This document shows, piece after piece, positions 1 to 64,000 of a stretch of 64,000 nt of DNA (the stretch's first letter is position 1; every line of letters starts with the position of its first letter). Made by a program: the position numbers and the translations under genes. The stretch comes from Mustelus asterias. Taxonomy: Eukaryota. The notes beneath the pieces were generated by a model. The model saw only the letters and a program-made list of their open reading frames with translations. It ran no database searches and was not told the DNA's origin. The DNA lies in contig NC_135802.1 in the NCBI RefSeq assembly GCF_964213995.1, positions 70,990,001-71,054,000 of the forward strand, written 5' to 3'.

Positions 1-73
1 CTTTTGCAGTACAATAAAGGAGATTTGTTGTGGAATAGTTTGAGAATTTGAGCGTCTGGGGTAGCACGGTGGT

Positions 74-196
74 CATGATGTGGAGATGCTGGCGTTGGAC
101 TGGGGTGAACACCAGGTTAAAGTCCAACAGGTCTATTTGGTAGCAAATACCATAAGCTTTCGGAGCGCTGCTCCTTCGTCAGATGGAGTGGAAATG
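74..196 (-). mobile_element. Penelope-like element family A 3' fragment (tail plus hammerhead, small internal deletion)
   Basis: Matches the CATGATGTGGAGATGC...GTTGGACTGGGG tail and arm of the copies at 23752 and 46224. Confidence 0.85.
150..186 (-). ncRNA. Minimal type I hammerhead ribozyme motif
   Basis: Minus strand reads CCAU-CUGACGA-A-GGAGC-AGC-GCUCC-GAAA-GCU-U-AUGG. Confidence 0.75.
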
Positions 197-871
197 TGGT
201 GGCACAGTGGATAGCACTGCTGCCTCACAGCGCCAGGGACCCAGGTTCAATTCCCAGCTTGGGTCACTGTGCGGAGTCTGCATGTTCTCCCCATGTCTGT
301 GTAGGTTCCACCGGGTGTCCCAGTTTCCTCCCGCAGTCCAAAAGACATGCTGGTTAGGTGCATTGGCCATGCAAAATTCTCCCTCAGTGTACCCAAACAG
401 GTGCCGAAATATGGCGACGAGGGGATTTTCACAGTAACCTCATTACAGTAATGTAAGTCCATTTGTGACACTAATAAATAAACTTATACTTTGTCCATGG
501 TGTCAGTTGACCCGAGTTCAAGGAGCAACAACGTCATTAAACATTTTTCATAATGCATCTAGGTCCTCTGACTGCACTCTGGGGATTGTGGCTTAGTTTC
601 CACTATCTCCTGAACTTGTGGCTGGAGAGCCTTCTGGCCTTTGTAGATAACAGCACATCTCTCCTCCTCTACCAAGGCCTTCAGAGCATTGAGAGAAAAC
701 CTTAGAACTCTCTGTGCATGTTGCCAACTCTGTTATGAAAGGACAAATTATAGAATGCCCTGTATCCTCATTACATCTAGCACAGTTTGCAAAATCATTT
801 CTAAGCCTTTGAATAACAGTGTTCGGGTTTTCCAGGAGGGACTTTTTTTATATAGTGGCTACACTTCAGGC

Positions 872-921
872 ATATATATATATATATATATATGCATATA
901 TATTTATATATATTATGTATA
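872..921. repeat. (TA)n microsatellite, imperfect
   Basis: Direct reading. Confidence 0.9.
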
Positions 922-967
922 GAGAGCTTGATTTTTTTTTAACAATATAAAACAGGTTCCATAGCAA

Positions 968-1137
968 GCAAATCAAAGCATAATACTGCAGGTGCTGGAA
1001 ATCTGAAATAAAGACCAGAAATACTGGAAAAACTCAGCAGGTCTGGCAGAAATAATTAATTAGATCTAAACGTTAACTCTGTTTCTCTCTTCACAGATGT
1101 TGCCAAACCTGCTGAGTTTTCCAGCATTTTCTGTCTT
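968..1137. mobile_element. Penelope-like family B fold-back insertion (older)
   Basis: Inverted arms CTGGAAAAACTCAGCAGGTCTGGCA / TGCCAAACCTGCTGAGTTTTCCAG; tail TACTGCAGGTGCTGGAAATC on the left only; homologous to 24461-24649. Confidence 0.7.
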
Positions 1138-1796
1138 CCACCAGCAATGGTGGCTTCACCGAGAAAAAACTGGTGCATCAGGTCTGCAGCCACAAGGCAT
1201 TTTAATGGACCTTCTTAATGCTATGTGCACATTGTATTGTTGAGGCAATGTTTTTGACTGGTTGTTTTTTTTTGACAGCAAGCAGTTTCTCAGGACAGAA
1301 TTGAGTAAATTGCAGACATTCTGGAACTGGAAGTGTTGAAAGAATACTGGATCGCAGCAGCATTCCGGATGAATGTTATTCACGAAACATTGAAAAGAAC
1401 AGAAGACCTTAGAGTCTGACCTTTGAGAAGTTGCTCTGCTGAGTGGCAAGCGATTGTAGTTAAATTATAGCAGGATGACAATAATGATTGTTGCAGCCCT
1501 ACTTACACATGCATTAGCACATCAATACCAAAGTCTAGTATGACTCACGCAACACAGTCATGTACTCAACGGGCTTTTATAAAGAGTAGGATTATGTGAA
1601 ACTAATTAAAACGGTAATACTTTGTTATAAATCATAATTCTTCCAGATCCCTGCTTGGAATTATATTTTATTAGGATGCTATGCTTTGCAGCATTGTCCT
1701 GGATCTGAACTGGATTATTTCAAGGAGGAAAAAAAACAGAAGTTGATGTGTAGACACAGAGAACAAGTAGTTTATTTATTCATTTTCAATTAACTG

Positions 1797-2100
1797 TGCG
1801 GCACGGTGGCAGAGTGGCAGCGCCAGGGACCTGGGTTCAATTCTCAGCTTGGGTCGCTGTCTGTGTGGAATTTGCATGTTCTCCCTGTGTCTGCGTGAGT
1901 TTCCTCCAGATGCTCCAGTTTCCTCCCACACTCCAAAGATGTGTGGGTTAGGTGGATTGGCCATGCTAAATTGCCCCTTAGTGTCAGGAGGACTAGATAG
2001 AGTAAATGCCTGGGGTTATGGGGATAGGGCCTGCGTGGAATTGTGGTCAGTGCAGATTCGATGGGCCAAATGGCTTCCTTCTGCACTGTAAGATTCTATG
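1797..2100 (+). mobile_element. HE1-like V-SINE with CR1-derived tail
   Basis: tRNA-like head, B-box, V-domain, 3' GATGGGCCAAATGGCTTCCTTCTGCACTGTAAGATTCTATG. Confidence 0.85.
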
Positions 2101-3360
2101 AACCATTCAGCGGGCAGTTTTAACTCTGCTTGCTCAGCGATAGGGGCAAGAGGTAGGTCACTTTCATTTTTTTGCTTCTTTAAATCCCACAAAGGAAGTC
2201 TAGATCTCAGTTGCACCAGTTATTCTATCTGCCACCACTCCACTCAACTGGGAGACAATCGCAGATCACCCTCCATGGTAATTACCAAAAAGTTGGAGAC
2301 AAATCCTTTGGGCAGGCCATTGTGTCTACACCTAACATTCCTCTCCTGCCCACTGGTCAGTTAACACTTGCTGTTGGTGGGTACTGACCACAACCAAGCA
2401 GCTGAAGCCTGTAAATTCAAATTTCCCACAGTTCCTACTTCTGAAATCAGAAAATTTAGTCCGCCTGATTCCTGCCCTGAGTTTAACATTGAAACTTGTA
2501 TCTCTGAAATCACATTAATAGGTGGGGACTGTCCTGCTGCTGCACTCTAACACTGTAAATGGAAGAAGCAATCAGGTCTGACAATTATTTCTGCTTTCCC
2601 CTATTTTCTTCAGGTATAACTTGCCTCACATCAGTCTCCACCTGCTTAGTACTAAGCACAGCCTTGAATCCTAAATCTTTCCAATATTAGTTTTATGCTA
2701 TAGGGATCTCTCATGCCTGCCTCTGATGTCCTTTTGATGTCTTCAGAAAATGCAGCATGTTAGTGAAAATTGACAAAGAGGGCGGTGAGATAAGCTGAAG
2801 AAACAGGGCTGATAAATACAAGGCCCCTGAAAATCCTGATTACTGTCTACACTGCAGTAAGGATAGGGTTGACATCCTCTTATTAATTGCATGCTTCAGT
2901 GAGTCCCCCAGAGCTTTATCTTGTCTAACTCACAACTGTAAAACCTGGGACACTACTCACACCTAAAATTGAAGCAAATCTCTCACGGGAAGGAAAGTTT
3001 CTCTGCAAGTTTTCAAAGGTGGTAGCAAATTCTTGGAGGCATGACAGGGGAATGGTGTGTGTGAATGTGTGAATCTTGAAGATGGTAGCTGACTCTTGGG
3101 CTGGCAGCTTCCTACTCAGATCCTCTTCTGCAACTTCATCCATGCCCATGCTTTGACCTTCTCCCTGCACTTCCTCTGCTTCACTGTTTAAAATGCCCAG
3201 CACTTAATGATGGGTAACTTGTAACTCAATCTATTAACCATGTCATAATTAGTTTACTTCTGTGTTTCCTAGATAAATATTATCACTGGATATGATGATG
3301 TCTACCTAGCATGACATGATCTCAACTCTAGTATTTTAAGGGACATTCCAAACATGAAAA

Positions 3361-3650
3361 CATAGTTTGAGGATAAGGGGCCTTTTAGAACTGAGGTGAG
3401 GAGAAATTTCTTCAGCCAGAGAGTGGTGAATGTGCGGAATTCACTACCACAGAAAGTGGTTGAGGCCAAAACGTTGTCTGATTTCAAGAGGAAATTAGAT
3501 ATTGCTCTTAGGGCTAAAGGGATCAATGGATATGAGGGGAAGGGAAATCAGGATATTGAATTTGATGATTAGCCATAATCAAAATGAATGCTGGAACAGG
3601 CTCGAAAGGCCAAATGGCCTCCTCCTGCTTCTAGTTACTATACCTCTATG
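3361..3650 (+). mobile_element. CR1 LINE 3' fragment
   Basis: Encodes FRTEVRRNFFSQRVVNVRNSLP; CR1 3' UTR GGCCAAATGGCCTCCTCCTGCT. Confidence 0.85.
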
Positions 3651-4504
3651 GAGTTTGCATGGTGTTCCAGACAGGAGACAAGAAGAAAAATATATATATA
3701 GCACCGTCAGCCTGTCTACTTTATAAAATTATTTGATTTTTCTTTATTTTTCAAAATGGACAAACACTGGGTTGATAAAATAGCTGCAGCTGGTCACATG
3801 CTCGCTTCTGGAAGTTTCTGAGCAGTTTGAAAGTGAATAAAGGCTGACACCTCACACCTCCTGGAATGTAATACTCCTTGCATTGTATAAATATTCCAGC
3901 CAAGCCAGCACAATGGTTTAATAGACAACATGCCTGTGCCAGCCAGATATGGCCAAAGGCAGCTGTTTGTGACTCCAAATCTCCAATGTGGTGTTAATGG
4001 CCCAACCATTACCTGCTCAAAAACACAATGGATTTCAACCAATGGGCATTGTTAGTCAACCAAAACCATCTTATCACATAACTGATACTTGAGTTGGCTG
4101 AATTCTTTAATTAATAAGCTGTTGGTTGTATCTTTAGTCACTGTTTAACCATCATAGAGAAACAGAATTCTGGGCAACAGCCTGTCTCTATCTCCCATTT
4201 ACCATCTCACAGTAGCAGCAGAAAGTGCTCTGTCCAGGTGAACTGCTTGGCCCTCACACTAAATAAGCAATACTAAACCCCAGTTGGAATGCTACAGGAG
4301 AGAAAAGGCAAGAATGGCCAGACACTATCCACAGCCAGCCCCGGACGTGGGACGAACGGGAGCTAAATGAACCTCAGCCGGACCTGGTCTCGACCTTCAG
4401 CAACTCTGGGGTGAGTGAATGTATTACATCACAGAAAAATAAAGACTCCTTGACGCGGTCCGCGGATCGGTACATGTTCACTTTAATCAATGTGGATAAT
4501 CCGA

Positions 4505-4569
4505 AGTAAGAAGTTTAACAACTTCTTACTGTGTTTACCCCAGTCCAACGCCGGCATCTCCACATCATG
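4505..4569. mobile_element. Minimal PLE family A fold-back insertion (~65 bp)
   Basis: AGTAAGAAGTT-TAAC-AACTTCTTACT plus tail; 12-bp duplication GATAATCCGAAG at 4495-4506 and 4569-4580. Confidence 0.85.
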
Positions 4570-4910
4570 ATAATCCGAAGCACATGGGAACCTATTAGAA
4601 CGTTCGAAATAATTCAATCGGAACAGTGTGAACCCCTAAAACAAAAATATAAATCTGTAACTTTTCAAACAAGATATAATATGGAGGACACACTGGCCAC
4701 ATGGTGTCTCTGTACACAGCAGGCCTAGGTAAAACACAAATCCTTAAGTATTCGATCACCGGAAATAATAGGAGAAACCTGGACACAGGATAGGCCGTTA
4801 CAATTAACAAAATGGCTCTTCCTTAAAAATGCAAATGTCTATATTCCCTGAATCACCTGGAGCAATGGGAAGAACCCTGGGAAGAACTGGAAAGAATGGG
4901 AAGAACTGCT

Positions 4911-5002
4911 TCTGACGAAGGAGCAGGGCTCCGAAAGCTAATGGCATTTGCTACCAAATAAACCTGTTGGACTTTAACCTGGTGTTGTTAAAACTCTTAC
5001 TG
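4911..5002 (+). mobile_element. PLE family A single tail-less arm starting at the hammerhead core
   Basis: CTGACGAAGGAGCAGGGCTCCGAAAGCTAATGG...ACTCTTACTG; flanking AAGAACCCTGG at 4870-4880 and 5004-5014. Confidence 0.85.
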
Positions 5003-5124
5003 TAAGAACCCTGGACACAGGGTAACTTACCATCACTGACAAAAGAAACTCTCCTAAGAAGGGCAACAACTAACCCTCTGGATCATTTTAAAATAATATG
5101 ATATCTGTGAAATCATTCATTTAT

Positions 5125-5404
5125 GGGCTGGTACAGAGGCACAGTGGTTAGCACTGCTGCCTCACAGCGCCAGGGACCCGGGCTGGATTCCCGACTTGGA
5201 CCACTACCTGTGCAGAGTCCGCATGTTCTCCCCGTGTCCGTGTGGGTTTCACCCTCAGGTGTCCTCCCACACTCCAAAGATGTGTAGGTTAGGTAGATTG
5301 GCCATGATAAATTCTTTTTCAGTGTACCCTTCCACAGTAACTTCATTACATTGTTAATGTAAGTCTACTTGGGACACAAATTAATAAATAAAGAAATAAA
5401 TAAA
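5125..5404 (+). mobile_element. V-SINE (non-CR1 tail type)
   Basis: Same head, body and tail as 58-483. Confidence 0.8.
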
Positions 5405-5419
5405 TGGTCAAAGAAGTCA

Positions 5420-6458
5420 TCTTGGTACTGCCAAGTAAAGTTCCTGCCTCATGCCAAACCCATAAACCATCCAGATAAACAAGGATGCCCCTACGCCCCC
5501 TCACTCCGCCAACTTGTGCCCCACATCAATCCGATACATACTATCTGAATCCACTTAACACCATCCTGCCCACCACAACATAAAACACCCACAAATAAAG
5601 AGTCACCCCATCCCACCAGCTCCAGGAGCCCCCACCCCACCCACCATAACAGAAACACACAGGGGAAGCCAAAATGCCATGGGAAGTCAACAAACCACCT
5701 TTCAACCCACAACCAACCAACCAACATCCCTATCAGGAAACCCCCAAGGCTTTTCCCCCACCGCTTGACCTCCCCCCAGTAGCCCACCTGCTACCTACCC
5801 CCCCCAAAAAAGCGGAGTCTGACTCAGCAACGAACACAAAACCCCCCAGCCAGGAAACCAACCAAACGAACTCTCCAATACACACACTACCTTGTCATCC
5901 ACCCCAACCCCAGAAACACATAAACCCCCAACCTAAGAGCACCCTCCCCCTAACACAACACCACCTCAACAACCTCAACAGTCTCCCCCCACCACCTAAA
6001 ATATGGCAGAACCAGACCATCACCCTGTTTTCCTCTTCCCCCACCCCACAACCCCCGTTTTCCCCTCTTCACACGCGCTTGACCTCCCCGGGGGCCTCAA
6101 TGGCCTCCGATTCTACCGCTGAGGGCAACATGACTGTCCTCCGTTCATGGGAAGCAGCTGCTTTCCTTGCCGGAGACAACATCTCCCGGCGATGCCGCAA
6201 AGCCAAGTGAGCCCGGACGATTGAGCGCTGGGCTCATTAAACAGATGTAAATGCTGCTTTAAATAAATTTATATAAATTTAAATAAATAATATATTCAGC
6301 CTCTCACCGGAAATGGGCGAGAGACTGATTGTGCCAGAAATCCGGTGCTGGTAAGATCGGGAGAACCGTGAAATCGGGTGCGGTCCTGATTTCTTGGCTC
6401 TCACGTGATTTCTCGCTCCATCCATTGATGGGCGGAGTGAGCCGGTAAAATCGCGGCC
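5420..6458. mobile_element. Probable non-autonomous PIF/Harbinger-like element with C/A-rich low-complexity interior
   Basis: Right terminus GGTAAAATCGCGGCC resembles the termini at 32262, 47146 and 49199; CpG-rich subterminal region; left end not defined. Confidence 0.4.
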
Positions 6459-8083
6459 TATTTTTCTTCTCTTCCATCATATAAATCCTCGCTACTGGAG
6501 ATCCCGCCCATTGTCCTGCCTTCACATAAGACGACCTACAATTGCGTTGTGTGGCACTACTGTTATGCTGAATGAAATAGACTCAGAACAGATTGAGCAA
6601 CTCAAAACTGGGTAGCCATGAGGTTCTGTGGGCCATCAGTGGCAGCAGAGTTCCACTGTAAGAGTCTGTGGAGGGAGTAAGTAAAAGAGCCATGGTGTCA
6701 GGCTATAGGGGGAGGAACAGAGAAAACTAACGTGTGTCTCTAGTGATTGGGGTAGAAATTCCTCTTGACGAGGGGTGCCTGTTACACACCTGCTCTATAT
6801 TCTGTTCCATTGGCATTAATGAATTTGAATATTGAAAGGCAGATGACACGGAGCCAATGTGACATCATCTGTTCTGCACTATTGAATGTGTTGAATGAAT
6901 TGAGGAAGTAGGGTGCTGGTCTGAGTGAGACACTTCTATTTTGGTTACAGTGAGGTGATTTCATCAAATAGTTGGGGATGGGGATTTTTGCTTTGTGGTA
7001 GGGAAACAGTTGCATGTAGTCCAGGAAAGTGCCAAGTAAATGACTTCAGCAGTTGAAAGTGTCCAACTCCAATCAGCCATATTGCAAAATGTTAAGGGGC
7101 AGGGAGAAGATGCCACAAACTGCTTTCATCACTCAGTGTAAATTACGACCAGTATTCTGAAGTAAAGGCTGAAGCAGCATTTTTAAATTCAAAAGTAGGG
7201 GGCTTGATTTTCATTTTGGAGCCCTGTGTTGCCTCGTTGTCACTCACACAACATTATCTTCAAACATAAATGCCTTAATTGGGCTGGCGCTGAGGCTTGG
7301 CCCCCAGTTGGTGCCACTGAGTGCTATCAGGTGATGGAAGCTACCTGCAAAACACAAATGGCAAAGTCCGATGCCAGCTTTGATGGGGCCTGCTGCTACC
7401 TTGCAGAAGAGATGAGCAGCACCTCATATGGCCAACAGCCTCACTCTTCATGGAAACATCCATTTGACCAAATTAAAGGTAATGCATAAACTGGCCCAAG
7501 AATCCCCAAAAATTAAAATTAGAAATTTTCAGTGCATAAAAAAACGTAACATCTGCCTGCAGTAAACGCAAAAACTGTGTGCTAACGTGTACTAGACTGG
7601 GTTTGGTGAATGACAAAATGAAATTCACCTCCTGGGACTCCCAAGCCCATTAACAAGCTCCTCAAGGATGTTAACTGGCTGTTAATTGGAGTGGATTCCC
7701 TCTTTCTTCCTCTCTCTCCCTCACTTTGTAAATTCTGATGTACTCCAGAGGCATTTGGACATTAGCACAACATCCAGGAATGCTATTCAAAACCTGCCAA
7801 CTCCTGTTCCCACCCCAAACAGGCAAATGAAAACTCTGGCCAAGGGCTTTTGTTGACCCTACCTGTGCCTTAAGACAGATATCACCTGAACTGCACTGCT
7901 GTGGTTACCTGAAAGCAGTTTGCCCTTCTGCACTCAGCTCGGTTACAGAAAACATCATGCCAAACCATTTCATACTGTACTTGACTTACATTCCTGAAAC
8001 CGCTCCAACTCCAGACACATGAAAAGCCACCCAGCAAACTCTGGGCTAGTGCAATTGAGGCTTTCAAATGAAGCAAAGAATTG

Positions 8084-8535
8084 CCAGGATGCTGCCTGGT
8101 CTGGAGGGTAGGTCTTATGAGGAAAGGTTGAGGGAGCTAGGGCTGTTCTCTCTGGAGCGGAGGAGGCTGAGGGGAGACTTAATAGAGGTTTATAAAATGA
8201 TGAAGGGGATAGATAGAGTGAATGTCTAAAGACTATTTCCTCGGGTGGATGGAGCTATTACAAGGAGGCATAACTATAGGGTTCATGGTGGGAGATATAG
8301 GAAGGATATCAGAGGTAGGTTCTTTACGCAGAGAGTGGTTGGGGTGTGGAATGGACTGTCTGCAGTGATAGTGGAGTCAGACACTTTAGGAACATTTAAG
8401 CGGTTATTGGATAGGCACATGGAGCACACCAGGATGATAGGGAGTGGGATAGCTTGATCTTGGTTGCAGATAAAGCTCGGCACAACATCGTGGGCCGATG
8501 GGCCTATTCTGTGCTGTACTGTTCTATCTATCTAT
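8084..8535 (+). mobile_element. CR1 LINE 3' fragment, near-identical to the 3' part of 42381-43186
   Basis: RMLPGLEGRSYEERLRELGLFSLERRRLRGDLIEV; 3' CTGTGCTGTACTGTTCTAT. Confidence 0.9.
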
Positions 8536-9423
8536 TAGCATTCCCACAATGTAATCCTTTCTAATATTTTAAATATGAATTTACCAATTATCCTGAAAAA
8601 TTACTTGTTTTTCCTTATAATCAAAGATCTTTAGGGTGCTTCCCAGTACTTGGTTGGCTTTGTTGTTTACAGCTTTACACAAGTTGTGTTCCTCCCTTGG
8701 CCATTAATCATCGCTGGATCCTTTTCCACATTTCTTAATCAGCCCTCTGTCAAGGATTGGCTATCGTATCAATCTTGGCTCAATTTTTGACTAAATATTC
8801 CAAAAACAAATTTGAAAATATCTGAATGGAACCGAACTCCCAGAAATTACTCATCATCCCTTAATAGCAGACAATTTATATTTAGTGATCATTAGTCCTT
8901 CAAAATTTAGGCACTTTAATCATCATTTTTTTCTCATAGTTCTTTCCCCAAAAAATGTCCATTATTCTTAATGGCAGCTATGAACCAAGTAATTGTACAT
9001 GGTATTGACAAGGTCAGCCCATCAAAAACCATGACATTTCCTAGAAACAATAATTGAGAATAACTTGTCCACACGTTTCAATGACTAGTTTTTTTTTAAA
9101 AGACTCATGTGAAAGGTTACATCATATCACAAAACAAGGAGTGTCAGCAGAAAGAAACGAGGCTTAACTGCTCTATGCTTAAAAGTCAAAAGAAATTCTA
9201 ACTTTTCACACTGTAACTGAGCATTGAAACAGTGGGCAGTATTTAATGGAGGTGACAGAGGGTTTACTCACTGATTGCAGAGACAGCAAAACCCCCACAT
9301 TGTCTCTTATGGGAAAGGCCCACTGAATTAGGTGTCATGCACTTAGGCACTACTGGGCAGCAACAGACCTTCCCCAGAATCAAGGACCCCATGGACAGAA
9401 GTCCTGCCCTCTGAGAACTGAAC

Positions 9424-9592
9424 CATAGAATCCCTACAGTACAGAAGGAGGCCATTCAGCCCTTCGAGCCTAAACCAACAACAATCCCACCCAGGCCCTA
9501 TCCCCATAATCTCACGTATTTACCCTACTAATCTCCCCGACACTAAGGGTCAATTTAGCGTGGCTAATCAGCCTAACCCATGCATCTTTGAA
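9424..9592 (-). mobile_element. HE1-like SINE 3' half
   Basis: Reverse complement of the 1797-2100 tail region. Confidence 0.8.
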
Positions 9593-9651
9593 CTATGAAC
9601 CAATCTGAGGCCCGCAGCTATCATGAATGGAAGTGCTACCTGGGAGGTGTT

Positions 9652-9915
9652 TGTAATATAAGGGTCAGGCACCTATAGGGTTAATATAGGACTGAGTATA
9701 GTACCACACACATAGTGATGGAAGAGAACATGTGACCTGAACCAAGGATCAGTTGAATGTTGGTCCGAGCCATGCGTACAAGCAAGCATGGAGACAACTC
9801 CCTGCTTGTACCTTTTACTTTGTATTTCTAGGAGTAAATAAAGATTTACAATTAACTCATGTATGACTACAAAGACTTTTTCAGACCTACTGAACTGTAA
9901 CTAAATCCTATAACA
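9652..9915 (+). mobile_element. Probable solo LTR (Gypsy-type)
   Basis: TGTAATATA...TATAACA termini, AATAAA near 9837, degenerate 5-bp flanks GTGTT/GTATC. Confidence 0.55.
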
Positions 9916-10849
9916 GTATCCTGAAGGTACTCAAAGGGGGTGATTTCATGCCCACATTCGCCGTCAGCAAGAATGATGACACGGGCACAAAATCTCACAA
10001 GAATTGAGAAACGCAATTCTCACCAGCAAGTTAGCATTTTCCAATTCAGAGCAGGAACCTCATTTAAATACATTTTAGTACGTTTATATCTGTCCTACTC
10101 CCCACCTTTTGTTCCTGCAATCTATAAGAAATGAACAAATACTTTGGATGGAATAGCTTTTTCTCTGTGTAGTCCTTCAAGATTAGAGGTTGCACATGGT
10201 TGCCTCAAATTCTAGTTGGACAATGAGTTCATTGCTCTCACATCAGAATAAAAAGCTGCAGAGAATCCTACACTCATACAGATTTTAAAACAATCATCTC
10301 AATTACTCATAATCAAAAGGATTTTACATTTCGACCATTGCATAATTATTAATGCGAAATTCATCACATGTGATTTGGATCCAGTGTACTGCTAATACCT
10401 CAATGTGTACACATTTCTTGCAGATAGAGCAAAACCTCTTTATTCTGATTGCTTTCCTAATCAATCAAACTTACCTGGCTCCCAGTCACGATCTGTCTAC
10501 CCTTGTTTATTTGTGAACATAATAAAGAGCAATCTGTCTGCACTTTGCTGTCAACTACTTAAGAAAACATGAAGGTGAATTTCTATGGAAAGGGGCCTTC
10601 CAGTTGTTCACCATAACCTCAGAGGATGAGTCATGGAAACCACACTAAAATGGCACTTTTATTTGGGGCATTTGTGACTCCTCTGCTGAAGTTGCAGTGG
10701 CTGAGTAGGGGAAATGCTGGAGCAGTTCTCACACGATAATTGAAAATAAAGACAAGAATCTATGTTTCCATCACAGTGTACATTTCACATCATAAGTGAA
10801 TATCTTCTTTCATATGGCTGAGGATAGAGCAATAACTATTATTTTGCAT

Positions 10850-11330
10850 CAAGGTGGCCAAGCCAGGGTATTACAACAGAAGTACCGGTGCATAACACTG
10901 TAATGCCTCCTTCATATTTATGAGTTGGGCATTAAGTCATGTGCAAGGTTGCACAATAATGTATTGATAGCATGTTGCCCGTAAAGATGTTGAAAAGCAT
11001 TGGTGCTAGTATTGATCCTTGTGGCAGCCCATTGTTGAAGGATCGAGGTGAATGGCTAAGATAGACACGCAGCTACCTATTGGTCAGCATCACCCAAAGC
11101 CAACGTAGCCTAGAATTTGTTACAACTACAAGGTTGGTGACAAACACATTCATTGGGCTGTTGTGCTCCCCAATTCTCCAGTGGTGACACAATTTGTTGG
11201 GAACAGCTTAGAAAACATTGAGTTAGTGAATCAGAAGTGATGCAGCCAAAGGCCTCTTGTGCAGTTGTAGATAATGCAGGTTCTCAATAGATTTCTTAAT
11301 TGCTGTACCAATAGATTGTGAAGATTCTTA
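10850..11330 (-). pseudogene. Highly decayed non-LTR retrotransposon RT fragment (Vingi/Ingi-like)
   Basis: Minus strand near 10965-11046 reads RSFNNGLPQGSILAPMLFNIF; boundaries approximate. Confidence 0.5.
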
Positions 11331-11359
11331 CTAGTAACACAATATTATAGTCGCCACAC

Positions 11360-11442
11360 AAAATAACTTCATTGCAGTGTTAATGTAAGCCTATTTGAGG
11401 CACTAATGAATAAATCAATCAATCAATCAATCAATCAATCAA
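11360..11442 (+). mobile_element. V-SINE tail fragment ending in (AATC)n
   Basis: AACTTCATTGCAGTGTTAATGTAAGCCTA matches the tails at about 435 and 5339; (AATC)7. Confidence 0.7.
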
Positions 11443-12245
11443 GTTTGGTTATCTAAATTATCACAAAGATTTTTGAGCATTGTTTAACCATTGAAGCTAT
11501 GTTACTGGGGGAATTGAATCCTAAATAAACAAAGGTGTTTGGTTTGGGTTGGGTGGAAGGTTAAAATATTAAAAACCTAAATCCTCCCTAAAGTCAGCTC
11601 TGAACTATCCAGTCTCAGTGTGAATGGTCTGGACAGCAAACCTGGGCCAGGATGTGGGCTGGCAGTTTAAATATTGTTACCTACTGAGGAGGAGAGAACT
11701 GGTTCCTCTCTATTCAACCTCCTTGGTTGGCCACAGGAAAGGTTTTTTAAAATTTATTTTCCACATGGATGCTTTTCCGAATCCAAATGTATTTTTACTA
11801 CCTACGCAGTGAACAATAAGGAGCCAATCAAATGAAGTTTTCTTGAGTCAAAGAAAGAGCAAGCTGAAAAGACACACACACAAATATCAGAGTATGGAAA
11901 ATTGGAGTCCAAATAAAAGTTTGAAGAATATACATTTAGATGTTCTTTTCTTGTCTTTGAGGCATAGATTGTTAAACGTTGTGGCCAGTTTAAGTTAGCA
12001 GGTTCCTTGGATGCAATCAGATGTGGAAGCTTTTGCGATTCTTATAAGATTTCGGTTCATTGGTAGATTTGGTATGTTGATGTCTTGAACTGGGTACTAT
12101 ATTTGTTTCTCCATTGAAGTCTTTTTCCAAAAAATCTCTCTGATGATGACTTCTTCTTTTTGGCTTCACAAACTAGTTCTTAAAGCCCTGCTGGCTTTAT
12201 ATTCCAGAGGGATTTGATTAGCATGTCTGCTATAGTCATTGTGGC

Positions 12246-13395
12246 ATAGAGTCATAACATCATAGAGGTTTACAGCATGGAAACAGGCCCTTTGGCCCAA
12301 CTTGTCCATGCCGCCCCTTTTTTTAACCCTGAAGCTAGTCCCATTTGCCCACGTTTGGCCCATATCCTTCTACACCCATCTTGCCCATGTAACTGTCCAA
12401 ATGCTTTTTAAAAGATAAAATTGTACCGCCTCGACTACTACCTCTGGCAGCTCATTCCGGACACTCTCCACCCTCTGTGTGAAAAAATTGCCCTTCTGGA
12501 CCCTTTTGTATCTCTCCCCTCTCACCTTAAACCTATGCCCTCCAGTTTCAGACTCCCCTACCTTTGGGAAAAGATATTGACTATCTAGCTGATCTATGCC
12601 CCTCATTATTTTATAGACCTCTATAAGGTCACCGCTAAGCCTCCTACACTCCAGAGAAAAATGTCCCAGTCTATCCAGCCTTTCCTTATAACTCAAACCA
12701 TCAAGTCCCAGTAGTATCCTAGTAAATCTTTTCTGCACTCTTCCTAATGTAATAATATCCTTTCTATAATAGGGTGACCAGAACTGTAGACAGTATTCCA
12801 AATGTGGCCTTACCAATGTCTTGTACAACTTCAACAAGACATCCCAACTCCTGACATCCCAATGTCCTGACCAATGAAACGAAGCATGCCGAATCCCTTC
12901 TTCTCCACTCTGTCCACCTGTGACTCCACTTTCAAGGAGCTATGAACCTGTACCTCCAGATCTCTTTGTTCTATAACTCTTCCCAACACCCTACCATTAA
13001 CTGAGTAAGTCCTGCCCTGATTCGATCTACCAAAATGCATCACCTCGCATTTATCTAAATTAAACTCCATCTGCCATTCGTCAGCGCACTGGCCCAATTG
13101 ATCAAGATCCTGTTGCAATCCTAGATAACCTTGTTCACTGTCCACTATGCCACCAATCTTGGTGTCATCTGCAAACTTATTAACCATGCCTACTAAATTC
13201 TCATCGAAATCATGAATATAAATGACAAATAATAGTGGATGTAGCACCAATCCCTGAGGCACACCGCTGGTCACAAGCCTCCAGTTTGAAAAACAACCCT
13301 CTACAACCACCCTCTGTCTTCTGTCATCAAGCCAATTTTGTATCCATTTGGCTACCTCACCCTGGATCCTGTGAGATTTAACCTTATGCAACAAC
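12246..13395 (-). mobile_element. CR1 LINE, 5'-truncated, frameshifted RT
   Basis: ORFs 12831-13397 (SGVPQG, KFADDTK) and 12370-12837; same subfamily as 36897-38245. Confidence 0.95.
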
Positions 13396-14437
13396 ACTAA
13401 CGTGTCAGGAAACAGGAGACTCTACTCCAATGTGACGCCATAACCCAATGTCACATGATCCAATGTCAGATCTCACGCAAACAATACTAAAACAAAACTC
13501 CAGATTTTAAACATGAATGCAGGCCCTTTTAACTGACCGTGTTGAAGCAGAACAACTGAAAATGGTGCAATTTAAAACGGGGACTTACTGCAATTCCAAA
13601 TCATGTATCCAAACTAAAGTGATTGTAAGGTGGCCTAGCATCTGCTAAATTGAACACTATGCAGCAGCAGTCAGAAGTGGTAACTGTGACTCTATGATAA
13701 TCAGTCTGGAGATTCTCCTCAAATCGATCTTGTGTTCACTGTATGAATAATGAAGGATCAGAAGCAAACACATGAATCACACAGCTGCCATGTCTCTAGT
13801 TCCATTATTTTCAATTTAAGTGGCAACAGCATGAAGAGTGGGTTATTGGAGGCAAGTTCATGATTGCCATCTATTTTAATGAGGGTGGAGCTATTATAAT
13901 TACTTTAAAGCTGTTTTTGGCAAGTCCCAGGAAATTACGTTGTGTAAGTCACTCATCGTACAATTCCCTGGAACAACTGTGCTGGAATATTGCTGCAAGT
14001 TTTCAACAAATTCCAAAACTATGATTCTCTGAAACTATATAGCGTCTCACTGATGCTCTAAAATTCAATGAACTTTTCCAGTTAAAATGTATTTTTTCCT
14101 GGCAGAATGTCATTTTATTGTGGTTATAATAGTGGCTCAATAACCAGCAGTTAGTTTGTTCTCTATGTAATTAATTTTATAAATGTGTGGGATGAAGGCA
14201 GGACCAATGTTTTTTGCCCATCCTTCATTGCTCTTGAGAAGGTGGTGGTGAGCTGCCTTCTTTAAGATAGTTGCATGGGGCGGCTCCCGTGGACCCCCTG
14301 TATTCCACCGAGCCCGGATTGGGAACTCCTGCACTATTTTATCATACCTCCAAATGTTCTTATCATTCTTTTGCTTTTGTAACTGCTAACATTGAAAGCT
14401 AAGTGTCAACAGTGGAAAAAATACTTGAAGGCTAAAT

Positions 14438-16946
14438 ATAAGAACATAAGAACATAAGAAATAGGAGCAGGAGTAGGCCATCTAGCCCCTCGAGCCTGCC
14501 CCGCCATTCAATAAGATCATGGCTGATCTGACGTGGATCAGTACCACTTACCCGCCTGATCCCCATAACCCTTAATTCCCTTACCGATCAGGAATCCATC
14601 CATCCGCGCTTTAAACATATTCAGCGAGGTAGCCTCCACCACCTCAGTGGGCAGAGAATTCCAGAGATTCACCACCCTCTGGGAGAAGAAGTTCCTCCTC
14701 AACTCTGTCTTAAACCGACCCCCCTTTATTTTGAGGCTGTGTCCTCTAGTTTTAACTTCCTTACTAAGTGGAAAGAATCTCTCCGCCTCCACCCTATCCA
14801 GCCCCCGCATTATCTTATAAGTCTCCATAAGATCCCCCCTCATCCTTCTAAACTCCAACGAGTACAAACCCAATCTCCTCAGCCTCTCCTCATAATCCAA
14901 ACCCCTCATCTCCGGTATCAACCTGGTGAACCTTCTCTGCACTCCCTCCAATGCCAATATATCCTTCCTCATATAAGGGGACCAATACTGCACACAGTAT
15001 TCCAGCTGCGGCCTCACCAATGCCCTGTACAGGTGCATCAAGACATCCCTGCTTTTATATTCTATCCCCTTCGCAATATAGGCCAACATCCCATTTGCCT
15101 TCTTGATCACCTGTTGTACCTGCAGACTGGGCTTTTGCGTCTCATGCACAAGGACCCCCAGGTCCCTTTGCACGGTAGCATGTTTTAATTTGTTTCCATT
15201 GAGATAGTAATCCCATTTGTTATTATTTCCTCCAAAGTGTATAACCTCGCATTTCTCAACGTTATACTCCATTTGCCATATCCTCGCCCACTCACTCAGC
15301 CTGTCCAAATCTCTCTGCAGATCTTCTCCGTCCTCCACACGATTCACTTTTCCACTTATCTTTGTGTCGTCTGCAAACTTCGTTACCCTACACTCCGTCC
15401 CCTCCTCCAGATCATCTATATAAATGGTAAATAGTTGCGGCCCGAGTACCGATCCCTGCGGCACGCCACTAGTTACCTTCCTCCAACCGGAAAAACACCC
15501 ATTTATTCCGACTCTTTGCTTCCTGTCGGATAGCCAGTCCCCAATCCACTTTAACACACTACCCCCAACTCCGTGTGCCCTAATCTTCTTCAGTAGCCTT
15601 TTATGGGGCACCTTATCAAACGCCTTTTGGAAATCCAAAAACACCGCATCCACCGGTTCTCCTCCATCAACCGCCCTAGTCACATCTTCATAAAAATCCA
15701 ACATGTTCGTCAAGCACGACTTTCCCCTCATGAATCCATGCTGCGTCTGATTGATCGAACCATTTCTATCCAGATGCCCTGCTATCTCCTCTTTAATAAT
15801 GGATTCCAGCATTTTCCCTACTACAGATGTTAAGCTGACCGGCCTATAGTTACCCGCCTTTTGTCTCCTTCCTTTTTTAAACAGCGGCGTAACATTAGCC
15901 GTTTTCCAATCAACCGGCACTACCCCAGAATGCAACGAGTTTTGATAAATAATCACTAACGCATCCACTATTACCTCTGACATTTCTTTCAATACCCTGG
16001 GATGCATTCCATCCGGACCCGGGGACTTATCCACCTTCAGTCCCATTAGTCTACCCAGCACTGCCTCTCTGGTAACATTAATTGTATTAAGTATTTCTCC
16101 TGCTGCCAACCCTCTATCGTTAATATTTGGCAAACTATTTGTGTCCTCCACCGTGAAGACCGACACAAAAAACTTATTTAAAGACTCAGCCATATCCTCA
16201 TTTCCCACTATTAACTCCCCCCTCTCGTCCTCCAAGGGTCCAACATTCACTCTAGCCACTCTATTCCTTTTTATATATTTATAAAAACTTTTACTATCAT
16301 TTTTTATATTAATTGCTAGCCTAGCTTCATAGTCTATCCTTCCTTTCTTTATCACTTTCTTAGTCTCTCTTTGTTGTTTCTTAAATTTTTCCCAATCACT
16401 TGTTTCTCCACTATTTTTGGCCACTCTGTACGCAGCTGTTTTTATTTTAATACTCTCCTTTATTTCCTTCGTTATCCACGGCTGGTTCTCCCTTTTCTTA
16501 CAATCCTTGTTTTTTGCTGGAATATATTTTTGCTGAGAACTGAAAAGGATCTCCTTAAAAATCCTCCACTGTTCCTCAGCTATCCTACCTGCCAGCCTGC
16601 TCTCCCAGTCTACCTTAGCCAATTCATCCCTCATCCTATCATATTTCCCTCTGTTCAAACAGAGGACACTGGTTTGGGACCAAACTTTCTCCTCTTCCAT
16701 CTGAATCAGAAATTCGACCATATTGTGGTCACTAGACCCAAGAGGGTCCTTCACAATAAGATCCTTAATTCTACCTACCTCGTTACACAATACCAGATCC
16801 AAAATAGCTCGTTCCCTCGTCGGTTCCGTAACATGCTGTTCAAGGAAACTATCCCGACAGCATTCTAAGAACTCTTCCTCCATTCCACCCTTACCGACTT
16901 GAGTCTGCCAGTCAATGTGCATGTTGAAGTCCCCCATGATTATTGC
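14438..16946 (-). mobile_element. Young CR1 LINE, 5'-truncated within the endonuclease
   Basis: (TTCTTATG)n 3' tail; uninterrupted ORF2; CpG retained. Confidence 0.97.
14538..16945 (-). CDS. CR1 ORF2 fragment (C-terminal APE endonuclease plus complete RT), open about 800 codons
   Basis: GDFN, LDLVL, SDHN, NYRPVSLTS, QHGF, LDFQKAFD, GVPQGSVLGP, KFADDTK; the N-terminal residues of the ORF-track call are flanking DNA. Confidence 0.92.
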
Positions 16947-17560
16947 AAATAATAACTGTCTGTGTGGGTTACGACTACCACTAGTCAACCGCTGTCCATC
17001 AGAGGTGACAATAGTTTGTCAGTGCAAGAGCTGTCCAATGTTTGGCATGGTATCACCATGACAACGACCTGTCTCTTTCTCCAGGGAGTCTCAGTCTATA
17101 GCATTGCTGTCATCCCCTATCTGGGTCATCACACTTCCTGCTACATGTCACATGCAAATAATCCTTAGCTTTCCTTTTCTATTTTCCTTTACTTCTTTCT
17201 GTATCTGAGGGCAGCTTCTGCAAAAAAAAACTTGCAATGTGGCTCAGGAATCATTTAAGCTTCGCTATTTACTGATTAGTTCTGCTCTGTCTTTTCTGGT
17301 ACATTTTGATGCATTCTCTTACTTTAACTTGCAACATATCACATCCAATTTCTTTCTTTTTGGTGACTCCTCTAGCCTGTTTCTTTTTCTTTTCTGTCAA
17401 ATATCCTTGTTTTTCCCTCTATCTGTTCTTCGTACACCAAAATATATCAGTTGCTACCTGGCTGACTTGATTTTAGTTTTCCATCTGCTACTCCTTGTTT
17501 CAGGGGATGTGGGCATCAGAGGCTGGGCGAGGATTTGTTGCCCATCCCAAATTGCCCTTC

Positions 17561-18113
17561 AACTCTGGTGCGGCCGCACTTGGAGTACTGTGTGCAGTTC
17601 TGGTCCCCACATTACAGGAAGGATGTGGAGGCTTTGGAGAGGGTGCAGAGGAGGTTTACCAGGATGTTGCCTGGTATGGAGGGGAGATCCTATGAGGAGA
17701 GGCTGAGGGATTTGGGATTGTTTTCGCTGGAAAGGCGGCGGCTAAGAGGGGATCTTATTGAAACATATAAGATGATTAGAGGTTTAGATAGGGTGGATAG
17801 TGATAGCCTTTTTCCTCTGATGGAGAAATCCAGCACGAGGGGGCATGGCTTTAAATTGAGGGGGGGTAGTTATAGAACCGATGTCAGGGGTAGGTTCTTT
17901 ACCCAGAGGGTGGTGAGGGATTGGAATGCCCTGCCAGCATCAGTAGTAAATGTGCCTAGTTTGGGGGCGTTTAAGAGATCCGTAGATAGGTTCATGGACG
18001 AAAAGAAATTGGTTTAGGTTGGAGGGTCACAGTTTTTTTTTTAACTGGTCGGTGCAACATCGTGGGCCGAAGGGCCTGTTCTGCGCTGTAATGTTCTATG
18101 TTCTATGTTCTAT
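17561..18113 (+). mobile_element. Young CR1 3' fragment inserted into an older interspersed repeat
   Basis: LVRPHLEYCVQFWSP...; (ATGTTCT)n tail; the host repeat continues on both sides (17505-17560, 18114-18189, 22674-22710). Confidence 0.92.
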
Positions 18114-18189
18114 AAGTGGCTTGCTCGGCCATTTCAGAAGACAATTAAAAGTCAAGTACATTGCTGTAGGCCATATCAGGTAAGGATGA

Positions 18190-18434
18190 TGATGCGCTAT
18201 CAACAAGGCGAAAGACTACCTCTGTGCCAATACAAGTGTAGGCTTTTATTCACAACAGAATCAGGAGCAGATCCCAACAAATAACCGACCTGGACTGAAC
18301 AAGGGGGAGGAGACAGCCACCTTTATACTAGGTGCCGAGGGGAGAAACCAAACCGGAGGGGGATGAGTCCAGGTATGACAAACACACACAACGGTGGTCC
18401 AAATAGGACAAAGGCACAACTGAGGTCCACCACA
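18190..18434 (-). repeat. 3' LTR
   Basis: Direct repeat of 22429-22673. Confidence 0.97.
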
Positions 18435-18449
18435 TTCACCCCTTCCTTT
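18435..18449 (-). other. Polypurine tract
   Basis: Minus strand AAAGGAAGGGGTGAA immediately before the 3' LTR. Confidence 0.85.
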
Positions 18450-18484
18450 AAAAAAAACAACACGGGGGTGAAGCGGAAACAATA

Positions 18485-20251
18485 TTACAAGTCCAGACGA
18501 ACCGGTGGTTTGATCCGCCGTCGCGGTCGTCGTAGTGCAGGTCGCAGAGTCGTCCGATCAGGGAGCGATGTCGGCCCAGGCTCCGTACAGTGAGCGTCAA
18601 GAGAAGGCGCCAGGTGGTGTGAAGCGGACCGATCCGTCGTCCCGTCCAGTCGTCGGGTACTGCGTGGCGACGGCTCCGGCGACTCAAGCGAGCTGTACAC
18701 AGGGGCGAGAGGAGTGAGCAGTGGCCCTGGTGGCGTATGGGGAACAGTGGGAACCGGAGCTGGGGGGTGGGGGGCTGCAACAGGCTCTGGGCGCACTACA
18801 TTGGAGACAGGGACTGAGGGAGGAAGAGGCGCAGCAATCTCCGAGTGGACAACACCAGGGACCGTGGGGCAGAAGTCACGGACAGAAACCGTGTCCTCCC
18901 GCCCATCAGGGTACGCTACATAAGCGTATTGAGGATTAACGTGGATCAATTGGACCTCCTCGACCAAGGGATCTGCCTTATGGGTCCGGACATGCTTCCG
19001 AAGCAGGACGGGCCCCGGGGACATCAGCCAATCCGGGAGCGAAGTACCCGAGGAGGACTTCCTGGGAAACGAAAACATCCACTCGTGAGGGGTCGTATTG
19101 GTCGCTGTGCACAAGAGTGACCTAATTGAATGTAATGCGTCCGGAAGGACGTCTTGCCAATGGCTGACTGGAAGGCCCCTAGACCGTAGCGCTAATAGAA
19201 TGGCCTTCCAGACGGTTGCGTTCTCCCGCTCTACTTGACCATTGCCCCTGGGGTTATAGCTAGTGGTGCGGCTGGAGGCAACGCCTTTGGCGAGCAGGTA
19301 CTGCCTCAGCTCGTCACTCATGAAAGAGGACCCACGATCGCTATGAACATAGGCTGGGAAGCCGAATAGGGTGAAGAGCGTGGTCAGGGTCCGAATCACT
19401 GTAGCCGTGGTCATGTCCGAGCAGGGGAAGGCAAAAGGGAAACGTGAGTATTCGTCAATGATATTCAGGAAATAAACATTGCGGTTAGAGGAGGGGAGGG
19501 AGCCTTTAAAATCAATGCTAAGGCGCTCAAACGCGCGAGTGGCCTTTACAAGGTGCGCCCTACCTGGCCGGTAGAACTGCGGTTTGAACTCAGTGCAGAC
19601 CCTGCATTGCCTGGTAATCGTCCGAACTTCCTCGAGGGAGTAGGGCAGGTTATGGGACTTGACAAAGTGGAAAAATCTGGTGACAACCGGATGACAGAGG
19701 TCGTTATGGAGGGACTGTAGCTGGTCTAGTTGGGCGCTGGCACATGATCCACGGGACAGGGCATCTGGGGGCTCATTGAGCTTCCCGGGCCGGTACATGA
19801 TGTCATATCTGTAGGTGGAGAGCTCAATCCTCCACCGCAAGATCTTGTCATTCTTAATCTTGCCCTTTTGCCTGGTGTTAAACAGGAAGGCAACTGACCG
19901 CTGGTCCGTAATTAAGGTGAATCGTTGGCCCGCAAGATAATGGCGCCAGTGCTGGACGGCTTCCACGATGGCCTGGGCCTCCTTCTCGACCGAGGAGTGT
20001 CGAATCTCAGGGCCTTGTAAGGTCCGGGAAAAGAAGGCCACCGGACGGCCCCTTTGGTTAAGGGTGGCGGCTAGGGCAAAGTCAGATGCATCACTTTCCA
20101 CTTGGAATGGGATGGATTCGTCCACAGCATGCATCGCGGCCTTCGCGATGTCCGCTTTGATGTCGTTGAAGGCCCGACGGGCCTCCTCTGCCAGGGGAAA
20201 AGAGGTCGATTTTAGAAGCGGACGGGCTTTAATGGGGAACCCACTGGGCAT
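18485..20251 (-). pseudogene. pol: Gypsy pol: RT connection, RNase H and integrase (frameshifted from RT)
   Basis: ESDASDFA, VEKEAQA, TDQRS, PPDALSR; H..H..CRVC; IDFKG / HSDRGSSF / NGQVERE DDE motifs. Confidence 0.92.
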
Positions 20252-20273
20252 AGTAGGAGAAGAAGCCCAGGCA

Positions 20274-21005
20274 TCACCTCAGTGCTTTGAGGGTAGTAGG
20301 GAGGGGAAGCTGCATAAGGGGACGCATACGGGCTGGGTCGGGGCCAAGGACACCATTTTCTATCATGTACCCAAGTATGGCGAGGCGGCGTGTCCGGAAA
20401 ACACACTTCGCCTCATTATATGTGAGGTTCAGGAGAGTGGCCGTACGAAGGAATTTTTGTAGGTTGGCATCATGGTCCTGCAGGTCATGGCCGCAGATGG
20501 TGAGGTTATCCAGATACGGGAAAGTGGCCCGTAGCCCGTGCTGGTCTACCATTTGATCCATGGCCCGCTGGAAGACTGAGACCCCATTGGTGACACCAAA
20601 GGGGACTCGGAGGAACTGGTAGAGGCGGCCGTCCGCCTCAAAGGCAGTATATGGGCGATCCTCCGAGCGGATAGGGAGCTGGTGGTAAGCCGATTTCAAA
20701 TCGATCGTAGAGAAAACCCTATAGTGCGCGATGCGGTTGACTATGTCCGCGATACGGGGAAGAGGGTACGCATCTAGTTGGGTATACCTGTTTATGGTCT
20801 GGCTGTCGTCAATCACCATGCGATGTTTCTCCCCCGATTTAACTACGACCACTTGCGCCCTCCAGGGGCTGGTGCTGGCCTGGATAATCCCTTCCCTGAG
20901 CAAGCATTGTACCTCGGACCGAATGAAGGCCCGGTCATCCGCACTATAGCGCCTACTTTTGGTAGCTATAGGCCTACAATCCGGGGTGAGGTTATCAAAT
21001 AAGGG
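20274..21005 (-). pseudogene. pol: Gypsy reverse transcriptase core
   Basis: SPWRAQVVVV, DAYPLPRI, IDLKSAYHQL, TAF, PFGVTNG, YLDN; frameshift at the G-run near 21003-21011. Confidence 0.92.
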
Positions 21006-21678
21006 GGGGGGTGATCTTGAGGGTCGAGAGACTGCAGGTGGTGCGCGAGGGGCGCTGCAGTGACGGCACCTTGCAGACAGAGAGCGGGGGATAAGGGCCA
21101 TCGTACTGCAGGGTGACGCTCCTATGATGGCTGAGGAAATCTAACCCCAGCAGTACAGCTGCGCAGAGTCGCGGCAGCACGAGGAGGCGAAATCGCTCGT
21201 AGACTGTGCCCTGTACCGTCAGCGTCACCAAACAGCACCCGAGGACCTCCACTGAGTGGGAATTCGAGGCCATGGAGATGGTCTGGCTCCAGGGTCGCAC
21301 GGGAAGGGCATATTGACGCACTGTGCGAGGGTGTATAAAACTTTCTGTGCTCCCACAGTCGAACAGGCAGTTTTCTGCATGATCATTTACCTTGATCTCC
21401 ATTATTGACTTGGAGAGTTGATGAGGCTGCGACTGGTCCAGGCAAATCGATGCCACCGTCGAATCCAAGAAGAATCCATCTTCGTCCCCGTCTGATGACG
21501 TCACGGATAAAGCTTCCTGCTCGGCGCGTCTTGATGCCAGTCTCAAAGATGGCGATTCCCGCGCTTCCGGTGACCGCATCAAAGATGGCGATTCCCGCAC
21601 TTCCGGTGACCGCATTAAAGATGGCGATTCGCGCGCAGCCGCCGCTGCCTTAAAGGTGGCTGCGCCCGCGGAACACAC
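21006..21678 (-). pseudogene. Gypsy gag-PR linker and aspartic protease
   Basis: CLFDCGSTESFI, VLLGLDFL. Confidence 0.85.
21545..21631. repeat. 36-bp tandem repeat, about 2.4 copies
   Basis: AAAGATGGCGATTCCCGCRCTTCCGGTGACCGCATY units start at 21545, 21581 and 21617. Confidence 0.9.
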
Positions 21679-22403
21679 GTGGCGCCACGAGGCTTCGAAA
21701 GCGGCTTTGCCCGGCAGACTTTAGCGAAGTGGCCTAGCTTACTGCATCCGGAGCAAATCGCATCCTTCGCTGGGCAGCGACGCCGAGGGTGCTTGGATAG
21801 GCCACAAAGGTAACATTTGGACCCTGCCGGAACAGCCGTCGCGGTGGAGCCGTCGATAGAATGGGATGCAGGGTAGGACCCAAGGTTGTGAGAGGCCGCC
21901 TCTAGCGTTTCAGCCATCGTGGCTGTTCTTTGGCGATCTAGGCCATCTTGTTCAAGCAGGCGCTGCCGAATGTATGTAGACTCAATGCCCGCAACGTAGG
22001 CGTCGCGGATCAGGTCCTCCGCGTTCTGAGCTGCTGTAACAGCCTTACAGTCACAAGCTCGAGCTAGGACCCGCAGGGCGCGCAGAAATTGGGCGCACAA
22101 TTCTCCTGGCTGCTGCTTGCGGGTAGTTAGGAGATGTCTGGCGTAGACCACGTTAGGGCTCTTTCGGAACTGCCCTTTTTGGAGTTCGATAGCGTCCGCG
22201 TATGTAGCAGCGTCCCGGAAGATACCGTAGACAGCTTCGCTTACCCGGGCGCGGAGCACGTGGAGTTTAGCGTCGTCGGTGTCGATAGCCGTAGCGGTGT
22301 CGACAAATGCTTCGAAGCAGTCCAACCAATGATCAAATTTATCAGAGGCTCCAACCTCTTGAGGGTCTAATGCTAACTTGTCGGGTTTTAGAAACTGCTC
22401 CAT
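21615..22403 (-). pseudogene. gag: Gypsy gag with two CCHC zinc knuckles
   Basis: ATG at 22403 (MEQFLKPDKL); CYLCGLSKHPRRRC and CSGCSKLGHFAKVC; frameshift before the protease. Confidence 0.9.
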
Positions 22404-22412
22404 GCTGGTCAA

Positions 22413-22427
22413 CTGTTGTGAATAAAA
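22413..22427 (-). promoter_or_regulatory. Non-tRNA sequence at the primer-binding position, complementary to the element's own LTR
   Basis: Minus strand TTTTATTCACAACAG starts 1 nt after the LTR end; perfect inverted repeat of 22483-22497. Confidence 0.7.
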
Positions 22428-22428
22428 T

Positions 22429-22673
22429 TGATGCGCTATCAATAAGGCGAAAGACTACCGGTATGCCAATACAAGTGTAGGCTTTTATTCACAACAGAAT
22501 CAGGAGCAGATCCCAACAAATAACCGACCTGGACTGAACAAGGGGGAGGAGACAGCCACCTTTATACTAGGTGCCAAGGGGAGGAACCAAACCGGAGGGG
22601 GATGAGTCCAGGTATGACAAACACACACAATGGTGGTCCAAATAGGACAAAGGCACAACTGAGGTCCACCACA
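22429..22673 (-). repeat. 5' LTR with TATAAA (22561-22566) and AATAAA (22484-22489) on the minus strand
   Basis: Direct repeat of 18190-18434. Confidence 0.97.
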
Positions 22674-22740
22674 GATGACAGATTCCCATCTCTAAAGGTG
22701 AGTTTTTACAAAAAATGATGATGTTTTAAATGTCAAGATT

Positions 22741-23070
22741 CATAGAATCATAGAATCCCTACAGTGCAGAAAGAGGCCATTCAACCCATCGAGTCTGCAC
22801 CGACAACAATCCCACCCAGGCCCTATCCCCATAACCCCACGTATTTACCCTGCAAACCTTCCTGACACTAAGGGGCAATTTAGCATGGCCAATGCACCTA
22901 ACCCGCACATCTTTGGAGTGTGGGAAGAAACCAGAGCACCCAGAGGAAACCCATGCAGACACGGGGAAAACGTGCAAACTCCACACAGACAGTTACCCGA
23001 AGCCAGAGTTGAACCCGGATCCCTGGCGCTGTGAGGCAACAGTGCTAACCACTGTGCCACCGTGCAGCCC
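22741..23070 (-). mobile_element. Full-length HE1-like V-SINE with CR1 tail
   Basis: Reverse complement of the 1797-2100 type; (TTCTATGA)n-like end. Confidence 0.9.
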
Positions 23071-23751
23071 AAGTTTCTATAACATTACTGAGATTAGCTT
23101 TATATTCCAGATTTATTAATTGAATTGAAATTCCACCAGAAGTTACTTTAATTAAATATGCAATATTTGTTATGGACAGGGGAAAAGCAAATTTGAACTC
23201 TTTTACGTTCTCACTGTCCATAAGAAGTGATTTAAATATTGAAATATGCATGTATCCCCAAACCCTCAGTCTGTGAGGTCAACAATTTTTTCAAGTAACT
23301 CACAGCAAACTCTCTTTAGAGTTAAACAGAGGTATTATTTATTCATGTATTCAAACCTGGAAGATGATTCCAACTTCATACACACAAACAAGCGCACAAG
23401 AGAAAGATAAGAAATAGGAGCTTTTATGGCTCTGAATAACTTTAAAGAAAAATAACCACAGATTAATTCAATTGTTTGCTGGAGTCCAGAAAGTTAGAGT
23501 CCAGTGAGGATTCCTTTATAGAGTAGTTCCAGTACAGGCAGGTTCAGCTCATTGAAATAGGAGTTACAGAATTCCTTTAAAGTTGATGGTGATGCTATAA
23601 GATGAGGTTGGTATACAGAGACTTGGCCTGTACAGGGGGCAATGGAAGGGATCTTCCAGAGAAACATGGAACCAGGGAGTCTTAGAGTTGGTGCAGGCTG
23701 TTGGTCAGCCTGGAGTGTTGCTGTGGTATTTGCAGGCTGGAGGTTCAAGAA

Positions 23752-24199
23752 CATGATGTGGAGATGCCGGCGTTGGACTGGGGTAAGCACAGTAAGAAGT
23801 CTCACAACACCAGGTTAAAGTCCAACAGGTTTATTTGGTAGCAAATACCAGAAGCTTTCGGAGCAATGCTCCTTCGTCAGATGGAGTGGTCTCTGTTCTC
23901 AAACAGGGCACAGACACAGAAATCAAATTACAGAATACTGATTAGAATGCAAATCTCTACAGCCAGCCAGGTCTTAAATGTACAGACAATGTACAGACAC
24001 ATTGTCTGTACATTTAAGACCTGGCTGGCTGTAGAGATTTGCATTCTAATCAGTATTCTGTAATTTGATTTCTGTGTCTGTGCCCTGTTTGAGAACAGAG
24101 ACCACTCCATCTGACGAAGGAGCATTGCTCCGAAAGCTTATGGTATTTGCTACCAAATAAACCTGTTGGACTTTAACCTGGTGTTGTGAGACTTCTTAC
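23752..24199. mobile_element. PLE family A fold-back insertion: 201-bp inverted arms plus one-sided tail
   Basis: Arms 23792-23992 and 23999-24199 (one mismatch seen); TSD GGTTCAAGAACA at 23742-23753 and 24200-24211. Confidence 0.93.
24107..24143 (+). ncRNA. Minimal type I hammerhead ribozyme motif (mirror copy on the minus strand at about 23848-23884)
   Basis: CCAU-CUGACGA-A-GGAGC-AUU-GCUCC-GAAA-GCU-U-AUGG. Confidence 0.8.
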
Positions 24200-24460
24200 G
24201 GTTCAAGAACAGGCAGAGTTGTAAGTCGAGCAATGTAATATTAAAACTTTCCAAAGGTCAGAAGCTTAGGGCACGTGATGTTGCCCATTAACAAGTCAAC
24301 TACAGGCTAATAAACAGTTTCTATAACGTCTGGTCAAACTCCATTGTTCACCTTTAGGAGATAGATGGTGGCTATTAACACTCCAGCAGATATACCGAGC
24401 TATGATGGCTCTCCCTTTGTTATAGAACCAGGCTGGGGAGACAGATCATCCTTGATTATA

Positions 24461-24649
24461 AAATAAAAGCAAATTACTGCGGATGCTGGAATCTGAAACC
24501 AAAAGAGAAAATGCTAGAAAATCTCAGCAGGTCTGGCAGTATCTGTAAGGAGAGAAAAGAACTGACGTTTCAAGTCCAGATGACCCCTTGTCAAAGCTTT
24601 CAGCAGCCAGATCTGCTGAGATTTTCCAGCATTTTCTCTTTTGGTTTCA
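24461..24649. mobile_element. PLE family B fold-back insertion
   Basis: Inverted arms TGAAACCAAAAGAGAAAATGCT...CTGGC / GCCAG...TTTTGGTTTCA; tail on the left only; TSD TTGATTATA at 24452-24460 and 24653-24661. Confidence 0.82.
24560..24598 (-). ncRNA. Degenerate hammerhead motif of PLE family B
   Basis: Minus strand AGCU-UUGACAA-GGGGUC-AUCUG-GACUU-GAAA-CGU-C-AGUU; core mutated from CUGACGA. Confidence 0.55.
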
Positions 24650-25719
24650 TTATTGATTATATGTTCTCACAATGAGAGATATTTCACAAGGAGGAGAGTT
24701 GAGCTTTTGGCTTGGAACCACTGTTGGAAATTTCGAGAAACCGTAGCCAACTTGTGAATCATTTGATCTGTAGCAGCTATCTTTTGGTTCAGCAAAGTTC
24801 ACTTTTTAAATAAGCAAAAAGGTAAGGTTTGCTTTAAACAGTTTATGATTTATTTCATGTCTTAGGGACATTGTATAACCCATCATATCATCTTGTAAAT
24901 GATATAATTCGCTTCAGTGAGTCTACATGATGTAATCTATGTTTATCTATTGTTATTTTCATGGTTCATTCTTTATTATCATGTCTTTTCTGATGTCATA
25001 AATACTTTTGTCTAACCTGTTGGTTTGGTACCTAAAACATACCACATCTGTTATTTTAGATTGTTAATACAGTTCATTCACAGATTCCAATCTTCTGAAT
25101 ATTGCAGTTTCTTAATTTTAATGCATGCTTGTGTCTTTAACAATGAGAACTGTTAGAATTGTCAGTGCCTTCCCCACCTAACCTATCTCTGACTATATTA
25201 TTTTACTCTAGATCTCACCCATGCCACACCTCATCTACAAATGTTTAATTGGACAGTGATTGGGAGCTTTACCCCATATTACCCATGATGTCCCTTCCAA
25301 TTTCTGCTGTTAGTTCTAGTCTCTTCAGACCACTAATGATCCCTCCACATGTTGCCTTTTTGTAATAGGCTGGTTTCAGAACCCCTAGGAGGTTGTAATA
25401 TCTCTGCTATGTCCCAACACCATTGCCTCAAACTAACCCTGACTGAGATATGAAGAGTGGGTGTATAAGGCAAGAGGTGGACAAGGAGCCACTGAATAGT
25501 GAGACCTCATATTTGGAGAGTGGATTGGAAACTTGCAATGTGTAATTTGGGAGGCTTTTACTCGCTGACTGCAATTTCGGTACATGAGAAAAATTTAAGC
25601 AACGTCTAATACCTCGAGTACGAGGGGCTGGTGCTATGTTGTGATGTTGTGCCTGGCTGCTGTGTGATTGGCTGCTGGCTCCTTTGTGATGTCAGCTAGT
25701 TTTGGCCCTTGGTTACAGA

Positions 25720-26440
25720 CAGTCAAACAGAGAGATCTAGATATTCTTGTACACAAGCCACAGAAAATTAGTATGTGAGTAAAACAAGTGATCAAGAAGA
25801 TTAATGGAATGCTACCTTTATTACAAGAAGAATTGAACATAAAAGATATTATACTTCAGTTATACAGGGTGTTGGTGAGACCAAATCTTGAATACTGTAT
25901 GCAGTTTTTGGTCTCCTTATTTGAGGAAGGATGTAAATGTGTTGATGGTGGTTCAGAAGAGTTTTACTAGATTGGCACCTGGGTTGTCTTATGAGGAAGG
26001 GTGGGATAGGCAAAGCTTGTCCACTGGAGTTTGGAAGAGCGAACGATGACTAGATTGAAGTATATAACTTCATGAACGGCCTTGAAAAGGTAGATGGGGA
26101 AAGGATGTTTCCTCTTGTCACTGAGTCCAGAACTAGGGGGCACTGTCTTAAAATTAGGGGTCATTTTTATAGGACAGAGGTGAAGAGAATGTTTTTCTCT
26201 CGGAGAGTTGTGTAACTTTGGAACTTTTGGCCTCAGAAGGCGTTGGAAGTGGGAGCACTGAATATTTTTAAGATGAAAGTGGGTAGCTCCTTGTTAGGCA
26301 AGGATTCAAAGGTTATCAGGAGTAGATGGGAACGTAGAACTTAAAACCCAAACAGATCAATCATGATCTTATTGAATGGTGGAGCAAGAGGGGCTGAATC
26401 ACCTACTTCTGCTCCTATTTCATATGATCGTATATTCATG
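25720..26440 (+). mobile_element. Decayed CR1 3' fragment
   Basis: LQLYRVLVRPNLEYCMQF; CR1 3' UTR. Confidence 0.85.
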
Positions 26441-27084
26441 CGGAATGGGAGTTACTATGGGAGAAGCTGGAATGACAGCTGGTGCTGTGAGTTTAGTCCC
26501 TATAAATAGGGCAATGAAAAGAGAATAAGCAATTTAAGTCATTCAATCAAAAGTCATTAATTGGAAATATATTCACATGAAATAGAATCATAGTCACAAA
26601 ATTAACATGTATTCCTGGGAAGGATTATAGAATTCATGGCAATTAAATATTATAAATTTTTTAGAATGAGCAAAGTCTCAGGAAAATTGAGAGAAGTTAA
26701 ATCACCACCTTACAAACTGGGACAATAAAAGTGCTGTCTGCATTTGCAGACTAGATATTGTGTGACCTAAATCCCCAAGGTCAATGATGGGATCAACCAG
26801 GAAGCTTCAGCAACAATTAGAAAGTTTAGGAACTCTACTGGGAATCCTGTTAGTCTCGGATTATGTCAAGCTGAGAGTCTAGCCAGCTACCGGGCTTGTG
26901 GACAGCTGCCAAAGGCTCAGGCTGTGATGTGGCAAGTTGATTACAGCTTAATTCAATTGTAAACCTTGACAACACCTCACCTGGGAATGCCTGACATGTA
27001 CGTGTGAATGGATTTTTATTCTGTATTTCAATTCAACGATTTATTTATTTAAAAATCAACTTCCATTGTGGCCAAGGTCTAGAG

Positions 27085-27395
27085 TCATAGAATCCCTACA
27101 GAAGGAGGCTATTCAGCCCATTAGGGCTGCACTGACAACAATCCCACCCAGGCCCTATCCCTGTAAAGCCACGTATTTACCCTGATAATTCCTCTGACTC
27201 TAAGGGGCAATTTAGCATGGCCAATCAACCTAAACTGCACATCTTTGGAATGTGGAAGGAAAGCGGAGCACCTGGAGGAAACCCATACAGAGGCAGGGAG
27301 AACATGCAGACTCTGCGTAGACAACCACTCAAGGCTGGAATCGAACACGGATCCCTGGAGCTGTGAGGCAGCAGTGCTAACCACCGTGCCACCCC
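27085..27395 (-). mobile_element. HE1-like V-SINE
   Basis: Homologous to 22741-23070. Confidence 0.88.
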
Positions 27396-28211
27396 TATTG
27401 AAGCAAGCTTTACAATCTATCATTCCAAGAAAGATGCAGAAAATAATGGAAAGAACAGAACAAAATAATGTACCGAACACCATATTACAATCGTTATTGA
27501 GGTTCAAAGTCTAACAGTCGTTAGAGTTGGTTCATTGTGTGGATGTGATGTTGCGTTGGACTATCCTTAAAACTTGTGTTTTCTCGTCTTATTTGAGTTA
27601 GTTGTTTGCAGGTAACAAATAATGAAGTTTGGAGATAGCTGGTGAAAGAACTGCAGATTTGATTGCGTCTGCTCTCAACTGTCTCTGGCCAAAATGATTT
27701 AATGTCTCTAACTGTGATTGCAAGCCCTTTTTTGAACACTCACACTATTCTATACCTGAGCTGGATAGTGTCAAGGGAGCTATATGCTGAATCAAATATA
27801 TTGTTACTGTCAGGAAATCCATTGATCTGTATCCCTGGGTGCTAAATTAGCCATCTGTGGAGATTATAACATTTATGGTACCAGCTGCTCCAATGCTTGT
27901 TATATTGGTTCCTGCTCACTAACAAGGGTGAAACTCTTTGGATGATTTTTGACAGGTCCCCAGATCAGTTCAAGGGTCAGTGAGCAGCTCTTCTTGAGAT
28001 ATCAGTTTCAGGGAGATTGCCAGGCCCCAAATGCCACAGAAACAGTTCCAATTTAATGGAAGATCTGTGGGAAGCAGACTTTAAGGAAGCTTTTGGGGCA
28101 GGTTACCCCTCTGGAGCAGTGATGTTTGCTTGGCATGGCCATAGATCTGAAAGTGTGCTTGTAAGATAGTGTTTGAGTGCACTCAGGAATCCAGGGAGAA
28201 GGAATAGTCAG

Positions 28212-28512
28212 AAGTTTTTTCGCAGGGTGGAAGAATCAATTACTAGTGGGAATAGGTTTAAGGTCTGAGGGGCAAGGTTTAAAGGAGATGTACGAGGCAA
28301 GTTTTGCCTGGAATTCGCTGCCGGAGGAGGTAGTGGAAGCAGATACGATAATGACTTTTAAGAGCATCTTGACATATATGTGAATAGGATGGGAATAGAG
28401 GGATATGGTCTTCGGAAGGGTAGGGGGTTTTAGTTCAGTCAGGCAGCATGGTCGGTGCAGGCTTGGAGAGCCGAAGGGCCTGTTCCTGTGCTATAATTTC
28501 CTTTGTTCTTTA
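28212..28512 (+). mobile_element. CR1 3' fragment
   Basis: AWNSLPEEVVEADTI; GCCGAAGGGCCTGTTCCTGTGCT end. Confidence 0.8.
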
Positions 28513-29054
28513 TTGAATCTCAGAAGGTGAAATTGAAACCCTGTGAGGTGGGCCATTGTTAACGCCTTCCAAGTGGGAGTGTCATTTGCAGAAAATTCCA
28601 AGGACAGATCTTCAAAGGTGAAGTTGAGAATCCCTCGTGAGACAGAGTTTCAACAAGATTGTTTGACTTGGTGTTCACGGATGTCTGGATGGGTTCTTGA
28701 GAAATCCATCGACTCTGCCTTTGTTGAATTCATCAATTACTCTGCAGTGTGATGTGTTTGAGCAGAGTTCATCTGTTAATTCACATGTACTTCATACTTA
28801 CCCTGAATGTTAGAACATAAATTATGTATCGCAAATTGCTTTATTTTTCTGAATTTGTAGAGCAAAGTTTTTTTTTGTTCGAAACAAGTGAAATCTTGCG
28901 ACTTCATTCCAAAGGACGGCATCTTGAATTGCAACCTTTATTTACTTTAAGCACAATGTTATTAGTTCCTAACCAGATCTCTGGATCTGGCCAGGGATCA
29001 TAACATTACAATCCTGATATGGTTGTATTTGATAAACCAATTTAGAGAGAATAG

Positions 29055-29490
29055 GATGATGTGTGACTTGGAGAGGAACTTGCAACTGGGGCTGTTCCCA
29101 TGTAACAGCTACCCTTGTCCTTCTGGATGGTAGAGCCCGCGGGTTTTGGAAGGTGCTGTCTCAGAGGCCTTGGTGAATTGTTGCATTGCATCTTGTAGAT
29201 GGTACACATTGCTGCCAGTGTGCATCAGTGTGCTGGAGGCAGTGAATATTTCAGGTGGTGGATGGGGTGCCAGTTAAGCAGGCTGCTTTGGCCTGGATGG
29301 TGTTTTGAGTGCAAGTGGAGCTGCATTCATCCAGGCAAGTGGAGAGTATTGCGTCACGCTCCTGACTTGTGCCTTGTGGATAGGGAGTCAGGAGGTAAGT
29401 TACATTCTGCAGAATTCTCAGCCCTCTGACATGACCTTGTAGCCATAGTATTTGTTTGGCTGGTCCAGTTCAGTTTCTGGTCAATGACCT
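29055..29490 (-). mobile_element. Decayed LINE (CR1/L2-group, distinct family), C-terminal region
   Basis: Minus strand reads HKAQVRSVTQYSPLAWMNAAP...TIQAKAACL. Confidence 0.6.
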
Positions 29491-29559
29491 GACAGCCATC
29501 TCAGAGACACAAGCCTGAATCTTATGCTTGTTAGGCGCAGGCAGGCTTGGAAGCGGATG

Positions 29560-29810
29560 TGAAACGAGTAACTGAAGTAAGTGCTTGTCCTTTAGAGGGT
29601 GGGACTGGAGAATTAATAATGGGAACAAAGAAATGGCAGAAGCATTGAACAAGTACTTTGTGTTTGTGTTCACTTTAGAAGACACAAACCAAATCACAAG
29701 AATACTTGAATATCAAGAGGTAAAAGGGAGCAAGAAACCTAAACAATGATAATCACAAGTAAACGTATATTGAGAAAACTATTAGAACCGATTAGAGCTG
29801 ATAAGTCAGA
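29560..29810 (+). mobile_element. CR1 ORF2 linker fragment, inverted relative to the neighbouring piece
   Basis: PLEGGTGELIMGNKEMAEALNKYFVFVFTLED. Confidence 0.75.
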
Positions 29811-31390
29811 ATGTACCTTTTCTGAATATTCAAAATATGTTCTCACATTTCTGCCATTGCACCTCTACTGACCTATCCCTTAACGTTATTTCCCAGTTCA
29901 CATTAGCCAGCTCTGTTTTCATGACCTCATAATTGCCCTTATTCAGGTTTAAAACACTAGTGTTAGATCCACTCCTCTCTTCCTCAAACTGAAAATATTA
30001 AATTCAATTATATTATGATCACTGCCACCGAGGGGCAACTTCACTATGAGGTCATTAATTAGTCTTGTCTCATTGCACATTGCCAGATTTAATTTAGCTG
30101 GTTCTCTGGTTGGTGCTAAAGTGAGCTGCTCCAAGAAACTGTCCTCAAAATATTCCATAAACTCATTATCCAGGCTACATTTACCAATCTGATTTGTCCA
30201 ACTAAACATGAATTAAAATCATCCATGATTATCACCATACCTTTCTCACAAGCTCCCATTATTTCTCCCTGTATACTGTTAGGGGCCTGTAAACTACTCC
30301 CACAAGTGACTTTTCTTATCTTTATCTTACCCCGAACTGTTTCGATATGTAGAATTAAGGTAATCTCTCTCTATTGTACTAAGGTCATCCTTAATTAACA
30401 TAGCGGCCCTTCACCTTTTCCCAGCTCCCTGTCCTTCCTAATTATCATGTTCCCTTGATACTCAAGTGCCAGTCTTAGTCAACCTGCAGCCTTGTCTCTG
30501 TAACAGCCGTCAGATCATACGTATTTATTTCTATTTGTGCTGTCAATTTGTCTGTTTTGTTATGAATGCTACATGCATTCCAATAGTTCAGTCTTTTACT
30601 TTGTTTTACAATCTCTAGCCTCATCTGCGAGTGGACTCTTAGATTTAAGCACTCTGCCCCTTCCTGCTGCATGCTAATCATCACTTCAGTTATTCCTACC
30701 TTGTGCTATTGCCATGCTTTCTCTCTTTAATTGATCATATCTTCCCAAACTTAATCCGTTGGCTCCTCAAGTTAGTTTAAGGCCCTCCCTGCTGCCCTAG
30801 TTATCCAACTCGCCAGAACAGCATCCTAGCACGGTTCAAATGAAGACCATCCCAACGGTACAGTTTCTACTTTCTCCAGTACTGGTGCCAGGGCACCATG
30901 AATTAAAGCACATTTCTCCCATGCCAATCGTTGAGCCACACATTTAACTCTGATCTGATTTATTCTGTACCAATTTGTTCATGGCTCAGGTAGTAATCCA
31001 GAGATTATTTCTTACTTTTGAGGTTTTGCTTTTTAATTTAGCCTCTAGCTGCTCAGCAAAAATTCCCTCAGTAGAAACTCTTTCCTAATTCTACCTATGT
31101 CCTTGGTACCTAAGTGGACCAGGACCACTGGGTCCTCCCTTTCCCACTGCAGGTTTCTCTCTAGCTCAGAGCAAATGTCCCGAACCTTGGCACCGGGCAG
31201 GAATCACAGCCATCTGGAGTCCACTCTCGTCTACAGAGAACTGTGTCTACCCCTGACTATACTGTCCTCAGCTACCACCACATCTCTATTAACCTCCCCT
31301 TGCTTGAATGGTTTCCTGTTCCATGGTGGGCCATGATCAGTTTGTTTATCCACTCCCTAGCCACCACTTTCATCCATACAGGTTGCGACA
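29811..31390 (-). mobile_element. Old CR1 5' region: ORF1 SGNH esterase remnant plus endonuclease
   Basis: EDSIVRG, LPGAKVRD, VVLVHLGTKDIG (about 31080-31275); YWNACSIHNK, VTET, GGSDHN. Confidence 0.8.
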
Positions 31391-31609
31391 TCTTCGAACC
31401 TGTTGGACAATTACAAAGATTAGGCAAGCACAACAGCAGAATGATGAATGCATTCAAATAAAAGATTATTACCAGAACACAAGGCCCAGCTTGTACACCA
31501 CCAATCATATACTTCTCCAGTTCTTCAATCAAAAAAAACATCTCACTACCTTAGTTTTTAATGACAGACTAGTTAGTCATCTGTAAAACACCTTGATTTG
31601 AAATTGTCC

Positions 31610-32110
31610 AGAAAACGCATCAAAGTAATTTGAGGTTAGAAAAATGCTAAGCAAGAGCCCAACAGTCTGTCTGGTGGCCAGGTATTAGTCATTCCATCAA
31701 AGAGTTCATCTCAAATTATCTTTTGTAAGCAGTGAATAGCCAACAGCAGAGCGAACCATTGGCATTCTTCACTTTTCCTTTGAGGCCATGGAAGCACCTG
31801 GAAATGCTTTTGAGTTTAAAGACAAAATTTTCATCATCATCGTTGAAGACTACTTGAGGTGGTTTGAAGTCAGTAGACTGCACAGCATCATGGTGGAGAC
31901 AGTCATTACATCACTAAAAGGAATCATTGTGATACATGGCATCCTGGATGTTGTACTGTCAGAAAATGGTCCTAACTTTGCTAATGAGCTATTCTACAAC
32001 TTTGCACAGGAATATGGTTTCATGCATGGGTCTAATTCACCTGGATACCTTTCAGTGAATGGAGAAGTAGAAAGAGAAGTTTGAATAATCAAGCAATTGA
32101 TTAAAAAAAA
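31610..32110 (+). pseudogene. Decayed Gypsy (Mag-like) integrase fragment
   Basis: VWWPGIS; DYLRWFEV...HGILDVVLSENGPNF...FAQEYGF...NGEVERE. Confidence 0.8.
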
Positions 32111-32117
32111 AGATATT

Positions 32118-32262
32118 GGGTAAGATTCTCAGGCCTCCCAGCTGCGTGTTTCCTGCCTGCGGGACGTGGCACATAGTTTACTGGCGGCGGGATTCCCTGG
32201 TCCTGTCGCTGTCAATGGGACTGGAGAATCACACCGGCATGAATGGCCAGAGAATTCCGGCC
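32118..32262. mobile_element. Short Harbinger-like MITE
   Basis: Termini GGGTAAGATTCTC / GAGAATTCCGGCC; 3-bp ATT on both sides; related copies at about 34690-34817 and 49064-49199. Confidence 0.6.
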
Positions 32263-32759
32263 ATTAACTTAACACTTCTTGATCCCGGAACCCCACCTAA
32301 AAACGAGTTTTCACCATCAAATTTATTCATATAAACATGTGACTATACAAACAAGGAGCAGGAATAAGGGACACTGAGTCCCTCGAACCTGCTCCACCAT
32401 TTAATAAGATCATGAGTGATCTGATAGTAATCTCAAATCTGCATCCCATCTGCCCCAGATACCGTATCACCCCTTGTTACCAAGAATCTATCCACCTCTG
32501 CCTTAAAAACATTCAAAGACTCTGCTTTCACCACCTTTTCAAGAAGACAGTTCCAAAGATTCACAATCCACAAAGTAAAAGATTCTGAGTAGTTGAGGTC
32601 CCAGCTCTGATCAATGAGCACACCACTCATTGCAGTTTGCCAACGTGAAAAAGATTCATTTCTGCCTATTCTCATCTTCCTGTTAGCCAGCCAATCTTCT
32701 ATCCATGCCAATAAGTTACTTCCTATACAATGAGCTTTTATTTTCCACAATAACCATAG

Positions 32760-32934
32760 ATATTAGCTGCCGTCAGCGGTGGTGGAGGCGAACTCAATAG
32801 GGTCTTTTAAGAGACTCCTGGATGAGTGCATGGAGCTTAATAGGATGGAGGGTTATAGGTAGGTCGAGAAGGTAGGGATGTGTTCGGCACAACTTGTGGG
32901 CTGAAGGGCCTGTTTGTGCTGTAGTTTTTCTATA
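32760..32934 (+). mobile_element. Short CR1 3' end
   Basis: TTCGGCACAACTTGTGGGCTGAAGGGCCTGTTTGTGCTGTAG end. Confidence 0.75.
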
Positions 32935-32979
32935 TGGTGCTTTATCAAATGCTTTCTGGAATCAAAGTACAGTACATCT

Positions 32980-34087
32980 TGGGGAGGTGGTAAATTGGAT
33001 AAGGCACTGGCTCAATGGAAGAAGCCAGAGAGTGGTTGTGGAGGATTGCTTCTCTGAGTGGAGGCCTGTGACTAGTGGTGTGCCGCAGGGATCGGTGTTG
33101 GGTCCATTGTTGTTTGTCATCTATATCAATGATCTGGATGATAATGTGGTAAATTGGATCAGCAAGTTTGCTGATGATACAAAGATTGGAGGTGTAGTGG
33201 ACAGTGAGGAAAGTTTTCAAAGCTTGCAGAGGGATTTGGACCAACTAGAAAAATGGGCTGAAAAATGGCAAATGGAATTTAACGCAGACAAGTGTGAGAT
33301 ATTGCACTTTGGAAGGACAAACCAAAGAAGAACGTACAGGGTAAATGGTAGGACTCTGAAGAGTGCAGTTGAACAGAGGGATCTGGGAATACAGGTACAG
33401 AATTCCCTAAAAGTGACGTCACAGGTGGATAGGGTCGTAAAGAGTGCCTTTGGTACATTGGCCTTTATAAATCGGAGTATCGAGTATAAAGGTTGGAGTG
33501 TTATGGTAAGGTTATATAAGGCATTGGTGAGGCCGAATTTGGAGTATTGTGTACAGTTTTGGTCACCTAGTTACAGGAAGGATGTAAATAAGATTGAAAG
33601 AGTGCAGAGAAGGTTCACAAGGATGTTGCCGGGACTTGAGAAGCTGAGTTACAGAGAGAGATTGAATAGGTTGGGACTTTATTCCCTGGAGCGTAGAAGA
33701 TTGAGGGGAGATTTGATAGAGGTGTATAAGATTTTGATGGGTATAGATAGAGTGAATGCAAGCAGGCTTTTTCCGCTGAGGCTAGGGGAGAAAAAAACCA
33801 GAGGGCATGGGTTAAGGGTGAAAGGAGAAAAGTTTAAAGGGAATATTAGGTGGGGCTTCTTCACGCAGAGAGTGGTGGGAGTGTGGAATGAGCTGCCGGA
33901 TAAAGTGGCAAATGCGGGGTCACTTTTAACATTTAAGAAAAACTTGGATGGGTTCATGGATGAGAGGGGTGTGGAGGGATATGGTCCAAGTGCAGGTCAG
34001 TGGGACTAGGCATAAAATGGTTCGGCACAGACAAGAAGGGCCAAAAGGCCTGTTTCTGAGCTGTAATTTTCTATGGTTCTATGGTTC
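32980..34087 (+). mobile_element. Young CR1, 5'-truncated, open RT C-terminal ORF to 34009
   Basis: GVPQGSVLGP, KFADDTK; (TTCTATGG)n tail; TSD TACATCT at 32973-32979 and 34088-34094. Confidence 0.95.
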
Positions 34088-36896
34088 TACATCTACAGAT
34101 TCCCCTTTATCTGCAGCACAGGTTACTTTCTCAAAGAACACCAATAAGTTGGTTACACATGATTTCCCTTTCACAAAACCATGACGACTCTGCTTGATTA
34201 CCTTGAGCTTAGCCAAAGGCTTTTCTATAACTTCTTTAATAATAGCTACTAACACTTTCCCAATGAATACAGATTAACTGGCCTGTAGTTCCTGGCTTTC
34301 TGTCTTCTGCCCTTTTTGAATAATGGAGTTACATTTGCCAATTTCTAATCTAATGGGATCTTGCCCAGTTCTAGGGAGTTTTGGAAAGCTAAAACTTCTT
34401 TTACAAACTTAGGATGAAATCAGGATCTGGGCTTTTGCCAGCCTGCAGCTCCAACAATTTACTCAGTGCTACTTCTGTGGTAACTTCCTGAATTTCACTC
34501 TCCCTTACATTTCCTGGTTTCTAGCTGCTTCTGAGATGTTACTTGTATCCTCCATAGCGAAGACTGGTGCTAAATACCTGTTCAATTTTATATGTATTTA
34601 TTCATGGGTTGTGGGCATCACTGGCTGGGCCAGCATTTATTGCCCATCCCTGAATCCCTTTCACCTGAAGTTGAAACCCGGTTTCCTAGTGACACAGGGT
34701 GCATTCAATGGGAACCCCGTTGACGACAGCGGGACCGGAAGATCCCACTGCTGGTCAATGGCGGGCCGCCTCTGCTGCCGCAAAACACATGGCAGGTTGC
34801 GTGGAAAATCCCACCCCAGGAACCAGAACCAGAAACTACATCCGTCCAGGTGGAAGACACTGCTATCGAACAGCAAGAGTACAGTTCATCCTCAACCTCA
34901 AAATGAAGTCAGGACCAAACCAGGGAGATTGATTAAGGCACCTCAAAGACTAACGTTGTGAAGTCTGAGACTTTGCATGGAGATGTAGTAGGATGTATTA
35001 TATAAGTGGGGTGAAGAGGTGGACTGGGAATGCTGGCACAATCGGCAACGTGGGTGCGAAATACCGCCAGAGTCAGAAAACCAGAATATCTCTGGCAAGA
35101 TTGGTCTTGCTGAAGGCACCCATATTCCATGAATGAATAAAAAATAGAATAACAGTTTATGGTGACATTCTTAGGGAAATAGGCATATCTAAAACAAAAC
35201 CCATCTGGACCCTGAACTGAATACGGAACATCCCCACCACTCCCTGTCCCCTACTCAAATGACAAAGTTAACAGAGAGTTAATAGAATCAGTCAGTCATC
35301 ATCTTTAGTTGCAACGTCACCTTGGAACTCAGAATCAGAGCAGCAATATCACCTAAATCCCAAAAGATATGCACTCGCAGATAGCAATAGTTACAACATA
35401 CAGTGTCACCAACAGCAAGTGCACATACTCAAACTGGTTTTAAGGAATTAAATTTGGTAGCTCTTCATTTCAACTTGAAGGAGTTTTCTCTTGAGTGTAG
35501 AGTAAGTTATTAGCAATTAAAGTACTGATACTGATCACAGTCTATGACATCCACTGGGCTACACCCAACACAAGCATCAAATCTAATGTGGATGCCAGGG
35601 GGTTTCTCATCAATTGAGGAAAGAGTACAAGGGCAAAAGCGACCTTCCAACATAAGTAGGAAAAACCACCAGAGATGGATCACAAGAGATGAAGGAGATG
35701 ATTGAAACAGAAACTGTAGTTATAAAACTGTTTGACCTTTAAAGTCTGCAAAGAGAGTCTCAGGTTCTTTCAGTCAGTATCTCTGAACACAATGAACAGG
35801 CGGACACATCCGTTGTTTGGTGACAAGTAAGGTCGGTCAAAGGGACCACAGAAATGCACTTAACCTTGTGCATCACAACTTCACAGATATGAGGGGCGAT
35901 TCTCCCATTCCTCTGCGCTGATTTTTTAGCGCAACAGGCTGGGAGACTCGAGCGGCGGCCAATTCCCTGCATCTGCCAGTTGACGTTTTTTTGGCATTGA
36001 CGGATCCACACTGAAAATCAACATAACGGACATTAACATGCGTTTACATACCTTATATAATTAGCAGGTCCGTAACTAGAATCTCCGCCCTTGCTAGAGT
36101 CTTCCCCACTCTGGCGTGACGTCATGCTGGTGGGAATTACAACTGCTGGAAAAAGTTGTGAGTTGGTGTGGCAGGAGTAAGGAGGCAGGTTTTATGGAGC
36201 TGCAGCCCCCAGAGTGCAGTGGAGGTTGGAGGCGGGGCCTGGAAACCTTCTGCTTGCTATGGGAAGGGAGAGATGGAAGTGATGTTCCATGTAGTTTCTG
36301 TGGGGTGGGACCCTTTAATGACTGCTGGTCAGGCTGCTATGTGCAGCCACTGGGCTGTTCCATTGTTCTGCCTGTGGGGTGTGGTCAGGGACTGCACTGA
36401 CTGCTGGAGTTTTAGGGAGGGGGGGAAGTGCACCATGTGCTGCTTGAGGGCTCATCAGTTCAGGCAGCTGGTGCGCCAAGGAGGGTGCTCTGATTAACAC
36501 AGACACTCAGACTGCATGTACTCTGTGGTGAATGGGAACCCAGCTCGTGATCATTAGGAGTCTTCCCCAGTCCCGTGTCCCTGACCTGCAACAAGGGAAG
36601 GGAATGCTGTAGTTGCACTCACAGCAATGTCTCAAGGGGGTGCAATGGCTACGCCCGCACACCAACCTGCATGGTCTCCCTGCCAACCGTGTTCACGATG
36701 CCAATGGCAGGCAACATAATCTCATGATGCATGGCACCACAGATTGTGTTGTGTTGGCAGAATCCACAAGTGGGAGTTCTGGACCCAGTGAGGGATTGGG
36801 GAGGTGGAGGGTGTTGCTGGGGTACATGCAATCAATGACATGTATCAATTAATCTGTCTCTCTTTCTAACCCCCACCGTGCAGAATGGATCTCGGC

Positions 36897-38245
36897 CATA
36901 GAGTCATAGAGGTTTACAGCATTGAAACAGGCCCTTCGGCCCAACTTGTCCATGCTGCCCTTTTTATTTTAAACCCCTAAGCTAGTCCTAATTGCCTGCG
37001 TTTGGCCCATGTCCCTCTATACCCATCTTACCCATGTAACTGTCTAAACGCTTTTTAAAAGACAAAATTGTACTCGCCTCTACTACTACCTCTGGCAGCT
37101 TGTTCCAGACATTCACCACCTTCTGTGTGAAAAAATTGCCCCTCTTGACACTTTTGTATCTCTCCCCTCTCACCTTAAACCTATGCCCTCTAGTTTTAGA
37201 CTCCCCTACCTTTGGGAAAAGATATTGACTTTCTAGCTGATCTATGCCCCTCGTTATTTTATAGACCTCTATAAGGTCACCCCTCAGCCTCCTACGCTCC
37301 AGAGAAAAAAGTCCCAGTCTATCAAGCCTCTCCTTATAACTCAAACCATCAAGTCCCGGTAGTATCCTAGTAAATCTCTTCTGCACTCTTTCTAGTTTAA
37401 TAATATCCTTTCTATAATAGGGTGACCAGAACTGTACACAGTATTCCAAGTATGGCCTTACCGATGTCTTATCCAACTTCAACAAGACACCCCAACTCCT
37501 GTATTCAATGTTCTGACCAATGAAACCAAGCATGCTGAATGCCTTCTTCACCACTCTGTCCACCTGTGACTCCACTTTCAAGGAGCTATGAACCTGTACC
37601 CCTAGATCTCTTTGTTCTGTAACTCTCCCCAACGCCCTACCATTAACTGAGTAAGTCCTGCCCTGGTTCAATCTACCAAAATGCATCATCTCACAATTAC
37701 CTAAATTAGACTCCATCTGCCATTCGTCAGCCCACTGGCCCAATTGATTAAGATCCCGTTGCAATCCTAGATAACCTTCTTCACTGTCCACTATGCCACC
37801 AATCTTGGTGTCATCTGCAAACTTATTAACCATGCCTCCCATATTCTCATCCAAATTATTAATATAAATGACAAATAACAGTGGATCCAGCACCGATCCC
37901 TGAGGCACACCGCTGGTCACAGGTCTCCAGTTTGAAAAACAACCCTCGACAACCACCCTCTGGCTTCTGTCATCAAGCCAGTTTTTTATCCATTTAGCTA
38001 CCTCACCCTGGATCCCGTGAGATTTAACCTTATGCAACAACCTACCATGCAGTACCTTGTCAAAGGCCTTGCTAAAGTCCATGTAGACAACATCAACTGC
38101 ACTGCCCTCATCTACCTTCTTGGTTACCCCTTCAAAAAACTCAATCAAATTTGTAAGACATGATTTTCCACTCACAAAACCATGCTGACTGTCCCTAATC
38201 AATCCTTGCGTCTCTAAATGCCTGTAGATTCTGTCTCTCAAAATA
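36897..38245 (-). mobile_element. CR1, 5'-truncated, 417-codon open RT fragment (36988-38241)
   Basis: QHGF, MDFSKAFD, GVPQGSVL, KFADDTK. Confidence 0.95.
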
Positions 38246-38382
38246 CCAGCAGTGCAGCTACTATAAAATACCCCAGTGGGCAGATAGTCACCTGCAACAA
38301 CTGCGCAAAATGCTCATTATCAGGAAACTCTACCTTCAGTAAGCACATTTGATCTCTCAAAACCCCTCGGAATAACCTAAAC

Positions 38383-38689
38383 CAGTGGTTCCCAAAGGGT
38401 GCGGCGCGTCACACTGGTGCGGCGAGAGAGGATGGCAAGTGTGGCGGGAAGATTCAAGGACAATCAAAGAAACATTTAAACATGGTTTAAACAAGCATTG
38501 TTTTATACTTTCTGGATGTCCCATGATCATATTATAAAGTAGTTGTGTTCTATGTTATGGATCAAGCACTGCTAGGAGTTGTTTTTTTTTGTTTTTGAAT
38601 GTATTTCTTATCAATAAAAAATTCGGTGTGGCACGAGCAAATTTTTATTCCGAAAGTGCGGCCCAGTGAAAACAGTTTGGGAACCACTG
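38383..38689. mobile_element. hAT (Charlie-like) MITE, 307 bp
   Basis: 14-bp TIR CAGTGGTTCCCAAA / TTTGGGAACCACTG; perfect 8-bp TSD ACCTAAAC at 38375-38382 and 38690-38697. Confidence 0.93.
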
Positions 38690-39832
38690 ACCTAAACCTT
38701 CGCAGCTGGAGGAGAATCCAGTTTCCAACTCCTTTCACAAATTTATTTCTGATGCCAGAAAAAGGCTTTTGGAATGCCATTGCAAATAAACAGATACAAG
38801 GCATCATGCGGCATTACCAGCTTGGTGTGTTGGGTCAAATGTTCCTGGAACTCATTCAGCATGTCGCTACAGTATTACCTACAGAAGTCTTCCAATTTTC
38901 TAATTTCATGAAAGCCCTTGTTGCTTTATGACCATTTTTATTTATTTTTTGTTTTTATTTTACAGAGCTCAGATCCAGCTCCATACTTTCATTCCAAGTT
39001 ATTTTTCCTATATGATCTTCATTCTTTGTGACGCAAATGCATCTTGAATTTTGTTAGTTTATATTTTTGTGTTGTTTCTTTCCTTCGAGTTCAATAACAT
39101 ATGACTTACTGAAGCAATAACACTGCCAGAAAATCCAATCCAATAAATACAGGAGATTTAATACACATCTGACAGCCTGAGGTACTACATTCTTCTTTGG
39201 AATCTCAGGAGAGATTTATTTCCGATTATTTAATTTAAAATGCAATAGCAATGCCTTTGTCTTATTGGATTGTATTTAATTTCTTTGAAATATTTAATTA
39301 CATGAAAAATATCCAATGTCCAACCTTTTATCATAGTATTTTCCAAACAGCTGAACAGTTTCTAGACTACTTGCAGGAAACTCATTGTTTTCATATGAAA
39401 TTATAACAATCAAACTGTCTTAAAAATTAAACATTTCATAACCAAAATATGGCATAGCAATATTGTGTGTTGGATTTTGCAGCATGAAACTCATTTAAGA
39501 TACAAATGGGAATATGTTACTGTTCCAGTATGTTTTGTTTTCAAAAAGAGTCTTCATAACTTCATGGAAATGTTAACTCAAGACACGTTTACCACTTACT
39601 GATAAATTCATCATGTTATTAAATTTGCCATGAGGCCTAACCAGCCACTTTTCAATTGACCTCAATGCACTGACCAACGATCTCACCATGGCTACAGTCT
39701 TTCTCAGAAGCACAGCACATGAAAGGTGATGTGCATTCCTGTTACCTCCGGTAGAGTGACAATTGAGTTGGATTGCTGCTCTGCTTGTAGTTACTTGCCT
39801 TGAAACCCAGCCATTCCTATCTCTGAGTCAAG

Positions 39833-39864
39833 ATGTGGAGATGCCGGCGTTGGACAGCCCAACT
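39833..39864 (-). mobile_element. PLE family A tail-only micro-insertion (32 bp)
   Basis: ATGTGGAGATGCCGGCGTTGGAC+AGCCCAACT; TSD TCTGAGTCAAG at 39822-39832 and 39865-39875. Confidence 0.8.
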
Positions 39865-41464
39865 TCTGAGTCAAGCCAGTTGAAGCCTGTGCAGCAAAGT
39901 TGAGAGCAGTTCAGTCGAAGACAAGTAAGCTACAGCTCCTTGCCTTGCCTGGAGGAATGGGACATGGGGTTGGGTTTGATCGGGTAGGGTTGGGAAGGAT
40001 AGTCGGGGTGAAGGAGGGGGGTGCAGGGGTTTGAGGTTGGTATTGGCGGGGTGAGGGATTATTGCATGAGGGGTCAGGGGTGTTAGTGAGGGAGGACACC
40101 CATGGGCGGTCTGGGACAATGGGTGTAGTCCTATGGGGGAATCGTAGGAATTCAGTACAAAATCTAGAAATTATTTTAATTCTTCTAACTTTTTCTGGGT
40201 AACTTTTCCTATTTGACACCTGGAATCATCTGAAGTTTGCAATTTAAATCACATTTTCAGATGGTTCTCAGTGCAGGGTTCTTGCCCAAAGGAAATTTGA
40301 ATTTTGCAGGAATTGCTATGCAATCCTTGCCTGGGAATCTCTGGGAGGTGGCTGGAGAGGGTGCGAGGGGAGAATGGGGGGGGGGGGGGGGGGTCCCTGT
40401 GCATCTTTGGCTTATCCCCAAAATACACTGTCCTGGAGCTTGGAAGTTACAATTCAATTTGTTAATCATATTGTGGGTACACAACCTTCTCAAAGAAAAT
40501 GGTCACGCACAACACATTTCCCTATAAATATCGAGATTTATTTTCATGTTGACTAACATGGCAGGATTATCAGCTCGCACAGAAACACTCTCTGAAGATA
40601 CAAAAGACTCCGAATAGTATGCTGGTTTAAATTACTTGTAGCAATGAAAGTAGCAACTAGTTCCTGATTGACATGTTCCTTTACCTACATCGAACATCTA
40701 TGAGATGCTCCCTCCGTTCCTAGAATAATGGAGGAGGGCAGCAACTGTGGCCATTCATGGGTTCCTGAGGTGCTCATGGTCAGTGATATTGAGGAACTTG
40801 AGCCTTAAATTCTCAACTACAGACTTTAACAACTTGGCATCTGCCACTTTAATCCGGCTCAACTGACTTTGTAACAGCAGGACAGGCATCAGCTTCAGGG
40901 TGTCACTGAACTTTGTCATGGTGAGTGATGGCCTTAAGCTACATTCTCATAGCCTGACTGTGCTGCGGTTCAGAATAATTACTGATCTGCACCAGCTATT
41001 TTCTGGGAGCTCTGTGATCTGATTAAAGACCCTATTTCATTCAATCTCCGAGCAAGAGAGATGGTGGTTCCCAGAGCCACCATGGTCCTGCTGTGAACAC
41101 CTCAGAGCGATGCTATTATTGGTGTCACAGACTCCTGTGAAGGGGGAAGGGACTCAATGATGACAGCCTTCACGATCATTACTATGAGTGAGAACCCCAA
41201 GCAGCTGGTAGTGAACTCTGTTGTACTATCTGGCATGTTTTGGAAGCTAGCTGGTAGTCAGTCTAGTGTGTTAAGTAATTGGTGGTGTGCAGATATTGTA
41301 TTTCTTTAAAATGCTGCATCCTTAAATTCAGTGTCTCTGTCCCCCTTGGCAGAACTAGAATGAGAGCTGATCTTTCTCACCCTCCTTCCTTGCAATGACC
41401 TGTATGCAGTAAATTTCCCGATGCAGCCTCCTCCAACTCAAAATTAACAATGAAAGAAATAATT

Positions 41465-41810
41465 TGCTCTTAGGTTCTGCCTTTCAAGATTGCAAGATGT
41501 CCCAACTATCCTTACAGCCAATAAAAAACAATTGAAATGTGGTCATTTATAATGTAGGGTAACATAGCTGTCCAATTTGCACCTAGCAAGTTCCCCCAAA
41601 TAGCAATGAGAAAATGCTCAGATATTGAAGTTGATTAAGGGATAAGTATTGGCTAGATAATCAGGGAACTTTCCTGCACTTATTTGAATAGTGCTGTGGG
41701 ATCTTTCAATGAGGAAAATCCAAGGGGACTTGGTTTAACTTTTCTGACAGACATCTCTGGCAGTACAGCATTCCCTCAGTACTGAAACAGAATATCAGCC
41801 TAGATTATAG
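41465..41810 (-). mobile_element. Decayed Deu-domain SINE (SacSINE1/AmnSINE-like)
   Basis: Minus strand AAAGATCCCACAGCACTATT, TATCCCTTAATCAAC, CATTGCTATTTGGGGGAACTTGCT, ATTGGCTGTAAG; recalled consensus only. Confidence 0.6.
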
Positions 41811-42380
41811 CTTGGATTTTCAACGGGTCAGAATGACTCGAAGCCCTTTAAAAATGGTGGGTGGATCCCAATACTGAGATTCCTGACCCCATTTCCAGGC
41901 TATCTGATTTTCAGGACTGCCTCCCAACCCGGCCAGCTCCATTCTGGAGAAAAGCATATCCTACTCCTCCACAATTTTCATGTAAATCGGGCCAGGTTTT
42001 TAAAGAGTCATGGTTCATTGCCTCTTAGAGAAGCTATGAACCCTAGTCGGCATGGGAGGACCTTTTAAAAGATAAGTTCAAAAGTTCTGTCCTTTGACCT
42101 ATCCCCCATAGCACATCATGCCCCCATGTCAAGCTCTGTCTTCCCTTCTACTCACCACACCCCCACCCCCAATTGCCACTTATGCACCCCCCATGCTAAG
42201 CTATGGCACTTCCATGCCATTATCCCAGTATATACTTTCTAGAGCCAATGAACCCTTTAGTGAGAGTAGGATTTGTAACAAAAGGGTAATTAATTCATAA
42301 CTTTCTTCCATACTGTAAAAAGTCATTTCACTACAAACTAATGCAAGCGACAATCATTCAGAACTTTTAAAGGATGCAAA

Positions 42381-43186
42381 GCTGGGCTGAATAATGGCAA
42401 ATGGAGTTTAACCCTGATAAATGTGAGGTCATTCATTTTGGTAGGACTAATTTAAATGTGGATTACAGGGTCAAAGGTAGGGTTCTGAAGACTGTGGAGG
42501 AACAGAGAGATCTTGGGGTCCATATCCACAGATCTCTAAAGGTTGCCACTCAAGTGGATAGAGCTGTGAAGAAGGCCTATAGTGTGTTAGCTTTTATTAA
42601 CAGGGGGTTGGAGTTTAAGAGCCATGGGGTTATGCTGCAACTGTACAGGACCTTGGTGAGACCACATTTGGAATATTGTGTGCAGTTCTGGTCACCTCAC
42701 TATAAGAAGGATGTGGAAGCACTGGAAAGAGTGCAGAGGAGATTTACCAGGATGCTGCCTGGTTTGGAGGGTAGGTCTTATGAGGAAAGGTTGAGGGAGC
42801 TAGGGCTGTTCTCTCTGGAGCGGAGGAGGCTGAGGGGAGACTTAATAGAGGTTTATAAAATGATGAAGGGGATAGATAGAGTGAACGTTCAAAGATTATT
42901 TCCTCGGGTGGATGGAGCTATTACAAGGGGGCATAACTATAGGGTTCATGGTGGGAGATATAGGAAGGATATCAGAGATAGGTTCTTTACGCAGAGAGTG
43001 GTTGGGGTGTGGAATGGACTGCCTGCAGTGATATTGGAGTCAGACACTTCAGGAACATTTAAGCGGTTATTGGATAGGCACATGGAGCACACCAGGATGA
43101 TAGGGAGTGGGATAGCTTGATCTTGGTTTCAGATAAAGCTCGGCACAACATCGTGGGCTGATGTGCTGTACTGTTCTATGTTCTAA
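42381..43186 (+). mobile_element. CR1 3' fragment with open ORF 42401-43120
   Basis: WQMEFNPDKCEVIHFG...LVRPHLEYCVQFWSP. Confidence 0.95.
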
Positions 43187-43994
43187 TAACAAAATCCACA
43201 ATTGTTTGAAACCACTTAATGTTGTGTAAACAAGCATTGTGATATTGACAGCAGAGATCAGGGAGCCTGAGCAGTCAATCAAATTATATTTTTTCTGGGG
43301 CACAGGTGTTCCAACAAGTATAGTTTTTGGGGCTCTCAGCAAAACATACATAATGAGGTTTTGTTTTTGTCAAACAGAAGACTGAGGCAGGTAGCTTTCA
43401 CTGTGGTAGGTAGGCAGAGATCATGGGGAGTGGATGAGTAGAGTGTTGTTATCAGTGATTATAGGAGAAGCTGATAGATTCCAAGAGGAGATTACAGCGG
43501 GGAGAGAGATGGGGGTTTGGTGATGGTGTATTGGGAGCTTGGGAAACTGAGAGAGGGATTTATAGGGTTAGTTTATTGATGGCAGGGAATCCCAGCTAAC
43601 AATAGTTAAAAATAGAATCCCTGTCAGTTTTCTGAATGGCTAATACATCTCCTAAGATGAATAATAATTTTCTTCCACCCACCCTTGAAATCAAAATTGG
43701 GTCGGTTAAAGGCCGATGGGATTATGTTAGAAATGTTTAACCTTTTTACTTCTGACCTGCTTTTGGAAGTTAAAATTACCTCATAAAGTTCCAGTTATTC
43801 TGGCTCCATTCCACTTATTTATAATGGATCTGTAAGTTACAATGCAGACAGTGAACTCAGAAATATATTGCAATATATATTGATCTTTTCCTCCTTTTCA
43901 AGAAAGGTAACCCTGATAACAAAAGAATACATATCAACCCACAGGGATAAGCATATGCAAATCATCATATAATGAGGGGAAACACATCCATTGC

Positions 43995-44089
43995 TGGATC
44001 AGCCATGATCTTATTGAATGGCGGGGCAGGCTCGAGGGGCTAGATGGCCTACTCCTGCTCCTATTTCTTATGTTCTTATGTTCTTATGC
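43995..44089 (+). mobile_element. CR1 3' UTR only (same subfamily as 14438-16946)
   Basis: Reverse complement of about 14445-14528; (TTCTTATG)3. Confidence 0.9.
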
Positions 44090-44234
44090 TGTGTTTTCAC
44101 AATTTGCAGAGTTGCAGTGCTGAATACATTGTGCAGATGAAAGAAAAGGTCATTTAACCAAACCTGCATTGTGGGAAACTGGCAGATTCAGATTGGCACT
44201 CTGCTTGCTTTTACCTTCTGTTGAAGTAATACAT

Positions 44235-44330
44235 GGTGGCATGGTGGTTAGCACTGCTGTCTCACAGTGCCAGGGACCTGGGTCAATTCCAGCCTTGGGT
44301 GACAGTCTGTTTGGAATTTTCAGGTTCCTT
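44235..44330 (+). mobile_element. SINE tRNA-head fragment
   Basis: GGTGGTTAGCACTGCTGTCTCACAGTGCCAGGGACCTGGGTCAATTCC. Confidence 0.75.
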
Positions 44331-46319
44331 AAAAAGCCAAGATTTGGGGCTCATGCTGGGATCCTGAGAGGCAGGAGCTAAACAAAGCTTAAAGAAATAA
44401 ATTGCATTTAACCTTGTTTGACATCCTAGTAACATGGAGTGCACCCTGTCTTGGAGCTGCACACTTGTTTCTTGTCCTGCTTTCCACTTCCAGGCTGGCT
44501 AGGGGGACAGGTTTTCATTGGGGATTACCTGTGGATATGGTAATTACCCAGGAATGGAAATGGCAGCTCTTCTGAAATGGAACAGATCTGGAACACTTCA
44601 GTGTGTTGTTCCTGTCCATTTCAGAGCAAAGTGGTCAGGAAAATTGGCCTTACAACCTCTTTATTCTGATGATCACCCACTGCTATTGACAGCAGATTCA
44701 TTGGGGTTGGGCATACTTAAAGTGGAATGTTAATATTAATAAGTTGTTCCAAATGAACGAAGCAATCTTGCAGCAGTGCTCCTAATGGATCAGTGAAGCA
44801 CAGAATGCAGAAGTACACTTCCTCTTAACAAATATCTTTCTCAATATTGTACAATGTATTGTCCACACTGGGACTGAAGTAAATGAAAGACATGGATAAG
44901 TCAATTTGGGATTGCTGTTTTTTTCTACATAATAGGAAACAAAAAGGACCAGTATTCATTGCAAAATAATGCTTGAGGCAAATGACAATCACATTATTTA
45001 TGTGTAAATCCCAACCCAGGGGATGAATCTATCCAAAGATTGTTTGTTGTTTCACCACTCTTCATTACTTTCATGCTAATAACCATTGACATGACTTACC
45101 ATTGGCATTCATTGAATGTCAGGAAGTTGTTGTACCTGCGGCGCAGACATTTAGGACTTAAAATTATAAGTGTAAGTGCTTTGTGGTGACATAATTTTTA
45201 ATCACAGCCAATTATTCTCACTGGCCCAGCAAGGAAAAGTGTGAAGTCACATTTCTTTGGGTATTATTTGTAGTTGGAGTTTTATAAAATGTCAAATTTA
45301 TTACTTTTTAATTTACTTTTTTCTGTTTTTATTCTCAGTATTAATTACATCTGCCTCTCTTTCTGTACCTGATTTGATAATGAATTTGCCCACTCTAATT
45401 TACACTTCCTGTTTATTTCTCACCCATTCAATCTGATTGGTTAAGGGGATACAGAATTGGTTTCCCTGTTGAGTGAAGTCCCAGCTGCCCAGTTTCCCAT
45501 TAGCAACCACACTTCCATCGGCCATGATACAAAAATGCTTAAAAGTTAGGCTTGCGCAAACAAGTCTGATTAGCGACAAAACCATTATATGCCCTGCTAC
45601 AAGAAAAGTGATTTATTTGTATCTTCACAACAGAAGATTAATACCAATGAAAAGTTAATAGTTAAATAAAACTTAATAAGTCCATTTTTACAGCTATTTC
45701 AAATTGAACTGTGAAAATTTGCAGGGCTGTTTCTCCATTCTAGATTTGGAGTTGGATGAGTATGGATTAGGTAAGTAATGGTTGAAAAGCAAACCTAAGT
45801 TACTTTTCATTACCCATACATCAAACACGACCTGATTATGCTTATGTGTAGAATGTACAAGAACCATGTTATAGGCCTTGAGAATGACTCAAATTAATGT
45901 AAACCTGTAAGGAGTAAGTTCTCACTGATACGTCGTCTGCTTTGTAACTGTAAATGTAGGAACATAGGGCAGAATTCATACATCCTTCCCAGCAGCGGGT
46001 TTGGAGGTGAGGGGCCTTTAATCAGTCGGAGGCGTGTCAGATGGCACTGTCTATAAATGGAGAGCTGCTGGCCTCTGATTGGCCTGCAGCTCATGGGGTT
46101 GGCAGGGGGGTTCAAGGAGGTGGGATGTTTGTCCTTGGGATCCTTAATTGCTGGGAAGGCCTGATAATGGCGACTTCAGTGGCTGATAAGCATTTAATGT
46201 GGCTGGTCTTCTCCAATGGAAGTCATGATGTGGAGATGCCGGCGTTGGACTGGGGTAAGCACAGTAAGAAGTCTCACAACACCAGGTTAAAGTCCAACAG
46301 GTTTATTTGGTAGCAAATA

Positions 46320-46356
46320 CCATAAGCTTTCGGAGCAGAGCTCCTTCGTCAGATGG
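46320..46356 (-). ncRNA. Minimal hammerhead ribozyme motif
   Basis: Mirror of 46956-46992. Confidence 0.8.
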
Positions 46357-46548
46357 AGTGGATATCTGTTCTCAAACAGTACACAGACACAGAAATCAAA
46401 TTACAGAATACTGATTAGAATGCAAATCTCTACAGCCAGCCAGGTCTTAAATGTACAGACAATGTGGGTGGAGGGAGCATTCAACACAGGTTAAAGAGAT
46501 GTGTATTGTCTCCAGACAGAACAGCTTGTGGAATTCTGCAAGTCCAGG

Positions 46549-46708
46549 TCACGGGCATTCAGCCTTGGATCTTCAGGTAAGCGTTCTCCAAGGCGGCCTT
46601 TATGACACACGACAGCGCAGAGTCGCTGAGCAGAAACTGATAGCCAAGTTCCGCACACATGAGGACGGCCTAAACCGGGATGTTGGATTTATGTCACATT
46701 ATCAGTAA
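46549..46708 (+). pseudogene. C-terminus of PLE GIY-YIG endonuclease
   Basis: HGHSALDLQVSVLQGG...RRVAEQKLIAKFRTHEDGLNRDVGF*: the H-S..DL / R...E..LI..F.T...GLN pattern of PLE GIY-YIG ends. Confidence 0.85.
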
Positions 46709-46758
46709 CCCCCACAGCTTGTTGGATTTATGTCACATTATCAGTAACCCCCACAGCT
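46681..46758. repeat. 39-bp perfect tandem duplication spanning the PLE stop codon
   Basis: TGTTGGATTTATGTCACATTATCAGTAACCCCCACAGCT x2. Confidence 0.95.
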
Positions 46759-46955
46759 TGCCTCCTGGACTTGCAGAATTCCACAAGCTGTTCTGTCTGG
46801 AGACAATACACATCTCTTTAACTTGTGTTGAATGCTCCCTCCACCCACATTGTCTGTACATTTAAGACCTGGCTGGCTGTAGAGATTTGCATTCTAATCA
46901 GTATTCTGTAATTTGATTTCTGTGTCTGTGTACTGTTTGAGAACAGATATCCACT

Positions 46956-46992
46956 CCATCTGACGAAGGAGCTCTGCTCCGAAAGCTTATGG
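46956..46992 (+). ncRNA. Minimal hammerhead ribozyme motif
   Basis: CCAU-CUGACGA-A-GGAGC-UCU-GCUCC-GAAA-GCU-U-AUGG. Confidence 0.8.
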
Positions 46993-47382
46993 TATTTGCT
47001 ACCAAATAAACCTGTTGGACTTTAACCTGGTGTTGTGAGACTTCTTACTCTACTTCTCCAATGGAGGCAGCATGAGACTCTCACAGTTCTCCAGTTGATA
47101 GCCAATGCCCCCCCTGCCCCCCTCCAACCTTGATTAAATTCCGCCCATAGTAACAATAATAAATAGGCCATTCAGCCAGAGTCTGTTCACCATTCTACAA
47201 GATCAAAGCTGATTAATTCCACAATTTCATTTACTGACTTCTGACCAATGTTTCTTGATATCTGCCTTTTCCAGACAAATTTCAGATCTGCATTACCCTT
47301 TGTACAGATAAGGCCTTCCTCCTTTCACCCCTGAATTGTATGATTACAATTTTATGATTCAACCCCTTTGTTCTAGACTACT

Positions 47383-47465
47383 CAGTAAGAAGTCTCACAA
47401 CACCAGGTTAAAGTCCAACAGGTTTATTTGGTAGCAAAAGCCACAAGCTTTCGGAGCGCTGCTCC
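47383..47465 (-). mobile_element. PLE family A tail-less single arm, truncated at hammerhead stem II
   Basis: CAGTAAGAAGTCTCACAACACC...AAGCTTTCGGAGCGCTGCTCC. Confidence 0.85.
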
Positions 47466-49063
47466 CACCATCATTGTTCGGCTCTGAATATAATTTGTCT
47501 CAAACTAAATTACTTTACCTGCTGAGTTGTTGTGGCTATTACATCTACTATCAATTGTTTAAAGATGTTTATAAGACCTGTTAACAAGTTGTGGCCATTC
47601 GTTTCAACTGTTCGAATTTCTAATCAGACTGTAGAACCATTCTACTTCCACACGTTAATGAACTCACATATTTCAATAAGCATCATTAATTAAGCAATGT
47701 TAAAAGAACATCCTAGCACAGCTTTGTACTATGATTATCTATTCATGCATTTGTCCAACCATGGCCCTTTGTTCAAGCTAACTAACATTACCTAAATAAT
47801 AATCATACTCCCCTATGGAAATAAATGCTTCACATATTTCTTTTATAACAAAACTTTCAGCATCAGCCTATTCCTTTGCCCATTTCAAACTGATTTTACA
47901 TATGCACATAGCTAATCTCTAACACTTAGACAGCTAGGGAGTGCAATTGTCTGATAGCACTCATTCCCCTATGTCAGGCAAGGTATTCTGTATTAGCTAA
48001 AGATGTTGCAGTACGCAACACCATCAAGTCATTGCTTCCCTAGTGATACGCTACTCTGACAAGTTCAGGAAAGTTTACATTATCATTTTAATTTATTCTC
48101 AGGTTGTGGTTAATTCTGGCTTGACCAAGTTACTAGTCACCACTGGCTGCTCTGGGAAGGTAGCGATAGGTCTTCTTGAAACAATTGTTTGAAGGAATGG
48201 CTAATAAGAGTTTTTATGACAAGCTGCCATTACTGCTCTGGGTTCTGGTCTACAATTTTCATCTGCTATTAGATTACTCATTAGTGGATTTAGTTTCACA
48301 ATTTGTCATGGGAGTTACTTGAGGCACATCATGACAGTCTCACTAGAAAGGGATATCAAAATTGAAAAGTATTAATGAGTTTGCAAAAATGGCCACTCCA
48401 TCCTTCCAACAAATCCCTATTACACACAGTGTATAAAGGTTTCTGAATATTAGTCAGTGCAACAACAAAAACAGAACACAAGTACTTGCATGGTTCTTTA
48501 AATGGGAACGTCTTTTTACGAATGCTTGTAGTTCATCATTACAAACAGGAATGAAGCATTGCAAATTGTGTGAAATCAAGCCATCATCAGGAGGCCATAA
48601 CTTTTATGTAAATATGGAGTTTAATTACCATTGGGATTCTCCCACTAATTTACCAGAACTTTTATGGAAGACCTGTCAACAGCATGGAAAAATGATGCAA
48701 ATTGAGGAGGAGGATAATGAACTGAAATTCACTTTCTATATGTCCATTGCAGAGATCAACTTCTACTGCCTGACAGGTAGAATTAAACAATGCTGGAACT
48801 TAACACTTGTGTCGATATTGAACTTTTAACATAGTAAGGAATGATTCCAGGGAGTTTAAAAATATAATTGACTCCAAGTCACACAAATAGATCTGAAAGT
48901 AGATGACGAAAAGCTTGTACAAAGAGGTGGGTTAGGTTTTAAGAAGTGTTTTAAAATGGAAATAAAGAGGCTTCTGAAGAGAATTCCAGCCAAATGGCAA
49001 CTGATAGTGCGATGATTAAAATTGGGTATGCGCGAGAGATCAGAATGAGATGATAGATCCATA

Positions 49064-49199
49064 AGGCGCAATCTTATCTGCTGTTCACGCCACACTCCCG
49101 CTGCAGCAAAGTCAGAGAATTTGGCAGTCAGCCAAACCTCTATTCACTGCAACGGGATGGGAAAATCCCACTAGCACGAACAGTAGTAAAATTCCGGCC
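49064..49199. mobile_element. Short Harbinger-like MITE
   Basis: AGGCGCAATCTT / AAAATTCCGGCC termini; ATA on both sides. Confidence 0.55.
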
Positions 49200-49645
49200 A
49201 TAGAAGGGTTACAGCAGAGAAGGAGCTATTCAGTCCATCATGTCCATGTCAACTCTCTGCAAGAGTAACTCTGCGAGTCCCACTTCCCCACCTTTTCCTT
49301 TTTTTTGTTCAGGTGTTTATCAAATTACTTTTTGAAAAGCACAGTTGAATCTGCCCCCATCACACTATCTAAGAGTCCAAGCACCCACTGCTTAAAAATG
49401 TTTTTCCTCATGTTGCAGTGACTTTTGTGCCAATCACCTTAATTTGGTCTACTCTGGTTCTCCCTTTCTGCAGCAGGAACAGCTTCTTCTTATCTACAGT
49501 GTTTAGATCCCTCATGATTTTGAATGCATCTATCAAACCTCCACTCAATCTTCTCTTCTCTAAGGATAATCAATTCAGAGTCTCCTACTTACCCTCAGAA
49601 CTGACAACTCTTATCGTTGGAATCATTCTTGTAAACCATTCCACC

Positions 49646-50192
49646 AACGCCTCTTCTTTCTCAGAAGACTAAGGAAATTAGGCATGTCAGCTTTTACAGA
49701 TGTACCATAGAAAGCATTCATTCTGGTTGTATCACAGCTTGGCATGGCTGCTGTTCTGCCCAAGACTGCAAGAAATTACAAAGGGAAGTGAATGTAGCCC
49801 AATCCATCACGCAAACCAGCCTCCGATCCATTGACTCGGTCTATACTTCCCGCTGCCTTGGAAAAGCAGCCAGCATAATTAAGGACCCCACGTACACCAG
49901 ACATTCGCTCTTCCATCTTCTTCTGTCGGGAAAAAGATACAAAAGTCTGAGGTCACGAACCAACCGACTCAAGAACAGCTTCTTCCCTGCTGCCATCAGA
50001 CTTTTGAATGGATCTACCTTGCATTAAGTTGGTCTTTCTCTACACCCTAGCTATGACTGTAACACTACATTCTGCACTCTCTCGTTTCCTTCTCTATGAA
50101 CGGTATGCTCTGTCTGTATAGCGTGCAAGAAACAATACTTTTCACTGTATGCAAATACATGTGACAATAATACATCAAATCAAATAAAATAA
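49646..50192 (+). mobile_element. Rex1/Babar LINE 3' fragment
   Basis: FLRRLRKLGMS..FYRCTIESI..SRCLGKAASIIKDP..SGKRYKSLR..RLKNSFFPAAIRLLN; ATGTGACAATAA-TCAAATCAAA end. Confidence 0.85.
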
Positions 50193-50384
50193 AAATCATT
50201 CCTGCAGCCTCTATAAAGTCTTCACATCCTTCCTAAAGTGCAATGTCCAGAAATGGACACAATACTCAGGTCGAGAGTGAATCAGTGTTTTTTGAAAAAT
50301 TCACCATATCTTCCTTGCTTTCGTATAAAGTCCAAGATTCCATGTCTTTTAACCACTTTCTGAATCTGCTTTCAATGCTTGTAG

Positions 50385-51794
50385 TGTTATGACAACTACA
50401 ATTTAGAAGACAATTATATCTTTAACACTCTTTTAATTTAAGGTTAAACAGATGCCCAGGGTTGGTGTGAAGTTTTATTGAACTTTTCCTGCTTGTAACT
50501 TGGTCCATGTGATTTGGTTACCATGGGAACAGGGGACCTTGTAAGTTCAGCAATTAATTGGGAAGTCAAATGAAATGTTGGCCTTTATTTTAAGGGGAAT
50601 GCAATATAAAAATATTCCTTGCTAAAATACAAGGCACTAGTTAGACCACAGCTGAAATGCTGTGAACAGTTTTGGTCCCCTTATTTAAGGAAAGATATAT
50701 TGGCATTGGAGATAGTTTAGAGAAGGTTCACTACGTTGTCCCTGGATATGGAGGGATTTACTTATGAGGAGGGGTTGAATAGGTTGGACCTGTACTCTTG
50801 GAGTTTAAAGAATGAGAGGCCGTCTTAGTGGGACATATAGGGTTCTCAGGGGGCTTGACAGGGTGGATGCTGAGAGGTTGTTTCCTCTTGTGGGAGACTT
50901 TAGGAACAGAGGGCATAATCTCAGAGTAAGGGGTCACCCATTTAAAACAGAGGTGAGGACGAATTTCTTCTCTCAGAGGGTAGTGAATCTGTAGAATTCT
51001 TTACCATAGAGGGCTGTGGAGGCTTGGTCATTAAATATGTTCAAGGGTTATGGGGATAAGGCGAGAAAGTGGAATTGAGGATTATCATATCAGATCAGCA
51101 CTGATCTCATTGAATGGTAGAGCAGAATTGATGGGCCGAATGGCCTACTTCTGCTCCTACACCTTATAGTCTTATGGTAAGCCCTATTAAAAGTCAGCTG
51201 CAAGGTTTAAAACATGAACACCGAGGAGGAAACAATTGTTCTTGCTGCTTGCAGACTTAGAGACTCTCAGAGGCAGTCAGACCAAAAGCAGGTGTCAGAC
51301 AGAAGAAAAGAACCACTTTTCAGTTAATCAACAAGTGAACAAAAAAATCTTGTTCGAAGGCATTAAGCTGGTTGTGAAGAGTTAAAGACTAAAGAGTCAC
51401 TAGTTGGTGCCTCACTGTTAGAAGTTCATTTAATTATGCTCAGATTGAGTGAACGTAACTTTAGTTAGAAGGACACTGGAAGATTCACCCTGGCTGGGCA
51501 GGAGGAAGAGAGCCCGTTGAATCATTGGGAGGCATTTGGAACTTTAAATAGAGGGTTATATATCTGCTGAAAATGTGCTATGGTATATAATCATGACATG
51601 AGTTTTTAATTGCAAGAATTCAGTGGGAAACTTTCTAAAGTTTAATGGATTAATTATTCATTAAATACTGATAGTCAATGTTGATTTCAGTTTGTTTCTT
51701 ACAGTAAAAGTCTTAAAACTTGAAATCTTGTTGTGTGATTTCTTTGCATTGGTTTCTTGGAAACTCAGACCACTTTTCAAAAGTCATTGTAACA
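50385..51794 (+). mobile_element. Probable long solo LTR with a nested CR1
   Basis: TGTTATGAC...GTCATTGTAACA termini; flanks TGTAG/TGTAC; interrupts a CR1 cleanly. Confidence 0.55.
50550..51178 (+). mobile_element. CR1 3' fragment
   Basis: GHNLRVRGHPFKTEVRTNFFSQRVVNL; CR1 3' UTR. Confidence 0.88.
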
Positions 51795-52427
51795 TGTACA
51801 TGTACCTCCATGACTCTCTGTTCTTTCCTCCACTTTAGAAATTTACCCTTTAGAATATATCATCTCATTCTTCCTACCAAATTGTGTCATTTCATACTTG
51901 TGCATTAAATTCCATCTGCCACATGTCTGTTAATTCCACCAACCTGTCCATATCCTCTTGATGTCTATCAGTATCCTCCCAACAGTTCACAATGCTTCCA
52001 AGTTATGTGTTATCTGAAAATTTTGAAATTATATCCTGTACACACAACTATAGGTCATTAGTATATATCAAGAAAAGCAGTGGTCCTCATGCTTACCCCT
52101 CTCACACACTGCTGTATACTTTCCTCCAGTCTGAAAAATAACTATTCACAACTACTCTGTTTCTTGTCATTCAGCCAACTTTGTATCCATGCTGATTCCA
52201 TCCCTTTTATACCATGAATTACTCACAGGCCCATTATGCAAAATTTTATCAAGCACCTTTCAAAATCCATGTACACCGCATCAACTACATTGTCAACATC
52301 AACCCCCTTCTGCATCATCAATAAACACGATCAACTTAGTGAAACACAATTTTCCTTGAATAAATTCATGCTGGCTTTCCTTAATTAATCCCTACTTGTC
52401 CAAAGGACTGTTAACTTTGTTCCAAAT

Positions 52428-52790
52428 GACTCTGTCTACACTTCCCGCTGCTTCAGAAAAGCAGCCAGCATAATCAAGTATCCCACGCACCCCGAACATA
52501 ATCTCTTCCACTTTCTTCTATCGGGAAATGGATACAAAAGTCCAAGAATACGTAACAGTAGACTCAAGAACAGCTTCTTCCCTGCTGCCATCAGACTTTT
52601 GAATGGTCCTATCATATATTTAACTGATCTTTCTCGACACCCTATCTGTAACTGTAACATTATATTCTGCACCCTCTCCTTTCCTTCTCCACTATGTACT
52701 TTATGAACGGTATGTTTTGTCTGTATAGTGCACAAGAAACAGCACTTTTCACTGTATCCCAATATATGTGACAATAATAAATCAAATCAA
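52428..52790 (+). mobile_element. Rex1/Babar LINE 3' fragment
   Basis: Homologous to about 49832-50190. Confidence 0.85.
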
Positions 52791-52884
52791 AAAATTGTCA
52801 CTTCTAAAAGCTTTCTAGGGAGAATTGGAAGATTATATCAGTGCTTCTCCAATATCCATCCTTGCTTCCCTTGCATCCCATCCG

Positions 52885-54037
52885 CTGCAGAAGATAAAGG
52901 TGCACGGTGTTACGGGTAATGTTTAGCATGGATAGAGGATTGGTTAACTTAGAGAAAGCAAAGAGTGGGGAAAAATGGGTGTTTTTCTGGTTAGCGATCA
53001 GTGACTAGTGGTGTGCCTCAGGGATCAGTGTTGGGACCACAGTTGTTTACAATTTACTTAGATGATTTGGAGTTGGGGACAAAGTGTAGTGTGTCAAAGT
53101 TCGCAGATGACACTAAGATGAGTGGTAGAGCAAAGTGTGCAGATAATACTGAAAATCTGCAGAGGGCTATAGATAGATTAACTGAGTGGGCAAGGGTCTG
53201 GCAAATGGAGTACAATGTTGGTAAATGTGACGTCATCCATTTTGGTAGGAATAACAGCAAAATGGACTATTATTTAAACAGTTAAAAAATTGTAGCATGC
53301 TTCTGTGCAGAGGGACCTGGGTGTCCTTGTGCGTGAATCATAAAAAGTTGGTTTGCAAGTGCAACAGGTAATTAAGAAGGCAAATGGAATTTTGTCCTTC
53401 ATTGCTAGAGAGATGGAGTTTAAAAAACAGAGAGGTTATGTTGCAGCTGTATAAGGTGCTAGTGAGGCCACATATGGAGTACTATGTACAGTTTTGGTCT
53501 CCTTATTTGAGAAAGGATATACTGGCACTGGAGGGGGTGCAGAGGAGATTCACTGGGTTGATTCTGGAGTTGAGGCGGTTGACTTATGAGGAGAGACTTA
53601 GTAGACTGGGGCTATACTCATTGGAATTCAGGAGAATGAGGGGAGATCTTATAGAAACATATAAGATTATGAAGGGAATAGATAAGATAGAAGCAGGGAC
53701 GTTATTTCCACTGGCAGGTGAAACTAGAACTCGGGGGCATGGCCTCAAAATAAGGGGGAGCAGATTTAGGACTGAGTTGACGAGGAACTTCTTCACCCAA
53801 AGGGTTGTGAATCTGTGGAATTCTCTGCCCAGTGCAGCAGTTGAGGCAACCTTGTTGAATGTTTTTAAGTCAAAGATAGATAGATTTTTGAACAGTAAAG
53901 GAATCAAGGATTATGGTGAGCGGGCGGGTAAGTGGAGCTGAGTCCACAAGAATATCCGCCATGATTTTATTGAATGGCGGAGTAGGCTCGAAGGGCCAGA
54001 TGGCCTACCCCTGCTTGTAGTTCTCATGTTCTTATGA
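52885..54037 (+). mobile_element. CR1 3' portion, with stops and frameshifts
   Basis: GVPQGSVLGPQLF, KFADDTK; TTCTTATG tail. Confidence 0.93.
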
Positions 54038-54077
54038 TACTGCTGACTAATCACCTTTAAATACAGCTAGTTTTTCT

Positions 54078-54149
54078 AATAGAACATAGAACAGTACAGC
54101 ACAGAACAGGCCCTTCGGCCCACGATGTTGTGCCGAGCTTTATCTGAAA
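54078..54149 (-). mobile_element. CR1 3' UTR only (same subfamily as 8084 and 42381)
   Basis: Reverse complement of about 8462-8528. Confidence 0.85.
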
Positions 54150-54282
54150 TACCCCCTCTTTATCAATTGTTTGCCCATCCAGTATCTCAGCTACTTCCTG
54201 TTTCATTATGATTTTGACAGCATCTTCTTCCTTGATAAAGCCGAATACAAAGTATTCATTCAGTCCCTCATTGATGCCCAAT

Positions 54283-54508
54283 GGCATCAGTTTAGCTCAG
54301 TTGGCTGGAAAGCTGGTTAGTGATGCAGAATGATGCCAACAGTATGGGTTCAATTCCCGTACAGGCTGAGGGGGTTATTCATGAAGCCTTCTCAACCTTG
54401 CTCTTTGCCTGAGGCTTGGTGATCCTCAGGTTAAATCACCACCAGTCAGCTCTCACCCTCAAAGCGGAGAGCATTCTATGACCATCTGGAACTATGGTGA
54501 TTTTACCA
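54283..54508 (+). mobile_element. tRNA-derived SINE, different family
   Basis: A-box TAGCTCAGTTGG, B-box GGTTCAATTCC; body unlike the V-SINEs. Confidence 0.7.
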
Positions 54509-55328
54509 ATGCCCTCTGCCTTCTTGTGTATGTCGTCTTTTTGGTCCCGAAACAGCTTCACCTCTCCCCATATTATGCTTTTACTGCATGTTTTTATTAT
54601 ATAAGAAGAAATAACTTCTCTTTTCATACTCCCTCTTTGCCTCTCCAATTTCCGTTTTCATTTCCCCTCTGAACTTTCTATATTCAGCCTATTTCTCATC
54701 TGTATTACCAATCAGGAATCTGTCATAAACTCCCTTCATATTACTCCTTATCCCTTTTCTACTTGGAACTCTGGCTTTGCTGAACCACACATCTGTTGTA
54801 ACAACAGAAGAAAATAATTTTTCTGCAGGCAAGCTGGAATTCATATAATGGATCGGTCATGGCCAAAGGGAGCTGAGTGCACACATTCACATATTGTCAT
54901 CTAAGGCAAGGCGTACTCGTAACTTAAAGTACAGACATTATTCAAGGTGGACATTGATCAGAGAAACTGTTAAAATATTGGGTTTAAAAGGTCACTGCGT
55001 CCACAAAAATGGCTGCTGAACATCAGTGACACTGCTGTTAGGATTCGAGAACCCGATCAGGGAACTGATTCACTGTCTCACAAAGAGCAGCGTATTCTAG
55101 AACAATTGAAGCAGAATCCGTGTCAGTTTGAATTCAGTTAGTTATTCAAATAAAACTGTTAAATTGCAGTTCTGACCGTTGTCACCAAAGTGATCTGGAC
55201 ACGGTAAGAAAGTATCGCACAACTTGCCGACTATGCCAAACAAACTGTTAAACTGATGTTCCCTGTAGTCACCGAAGCCAATCAGACACAGCAAGAAGGA
55301 GGCGTAAAGTCTGCAGTGAAACTGAAGT

Positions 55329-55834
55329 CATGATGTGGAGATGCCGGCGTTGGACTGGGGTAAGCACAGTAAGAAGTTTAACAACACCAGGTTAAAGTCC
55401 AACAGGTTTATTTGGTAGCAAAAGCCACAAGCTTTCGGAGCCTTAAGTCCCTTCTTCAGGTGAGTGGGAATTCTGTTCACAAACAGGGCATATAAAGACA
55501 CAAACTCAATTTACAGAATAATGGTTGGAATGCGAATACTTACAGCTAATCAAGTCTTTAAGATACAAACAATGTGAGTGGAGAGAGCATTAAGACAGGT
55601 TAAAAAGATGTGTATTGTCTCCAGACAGGACAGCCACTGGCTGTCTTAATGCTCTCTCCACTCACATTGTTTGTATCTTAAAGACTTGATTAGCTGTTGT
55701 GTCTTTATATGCCCTGTTTGTGAACAGAATTCCCACTCACCTGAAGAAGGGGCTTGGAGCTCCGAAAGCTTGTGTGGCTTTTGCTCCCAAATAAACCTGT
55801 TGGACTTTAACCTGGTGTTGTTAAACTTCTTATT
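55329..55834. mobile_element. PLE family A (second subfamily) fold-back insertion
   Basis: Tail plus left arm 55329-55636, turn GACAGCCA-C-TGGCTGTC, right arm with two deletions; TSD GTGAAACTGAAG at 55316-55327 and 55835-55846. Confidence 0.92.
55738..55774 (+). ncRNA. Minimal hammerhead ribozyme motif (covariant stem I)
   Basis: CAC-CUGAAGA-A-GGGGC-UUGGA-GCUCC-GAAA-GCU-U-GUG. Confidence 0.8.
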
Positions 55835-57155
55835 GTGAAACTGAAGAGCAGACAACTTTCTCCCTGAACATCAGCCCACACAAGGACTGAATTCATCGAT
55901 TAGCGAAACGACCAAAATCCAACCTCCCCCCTTCAGAAGAATTCCAACTAAAACTGGCTGTTGAAATTCCTTAACTGCTATCTGACTGAAGAAAGCCTCT
56001 GATGAGACTTGCAGCCTTTCAGTTTACGTCAGACAATTGATTATTGAACATTTCCATTTCTCTTCCAAGTTGCAACAGTTTAACTGTTCCCGTAACTTTT
56101 CCCGAGTGTATTAGTGTGAGTGAACGCGTGAGAGAATGACATGGTATTCATTTTTGGGTTATTTAGTAACTTTAAAAAATGATCATCTTGTTTACAATGA
56201 ATTCCTGAAAGTCTGCTGCTACACTATTACCTGACCACAAGCTCAGTAATAGAACAAACACAAGGACAATTCCTATTCTTTGAGTTCACTGATCACAGGC
56301 AGTTTGAAAAGAGGACAAGCGTTGTCAGCTGTTCCCTTTCAACCTGAGCGTGACAATATGTAAATTTTTGTTCAGACATGCACTCAGGGGTTAATTGCGA
56401 CTCTTGCATACTGTACTCTACTCCACAAAGTTGGAATTAACTCCGTTATGACACTGCAATCTACTCCTGACAATTTGTACTAACTATTGAATTATCTAGT
56501 GACTTGAAAGAAACAATATAAACAACAAATAAAACTAGTATTTAGTGCTAAAACATGAATGGGTTACCTGGTGTGAACTGTAAGATTATTAGGTTACTAA
56601 CTAGAAAATTAATTGTTTAAAATCAAACTTTATTGTAAGAAATTAACAGCTAACCTGGTAGTTTATTAACAGAACTTTATTAGTTACTCATCTTTGTAGA
56701 ATAGTAACATGGGAAAGCTTAGAAATAGGGCACAGTACAGAGAAGAGGCCACAGTAGAGGAATTTTGGGAATTTATGTCAAGTTTTGCTGCTTACTACAG
56801 CAAAAAGCTGGGACTTTGAACTGTGTGAGAAACTGCTAGAATGTAAATCTCTATCTCTCTCTCTATGAGATAAGAAACCAGGAGACATAAAAACATTTAG
56901 ATACAGTATTGCATACAAATGACATTACTTACATAAATAAGGTTAGCAACAGGCACATAATATATTCCTAATTGGTGAAGGAAAGTGTCCTCGCACATGG
57001 GGCTGGAAGGTGATTGGAGTAAGGGAGGCGTTAATTGGATAATAGCTAGGATAAAAGATGCCCTCACTATGTTTATGTGTGGCAGAGAGAAAGACCATCC
57101 AGAAACAAATCACAATATAAGTGAGAGAAAGAGTAGGAGGTTTGAAGATTAAAAC

Positions 57156-58182
57156 AGCTGGAATTCTCCCGGAAGACATCAGCAGGGGAGGCCTTTTGTG
57201 AGGTTCACGACTGGCGTACAGCTGGCCACGAATCTCTCAACTGCTTCTTTTTTAGCGCAATTAGCTCCACACCAGAAATTGGTGTGGAGCTGATTATCAT
57301 ATGGAAGTGTCATTGAAATTGAATATCAGCCATGACTGAATGGTGGAGCAGACTCGATGGGCCGAGTGGCCTAATTCTGCTCCTATGTCATATGGTCTTA
57401 TGGTCTTATATGATTAGCAGGCTGGGATGGTATTCTCCAGGCCCGCTAGCGCCACCGCCCCCCCCTGCCTGGCACTGCCCTTGGGGCAAACTGGCATTGT
57501 CCACTGGGCACCTTGGCGTTGCACACTGGGCACCGGGTAGTGCCGGGGGGGCGGAGGAAGAGGGAGCGGGGCAATCTGGGGACAGGGCCTATTGGAAGCA
57601 ATTGGTTGGGGCGCTGGACCCGCTGCCACTCTGTAAGTGGGATTGGAGGGAGAGGGAGGGAGGGAGGAAATGATTGGACCTGGTCATCAGGGGTGGGGGA
57701 TTCGGGTCTGGTCATCGGGAGTGGGGGGTTCAGGCCTGGTTATCGGTGGGGGGGATAGTTCAGGGCTGGCCTGGAAGGCGGGGGGTTGATCAGGGCTGGC
57801 CTGGGTGGAGATTGGGGTTGGCCTGGACGGGCTTCGGTTGGCCAGCGATCGGGGGATGGGAGTGCTGGGAAGGCCAGTGATCAGGCGGGTTCTGGGGAAG
57901 GCCAGTGATCGGGAGGCCAGCGATGGGAGGGCCGGTGTGCATGCGCCGAACTCCGCACTGACAGATCGGCGCATGTGAGTGGCTATTCAGCACTAAGCTG
58001 CCGGCCTCTCAGGCAGGAATAGGGCCCACTCACCACTTTTCAGAGTGAATCACGCCGAGGCACTCTGTATTGCTCAGAGTGTCGGAGATTCATTCAGGTA
58101 AGTACGGCCAAAAAATGGAAGGGAAATACTCTCACTTTCCTGCCCGTTCAGTATTTAGTTTTGATTTGGGAAAATCCCGGCT
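57156..58182. mobile_element. Probable Harbinger-like non-autonomous element with G-rich interior; a CR1 3' UTR is nested at about 57315-57412
   Basis: AGCTGGAATTCTCCC / GGGAAAATCCCGGCT termini; CpG-rich; degenerate GCCAGYGATCGGG repeats at 57840-57930. Confidence 0.5.
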
Positions 58183-60565
58183 GATCTGTGAGAGAAACCT
58201 GTTATCCAGATCTTGGCATGGCTCATAAAAACCATGTTAAACTGTAAATCACTACCCAAATTTATTGACTTGTTTTAATGGAGAATTTAATAAATTTGTC
58301 CTGACTCTCAGTATAATTGATTCACAACAAAACTTTGCTGCCAAGTCTGCTCTTGTCTTAAAGTTGTACAAACTCCCCCAAAAAGAACTAAAGGATTTTG
58401 AATGAAGAGTCCACAGTGTGCTCAGAAATGAAGCCAATTTTCTTTCATTCATTATCTTCTTGAAATCTGGAGCCTGATTAAAAAGGGCAAATAAATAATT
58501 CAATACAGTGCAAATTTGCATGAATAGAATCTTCAATAAATGTGAGCAATTTAAGGAAATAGTCATCATTTAAACTTTCAATTACATTTGATGAAAATAG
58601 AATTGCTAATCAATAACTAAATAAAACCTTTAGATTGTAAAAATAGTCCTTTCAGAATATATTTGTATGCCTATGTCCCAGTTGTGTTCTGGCTTGCCAT
58701 GACTTATTTTTTTCTTATTCCAGGTACCTGGAGATGAGCTACAAAGACCATTATGTATGTGTTACACCGCAGGCTGCAGAATCCAACTATATGGAGGCAT
58801 ATAAACAGTGTGATGTCAAGATTCTTATCGAACAAAAGCAAGACACATAGATGAAAGGTGGGATCCCTTTTCTTCCTGTCTCAGTCAACACCACAGTCTC
58901 ACAGTTTAAAATCCTTAATCAGCTCATTTCTGAGAATATAACATCGGTGTGAGAAGATTATCAAAAGGAAATACCGTATCAGAGAGTTCAATCAGTATTG
59001 GAACAATGGAATAAAAGACAGCAGCAGACAATTTCAGCTGAGACATTTTTGCAGACAGATTTGTCTCGCAGTTGAACCACTGCGATCCTCAGGCGAGTAG
59101 ACCTGCTTGTCGGCCAGTTCTACACTGCAGGAGAGTTATTGATACAGATTGTTCAACGGAATTCTAATCTTCTAATGTGGAACTAATTAAAATTCTGTTA
59201 GATGGAAGTGCAATTATTCTTGTCAGCAGAGGTTCAGATGTATGACACAGCTGCTGCAGCAATTAAAGAAAGAAGTCACAGAAATGAAAATTAACCACAT
59301 GGTCCATCAGTTGGTATCTTTTCAAATGTGCATCAGACCTGTCACCTGTTATTTTTCCAGTATATTAACATTTATTGATGTTATTGCATATAGACTTTGG
59401 AGCATATTGATTATGAATCCAATTGCTATTGTAATTGCATCCTGGTTAAATATGAATCAGAATAAAGCTGCCATATGTTTGTGAGTTTTCTGATGTCATT
59501 CAGAAGGCAGGCACTTTAGGCTAATGCTGTTGCCTTAGGTTTAATAGAGGACATTAGCTATGTGACAAATATCATTAGTGCCTGGCCTTTATATCATATT
59601 AGTTGGGCTATTGTATTAATTGAGGCCTCATAAATGAAGGGTATTGTGTACCAATTTTTTTGAGATATATACATTTTCATCTGCATTGGTTTAGTTGAGA
59701 TTCCTAAATCGCAAAGAATATTTTGCTGAATGCTTGCTTTAGCTAAATATTGAACAATTTTAGCAGGGGAATCAGATAGAAAATTAAAGTTTAGCATTGT
59801 TACTGTTAAACACATAATTATTTCATTTTCATCATTGGGCAGGCTATATTTGTAAAATATTTACTGATCATCCTGTCATCAAAATGTCTGAAGCGTAGTT
59901 AGAAGGTCAACCAAAATCTTAGCAGGTCTGTCAATATCGCCGTACTCAGCAGGAATTTCTCATGTGGAATTGGATATTTATATCAGAATTCACCAGTAAT
60001 TTCTGGTACTTCCTTATATGGGCAGCAAGGGACAGCAGGAGAAGATAACTATGAATCCTAGAAAGTATGATAGCACTGTGTTTATGGTACTGGACCACCA
60101 GCCCATGAGTCGACAGTTTAAGTGGCACCATCAATCCAATAAACTTAAGGGTATGAAAGAAAGTTCATTTGGTTCACTATCATCCTTCAGGAGAAACAAC
60201 CTGAGACCCTGATTTGGACTAACCTACATGTGACTGTAGTTCCATTATATGTGGTTGACTCATAGTGCTTTCTGAAGTAGCCGAGCAAGCAAATCAGTTA
60301 TAAACAATCGTTGTAGAAATACAAACATCAATTCGGGTATTAAATTAGGACAAGACTCAGCATTCTCAGCCTAATCAGTCTTGAAGAATTCTTACCAACA
60401 TTAGCGAACTGGTGTCCAAAGTATGAGAGAGCTGGTCCACAGATGCAACAGCCTGATACGTGCCCATTCTCAGACTCATTTCTATCAGTCAACACCCCAG
60501 ACTTCTCTATCACCATCCAAGGTGGGATCTCAGCATTGACTGCAGAACTCAAGGAGAAAAAAACC

Positions 60566-60935
60566 CATAAGATATAGGAGCAGAATTAGGCCATTTGGCC
60601 TATGGAGTCTGCTCCACCATTCAATCATGGCTAATATGTTTCTCAACCCCATTCTCCCACCTTTTCCCTGTAACCTTTGATCTCCTTACCGACCAAGAAC
60701 CTATCTGTCTGTCTTAAATACACACAGTGACTTGACCTCTACAGCCTTCTGTGGCAATGAAGTCCATAGATTCATCACCCTCTGGCTGAAGACATTTTAC
60801 CTCATCTTGGTTCTAAAGGGTCGTCCCTTTACTCTGAGTCTGTGCCCTTGGATTCTAGTCTCTCCTATTAATGGAAACATCTTCTCCATGTCTATTCTAT
60901 TCAGGTCTTTCATTATTCTGCAAGTTTTAATGAGA
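60566..60935 (-). mobile_element. CR1 3' fragment
   Basis: IKTCRIMKDLNRIDMEKMFPLIGETRIQGHRLRVKGRPFRT. Confidence 0.88.
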
Positions 60936-61312
60936 TAAGGAGACAATGAGAAAAGGATTGGATATGGTCTGACAACAGACATGGGGATGACGATGCACAG
61001 TTCACCTGTTTTGTGATGTAGGTAGCATGCAAACTTCTTGCTTCTTGCTAATATAAATGATAGTAGATGCAGCCTAGATAAATACACTGCTGAGTGTGCG
61101 TTAGCACCAGACCCAAGTTCATATGAAGCTAACACCACTTAAAACTGACCTACATTACTTAAAGGGGTGTTGTGATGAAAGGTTACATACTTGAAAAGTC
61201 TAACCTGCTCAGTGCTTTCAGAATTTTATTGTTTAAAGGGGAGGTACATTCTGTCTGCGGGAGGTCTTGGAAATGTTTGTGGAAGAGACTCTGAGCAGGC
61301 AGAGCAGTACCA

Positions 61313-61390
61313 ATGGTGCCACACGGCAGAGAGCATGCAGCAGGGTTTTCTGAAGTAACCATGCAGGCCTTATTGCAAGAGGTGTCACTC
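61313..61390 (+). pseudogene. Possible N-terminus of a Harbinger Myb/SANT-like protein
   Basis: MVPHGREHAAGFSEVTMQALLQEV resembles the R...FS...L..LL.EV start of Harbinger Myb/SANT proteins; short match only. Confidence 0.35.
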
Positions 61391-63659
61391 GATTTCCCAC
61401 TCACAGCCATCAACTCCAATATTAGCACTGCACGTACCTTAGCATTAAGGCTGAATGTGCATGTGGTGAGTGACCAGACACTAATGGCCTGCAGCCAGGG
61501 CAGGGGAAAGGATAGAACAGGTACCAGTTCCCTAGAGAGCAAAGTACCACATGAGTTCTATTATAGAGAACTAAAATGAGGTGGGATACAGACATGTACA
61601 CAGATGTATTTCTTCACTGACTGACCTGCCAACTGTTTTCATTGTCAAGGAACATGGAGGATAACACAGGATTATGTTAGGTTTGCTTTTTTTAGCAGGT
61701 TTGCAAGCCTATGGTGCAACTTAAAGTGATGGGTGTAGTCACGACTGCAGCTGCTGATGCTGAACAAGCCAGATTCCAGACTGAAATCTTTTTTGTCTGA
61801 CCACAATCTTTTTCTTTATATCATAGAAATGAGAAGGGAAAGCTACTGAACCCAAAAGCAGAGGACTCCAATAACTGTTCAAATTTGGAGAATTAAATTG
61901 TTTATTAAAAGAGAACAAAAGATAAAACTTAAACACACAAGATAAAATATAAAGGGCAGAATTTTCCCAGATATCAGCAAAGGTGGATGGTGGGCAAATT
62001 TTAAATTTTTCTGTTTGATTGTACTTTAAAATCTGCCATAGGATCTTATTATTAGACTCTACAGACAATCTGACTCCAACAGTCTCTCCTTCGATTAACC
62101 CTGGGCACACTCAGACACAGCTTTACACTTAGCTACACAGAATATATATATAAATACAAAAAATAAAAGTATGCACTTTTCATACTGCGTATTTGTACTC
62201 AAGATCCCTTGAAAGAAGTGAATTTTGTAGTTGAGATGGGGGAAAAACTAGGTCTAGGACTAGTACTTCTGGGAGACGGATTTTGGAAAATGTTTGTCCC
62301 ACGTGTTTCCTGGGAATAAGCCGCTGAAGAGTTTTGGGAAAGTAAATCTTGTTTTGCAGAAAAGAAGCTGGGATCCCTGTGAAAGTTCAGTCTACTTTGT
62401 AAATAGGTGGACAGTTGGTTCAGACAACCTACAGTTTGCAGTGCTAAATACTATGTTCCACCTGTCGGAAAACTATTCTACCCCAGGTGGTAGCACTGAT
62501 GCTTTGTGAAGCATGAACCTGCTCTCCTTTCTCAGGATAACCACATTTATCCTCCCACCACTAATACTCATCCAGTTCCCTTGCTATTGCCTAACAGCCA
62601 GCCAGCCCACACTGCTGTCTCCCCCCTCCCCCCCATTGAGATGGTGCAATCCACAGCTGCATGAGGCATCCCACAAGGCCATCTTCAGGCTCTTCTGCTA
62701 CAGGTCAGTAACCTGCCACCAGCCACCTGTAACCTGTTACAACCACTGCACAGGAAACTAAGTTAGATAAAGGCATCTGCAGGATGGGCACAGAGGGGTG
62801 CACAGCTGATTATTTGACTTCTGCATTGGATATTTCATAGATTGTTTGATAAAGTTGGTTTAGAATGGTTTCTTTGTGGTGGTGTTGTGGCCAAGAGGAT
62901 GCTGTGATGGGTGGTAACAGAGAGAAACTAAAGTGCATAGAATTGAACATCAAGCTCCAAGACACTGCTGCTAGTAACCCATGAGAAAATTCATAGCACC
63001 ATTAAAATAGTACTAAGGATGGGAGAAAGGCTGTTTAACTGAGAGTCACAATTATTCTAATCATGTGTCATTGAGTCTTGTTCACTTTCCATTGGTGTTA
63101 GGGAGGCAGTGCATCTGGAGCATAGAGTAATGATGGGAGTATGAGGGTGATTTGCGGTGAGGAGTCATGTGATGAAACTTTGAGGAATGTGCACAACATA
63201 TGCATCTTCCTAATGACAGCACAGCGCTGTGATATTGTGATCAAACTTTGTTTCTAGTTTTTCTCATAAAGCTTCAGTATTTGGTATCTATCTTTTTGGT
63301 GACATTTGGTATTGACCTCTTCAATTCCCCACTTGCCTCCTGTGTTTTTTCTTTTACTATTGATTGTGGCTCCTTTCTGTTTTTGTATCTTTATTCCACC
63401 AGCTGACTTTTTCCAGGACCTTTACAGCTCGATATATATCTACTTTTTGCAACTGTGTGGCATTGATTTTCCCATTATCTGAAGACCCTCTTTAAAGTAC
63501 TGGATAGTATGAAGCCTCTGTTAGTCGTACGCTTAGTTCCTTTGAATCAACTTCTCATGTCAGTCTCACAGCATTGAATTATTGCAGCTTGTAACAAGCT
63601 GCCTTGGCTTTTCTTATTGGCAAGTATTTTTTCCCCCAAGTCCCTTGTATAAAGAGGTT

Positions 63660-63975
63660 ATAAAGGGACAAAGGGATAGGTCAAGTGCAAAGATCTGGCA
63701 AATGGAGTATAACGTGGGAAAATGTGAAATTGTTCCTTTTGCAGGAAGCATAAAAAAGAAGTTTATCTAAAAGGTGAGAAATTGCAGAGCTCTGAGATTC
63801 AATGGGATCTGGCTGTCCTTGTGCATGAAACACAAAAGGCTGGTATACAGATACAACAAATAATTAGGAAAGATATTAGAATATAGGGGTTTATTGTGAG
63901 AGGAATTGACTAGCAAAGGAGAGAGGTTATGCTTCAGTTGTACAGGGCATTGATAAGATCAGATCTGGAGTATGT
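63660..63975 (+). mobile_element. Decayed CR1 RT C-terminal fragment
   Basis: AKIWQMEYNVGKCEIVPF...LQLYRALIRSDLEY. Confidence 0.85.
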
Positions 63976-64000
63976 ATAGACTCTACACTGTAGAGTATTG

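Follow-up and report, generated by a model that had tools for sequence, protein, structure and literature searches.

Two-arm insertions of Penelope-like elements with unlike ends in the genome of the shark Mustelus asterias

Two families of Penelope-like elements (PLEs) in Mustelus asterias, A and B, frequently insert as a pair of incomplete copies set back to back, of which one has a short tail and the other has none. Two-arm insertions bounded by a target-site duplication (TSD) join a tailed to a tail-less end in 87/87 cases (A) and 24/24 cases (B), a classification from which 59 A and 81 B ends without a TSD were left out. The near-absolute unlikeness of the two ends suggests that a two-headed enzyme copies a single RNA, starting from each of the cut DNA strands. 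The copy number of the genome turns a qualitative picture of PLEs into rules (pairing, common arm ends, a symmetric target, and cDNA ends at a ribozyme cut), and each rule is a direct prediction for an existing in vitro system. The two-arm insertion also explains thousands of short palindromes in shark genomes, which can be mistaken for MITEs or assembly errors.

Insertions in the window and the pairing of their ends

The window, which is the whole analysed stretch of 64 kb, contains six two-arm PLE insertions at 968, 4505, 23752, 24461, 46224, and 55329, each with one tailed and one tail-less outward arm, as an earlier sequence-only reading had described. Its five clean TSDs of 9-13 bp agree with the TSD finder, which gave none for 968, where a degenerate repeat alone was left. 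Four further single-arm family A copies were absent from its list.

74..198, minus strand: single tailed family A arm
972..1049, minus strand: tailed arm of insertion 968, family B (old subfamily), 80% to the B reference, ending at the tail end
1068..1132, plus strand: tail-less arm of insertion 968, family B; degenerate TSD at 957-967 / 1136-1147
4505..4522, minus strand: tail-less micro-arm (18 nt) of insertion 4505, family A, overlapping the tailed arm by 3 nt
4520..4569, plus strand: tailed arm of insertion 4505, family A
4495-4506 / 4569-4580: TSD of 4505, GATAATCCGAAG, 12 bp
4911..5003, plus strand: family A, single tail-less arm carrying an 11-bp repeat
23752..23992, minus strand: tailed arm of insertion 23752, family A; target CTG-N16-CAG
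23998..24202, plus strand: tail-less arm of insertion 23752, family A, its 5' end at most 1 nt from that of the tailed arm
23742-23753 / 24200-24211: TSD of 23752, GGTTCAAGAACA, 12 bp
24463..24598, minus strand: tailed arm of insertion 24461, family B, beginning exactly at the AGCT putative transcription start
24606..24649, plus strand: tail-less arm of insertion 24461, family B
24452-24460 / 24653-24661: TSD of 24461, TTGATTATA, 9 bp
39829..39855, minus strand: single family A tail stub with an 11-bp TSD
46221..46548, minus strand: tailed arm of insertion 46224, family A, extending 3 nt beyond the ATG; target CTG-N17-CAG
46548..47049, plus strand: tail-less arm of insertion 46224, family A, the longer arm, with a 39-bp tandem duplication
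46954..46994, plus strand: minimal type I hammerhead ribozyme in insertion 46224, predicted cut after GAAAGCTT, with compensatory stem I variants across subfamilies
46208-46220 / 47053-47065: TSD of 46224, CTTCTCCAATGGA, 13 bp
47383..47465, minus strand: single tail-less family A arm; a TSD was searched for and none found
55329..55636, minus strand: tailed arm of insertion 55329, family A; target CTG-N16-CAG
55641..55834, plus strand: tail-less arm of insertion 55329, family A, which has lost about 39 nt near 55697
55316-55327 / 55835-55846: TSD of 55329, GTGAAACTGAAG, 12 bp

The centre of 23752 has a filler of 5-6 nt that repeats adjacent sequence. The arm at 46548..47049 includes GIY-YIG C-terminal codons (profile match E 3.5e-12, among 48 frames).

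The pairing of a tailed with a tail-less end is retained when raw ends of the alignments and different TSD rules are used (89/90, 87/87, 23/23, and 25/25), and without the tail-ascertained loci (68/69 or 68/68). The chance TSD rate, obtained by pairing flanks of different insertions, is 2/300 in each family. Among the B loci without a TSD, L083 looks like tail/tail and L067 like no-tail/no-tail. The family A core has 176,877 exact matches in the genome, and loci counted by pattern matching in one size class comprise 22 tail/tail against 4,461 tail-plus-opposite-arm matches. If ends were chosen independently, roughly one tail/tail insertion would be expected for every two tail/no-tail ones, and the observed coupling is near 99.5%. 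This genome-wide tabulation, which the earlier reading had proposed, favours its architecture.

The palindrome as the usual product is supported for family A: 464 kb of unselected sequence contain 16 TSD-bounded pairs (32 ends) and 16 ends that are unpaired, several of the latter with stub partners. In family B the counts, 3 pairs and 26 ends without a partner, most of them old, do not show it. A MITE or other DNA transposon with equal terminal inverted repeats and fixed length was rejected, since the ends are always unequal by the tail and two-arm insertions range from 62 to 3,820 bp.

Element identity, target site and known relatives

By its sequence features, family A is a Neptune-type EN+ PLE. 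The copy L199 has an intact ORF of 892 aa with a Pfam RVT_1 match (E 6.7e-10), and ORFs of 887-917 codons occur in 4/4 copies examined. Full-length copies have two pLTRs. The CCHH motif (C797, C801, H821, H837) is invariant or nearly so in 47 homologues, several of which have PF01541; Pfam GIY-YIG gave no match to the family A query itself, and Pfam gave 0 hits on three partial translations. The linker that separates RT from EN contains a conserved C754-X4-C759-xx-C762, fitting CX2-5CxxC, a Neptune trait in the available text of PMC8557442. A dimer model of residues 1-335 scored 0.47, against 0.07 for the best of 3 controls, with contacts agreeing across runs at 35% or more and pLDDT of at least 61. 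The dimer mark was reached by 21/30 solved homodimers and 0/23 monomers of a microbial set, and by 17/29 homodimers (animals 7/16; 1/7 without an older solved relative) and 0/30 monomers of eukaryotes. In family B, the EN C-terminal motif is the sole coding match recovered (E 0.003-0.03 among 48 frames); its 3' ends are bimodal, with a 36-nt tail, and TSDs of 9-16 bp occur in 24 insertions.

Family A insertions have CTG on the left and CAG on the right in 35/87 cases (background 0.136 per side, p 2e-37), with a spacing of 16 in 24 and 17 in 8. The motif is absent as a rule from family B (2/24).

Inverted arms with a one-sided tail, and in vitro priming of both strands from two RNA sites, are already published (Craig 2021; Arkhipova 2013; Frangieh 2024, as far as their available text goes). 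Inverted pLTRs and TSDs of 8-10 bp are described for EN+ PLEs in the accessible parts of papers on D. virilis Penelope (PMC2377424), Adineta vaga Pen2/Pen2a/Pen3a (PMC3846280), and Naiad/Chlamys/Neptune (PMC8557442). Like families A and B, these have a 5'-truncated copy, inverted and head-to-head, at the 5' end, a tail that is often one-sided, and a pLTR promoter. Those accounts are qualitative in the same parts ('optionally', 'often') and cover few copies, whereas a near-absolute rule over thousands of loci is found here. Self-priming on an antisense template or endonuclease resolution was put forward there for the inverted pLTRs (PMC3846280, PMC8557442), and PMC8557442 names the origin of the inverted repeats and one-sided tail an open question.

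The available text on the Anolis carolinensis Poseidon element PAc (Frangieh et al. 2024, PMC11167929) describes nicking and extension of both target strands in vitro, two internal RT start sites flanking a 30-40-nt tail, a predicted dimer via an N-terminal helix, and a hammerhead in the pLTR. In vitro, the start sites are alike on both strands and hammerhead cleavage is dispensable. That text reports no template/target homology, no RNA ends at the hammerhead cut and no in vivo sign of hammerhead cleavage, leaves later integration steps unvalidated, and contains no analysis of the inverted product or tail/no-tail coupling. PAc and family A both have two start sites bracketing the tail, a pLTR hammerhead, and a predicted dimer. 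They differ in clade (Poseidon against Neptune-type), start sites (111-118 nt into the ORF against the ATG), and target (AT-rich ATT against CTG-N16/17-CAG). Neither the strict pairing, the symmetric target, the tendency of arms to share an RNA stop position, nor the pile-up of arm 5' ends at the putative start of transcription (B) or hammerhead cut (A) was found in print.

Primed ends and RNA 5' ends

Tail-less ends of family A lie 0-12 nt past CTTA, 34/67 of them at 1-3 nt, and tail ends lie between -7 and +6 around the ATG, 46/78 at -3 to 0; the tail ends at the ORF's ATG in L199-L201. The fixed stop point ascribed earlier to the tail-less arm is indeed a consistent place past CTTA, but it is a window of 5-8 nt with 1-3 nt of microhomology and not a point. 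Primer and template overlap by 1.64 nt on average where the tail ends (67 ends; null 0.38, no more than 0.73 in 2,000 shuffles) and by 1.96 nt on average at the tail-less end (52 ends; null 0.61, maximum 1.15). Because this microhomology exceeds the null and single tail-less arms bounded by TSDs occur, both end types behave as primed ends. Dual priming at the tail end and an internal site, as the sequence-only reading proposed, is well supported, and its core has been shown in vitro for the anole PLE in the available text of PMC11167929. The idea of a conserved RNA fold around both start sites was dropped: a predicted A hairpin has 0/14 covarying pairs and B has 1/9, and single RNA folds there give z of -0.7 to -1.5.

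In family B, 26/88 arms begin at AGCT, which lies 30 nt below TATAAATA in 3/5 long copies and is the putative transcription start. A cap signature (an extra G before the start) was not seen, the preceding base being C in 12 and G in 4 of 20 non-palindromic cases. A splice acceptor (polypyrimidine-AG) was rejected, as the upstream sequences have no common first exon.

In one subfamily of family A, the predicted hammerhead cut is where 1,567 arms begin; position -3 has 200 starts and position +3, a control that pools subfamilies, no more than 845. Stem I is compensatory (CCAT:ATGG in 24, TCAC:GTGG in 15, and TCAC:GTGT in 16 of 88 variants). Family B shows no peak at the cut (1/88 arms); its hammerhead-like core, read by eye from the alignment, has U3-A8 with an AGCT stem I. 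An Rfam gathering search of the window gave 0 hits. Metazoan PLEs have minimal type I hammerheads with a short palindromic helix III and the U3-A8 core variant, in motif pairs 100-700 bp apart on opposite strands, with RNA cleavage and circularisation as the proposed role (Cervera and De la Pena 2014, PMC4209133, available text). Family B resembles these in its core variant, while family A departs from the proposed role in that cleaved 5' ends show up as cDNA end points.

Mechanism and its alternatives

Two-arm copies are probably ordinary insertions of two endonuclease-bearing PLE families, in which priming from both target strands is coupled on a single RNA. A protein dimer would bind the RNA at the pLTR-ORF junction, and two GIY-YIG domains would nick both strands of the symmetric site (A: CTG-N16/17-CAG) about 11-13 nt apart, as target and TSD suggest, leaving 3' overhangs. 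One overhang would prime at the tail end (A: ATG) and the other at a site 36-39 nt upstream, with 1-3 nt of annealing in each case; this two-site step is visible as a pattern in the genome, and its chemistry has been shown in vitro for another PLE. Tail/tail products may be excluded because two active sites cannot occupy the same site. Both cDNAs would head to a common RNA 5' end, which may stem from transcription initiation, hammerhead cleavage or breakage, with the trailing enzyme displacing the leading cDNA. The free cDNA ends would then be joined via microhomology or short templated fill and repaired to a head-to-head palindrome, and abort of one cDNA would leave a stub or single-arm insertion. 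The scheme is read from old genomic products, among which no intermediate was seen. Against it also stand the anole enzyme's like start sites on both strands and its independence of hammerhead cleavage, the two B loci that look like tail/tail and no-tail/no-tail, the rarity of CTG/CAG and the lack of a hammerhead-cut peak in family B, the missing +39 peak in arm reach, and the pairs with arms of different subfamilies.

A more specific version is offered tentatively, at somewhat less than even chances: an obligately asymmetric two-primer integration in which one dimer, with its two RT active sites separated by about 36-39 nt, copies the same RNA twice. The tail would be the inter-subunit spacing, and self-cleavage by the hammerhead in vivo would determine the 5' end of some templates. 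If true, this reaction would add a third kind of integration to the single priming of LINEs and the integrases of LTR elements, and one that can be read from >100,000 genomic copies.

Double priming could instead use two templates, either two RNAs, one per subunit, or both pLTR copies of a multimeric transcript, with dimer geometry alone setting tail/no-tail; this is unlikely. Arms of different subfamilies occur, judged by eye, in about 4/56 pairs (L099, L175, L024, and insertion 55329, whose two hammerheads differ), and therefore one RNA cannot be universal. The two pLTRs of full-length copies would also suit two templates, strand displacement would be avoided, and arms could end together at the start site or the hammerhead cut without sharing a molecule. 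Arms also co-terminate deep in the ORF, which is unexpected of independent templates: among pairs reaching beyond -200, 9/23 stop within 60 nt (permutation mean 1.4; 0/20,000 reached 9), with examples at 1,932/1,941, 1,281/1,318, and 1,022/1,016. Both arms often reach into the ORF, and therefore both derive from the 3' pLTR. Overall, the arm stops are at most 5 nt apart in 23/71 pairs. Divergence is 2.0% within a pair and 10.2% between insertions (56 pairs); the subfamily comparison in family B (9 pairs) gives 0.099 within and 0.086 between. Equal-length cDNAs were rejected, as the arm-reach offset of +39 expected if two enzymes stall together has no peak (2/71).

The two-template reading is akin to L1 twin priming, in which synthesis from the second target strand begins at an internal position on the RNA and yields an inversion whose junction has microhomology. 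The inverted segment in L1 is a different upstream region that does not overlap the direct one, the internal site is random, and there is a poly(A). Families A and B share internal priming by the second strand, but in them one and the same region is copied into both arms, from two fixed windows separated by 36-39 nt and without poly(A), and L1-type twin priming was rejected on this overlap and these windows.

Coupled priming on one RNA also has to be weighed against a fold-back, which is rather improbable. Here the tail-primed cDNA snaps back and is copied to a hairpin, the second strand stops or is endonuclease-cut at the tail boundary and joins the other target strand, and later central deletions unbalance the arms. 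It is akin to self-priming as proposed in PMC3846280 and to the 'EN-mediated resolution' of PMC8557442, and the D. virilis endonuclease requires tail DNA for cleavage (as cited in PMC11167929; available text in each case). Correlated arm lengths, mostly matching subfamilies, and palindromic or microhomologous centres suit it, fold-back with central deletion would leave the same features, and tail-less-end microhomology could be end-joining. The tail-less arm, however, is often far longer (up to 2,953 vs 243 nt), and tail stubs of 8-16 nt stand opposite long tail-less arms in 5 cases in A; the longer arm is the tailed one in 21 and the tail-less one in 27 of 69 pairs, with 21 within 5 nt. Many centres are loop-less and unprimable by snap-back within one strand: of the 50 B centres listed, 20 are perfect AGCT palindromes and a further 7 depart from this by substitutions only (by-eye count, 27/50), and A loops are 0-2 nt in 7/71. 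TSDs on single tail-less insertions, the discordant pairs, and in vitro RT starts at both tail boundaries (PMC11167929, available text) also stand against it. Two cDNAs, each primed on the same RNA, fit the data better, and the label 'fold-back' given in the sequence-only reading is therefore probably a misnomer.

Contigs bridge none of the palindrome centres in the window, reaching 20-23 nt into the elements against a bridging standard of 31 letters; the contig run X1 may be the assembly's own sample. Assembly chimeras, chance neighbouring of two insertions, or post-insertion recombination, to which the unbridged centres would be congenial, are scarcely credible given the single TSD bracketing each pair, the target motif symmetric about it, the thousands of loci with the pattern, and a probable empty site at 55329 in another organism. 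The contig of that organism ends at 55316 and picks up at 55835, as an empty site would, and at insertion 46224 it breaks off at 46210.

Window insertions and family identity

The architecture is real and ordinary in kind. All six head-to-head structures described in the sequence-only reading (968 and 24461 of family B; 4505, 23752, 46224, and 55329 of family A) are present as stated, with two pLTR 3′ regions pointing outward and the 5′ ends joined. In each, one arm only is extended at its 3′ end, by a tail of 36–39 nt, and five have exact target duplications (TSDs) of 9–13 bp, as had been claimed; 968, an 80–86% diverged copy, has a degenerate repeat only. The window also contains the following elements:

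Window 74, 4911, 39829, and 47383: single-arm copies of family A, additional to the six
Window 12370-13421, 14538-17018, 32876-34009, 36988-38313, 42395-43120, and 53372-53941: many CR1-like LINE RT frames, one of 826 codons
Window 18485-22454, reverse strand: Gypsy-like LTR retrotransposon ORFs (gag-, protease-, RT-, and integrase-like), assigned by eye

Two features close to the tail in length are a 39-bp tandem duplication in one tail-less arm (46680-46760) and the loss of about 39 nt from a second (55697). The A tail (46230-46245) and B tail (24475-24490) have a short look-alike in common (CC, purine, GCATC), which may be chance.

The read-level check used short-read contigs. Family A head-to-head joints occur in contigs of 4/4 runs from three studies; their short sides measure about 21–27 letters. 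In another organism, a depth-11 contig differs on either side of 55329, and its pieces end at 55316 and 55835; this is read as a putative empty site retaining a single TSD copy, the joint being deduced from the piece ends.

The 3.68-Gb genome, in which the window occupies G000:C2:70,990,001-71,054,000, contains 24,320 exact matches to the A tail, 176,877 to the A core, and 9,473 matches to one B motif. ORFs of 887–917 codons are found in four long A copies. The 892-aa protein of the A locus L199 comprises an RT (Pfam RVT_1, E 6.7e-10), and its CX4CxxC linker and CCHH endonuclease residues are conserved among 47 homologues; the nearest named homologues are shark proteins. By the definitions in PMC8557442, family A would be Neptune or Nematis. 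The coding sequence recovered for family B is an endonuclease C-terminal motif (E 0.003–0.03 among 48 frames). Minimal hammerheads, described in PMC4209133, occur in the pLTRs of both families. Stem I of the A hammerhead covaries from one subfamily to another; among variants with the GCT core, 78/88 have a base other than G at position 17. A consensus splice donor, CAGGTGAGT, lies on the A pLTR in antisense orientation (window 55452-55462 and other A arms).

Pairing of tailed and tail-less arms

The sample comprises 202 loci and the window, with duplicates dropped by flank: 30 loci were drawn via the A tail, 70 via the A core, 50 via the B core, 40 as unselected 10-kb stretches, and 12 as long copies or extensions. 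In A and B alike, the 3′ ends have a bimodal distribution. Two-arm insertions within one TSD have one tailed and one tail-less arm in 87/87 A and 24/24 B cases, at a null TSD rate of 2/300. Raw alignment ends and alternative TSD rules give 89/90 (one intermediate), 87/87, 23/23, and 25/25, and removal of tail-ascertained loci leaves the result unchanged. A first pass without the TSD requirement yields 79 tail/none, 6 tail/fuzzy, 3 none/none, and 2 none/fuzzy loci in A, and 22 tail/none, 6 tail/fuzzy, 2 tail/tail, and 1 none/none in B. By eye, L133 and L189 have damaged tails with TSDs, and the apparent exception at L070 comes from the tail-target junction copied internally in inverse orientation; L083 and L067, which lack TSDs, are possible exceptions to the one-tail rule. 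Genome-wide, the size class of about 235–275 bp contains 22 tail/tail loci versus 4,461 matches with a tail facing any opposite arm. The tail/tail share is about 0.5%, against about 1/3 of tail-bearing pairs expected under independent choice. The two patterns have different second anchors, and decay therefore hits them slightly differently.

The claim that the palindrome is the usual product is supported for A, which has 16 TSD-bounded two-arm insertions versus 16 unpaired ends in 464 kb of unselected sequence, several of these ends having stub or diverged partners. For B, with 3 pairs versus 26 unpaired ends (mostly 73–92% diverged), the data give it no such support. Of the A ends left over at all loci, 5 have tail stubs, 21 are called single and have a TSD, 59 lack a TSD, and 4 lie at edges; the B counts are 2, 13, 81, and 1, respectively. 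Pairs of oppositely oriented RT-coding matches 1–5 kb apart, of which two examples are given, would be multi-kilobase versions of the same palindrome. Family A insertions, each bounded by a TSD of its own, are also nested mid-way in older two-arm insertions of A or B:

G000:C6:101001423 and 101006645 (contig C6 of the genome): opposed RT-coding pair
G000:C3:73330447 and 73332938 (contig C3): opposed RT-coding pair
L107:1540-3685, L104:2789-3158, L129:6254-6606, and L026:505-1597 (sampled loci): nested A insertions

Probable double priming at the target

One-sided tails on inverted pLTRs, together with 8–10-bp TSDs, are described in PMC3846280, PMC8557442, and PMC2377424, and nicking of both strands with extension from two start sites in PMC11167929; the accessible part of bioRxiv 10.64898/2026.07.22.740005 has no bearing on these findings. 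In vitro work largely anticipates the proposed dual-priming mechanism, which the quantitative rules read from the genome narrow to coupled double priming, probably with a single RNA as template. This form is favoured on balance, and double priming of any kind is considered likely. The literature search yielded no published account of strict pairing of a tailed with a tail-less arm, of end points common to both arms, of the CTG/CAG target, or of cDNAs ending where the ribozyme cuts; part of this may be anticipated (2004 work; Frangieh et al. Fig. S2).

Both target strands had been proposed to prime, at the tail end and at a fixed internal point. Both ends appear to be primed, with target/template overlaps averaging 1.64 nt at tail ends (n = 67; shuffled 0.38) and 1.96 nt at tail-less ends (n = 52; shuffled 0.61), but the fixed point is not borne out, both ends being spread over several nt: A tail ends fall between −7 and +6 relative to the G of ATG, whereas the tail-less arms stop 0–12 nt past CTTA. 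The A tail continues directly into the ORF, ending at its ATG, in 3/4 long copies, and 4/95 A tail ends extend 13–18 nt into the ORF; the tail end is therefore an internal RNA position.

The A target is symmetric, with CTG on the left in 53/87, CAG on the right in 53/87, and both in 35/87 (background 0.136 per side; p 2e-37), spaced by 16 or 17 in 32/37 measured pairs. It occurs in 3/4 window A insertions and in only 2/24 of B. Since the TSD with this cDNA polarity leaves both copies, 3′ overhangs are required. A two-copy model of residues 1–335 scores 0.47 versus 0.07 for the best control, above the mark for dimers, with contact agreement of at least 35%, pLDDT of at least 61, and antiparallel helices 42–80. 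This mark is reached by 21/30 microbial homodimers and 0/23 monomers, and by 17/29 eukaryotic homodimers (animals 7/16; 1/7 without an older relative) and 0/30 monomers. The model supports possible self-binding of the A protein as a dimer, and resembles the dimer predicted for the anole PLE protein in PMC11167929.

Several measures favour a single RNA as the template of both arms. Arm reach is correlated within pairs (Spearman 0.76), and in 9/23 pairs reaching beyond −200 the two arms stop no more than 60 nt apart (permutation mean 1.4). Arm divergence has a median of 2.0% within pairs versus 10.2% between insertions (56 pairs). In about 4/56 pairs the arms look discordant, which means that a second template is used on occasion.

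Arm lengths, centres, and 5′ ends

The fold-back label is disfavoured. Fold-back followed by central deletion is a possible but unlikely origin. Simple fold-back is opposed by the reach of the arms, the tail-less arm extending further in 27/69 pairs (tailed 21; tie within 5 nt 21), by tail stubs of 8–16 nt opposite long tail-less arms, and by single tail-less arms with TSDs; extreme contrasts in length include 243 (tailed) versus 2,953 nt (tail-less). Snap-back in one strand misfits the B centres: both arms begin at the start site in 312 loci, and of the 50 listed among these, 20 are by eye exact loop-less palindromes centred on AGCT, the putative start, and 7 more differ by substitutions only, which would fit two annealed cDNA ends.

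The A junctions (n = 71) comprise 25 overlaps, 10 blunt joints, 25 fillers of 1–10 nt, and 11 longer ones, and the fillers frequently repeat adjoining sequence. Central fillers of reiterated short neighbouring units (L183:7902-8231, with an 18-mer three times; L036; L110; window 23993-23997) look as if from slippage synthesis or polymerase-theta-like joining. Centres holding an inverted tail-target junction, or the tail and first ORF codons (L070:1298-1566, L173:6157-6442, G000:C1:37862948), would reflect template switches during joining.

At the predicted hammerhead cut, a putative natural RNA 5′ end, 6/137 sampled A arms start exactly there and none at −3 to −1. Genome-wide, 1,567 arms of one A subfamily start at the cut, versus 845 at +3 and 200 at −3; the +3 count pools subfamilies, and about half of the 100 rows listed for it resemble an intact variant. 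Both arms end near the cut at 4,954 loci; judged by eye, about 25 of the 50 listed place an arm at 0 or −1, and microhomology alone could explain some of these. B arms have no start peak at the cut.

A single start position is shared by 26/88 B arms, and the corresponding A peak is broader. This position, a putative transcription start, lies 30 nt below TATAAATA in 3/5 long copies. The base before AGCT is C in 12/20 non-palindromic B cases and mostly T in long copies. The B start is located on a polypyrimidine-AG.

Follow-up and report, generated by a model that had tools for sequence, protein, structure and literature searches.

We found that a Ty3/Gypsy LTR retrotransposon in the shark Mustelus asterias carries, in the place of a tRNA-binding site, a short leader that is the exact complement of a segment of its own LTR, and that this leader-LTR pairing is real, clade-wide and covarying. 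Judged from the sequences, the pairing very probably serves some form of self-priming of reverse transcription. As to its form, we regard it as rather probable that a non-chromovirus Gypsy clade primes itself without a tRNA from an internal segment of the 5' R region, a putative primer that would be released at a predicted cut by the presumed RNase H activity.

Anatomy of the element and its leader

The element is a 4,484-nt Ty3/Gypsy LTR retrotransposon on the minus strand of the 64-kb stretch of DNA that we analysed, which we will refer to as the window (Table 1). It has the features of Ty3/Gypsy (Metaviridae) elements, i.e., two LTRs with TG..CA ends (here differing from each other at 7 positions), a target-site duplication (TSD), a polypurine tract (PPT) and the order gag-PR-RT-RH-IN, and the best solved match of its reverse transcriptase (RT) was that of Ty3. 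Its Gag, described in the initial annotation as having two knuckles, indeed contains two CX2CX4HX4C knuckles, a feature of the Mag lineage, to which that annotation likened the element. We obtained no Pfam Chromo match at E 0.1 for the integrase tail of the window copy or of three full-length relatives, and no Rfam match near its gathering score, self-cleaving ribozymes included, within positions 18000-23000. The closest named proteins came from sharks and rays, followed by hagfish, Hydra, Trichuris, lobster, ascidian, coral and damselfly, and no relatives were present in the viral contigs searched. Exact searches of the genome returned 3,320 matches to the LTR motif and 902 to the LTR-leader junction.

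Table 1 Coordinates of element features, numbered as in the window
Feature	Position	Strand	Basis
TSD TCATC, 5 bp, 5' side of the element	22674..22678	-	sequence
5' LTR, 245 nt, TG..CA	22429..22673	-	sequence
TATA box TATAAAG in the 5' LTR (first T at 22566)	22560..22566	-	sequence; spacing kept in other shark families
Inr-like TCAGTC, predicted +1 at 22535, 31 nt past the TATA T	22532..22537	-	inferred
Upstream R arm (CTGCTCC..), predicted partner of the gag start region, shark families only	22501..22509	-	fold prediction
R segment CTGTTGTGAATAAAA containing AATAAA (22489-22484); would supply the 3' end of a candidate self-primer, at a predicted +39 to +53	22483..22497	-	complementarity
RCC motif right after the R segment; predicted cut between 22483 and 22482	22465..22482	-	family comparison
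Small RCC:GGY helix opened by RCC, well supported in non-shark relatives, unsupported in shark families	22465..22482	-	
U5/leader hairpin ATTGAT-5nt-ATCAAT, partly conserved, shark families only	22427..22443	-	fold prediction
Single-nucleotide spacer A, separating CA at the LTR end from the primer-binding position	22428..22428	-	sequence
Candidate site of primer binding, TTTTATTCACAACAG, complementary to the R segment at every base and without TGG	22413..22427	-	sequence
gag (two CCHC knuckles)-PR-RT (YLDN)-RH-IN, without chromodomain, four reading-frame pieces in the window copy	18485..22403	-	
PPT with the 3' end ..GGGGTGAA, adjoining the 3' LTR	18435..18449	-	sequence
3' LTR, 245 nt, TG..CA; second copy of the R segment inside at 18244-18258	18190..18434	-	sequence
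TSD TCATC, 5 bp, 3' side of the element	18185..18189	-	sequence

The initial annotation had claimed that the leader lacks a tRNA primer-binding site (PBS), that it is a 15/15 complement of an LTR segment containing AATAAA, and that the 3' end of this segment would lie 1 nt from the LTR edge in priming orientation. All of this held, including every coordinate: the pairing with the R segment is perfect in both LTRs, TGG is absent from the 25-nt leader ahead of the gag ATG (22403), and the register is as described. The chance expectation of such a match in this LTR, with six offsets allowed, is 3.6e-7. In the whole window, four inverted repeats match perfectly over 15 nt or more across a loop of at most 100 nt, the leader-LTR helix being one of them, and the predicted 5' RNA (22535-22385) folded at z = -3.0, with 2 of 200 shuffles equally good. 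The 30 best-scoring copies (out of 40 scored, from 2,376 candidates; window copy included) all keep both arms, which adds little because they are near-identical. The second structure previously proposed, the hairpin across the U5/leader junction, is present in the window but is not conserved across the clade: it reached 5 bp in only 6 of 12 shark families and in 4 of 21 distant families, the latter being the chance level, and we rejected it as a clade-wide feature.

The RT motif of the window copy (RT at 20274-21140) reads YXDN rather than YXDD, as in most clade members; YXDN was found in all shark RT rows with a readable motif, whereas other branches keep YXDD, and the second Asp of YXDD seems to be dispensable in recently active families. 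Three 36-nt tandem copies lie between gag and protease (21543-21650), and the Gag alignment was too variable for scanning.

Elsewhere in the window, a 204-nt inverted repeat (23789-24202; 99% complementary, arms 6 nt apart) forms a fold-back insertion, possibly a Penelope-type remnant, and a further inverted repeat, with perfectly matching arms of 15 nt or more around a short loop, lies at about 55555-55684. LINE-type reverse-transcriptase frames, presumably CR1/L2-like by their motifs, flank the element at 14538-17018 (minus strand) and 17466-18017 (plus strand), and three further open frames of 241-441 codons occur at 32876-34009, 36988-38313 and 42395-43120.

Covariation within the shark genome

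Other families were found via searches with three foreign Gag proteins, for which 120 stretches were fetched; in 240 loci, the motif located 166 distinct 5' ends. Perfect pairing over at least 13 nt was present in 134 of these 166 motif-found 5' ends (the motif itself fixes the first five pairs), with as many as 22 different 13-nt cores. In support of the self-priming proposed in the initial annotation, the pairing of leader and LTR segment was conserved in related elements, with compensatory changes both within and across families.

Two families were represented by many copies, namely family A (55 copies of 60 fetched) and family B (37 of 60). At positions 8, 9, 11 and 13 of the family A helix, the leader partner of the LTR base had the highest mutual information among 921 columns, and at position 10 it ranked 9th; pairing stopped sharply after position 15, with position 16 paired in 4 of the 55 copies. 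On a parsimony tree built without the helix columns, at least 11 switches from one Watson-Crick (WC) pair to another were counted at five positions, the LTR-side changes totalling 13. Family B, which is older, covaried less: its sole variable position (position 8, where the leader partner ranked 3rd) had 28 WC pairs, 1 G-U pair and 8 mismatches (n = 37). Changes from AATAAA to ATTAAA were likewise compensated in the leader (L033, L046).

In several single copies (L179, L186, L202, L204, L343, L351, L385 and L393) the two LTRs carry different family alleles at a variable helix position, which is probably a product of recombination between copies.

Pairing across the clade, compared with control elements

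Beyond the M. asterias genome, the pairing evidence covers metagenome contigs. Of 80 metagenome loci with an RT 49-67% identical, 37 were scorable; in 38 the start of gag could not be recognised, and in 5 the DNA upstream was too short. LTR ends were confirmed from LTR pairs where present. Pairing over 11-19 nt was found in 35 of the 37 scorable loci (several of which come from one assembly); 32 had the exact CA-(A or T)-TTT register and 34 beat all 30 shuffles. Five further pairings were found among the unscored loci (L092, L108, L131, L166 and L168). When leaders were compared with foreign LTRs, the mean match was 4.7 nt (930 pairs, in which two 15-nt matches are one family entered twice).

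The constant anatomy consists of a variable stretch ending in TAAA(A)/RCC (slashes mark junctions), 36-69 nt, and then CA-A/TTT(T)A followed by the complement of the variable stretch. At positions 5-11 in 33 family representatives, hand-picked after inspection, we counted 230 WC pairs, 1 mismatch and no G-U pair; the neighbouring helix that opens at RCC had 23 G-U pairs in 125. Outside sharks, 16 of 21 families had at least 4 bp in this RCC helix, against a mean of 5.1 families in shuffles, of which none of 500 reached 16. In shark families it attained this length in 3 of 12, at the chance level, and the RCC:GGY hairpin was therefore rejected as a shark feature.

One unscored locus, a distant relative, departs from this anatomy: in L168 (positions 176-190) a different segment, ending GACAAAT, pairs with the leader after CA-T, with neither TAAA/RCC nor a poly(A) hexamer, and this locus may mark the edge of the clade. 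A quick-search RT tree, which has two other shark Gypsy lineages as outgroups and contains no named reference sequence, grouped 45 clade rows (SH-aLRT 97) against 6 rows of other shark Gypsy.

Of 20 other Gypsy-type loci taken from the same genome as controls, 19 had both a match in RT (29-37%) and a pair of repeats. Their self-complement was at most 8 nt in 19 of 19 repeat pairs and TGG was present at the LTR edge in 16 of 19, in a set that comprises only 2-3 families and some mis-bounded repeat pairs. A chromovirus control candidate from this genome (L333) gave no RT match. A young Gypsy family with open frames of up to about 2,000 codons (L315-L329) has its TGG site 4 T's from the LTR end.

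A proposed model of internal self-priming

The model starts from the observed anatomy, i.e., a 13-19 bp WC match in a fixed register, with a 3' end one base from the LTR CA and no tRNA site. The RNA would start near 22535, about 38 nt upstream of the segment, as suggested by the TATA box and Inr-like word and by an outer helix to the gag AUG. By analogy with Tf1, the RNase H of the element's RT would cut at TAAA(A)/RCC, the point at which the helix stops or borders on the small RCC:GGY hairpin. The product would be a capped 5' piece of roughly 53 nt, with its last 15 nt annealed and its 3'-OH A facing U5. The resulting strong-stop DNA would comprise U5 and only a short part of R (10-30 nt, from the cut to the poly(A) site), and would use this limited homology to jump. 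Plus-strand synthesis would then copy the primer back into the leader, which may be why covariation is fast and free of wobble pairs. Where the helix contains AATAAA or ATTAAA, folding would additionally conceal the poly(A) signal of the 5' LTR but leave that of the 3' LTR, which lacks a leader, exposed; such hiding is likely a second benefit and not the core job.

The 3' LTR is usually preceded by AA. If the terminal A of the primer were retained, the opposite end would therefore carry two extra bases to match, an overhang of the kind found in HIV-1.

A broader proposal, which we put forward tentatively and in its full form lean slightly against, is that a whole Gypsy clade of metazoans, present in sharks, rays and many invertebrates, invented self-priming on its own by making a primer of its poly(A)-signal region. 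A single helix would silence 5' polyadenylation and set the TAAA/RCC cut by the element's own RT, and would be recopied in each cycle, meaning that leader and R segment would evolve as one templated unit, with a 50-nt capped leader, and not just the first few bases, as the primer.

Which copy of the segment primes

Self-priming could instead proceed from another copy of the segment, i.e., the 3' R of the same or of a co-packaged RNA, or a short transcript that ended at the 5' poly(A) site and was trimmed to the helix edge. We consider this unlikely, even though the segment is present in both LTRs, lies at the poly(A) signal, the place where transcripts receive their 3' ends, and would explain the register and the wobble-free covariation equally well from either copy. 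The 5' copy, however, is only 36-69 nt away and folds in cis, and a cut in the 3' R would destroy the homology for the first jump. Copies with unequal LTRs point both ways: the leader matches the 3' and not the 5' LTR in a few of them (L186, L202, L343), but as many or more match the 5' LTR (L179, L204, L351, L393), a mixture that is expected from later recombination between copies.

Position of the transcription start

Internal priming from the 5' R segment further depends on where the RNA begins. The segment had been placed roughly 40-55 nt past a TATA-predicted start, and in shark families TATA and Inr agree with this (about +39 to +55); the 6 non-shark LTRs examined had no clear TATA. Specifically, the distance from TATA to the segment end is 84-85 nt in 50 of the 55 copies of family A, 85-89 nt in 31 of the 37 copies of family B and 83-96 nt in other shark families, with an Inr-like word 31-34 nt after TATA in families A and B. 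Sequence upstream of the segment was predicted to pair with the gag start, above shuffles, in 8 of 12 shark families and in 1 of 20 others, and we rejected this outer AUG helix as a clade-wide feature on the latter count. Among the 166 distinct 5' ends, the outer helix was identical in 127, wobble-compatible in 27 and doubly changed in 1, one of its arms being coding; given the 127 identical cases, its support is mostly conservation. Since non-shark LTRs have neither a clear TATA nor the outer helix, we argue for an internal position only in sharks.

These observations bear on the possibility that the clade uses the ordinary Tf1 mode in a new lineage, with the RNA starting at the paired segment and its first 13-19 nt as the primer. 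This is the only experimentally proven mode according to the available text of the Tf1 reports (PMC4600332, PMC10085805), and the non-shark members have no visible TATA that would argue otherwise. We nevertheless hold it to be quite unlikely: shark families keep TATA and Inr 84-96 nt ahead of the segment end across diverged families, they have no conserved TATA about 30 nt upstream of the segment start, and the sequence upstream of the segment is the predicted partner of the gag start.

Contigs of related runs span U3 and R and so cannot show RNA ends. The first bases of the metagenome contigs L131 and L092 fall on the segment start or no more than 2 nt from it. We rejected this as a start-site hint because the stretch from there to the end of the LTR, about 55 and 77 nt, equals common assembler word sizes. 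A search for poly(A)-tailed retrocopies gave 0 matches for two patterns (compared with 3,320 for the plain motif) and was uninformative on the poly(A) site.

Priming and masking of the poly(A) signal

The initial annotation had suggested that the same helix masks the 5' poly(A) signal as a second job. The helix holds AATAAA or ATTAAA in 11 of 11 shark representatives and in 13 of 20 distant families; the remaining 7 distant families have GTTAAA (4), TTTAAA (2) or GATAAA (1) in its place, and 3 of these 7 have a free canonical hexamer between the arms. This weakens masking as a co-equal job, and it is not the core job, given that 7 of 20 distant families have no canonical hexamer in the helix. 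By contrast, the invariant TAAA/RCC and the 1-nt distance to the LTR end are needed by a primer and not by a mask, which favours priming over masking. Poly(A) masking is thus probably a side benefit in some families.

For the same reasons we find it very unlikely that the helix is a regulatory RNA structure that conceals the gag AUG and the poly(A) signal of the 5' LTR, with priming by something that leaves no mark. Such a structure would fit the hexamer counts, the compensated change from AATAAA to ATTAAA (L033) and the outer helix that covers the AUG in sharks. It does not fit the distant families whose canonical hexamer is missing from the helix or free nearby, and a masking stem needs neither a fixed 1-nt distance to the LTR nor the exclusion of G-U pairs. 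The helix also occupies the sole place for primer binding, as the leaders are 16-50 nt long.

That the leader binds a host tRNA, a tRNA fragment or another small RNA, its LTR match being incidental, is close to refuted: although half-molecule (non-3'-end) tRNA priming exists in some Copia lineages according to the available part of one report (PMC6317226), the 22 different leader cores in one genome each match their own LTR, and the longest tRNA complement of 11 shark leaders was at most 5 nt (26 distinct tRNA genes, 7 anticodon types only), in line with the absence of a tRNA site first noted. Because this tRNA set is incomplete, the stronger argument is that each leader follows its own LTR.

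Comparison with known systems

In retroviruses such as HIV-1, only the 5' copy of AATAAA is enclosed in a helix, and R/U5 sequence pairs with the start of gag (U5:AUG). These viruses are tRNA-primed, and their poly(A) hairpin is separate from the primer site. The shark element resembles HIV-1 in that its 1-nt spacer, together with a terminal A, would leave 2 nt protruding past CA.

As far as the available accounts go, experimental proof of self-priming is limited to the Tf1-type chromoviruses of fission yeast, with predictions for a few plant lineages. If our reading is true, a large non-chromovirus animal clade would represent a further origin of tRNA-free initiation, would bear on whether hairpin or tRNA priming came first (a question raised in the accessible text of PMC3601003), and would be predicted to be free from control by 3' tRNA fragments. 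It would also explain why PBS-based annotation of these elements finds no site. The fixed TAAA/RCC junction defines an exact testable bond, and the genome offers about 900 exact leader copies of one family. Our literature search, which covered older work incompletely, returned no description of a poly(A)-signal primer in an animal Gypsy clade outside the chromoviruses; an earlier notice in the older literature is possible.

Self-priming has been described for Tf1/sushi, Tcn1 and Copia TAR elements, with the primer at the RNA 5' end in the available portions of these reports (PMC3601003, PMC5006619, PMC6317226, PMC6238403, PMC4600332, PMC5341516, PMC3670739, PMC2864245, PMC10085805). In the plant lineages Tcn1 (Gypsy) and TAR/Houba/Osr-1 (Copia), self-primers were likewise predicted from LTR-leader complementarity (PMC6317226), which on that partial account shows that the trait arose more than once. 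Tcn1 is a chromovirus, however, and TAR a Copia element, and the accessible text makes no link to a poly(A) signal (PMC6317226). In the dictyostelid Skipper the TGG site is also replaced, by a pyrimidine-rich leader, but this element has a chromodomain and, in the text available, no complementary LTR segment (PMC5006619).

The closest precedent is Tf1-type self-priming, which has been demonstrated (PMC4600332, PMC5341516, PMC10085805, each available in part). Tf1 and Tf2 of S. pombe, Tj1, Tosmo1-3, Tcry1 and the Tf1/sushi chromoviruses are likewise described there as having no tRNA site (PMC10085805, PMC4600332, PMC5341516). As these partial accounts have it, the shark element shares with Tf1/sushi a position after the 5' LTR that complements its own LTR segment in priming orientation, helices that flank a central duplex, and the Ty3/Gypsy domain order. 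It differs in having no chromodomain and two Gag knuckles, and its clade has a duplex of 13-19 bp with a fixed TAAA(A)/RCC end, usually with a poly(A) hexamer. Unlike in Tf1, the shark duplex is predicted at +39 to +55 and not at the RNA 5' end. The Tf1 'pretzel', in which, as far as described, both side duplexes involve LTR sequence downstream of the primer, was not found in the shark element, where the sequence 3' of the primer site is predicted to pair instead with RNA upstream of the segment in a nested arrangement. The element is thus not a member of the Tf1/sushi group, and most likely uses a variant of the self-priming known from Tf1, in a lineage that does not belong to the chromoviruses.
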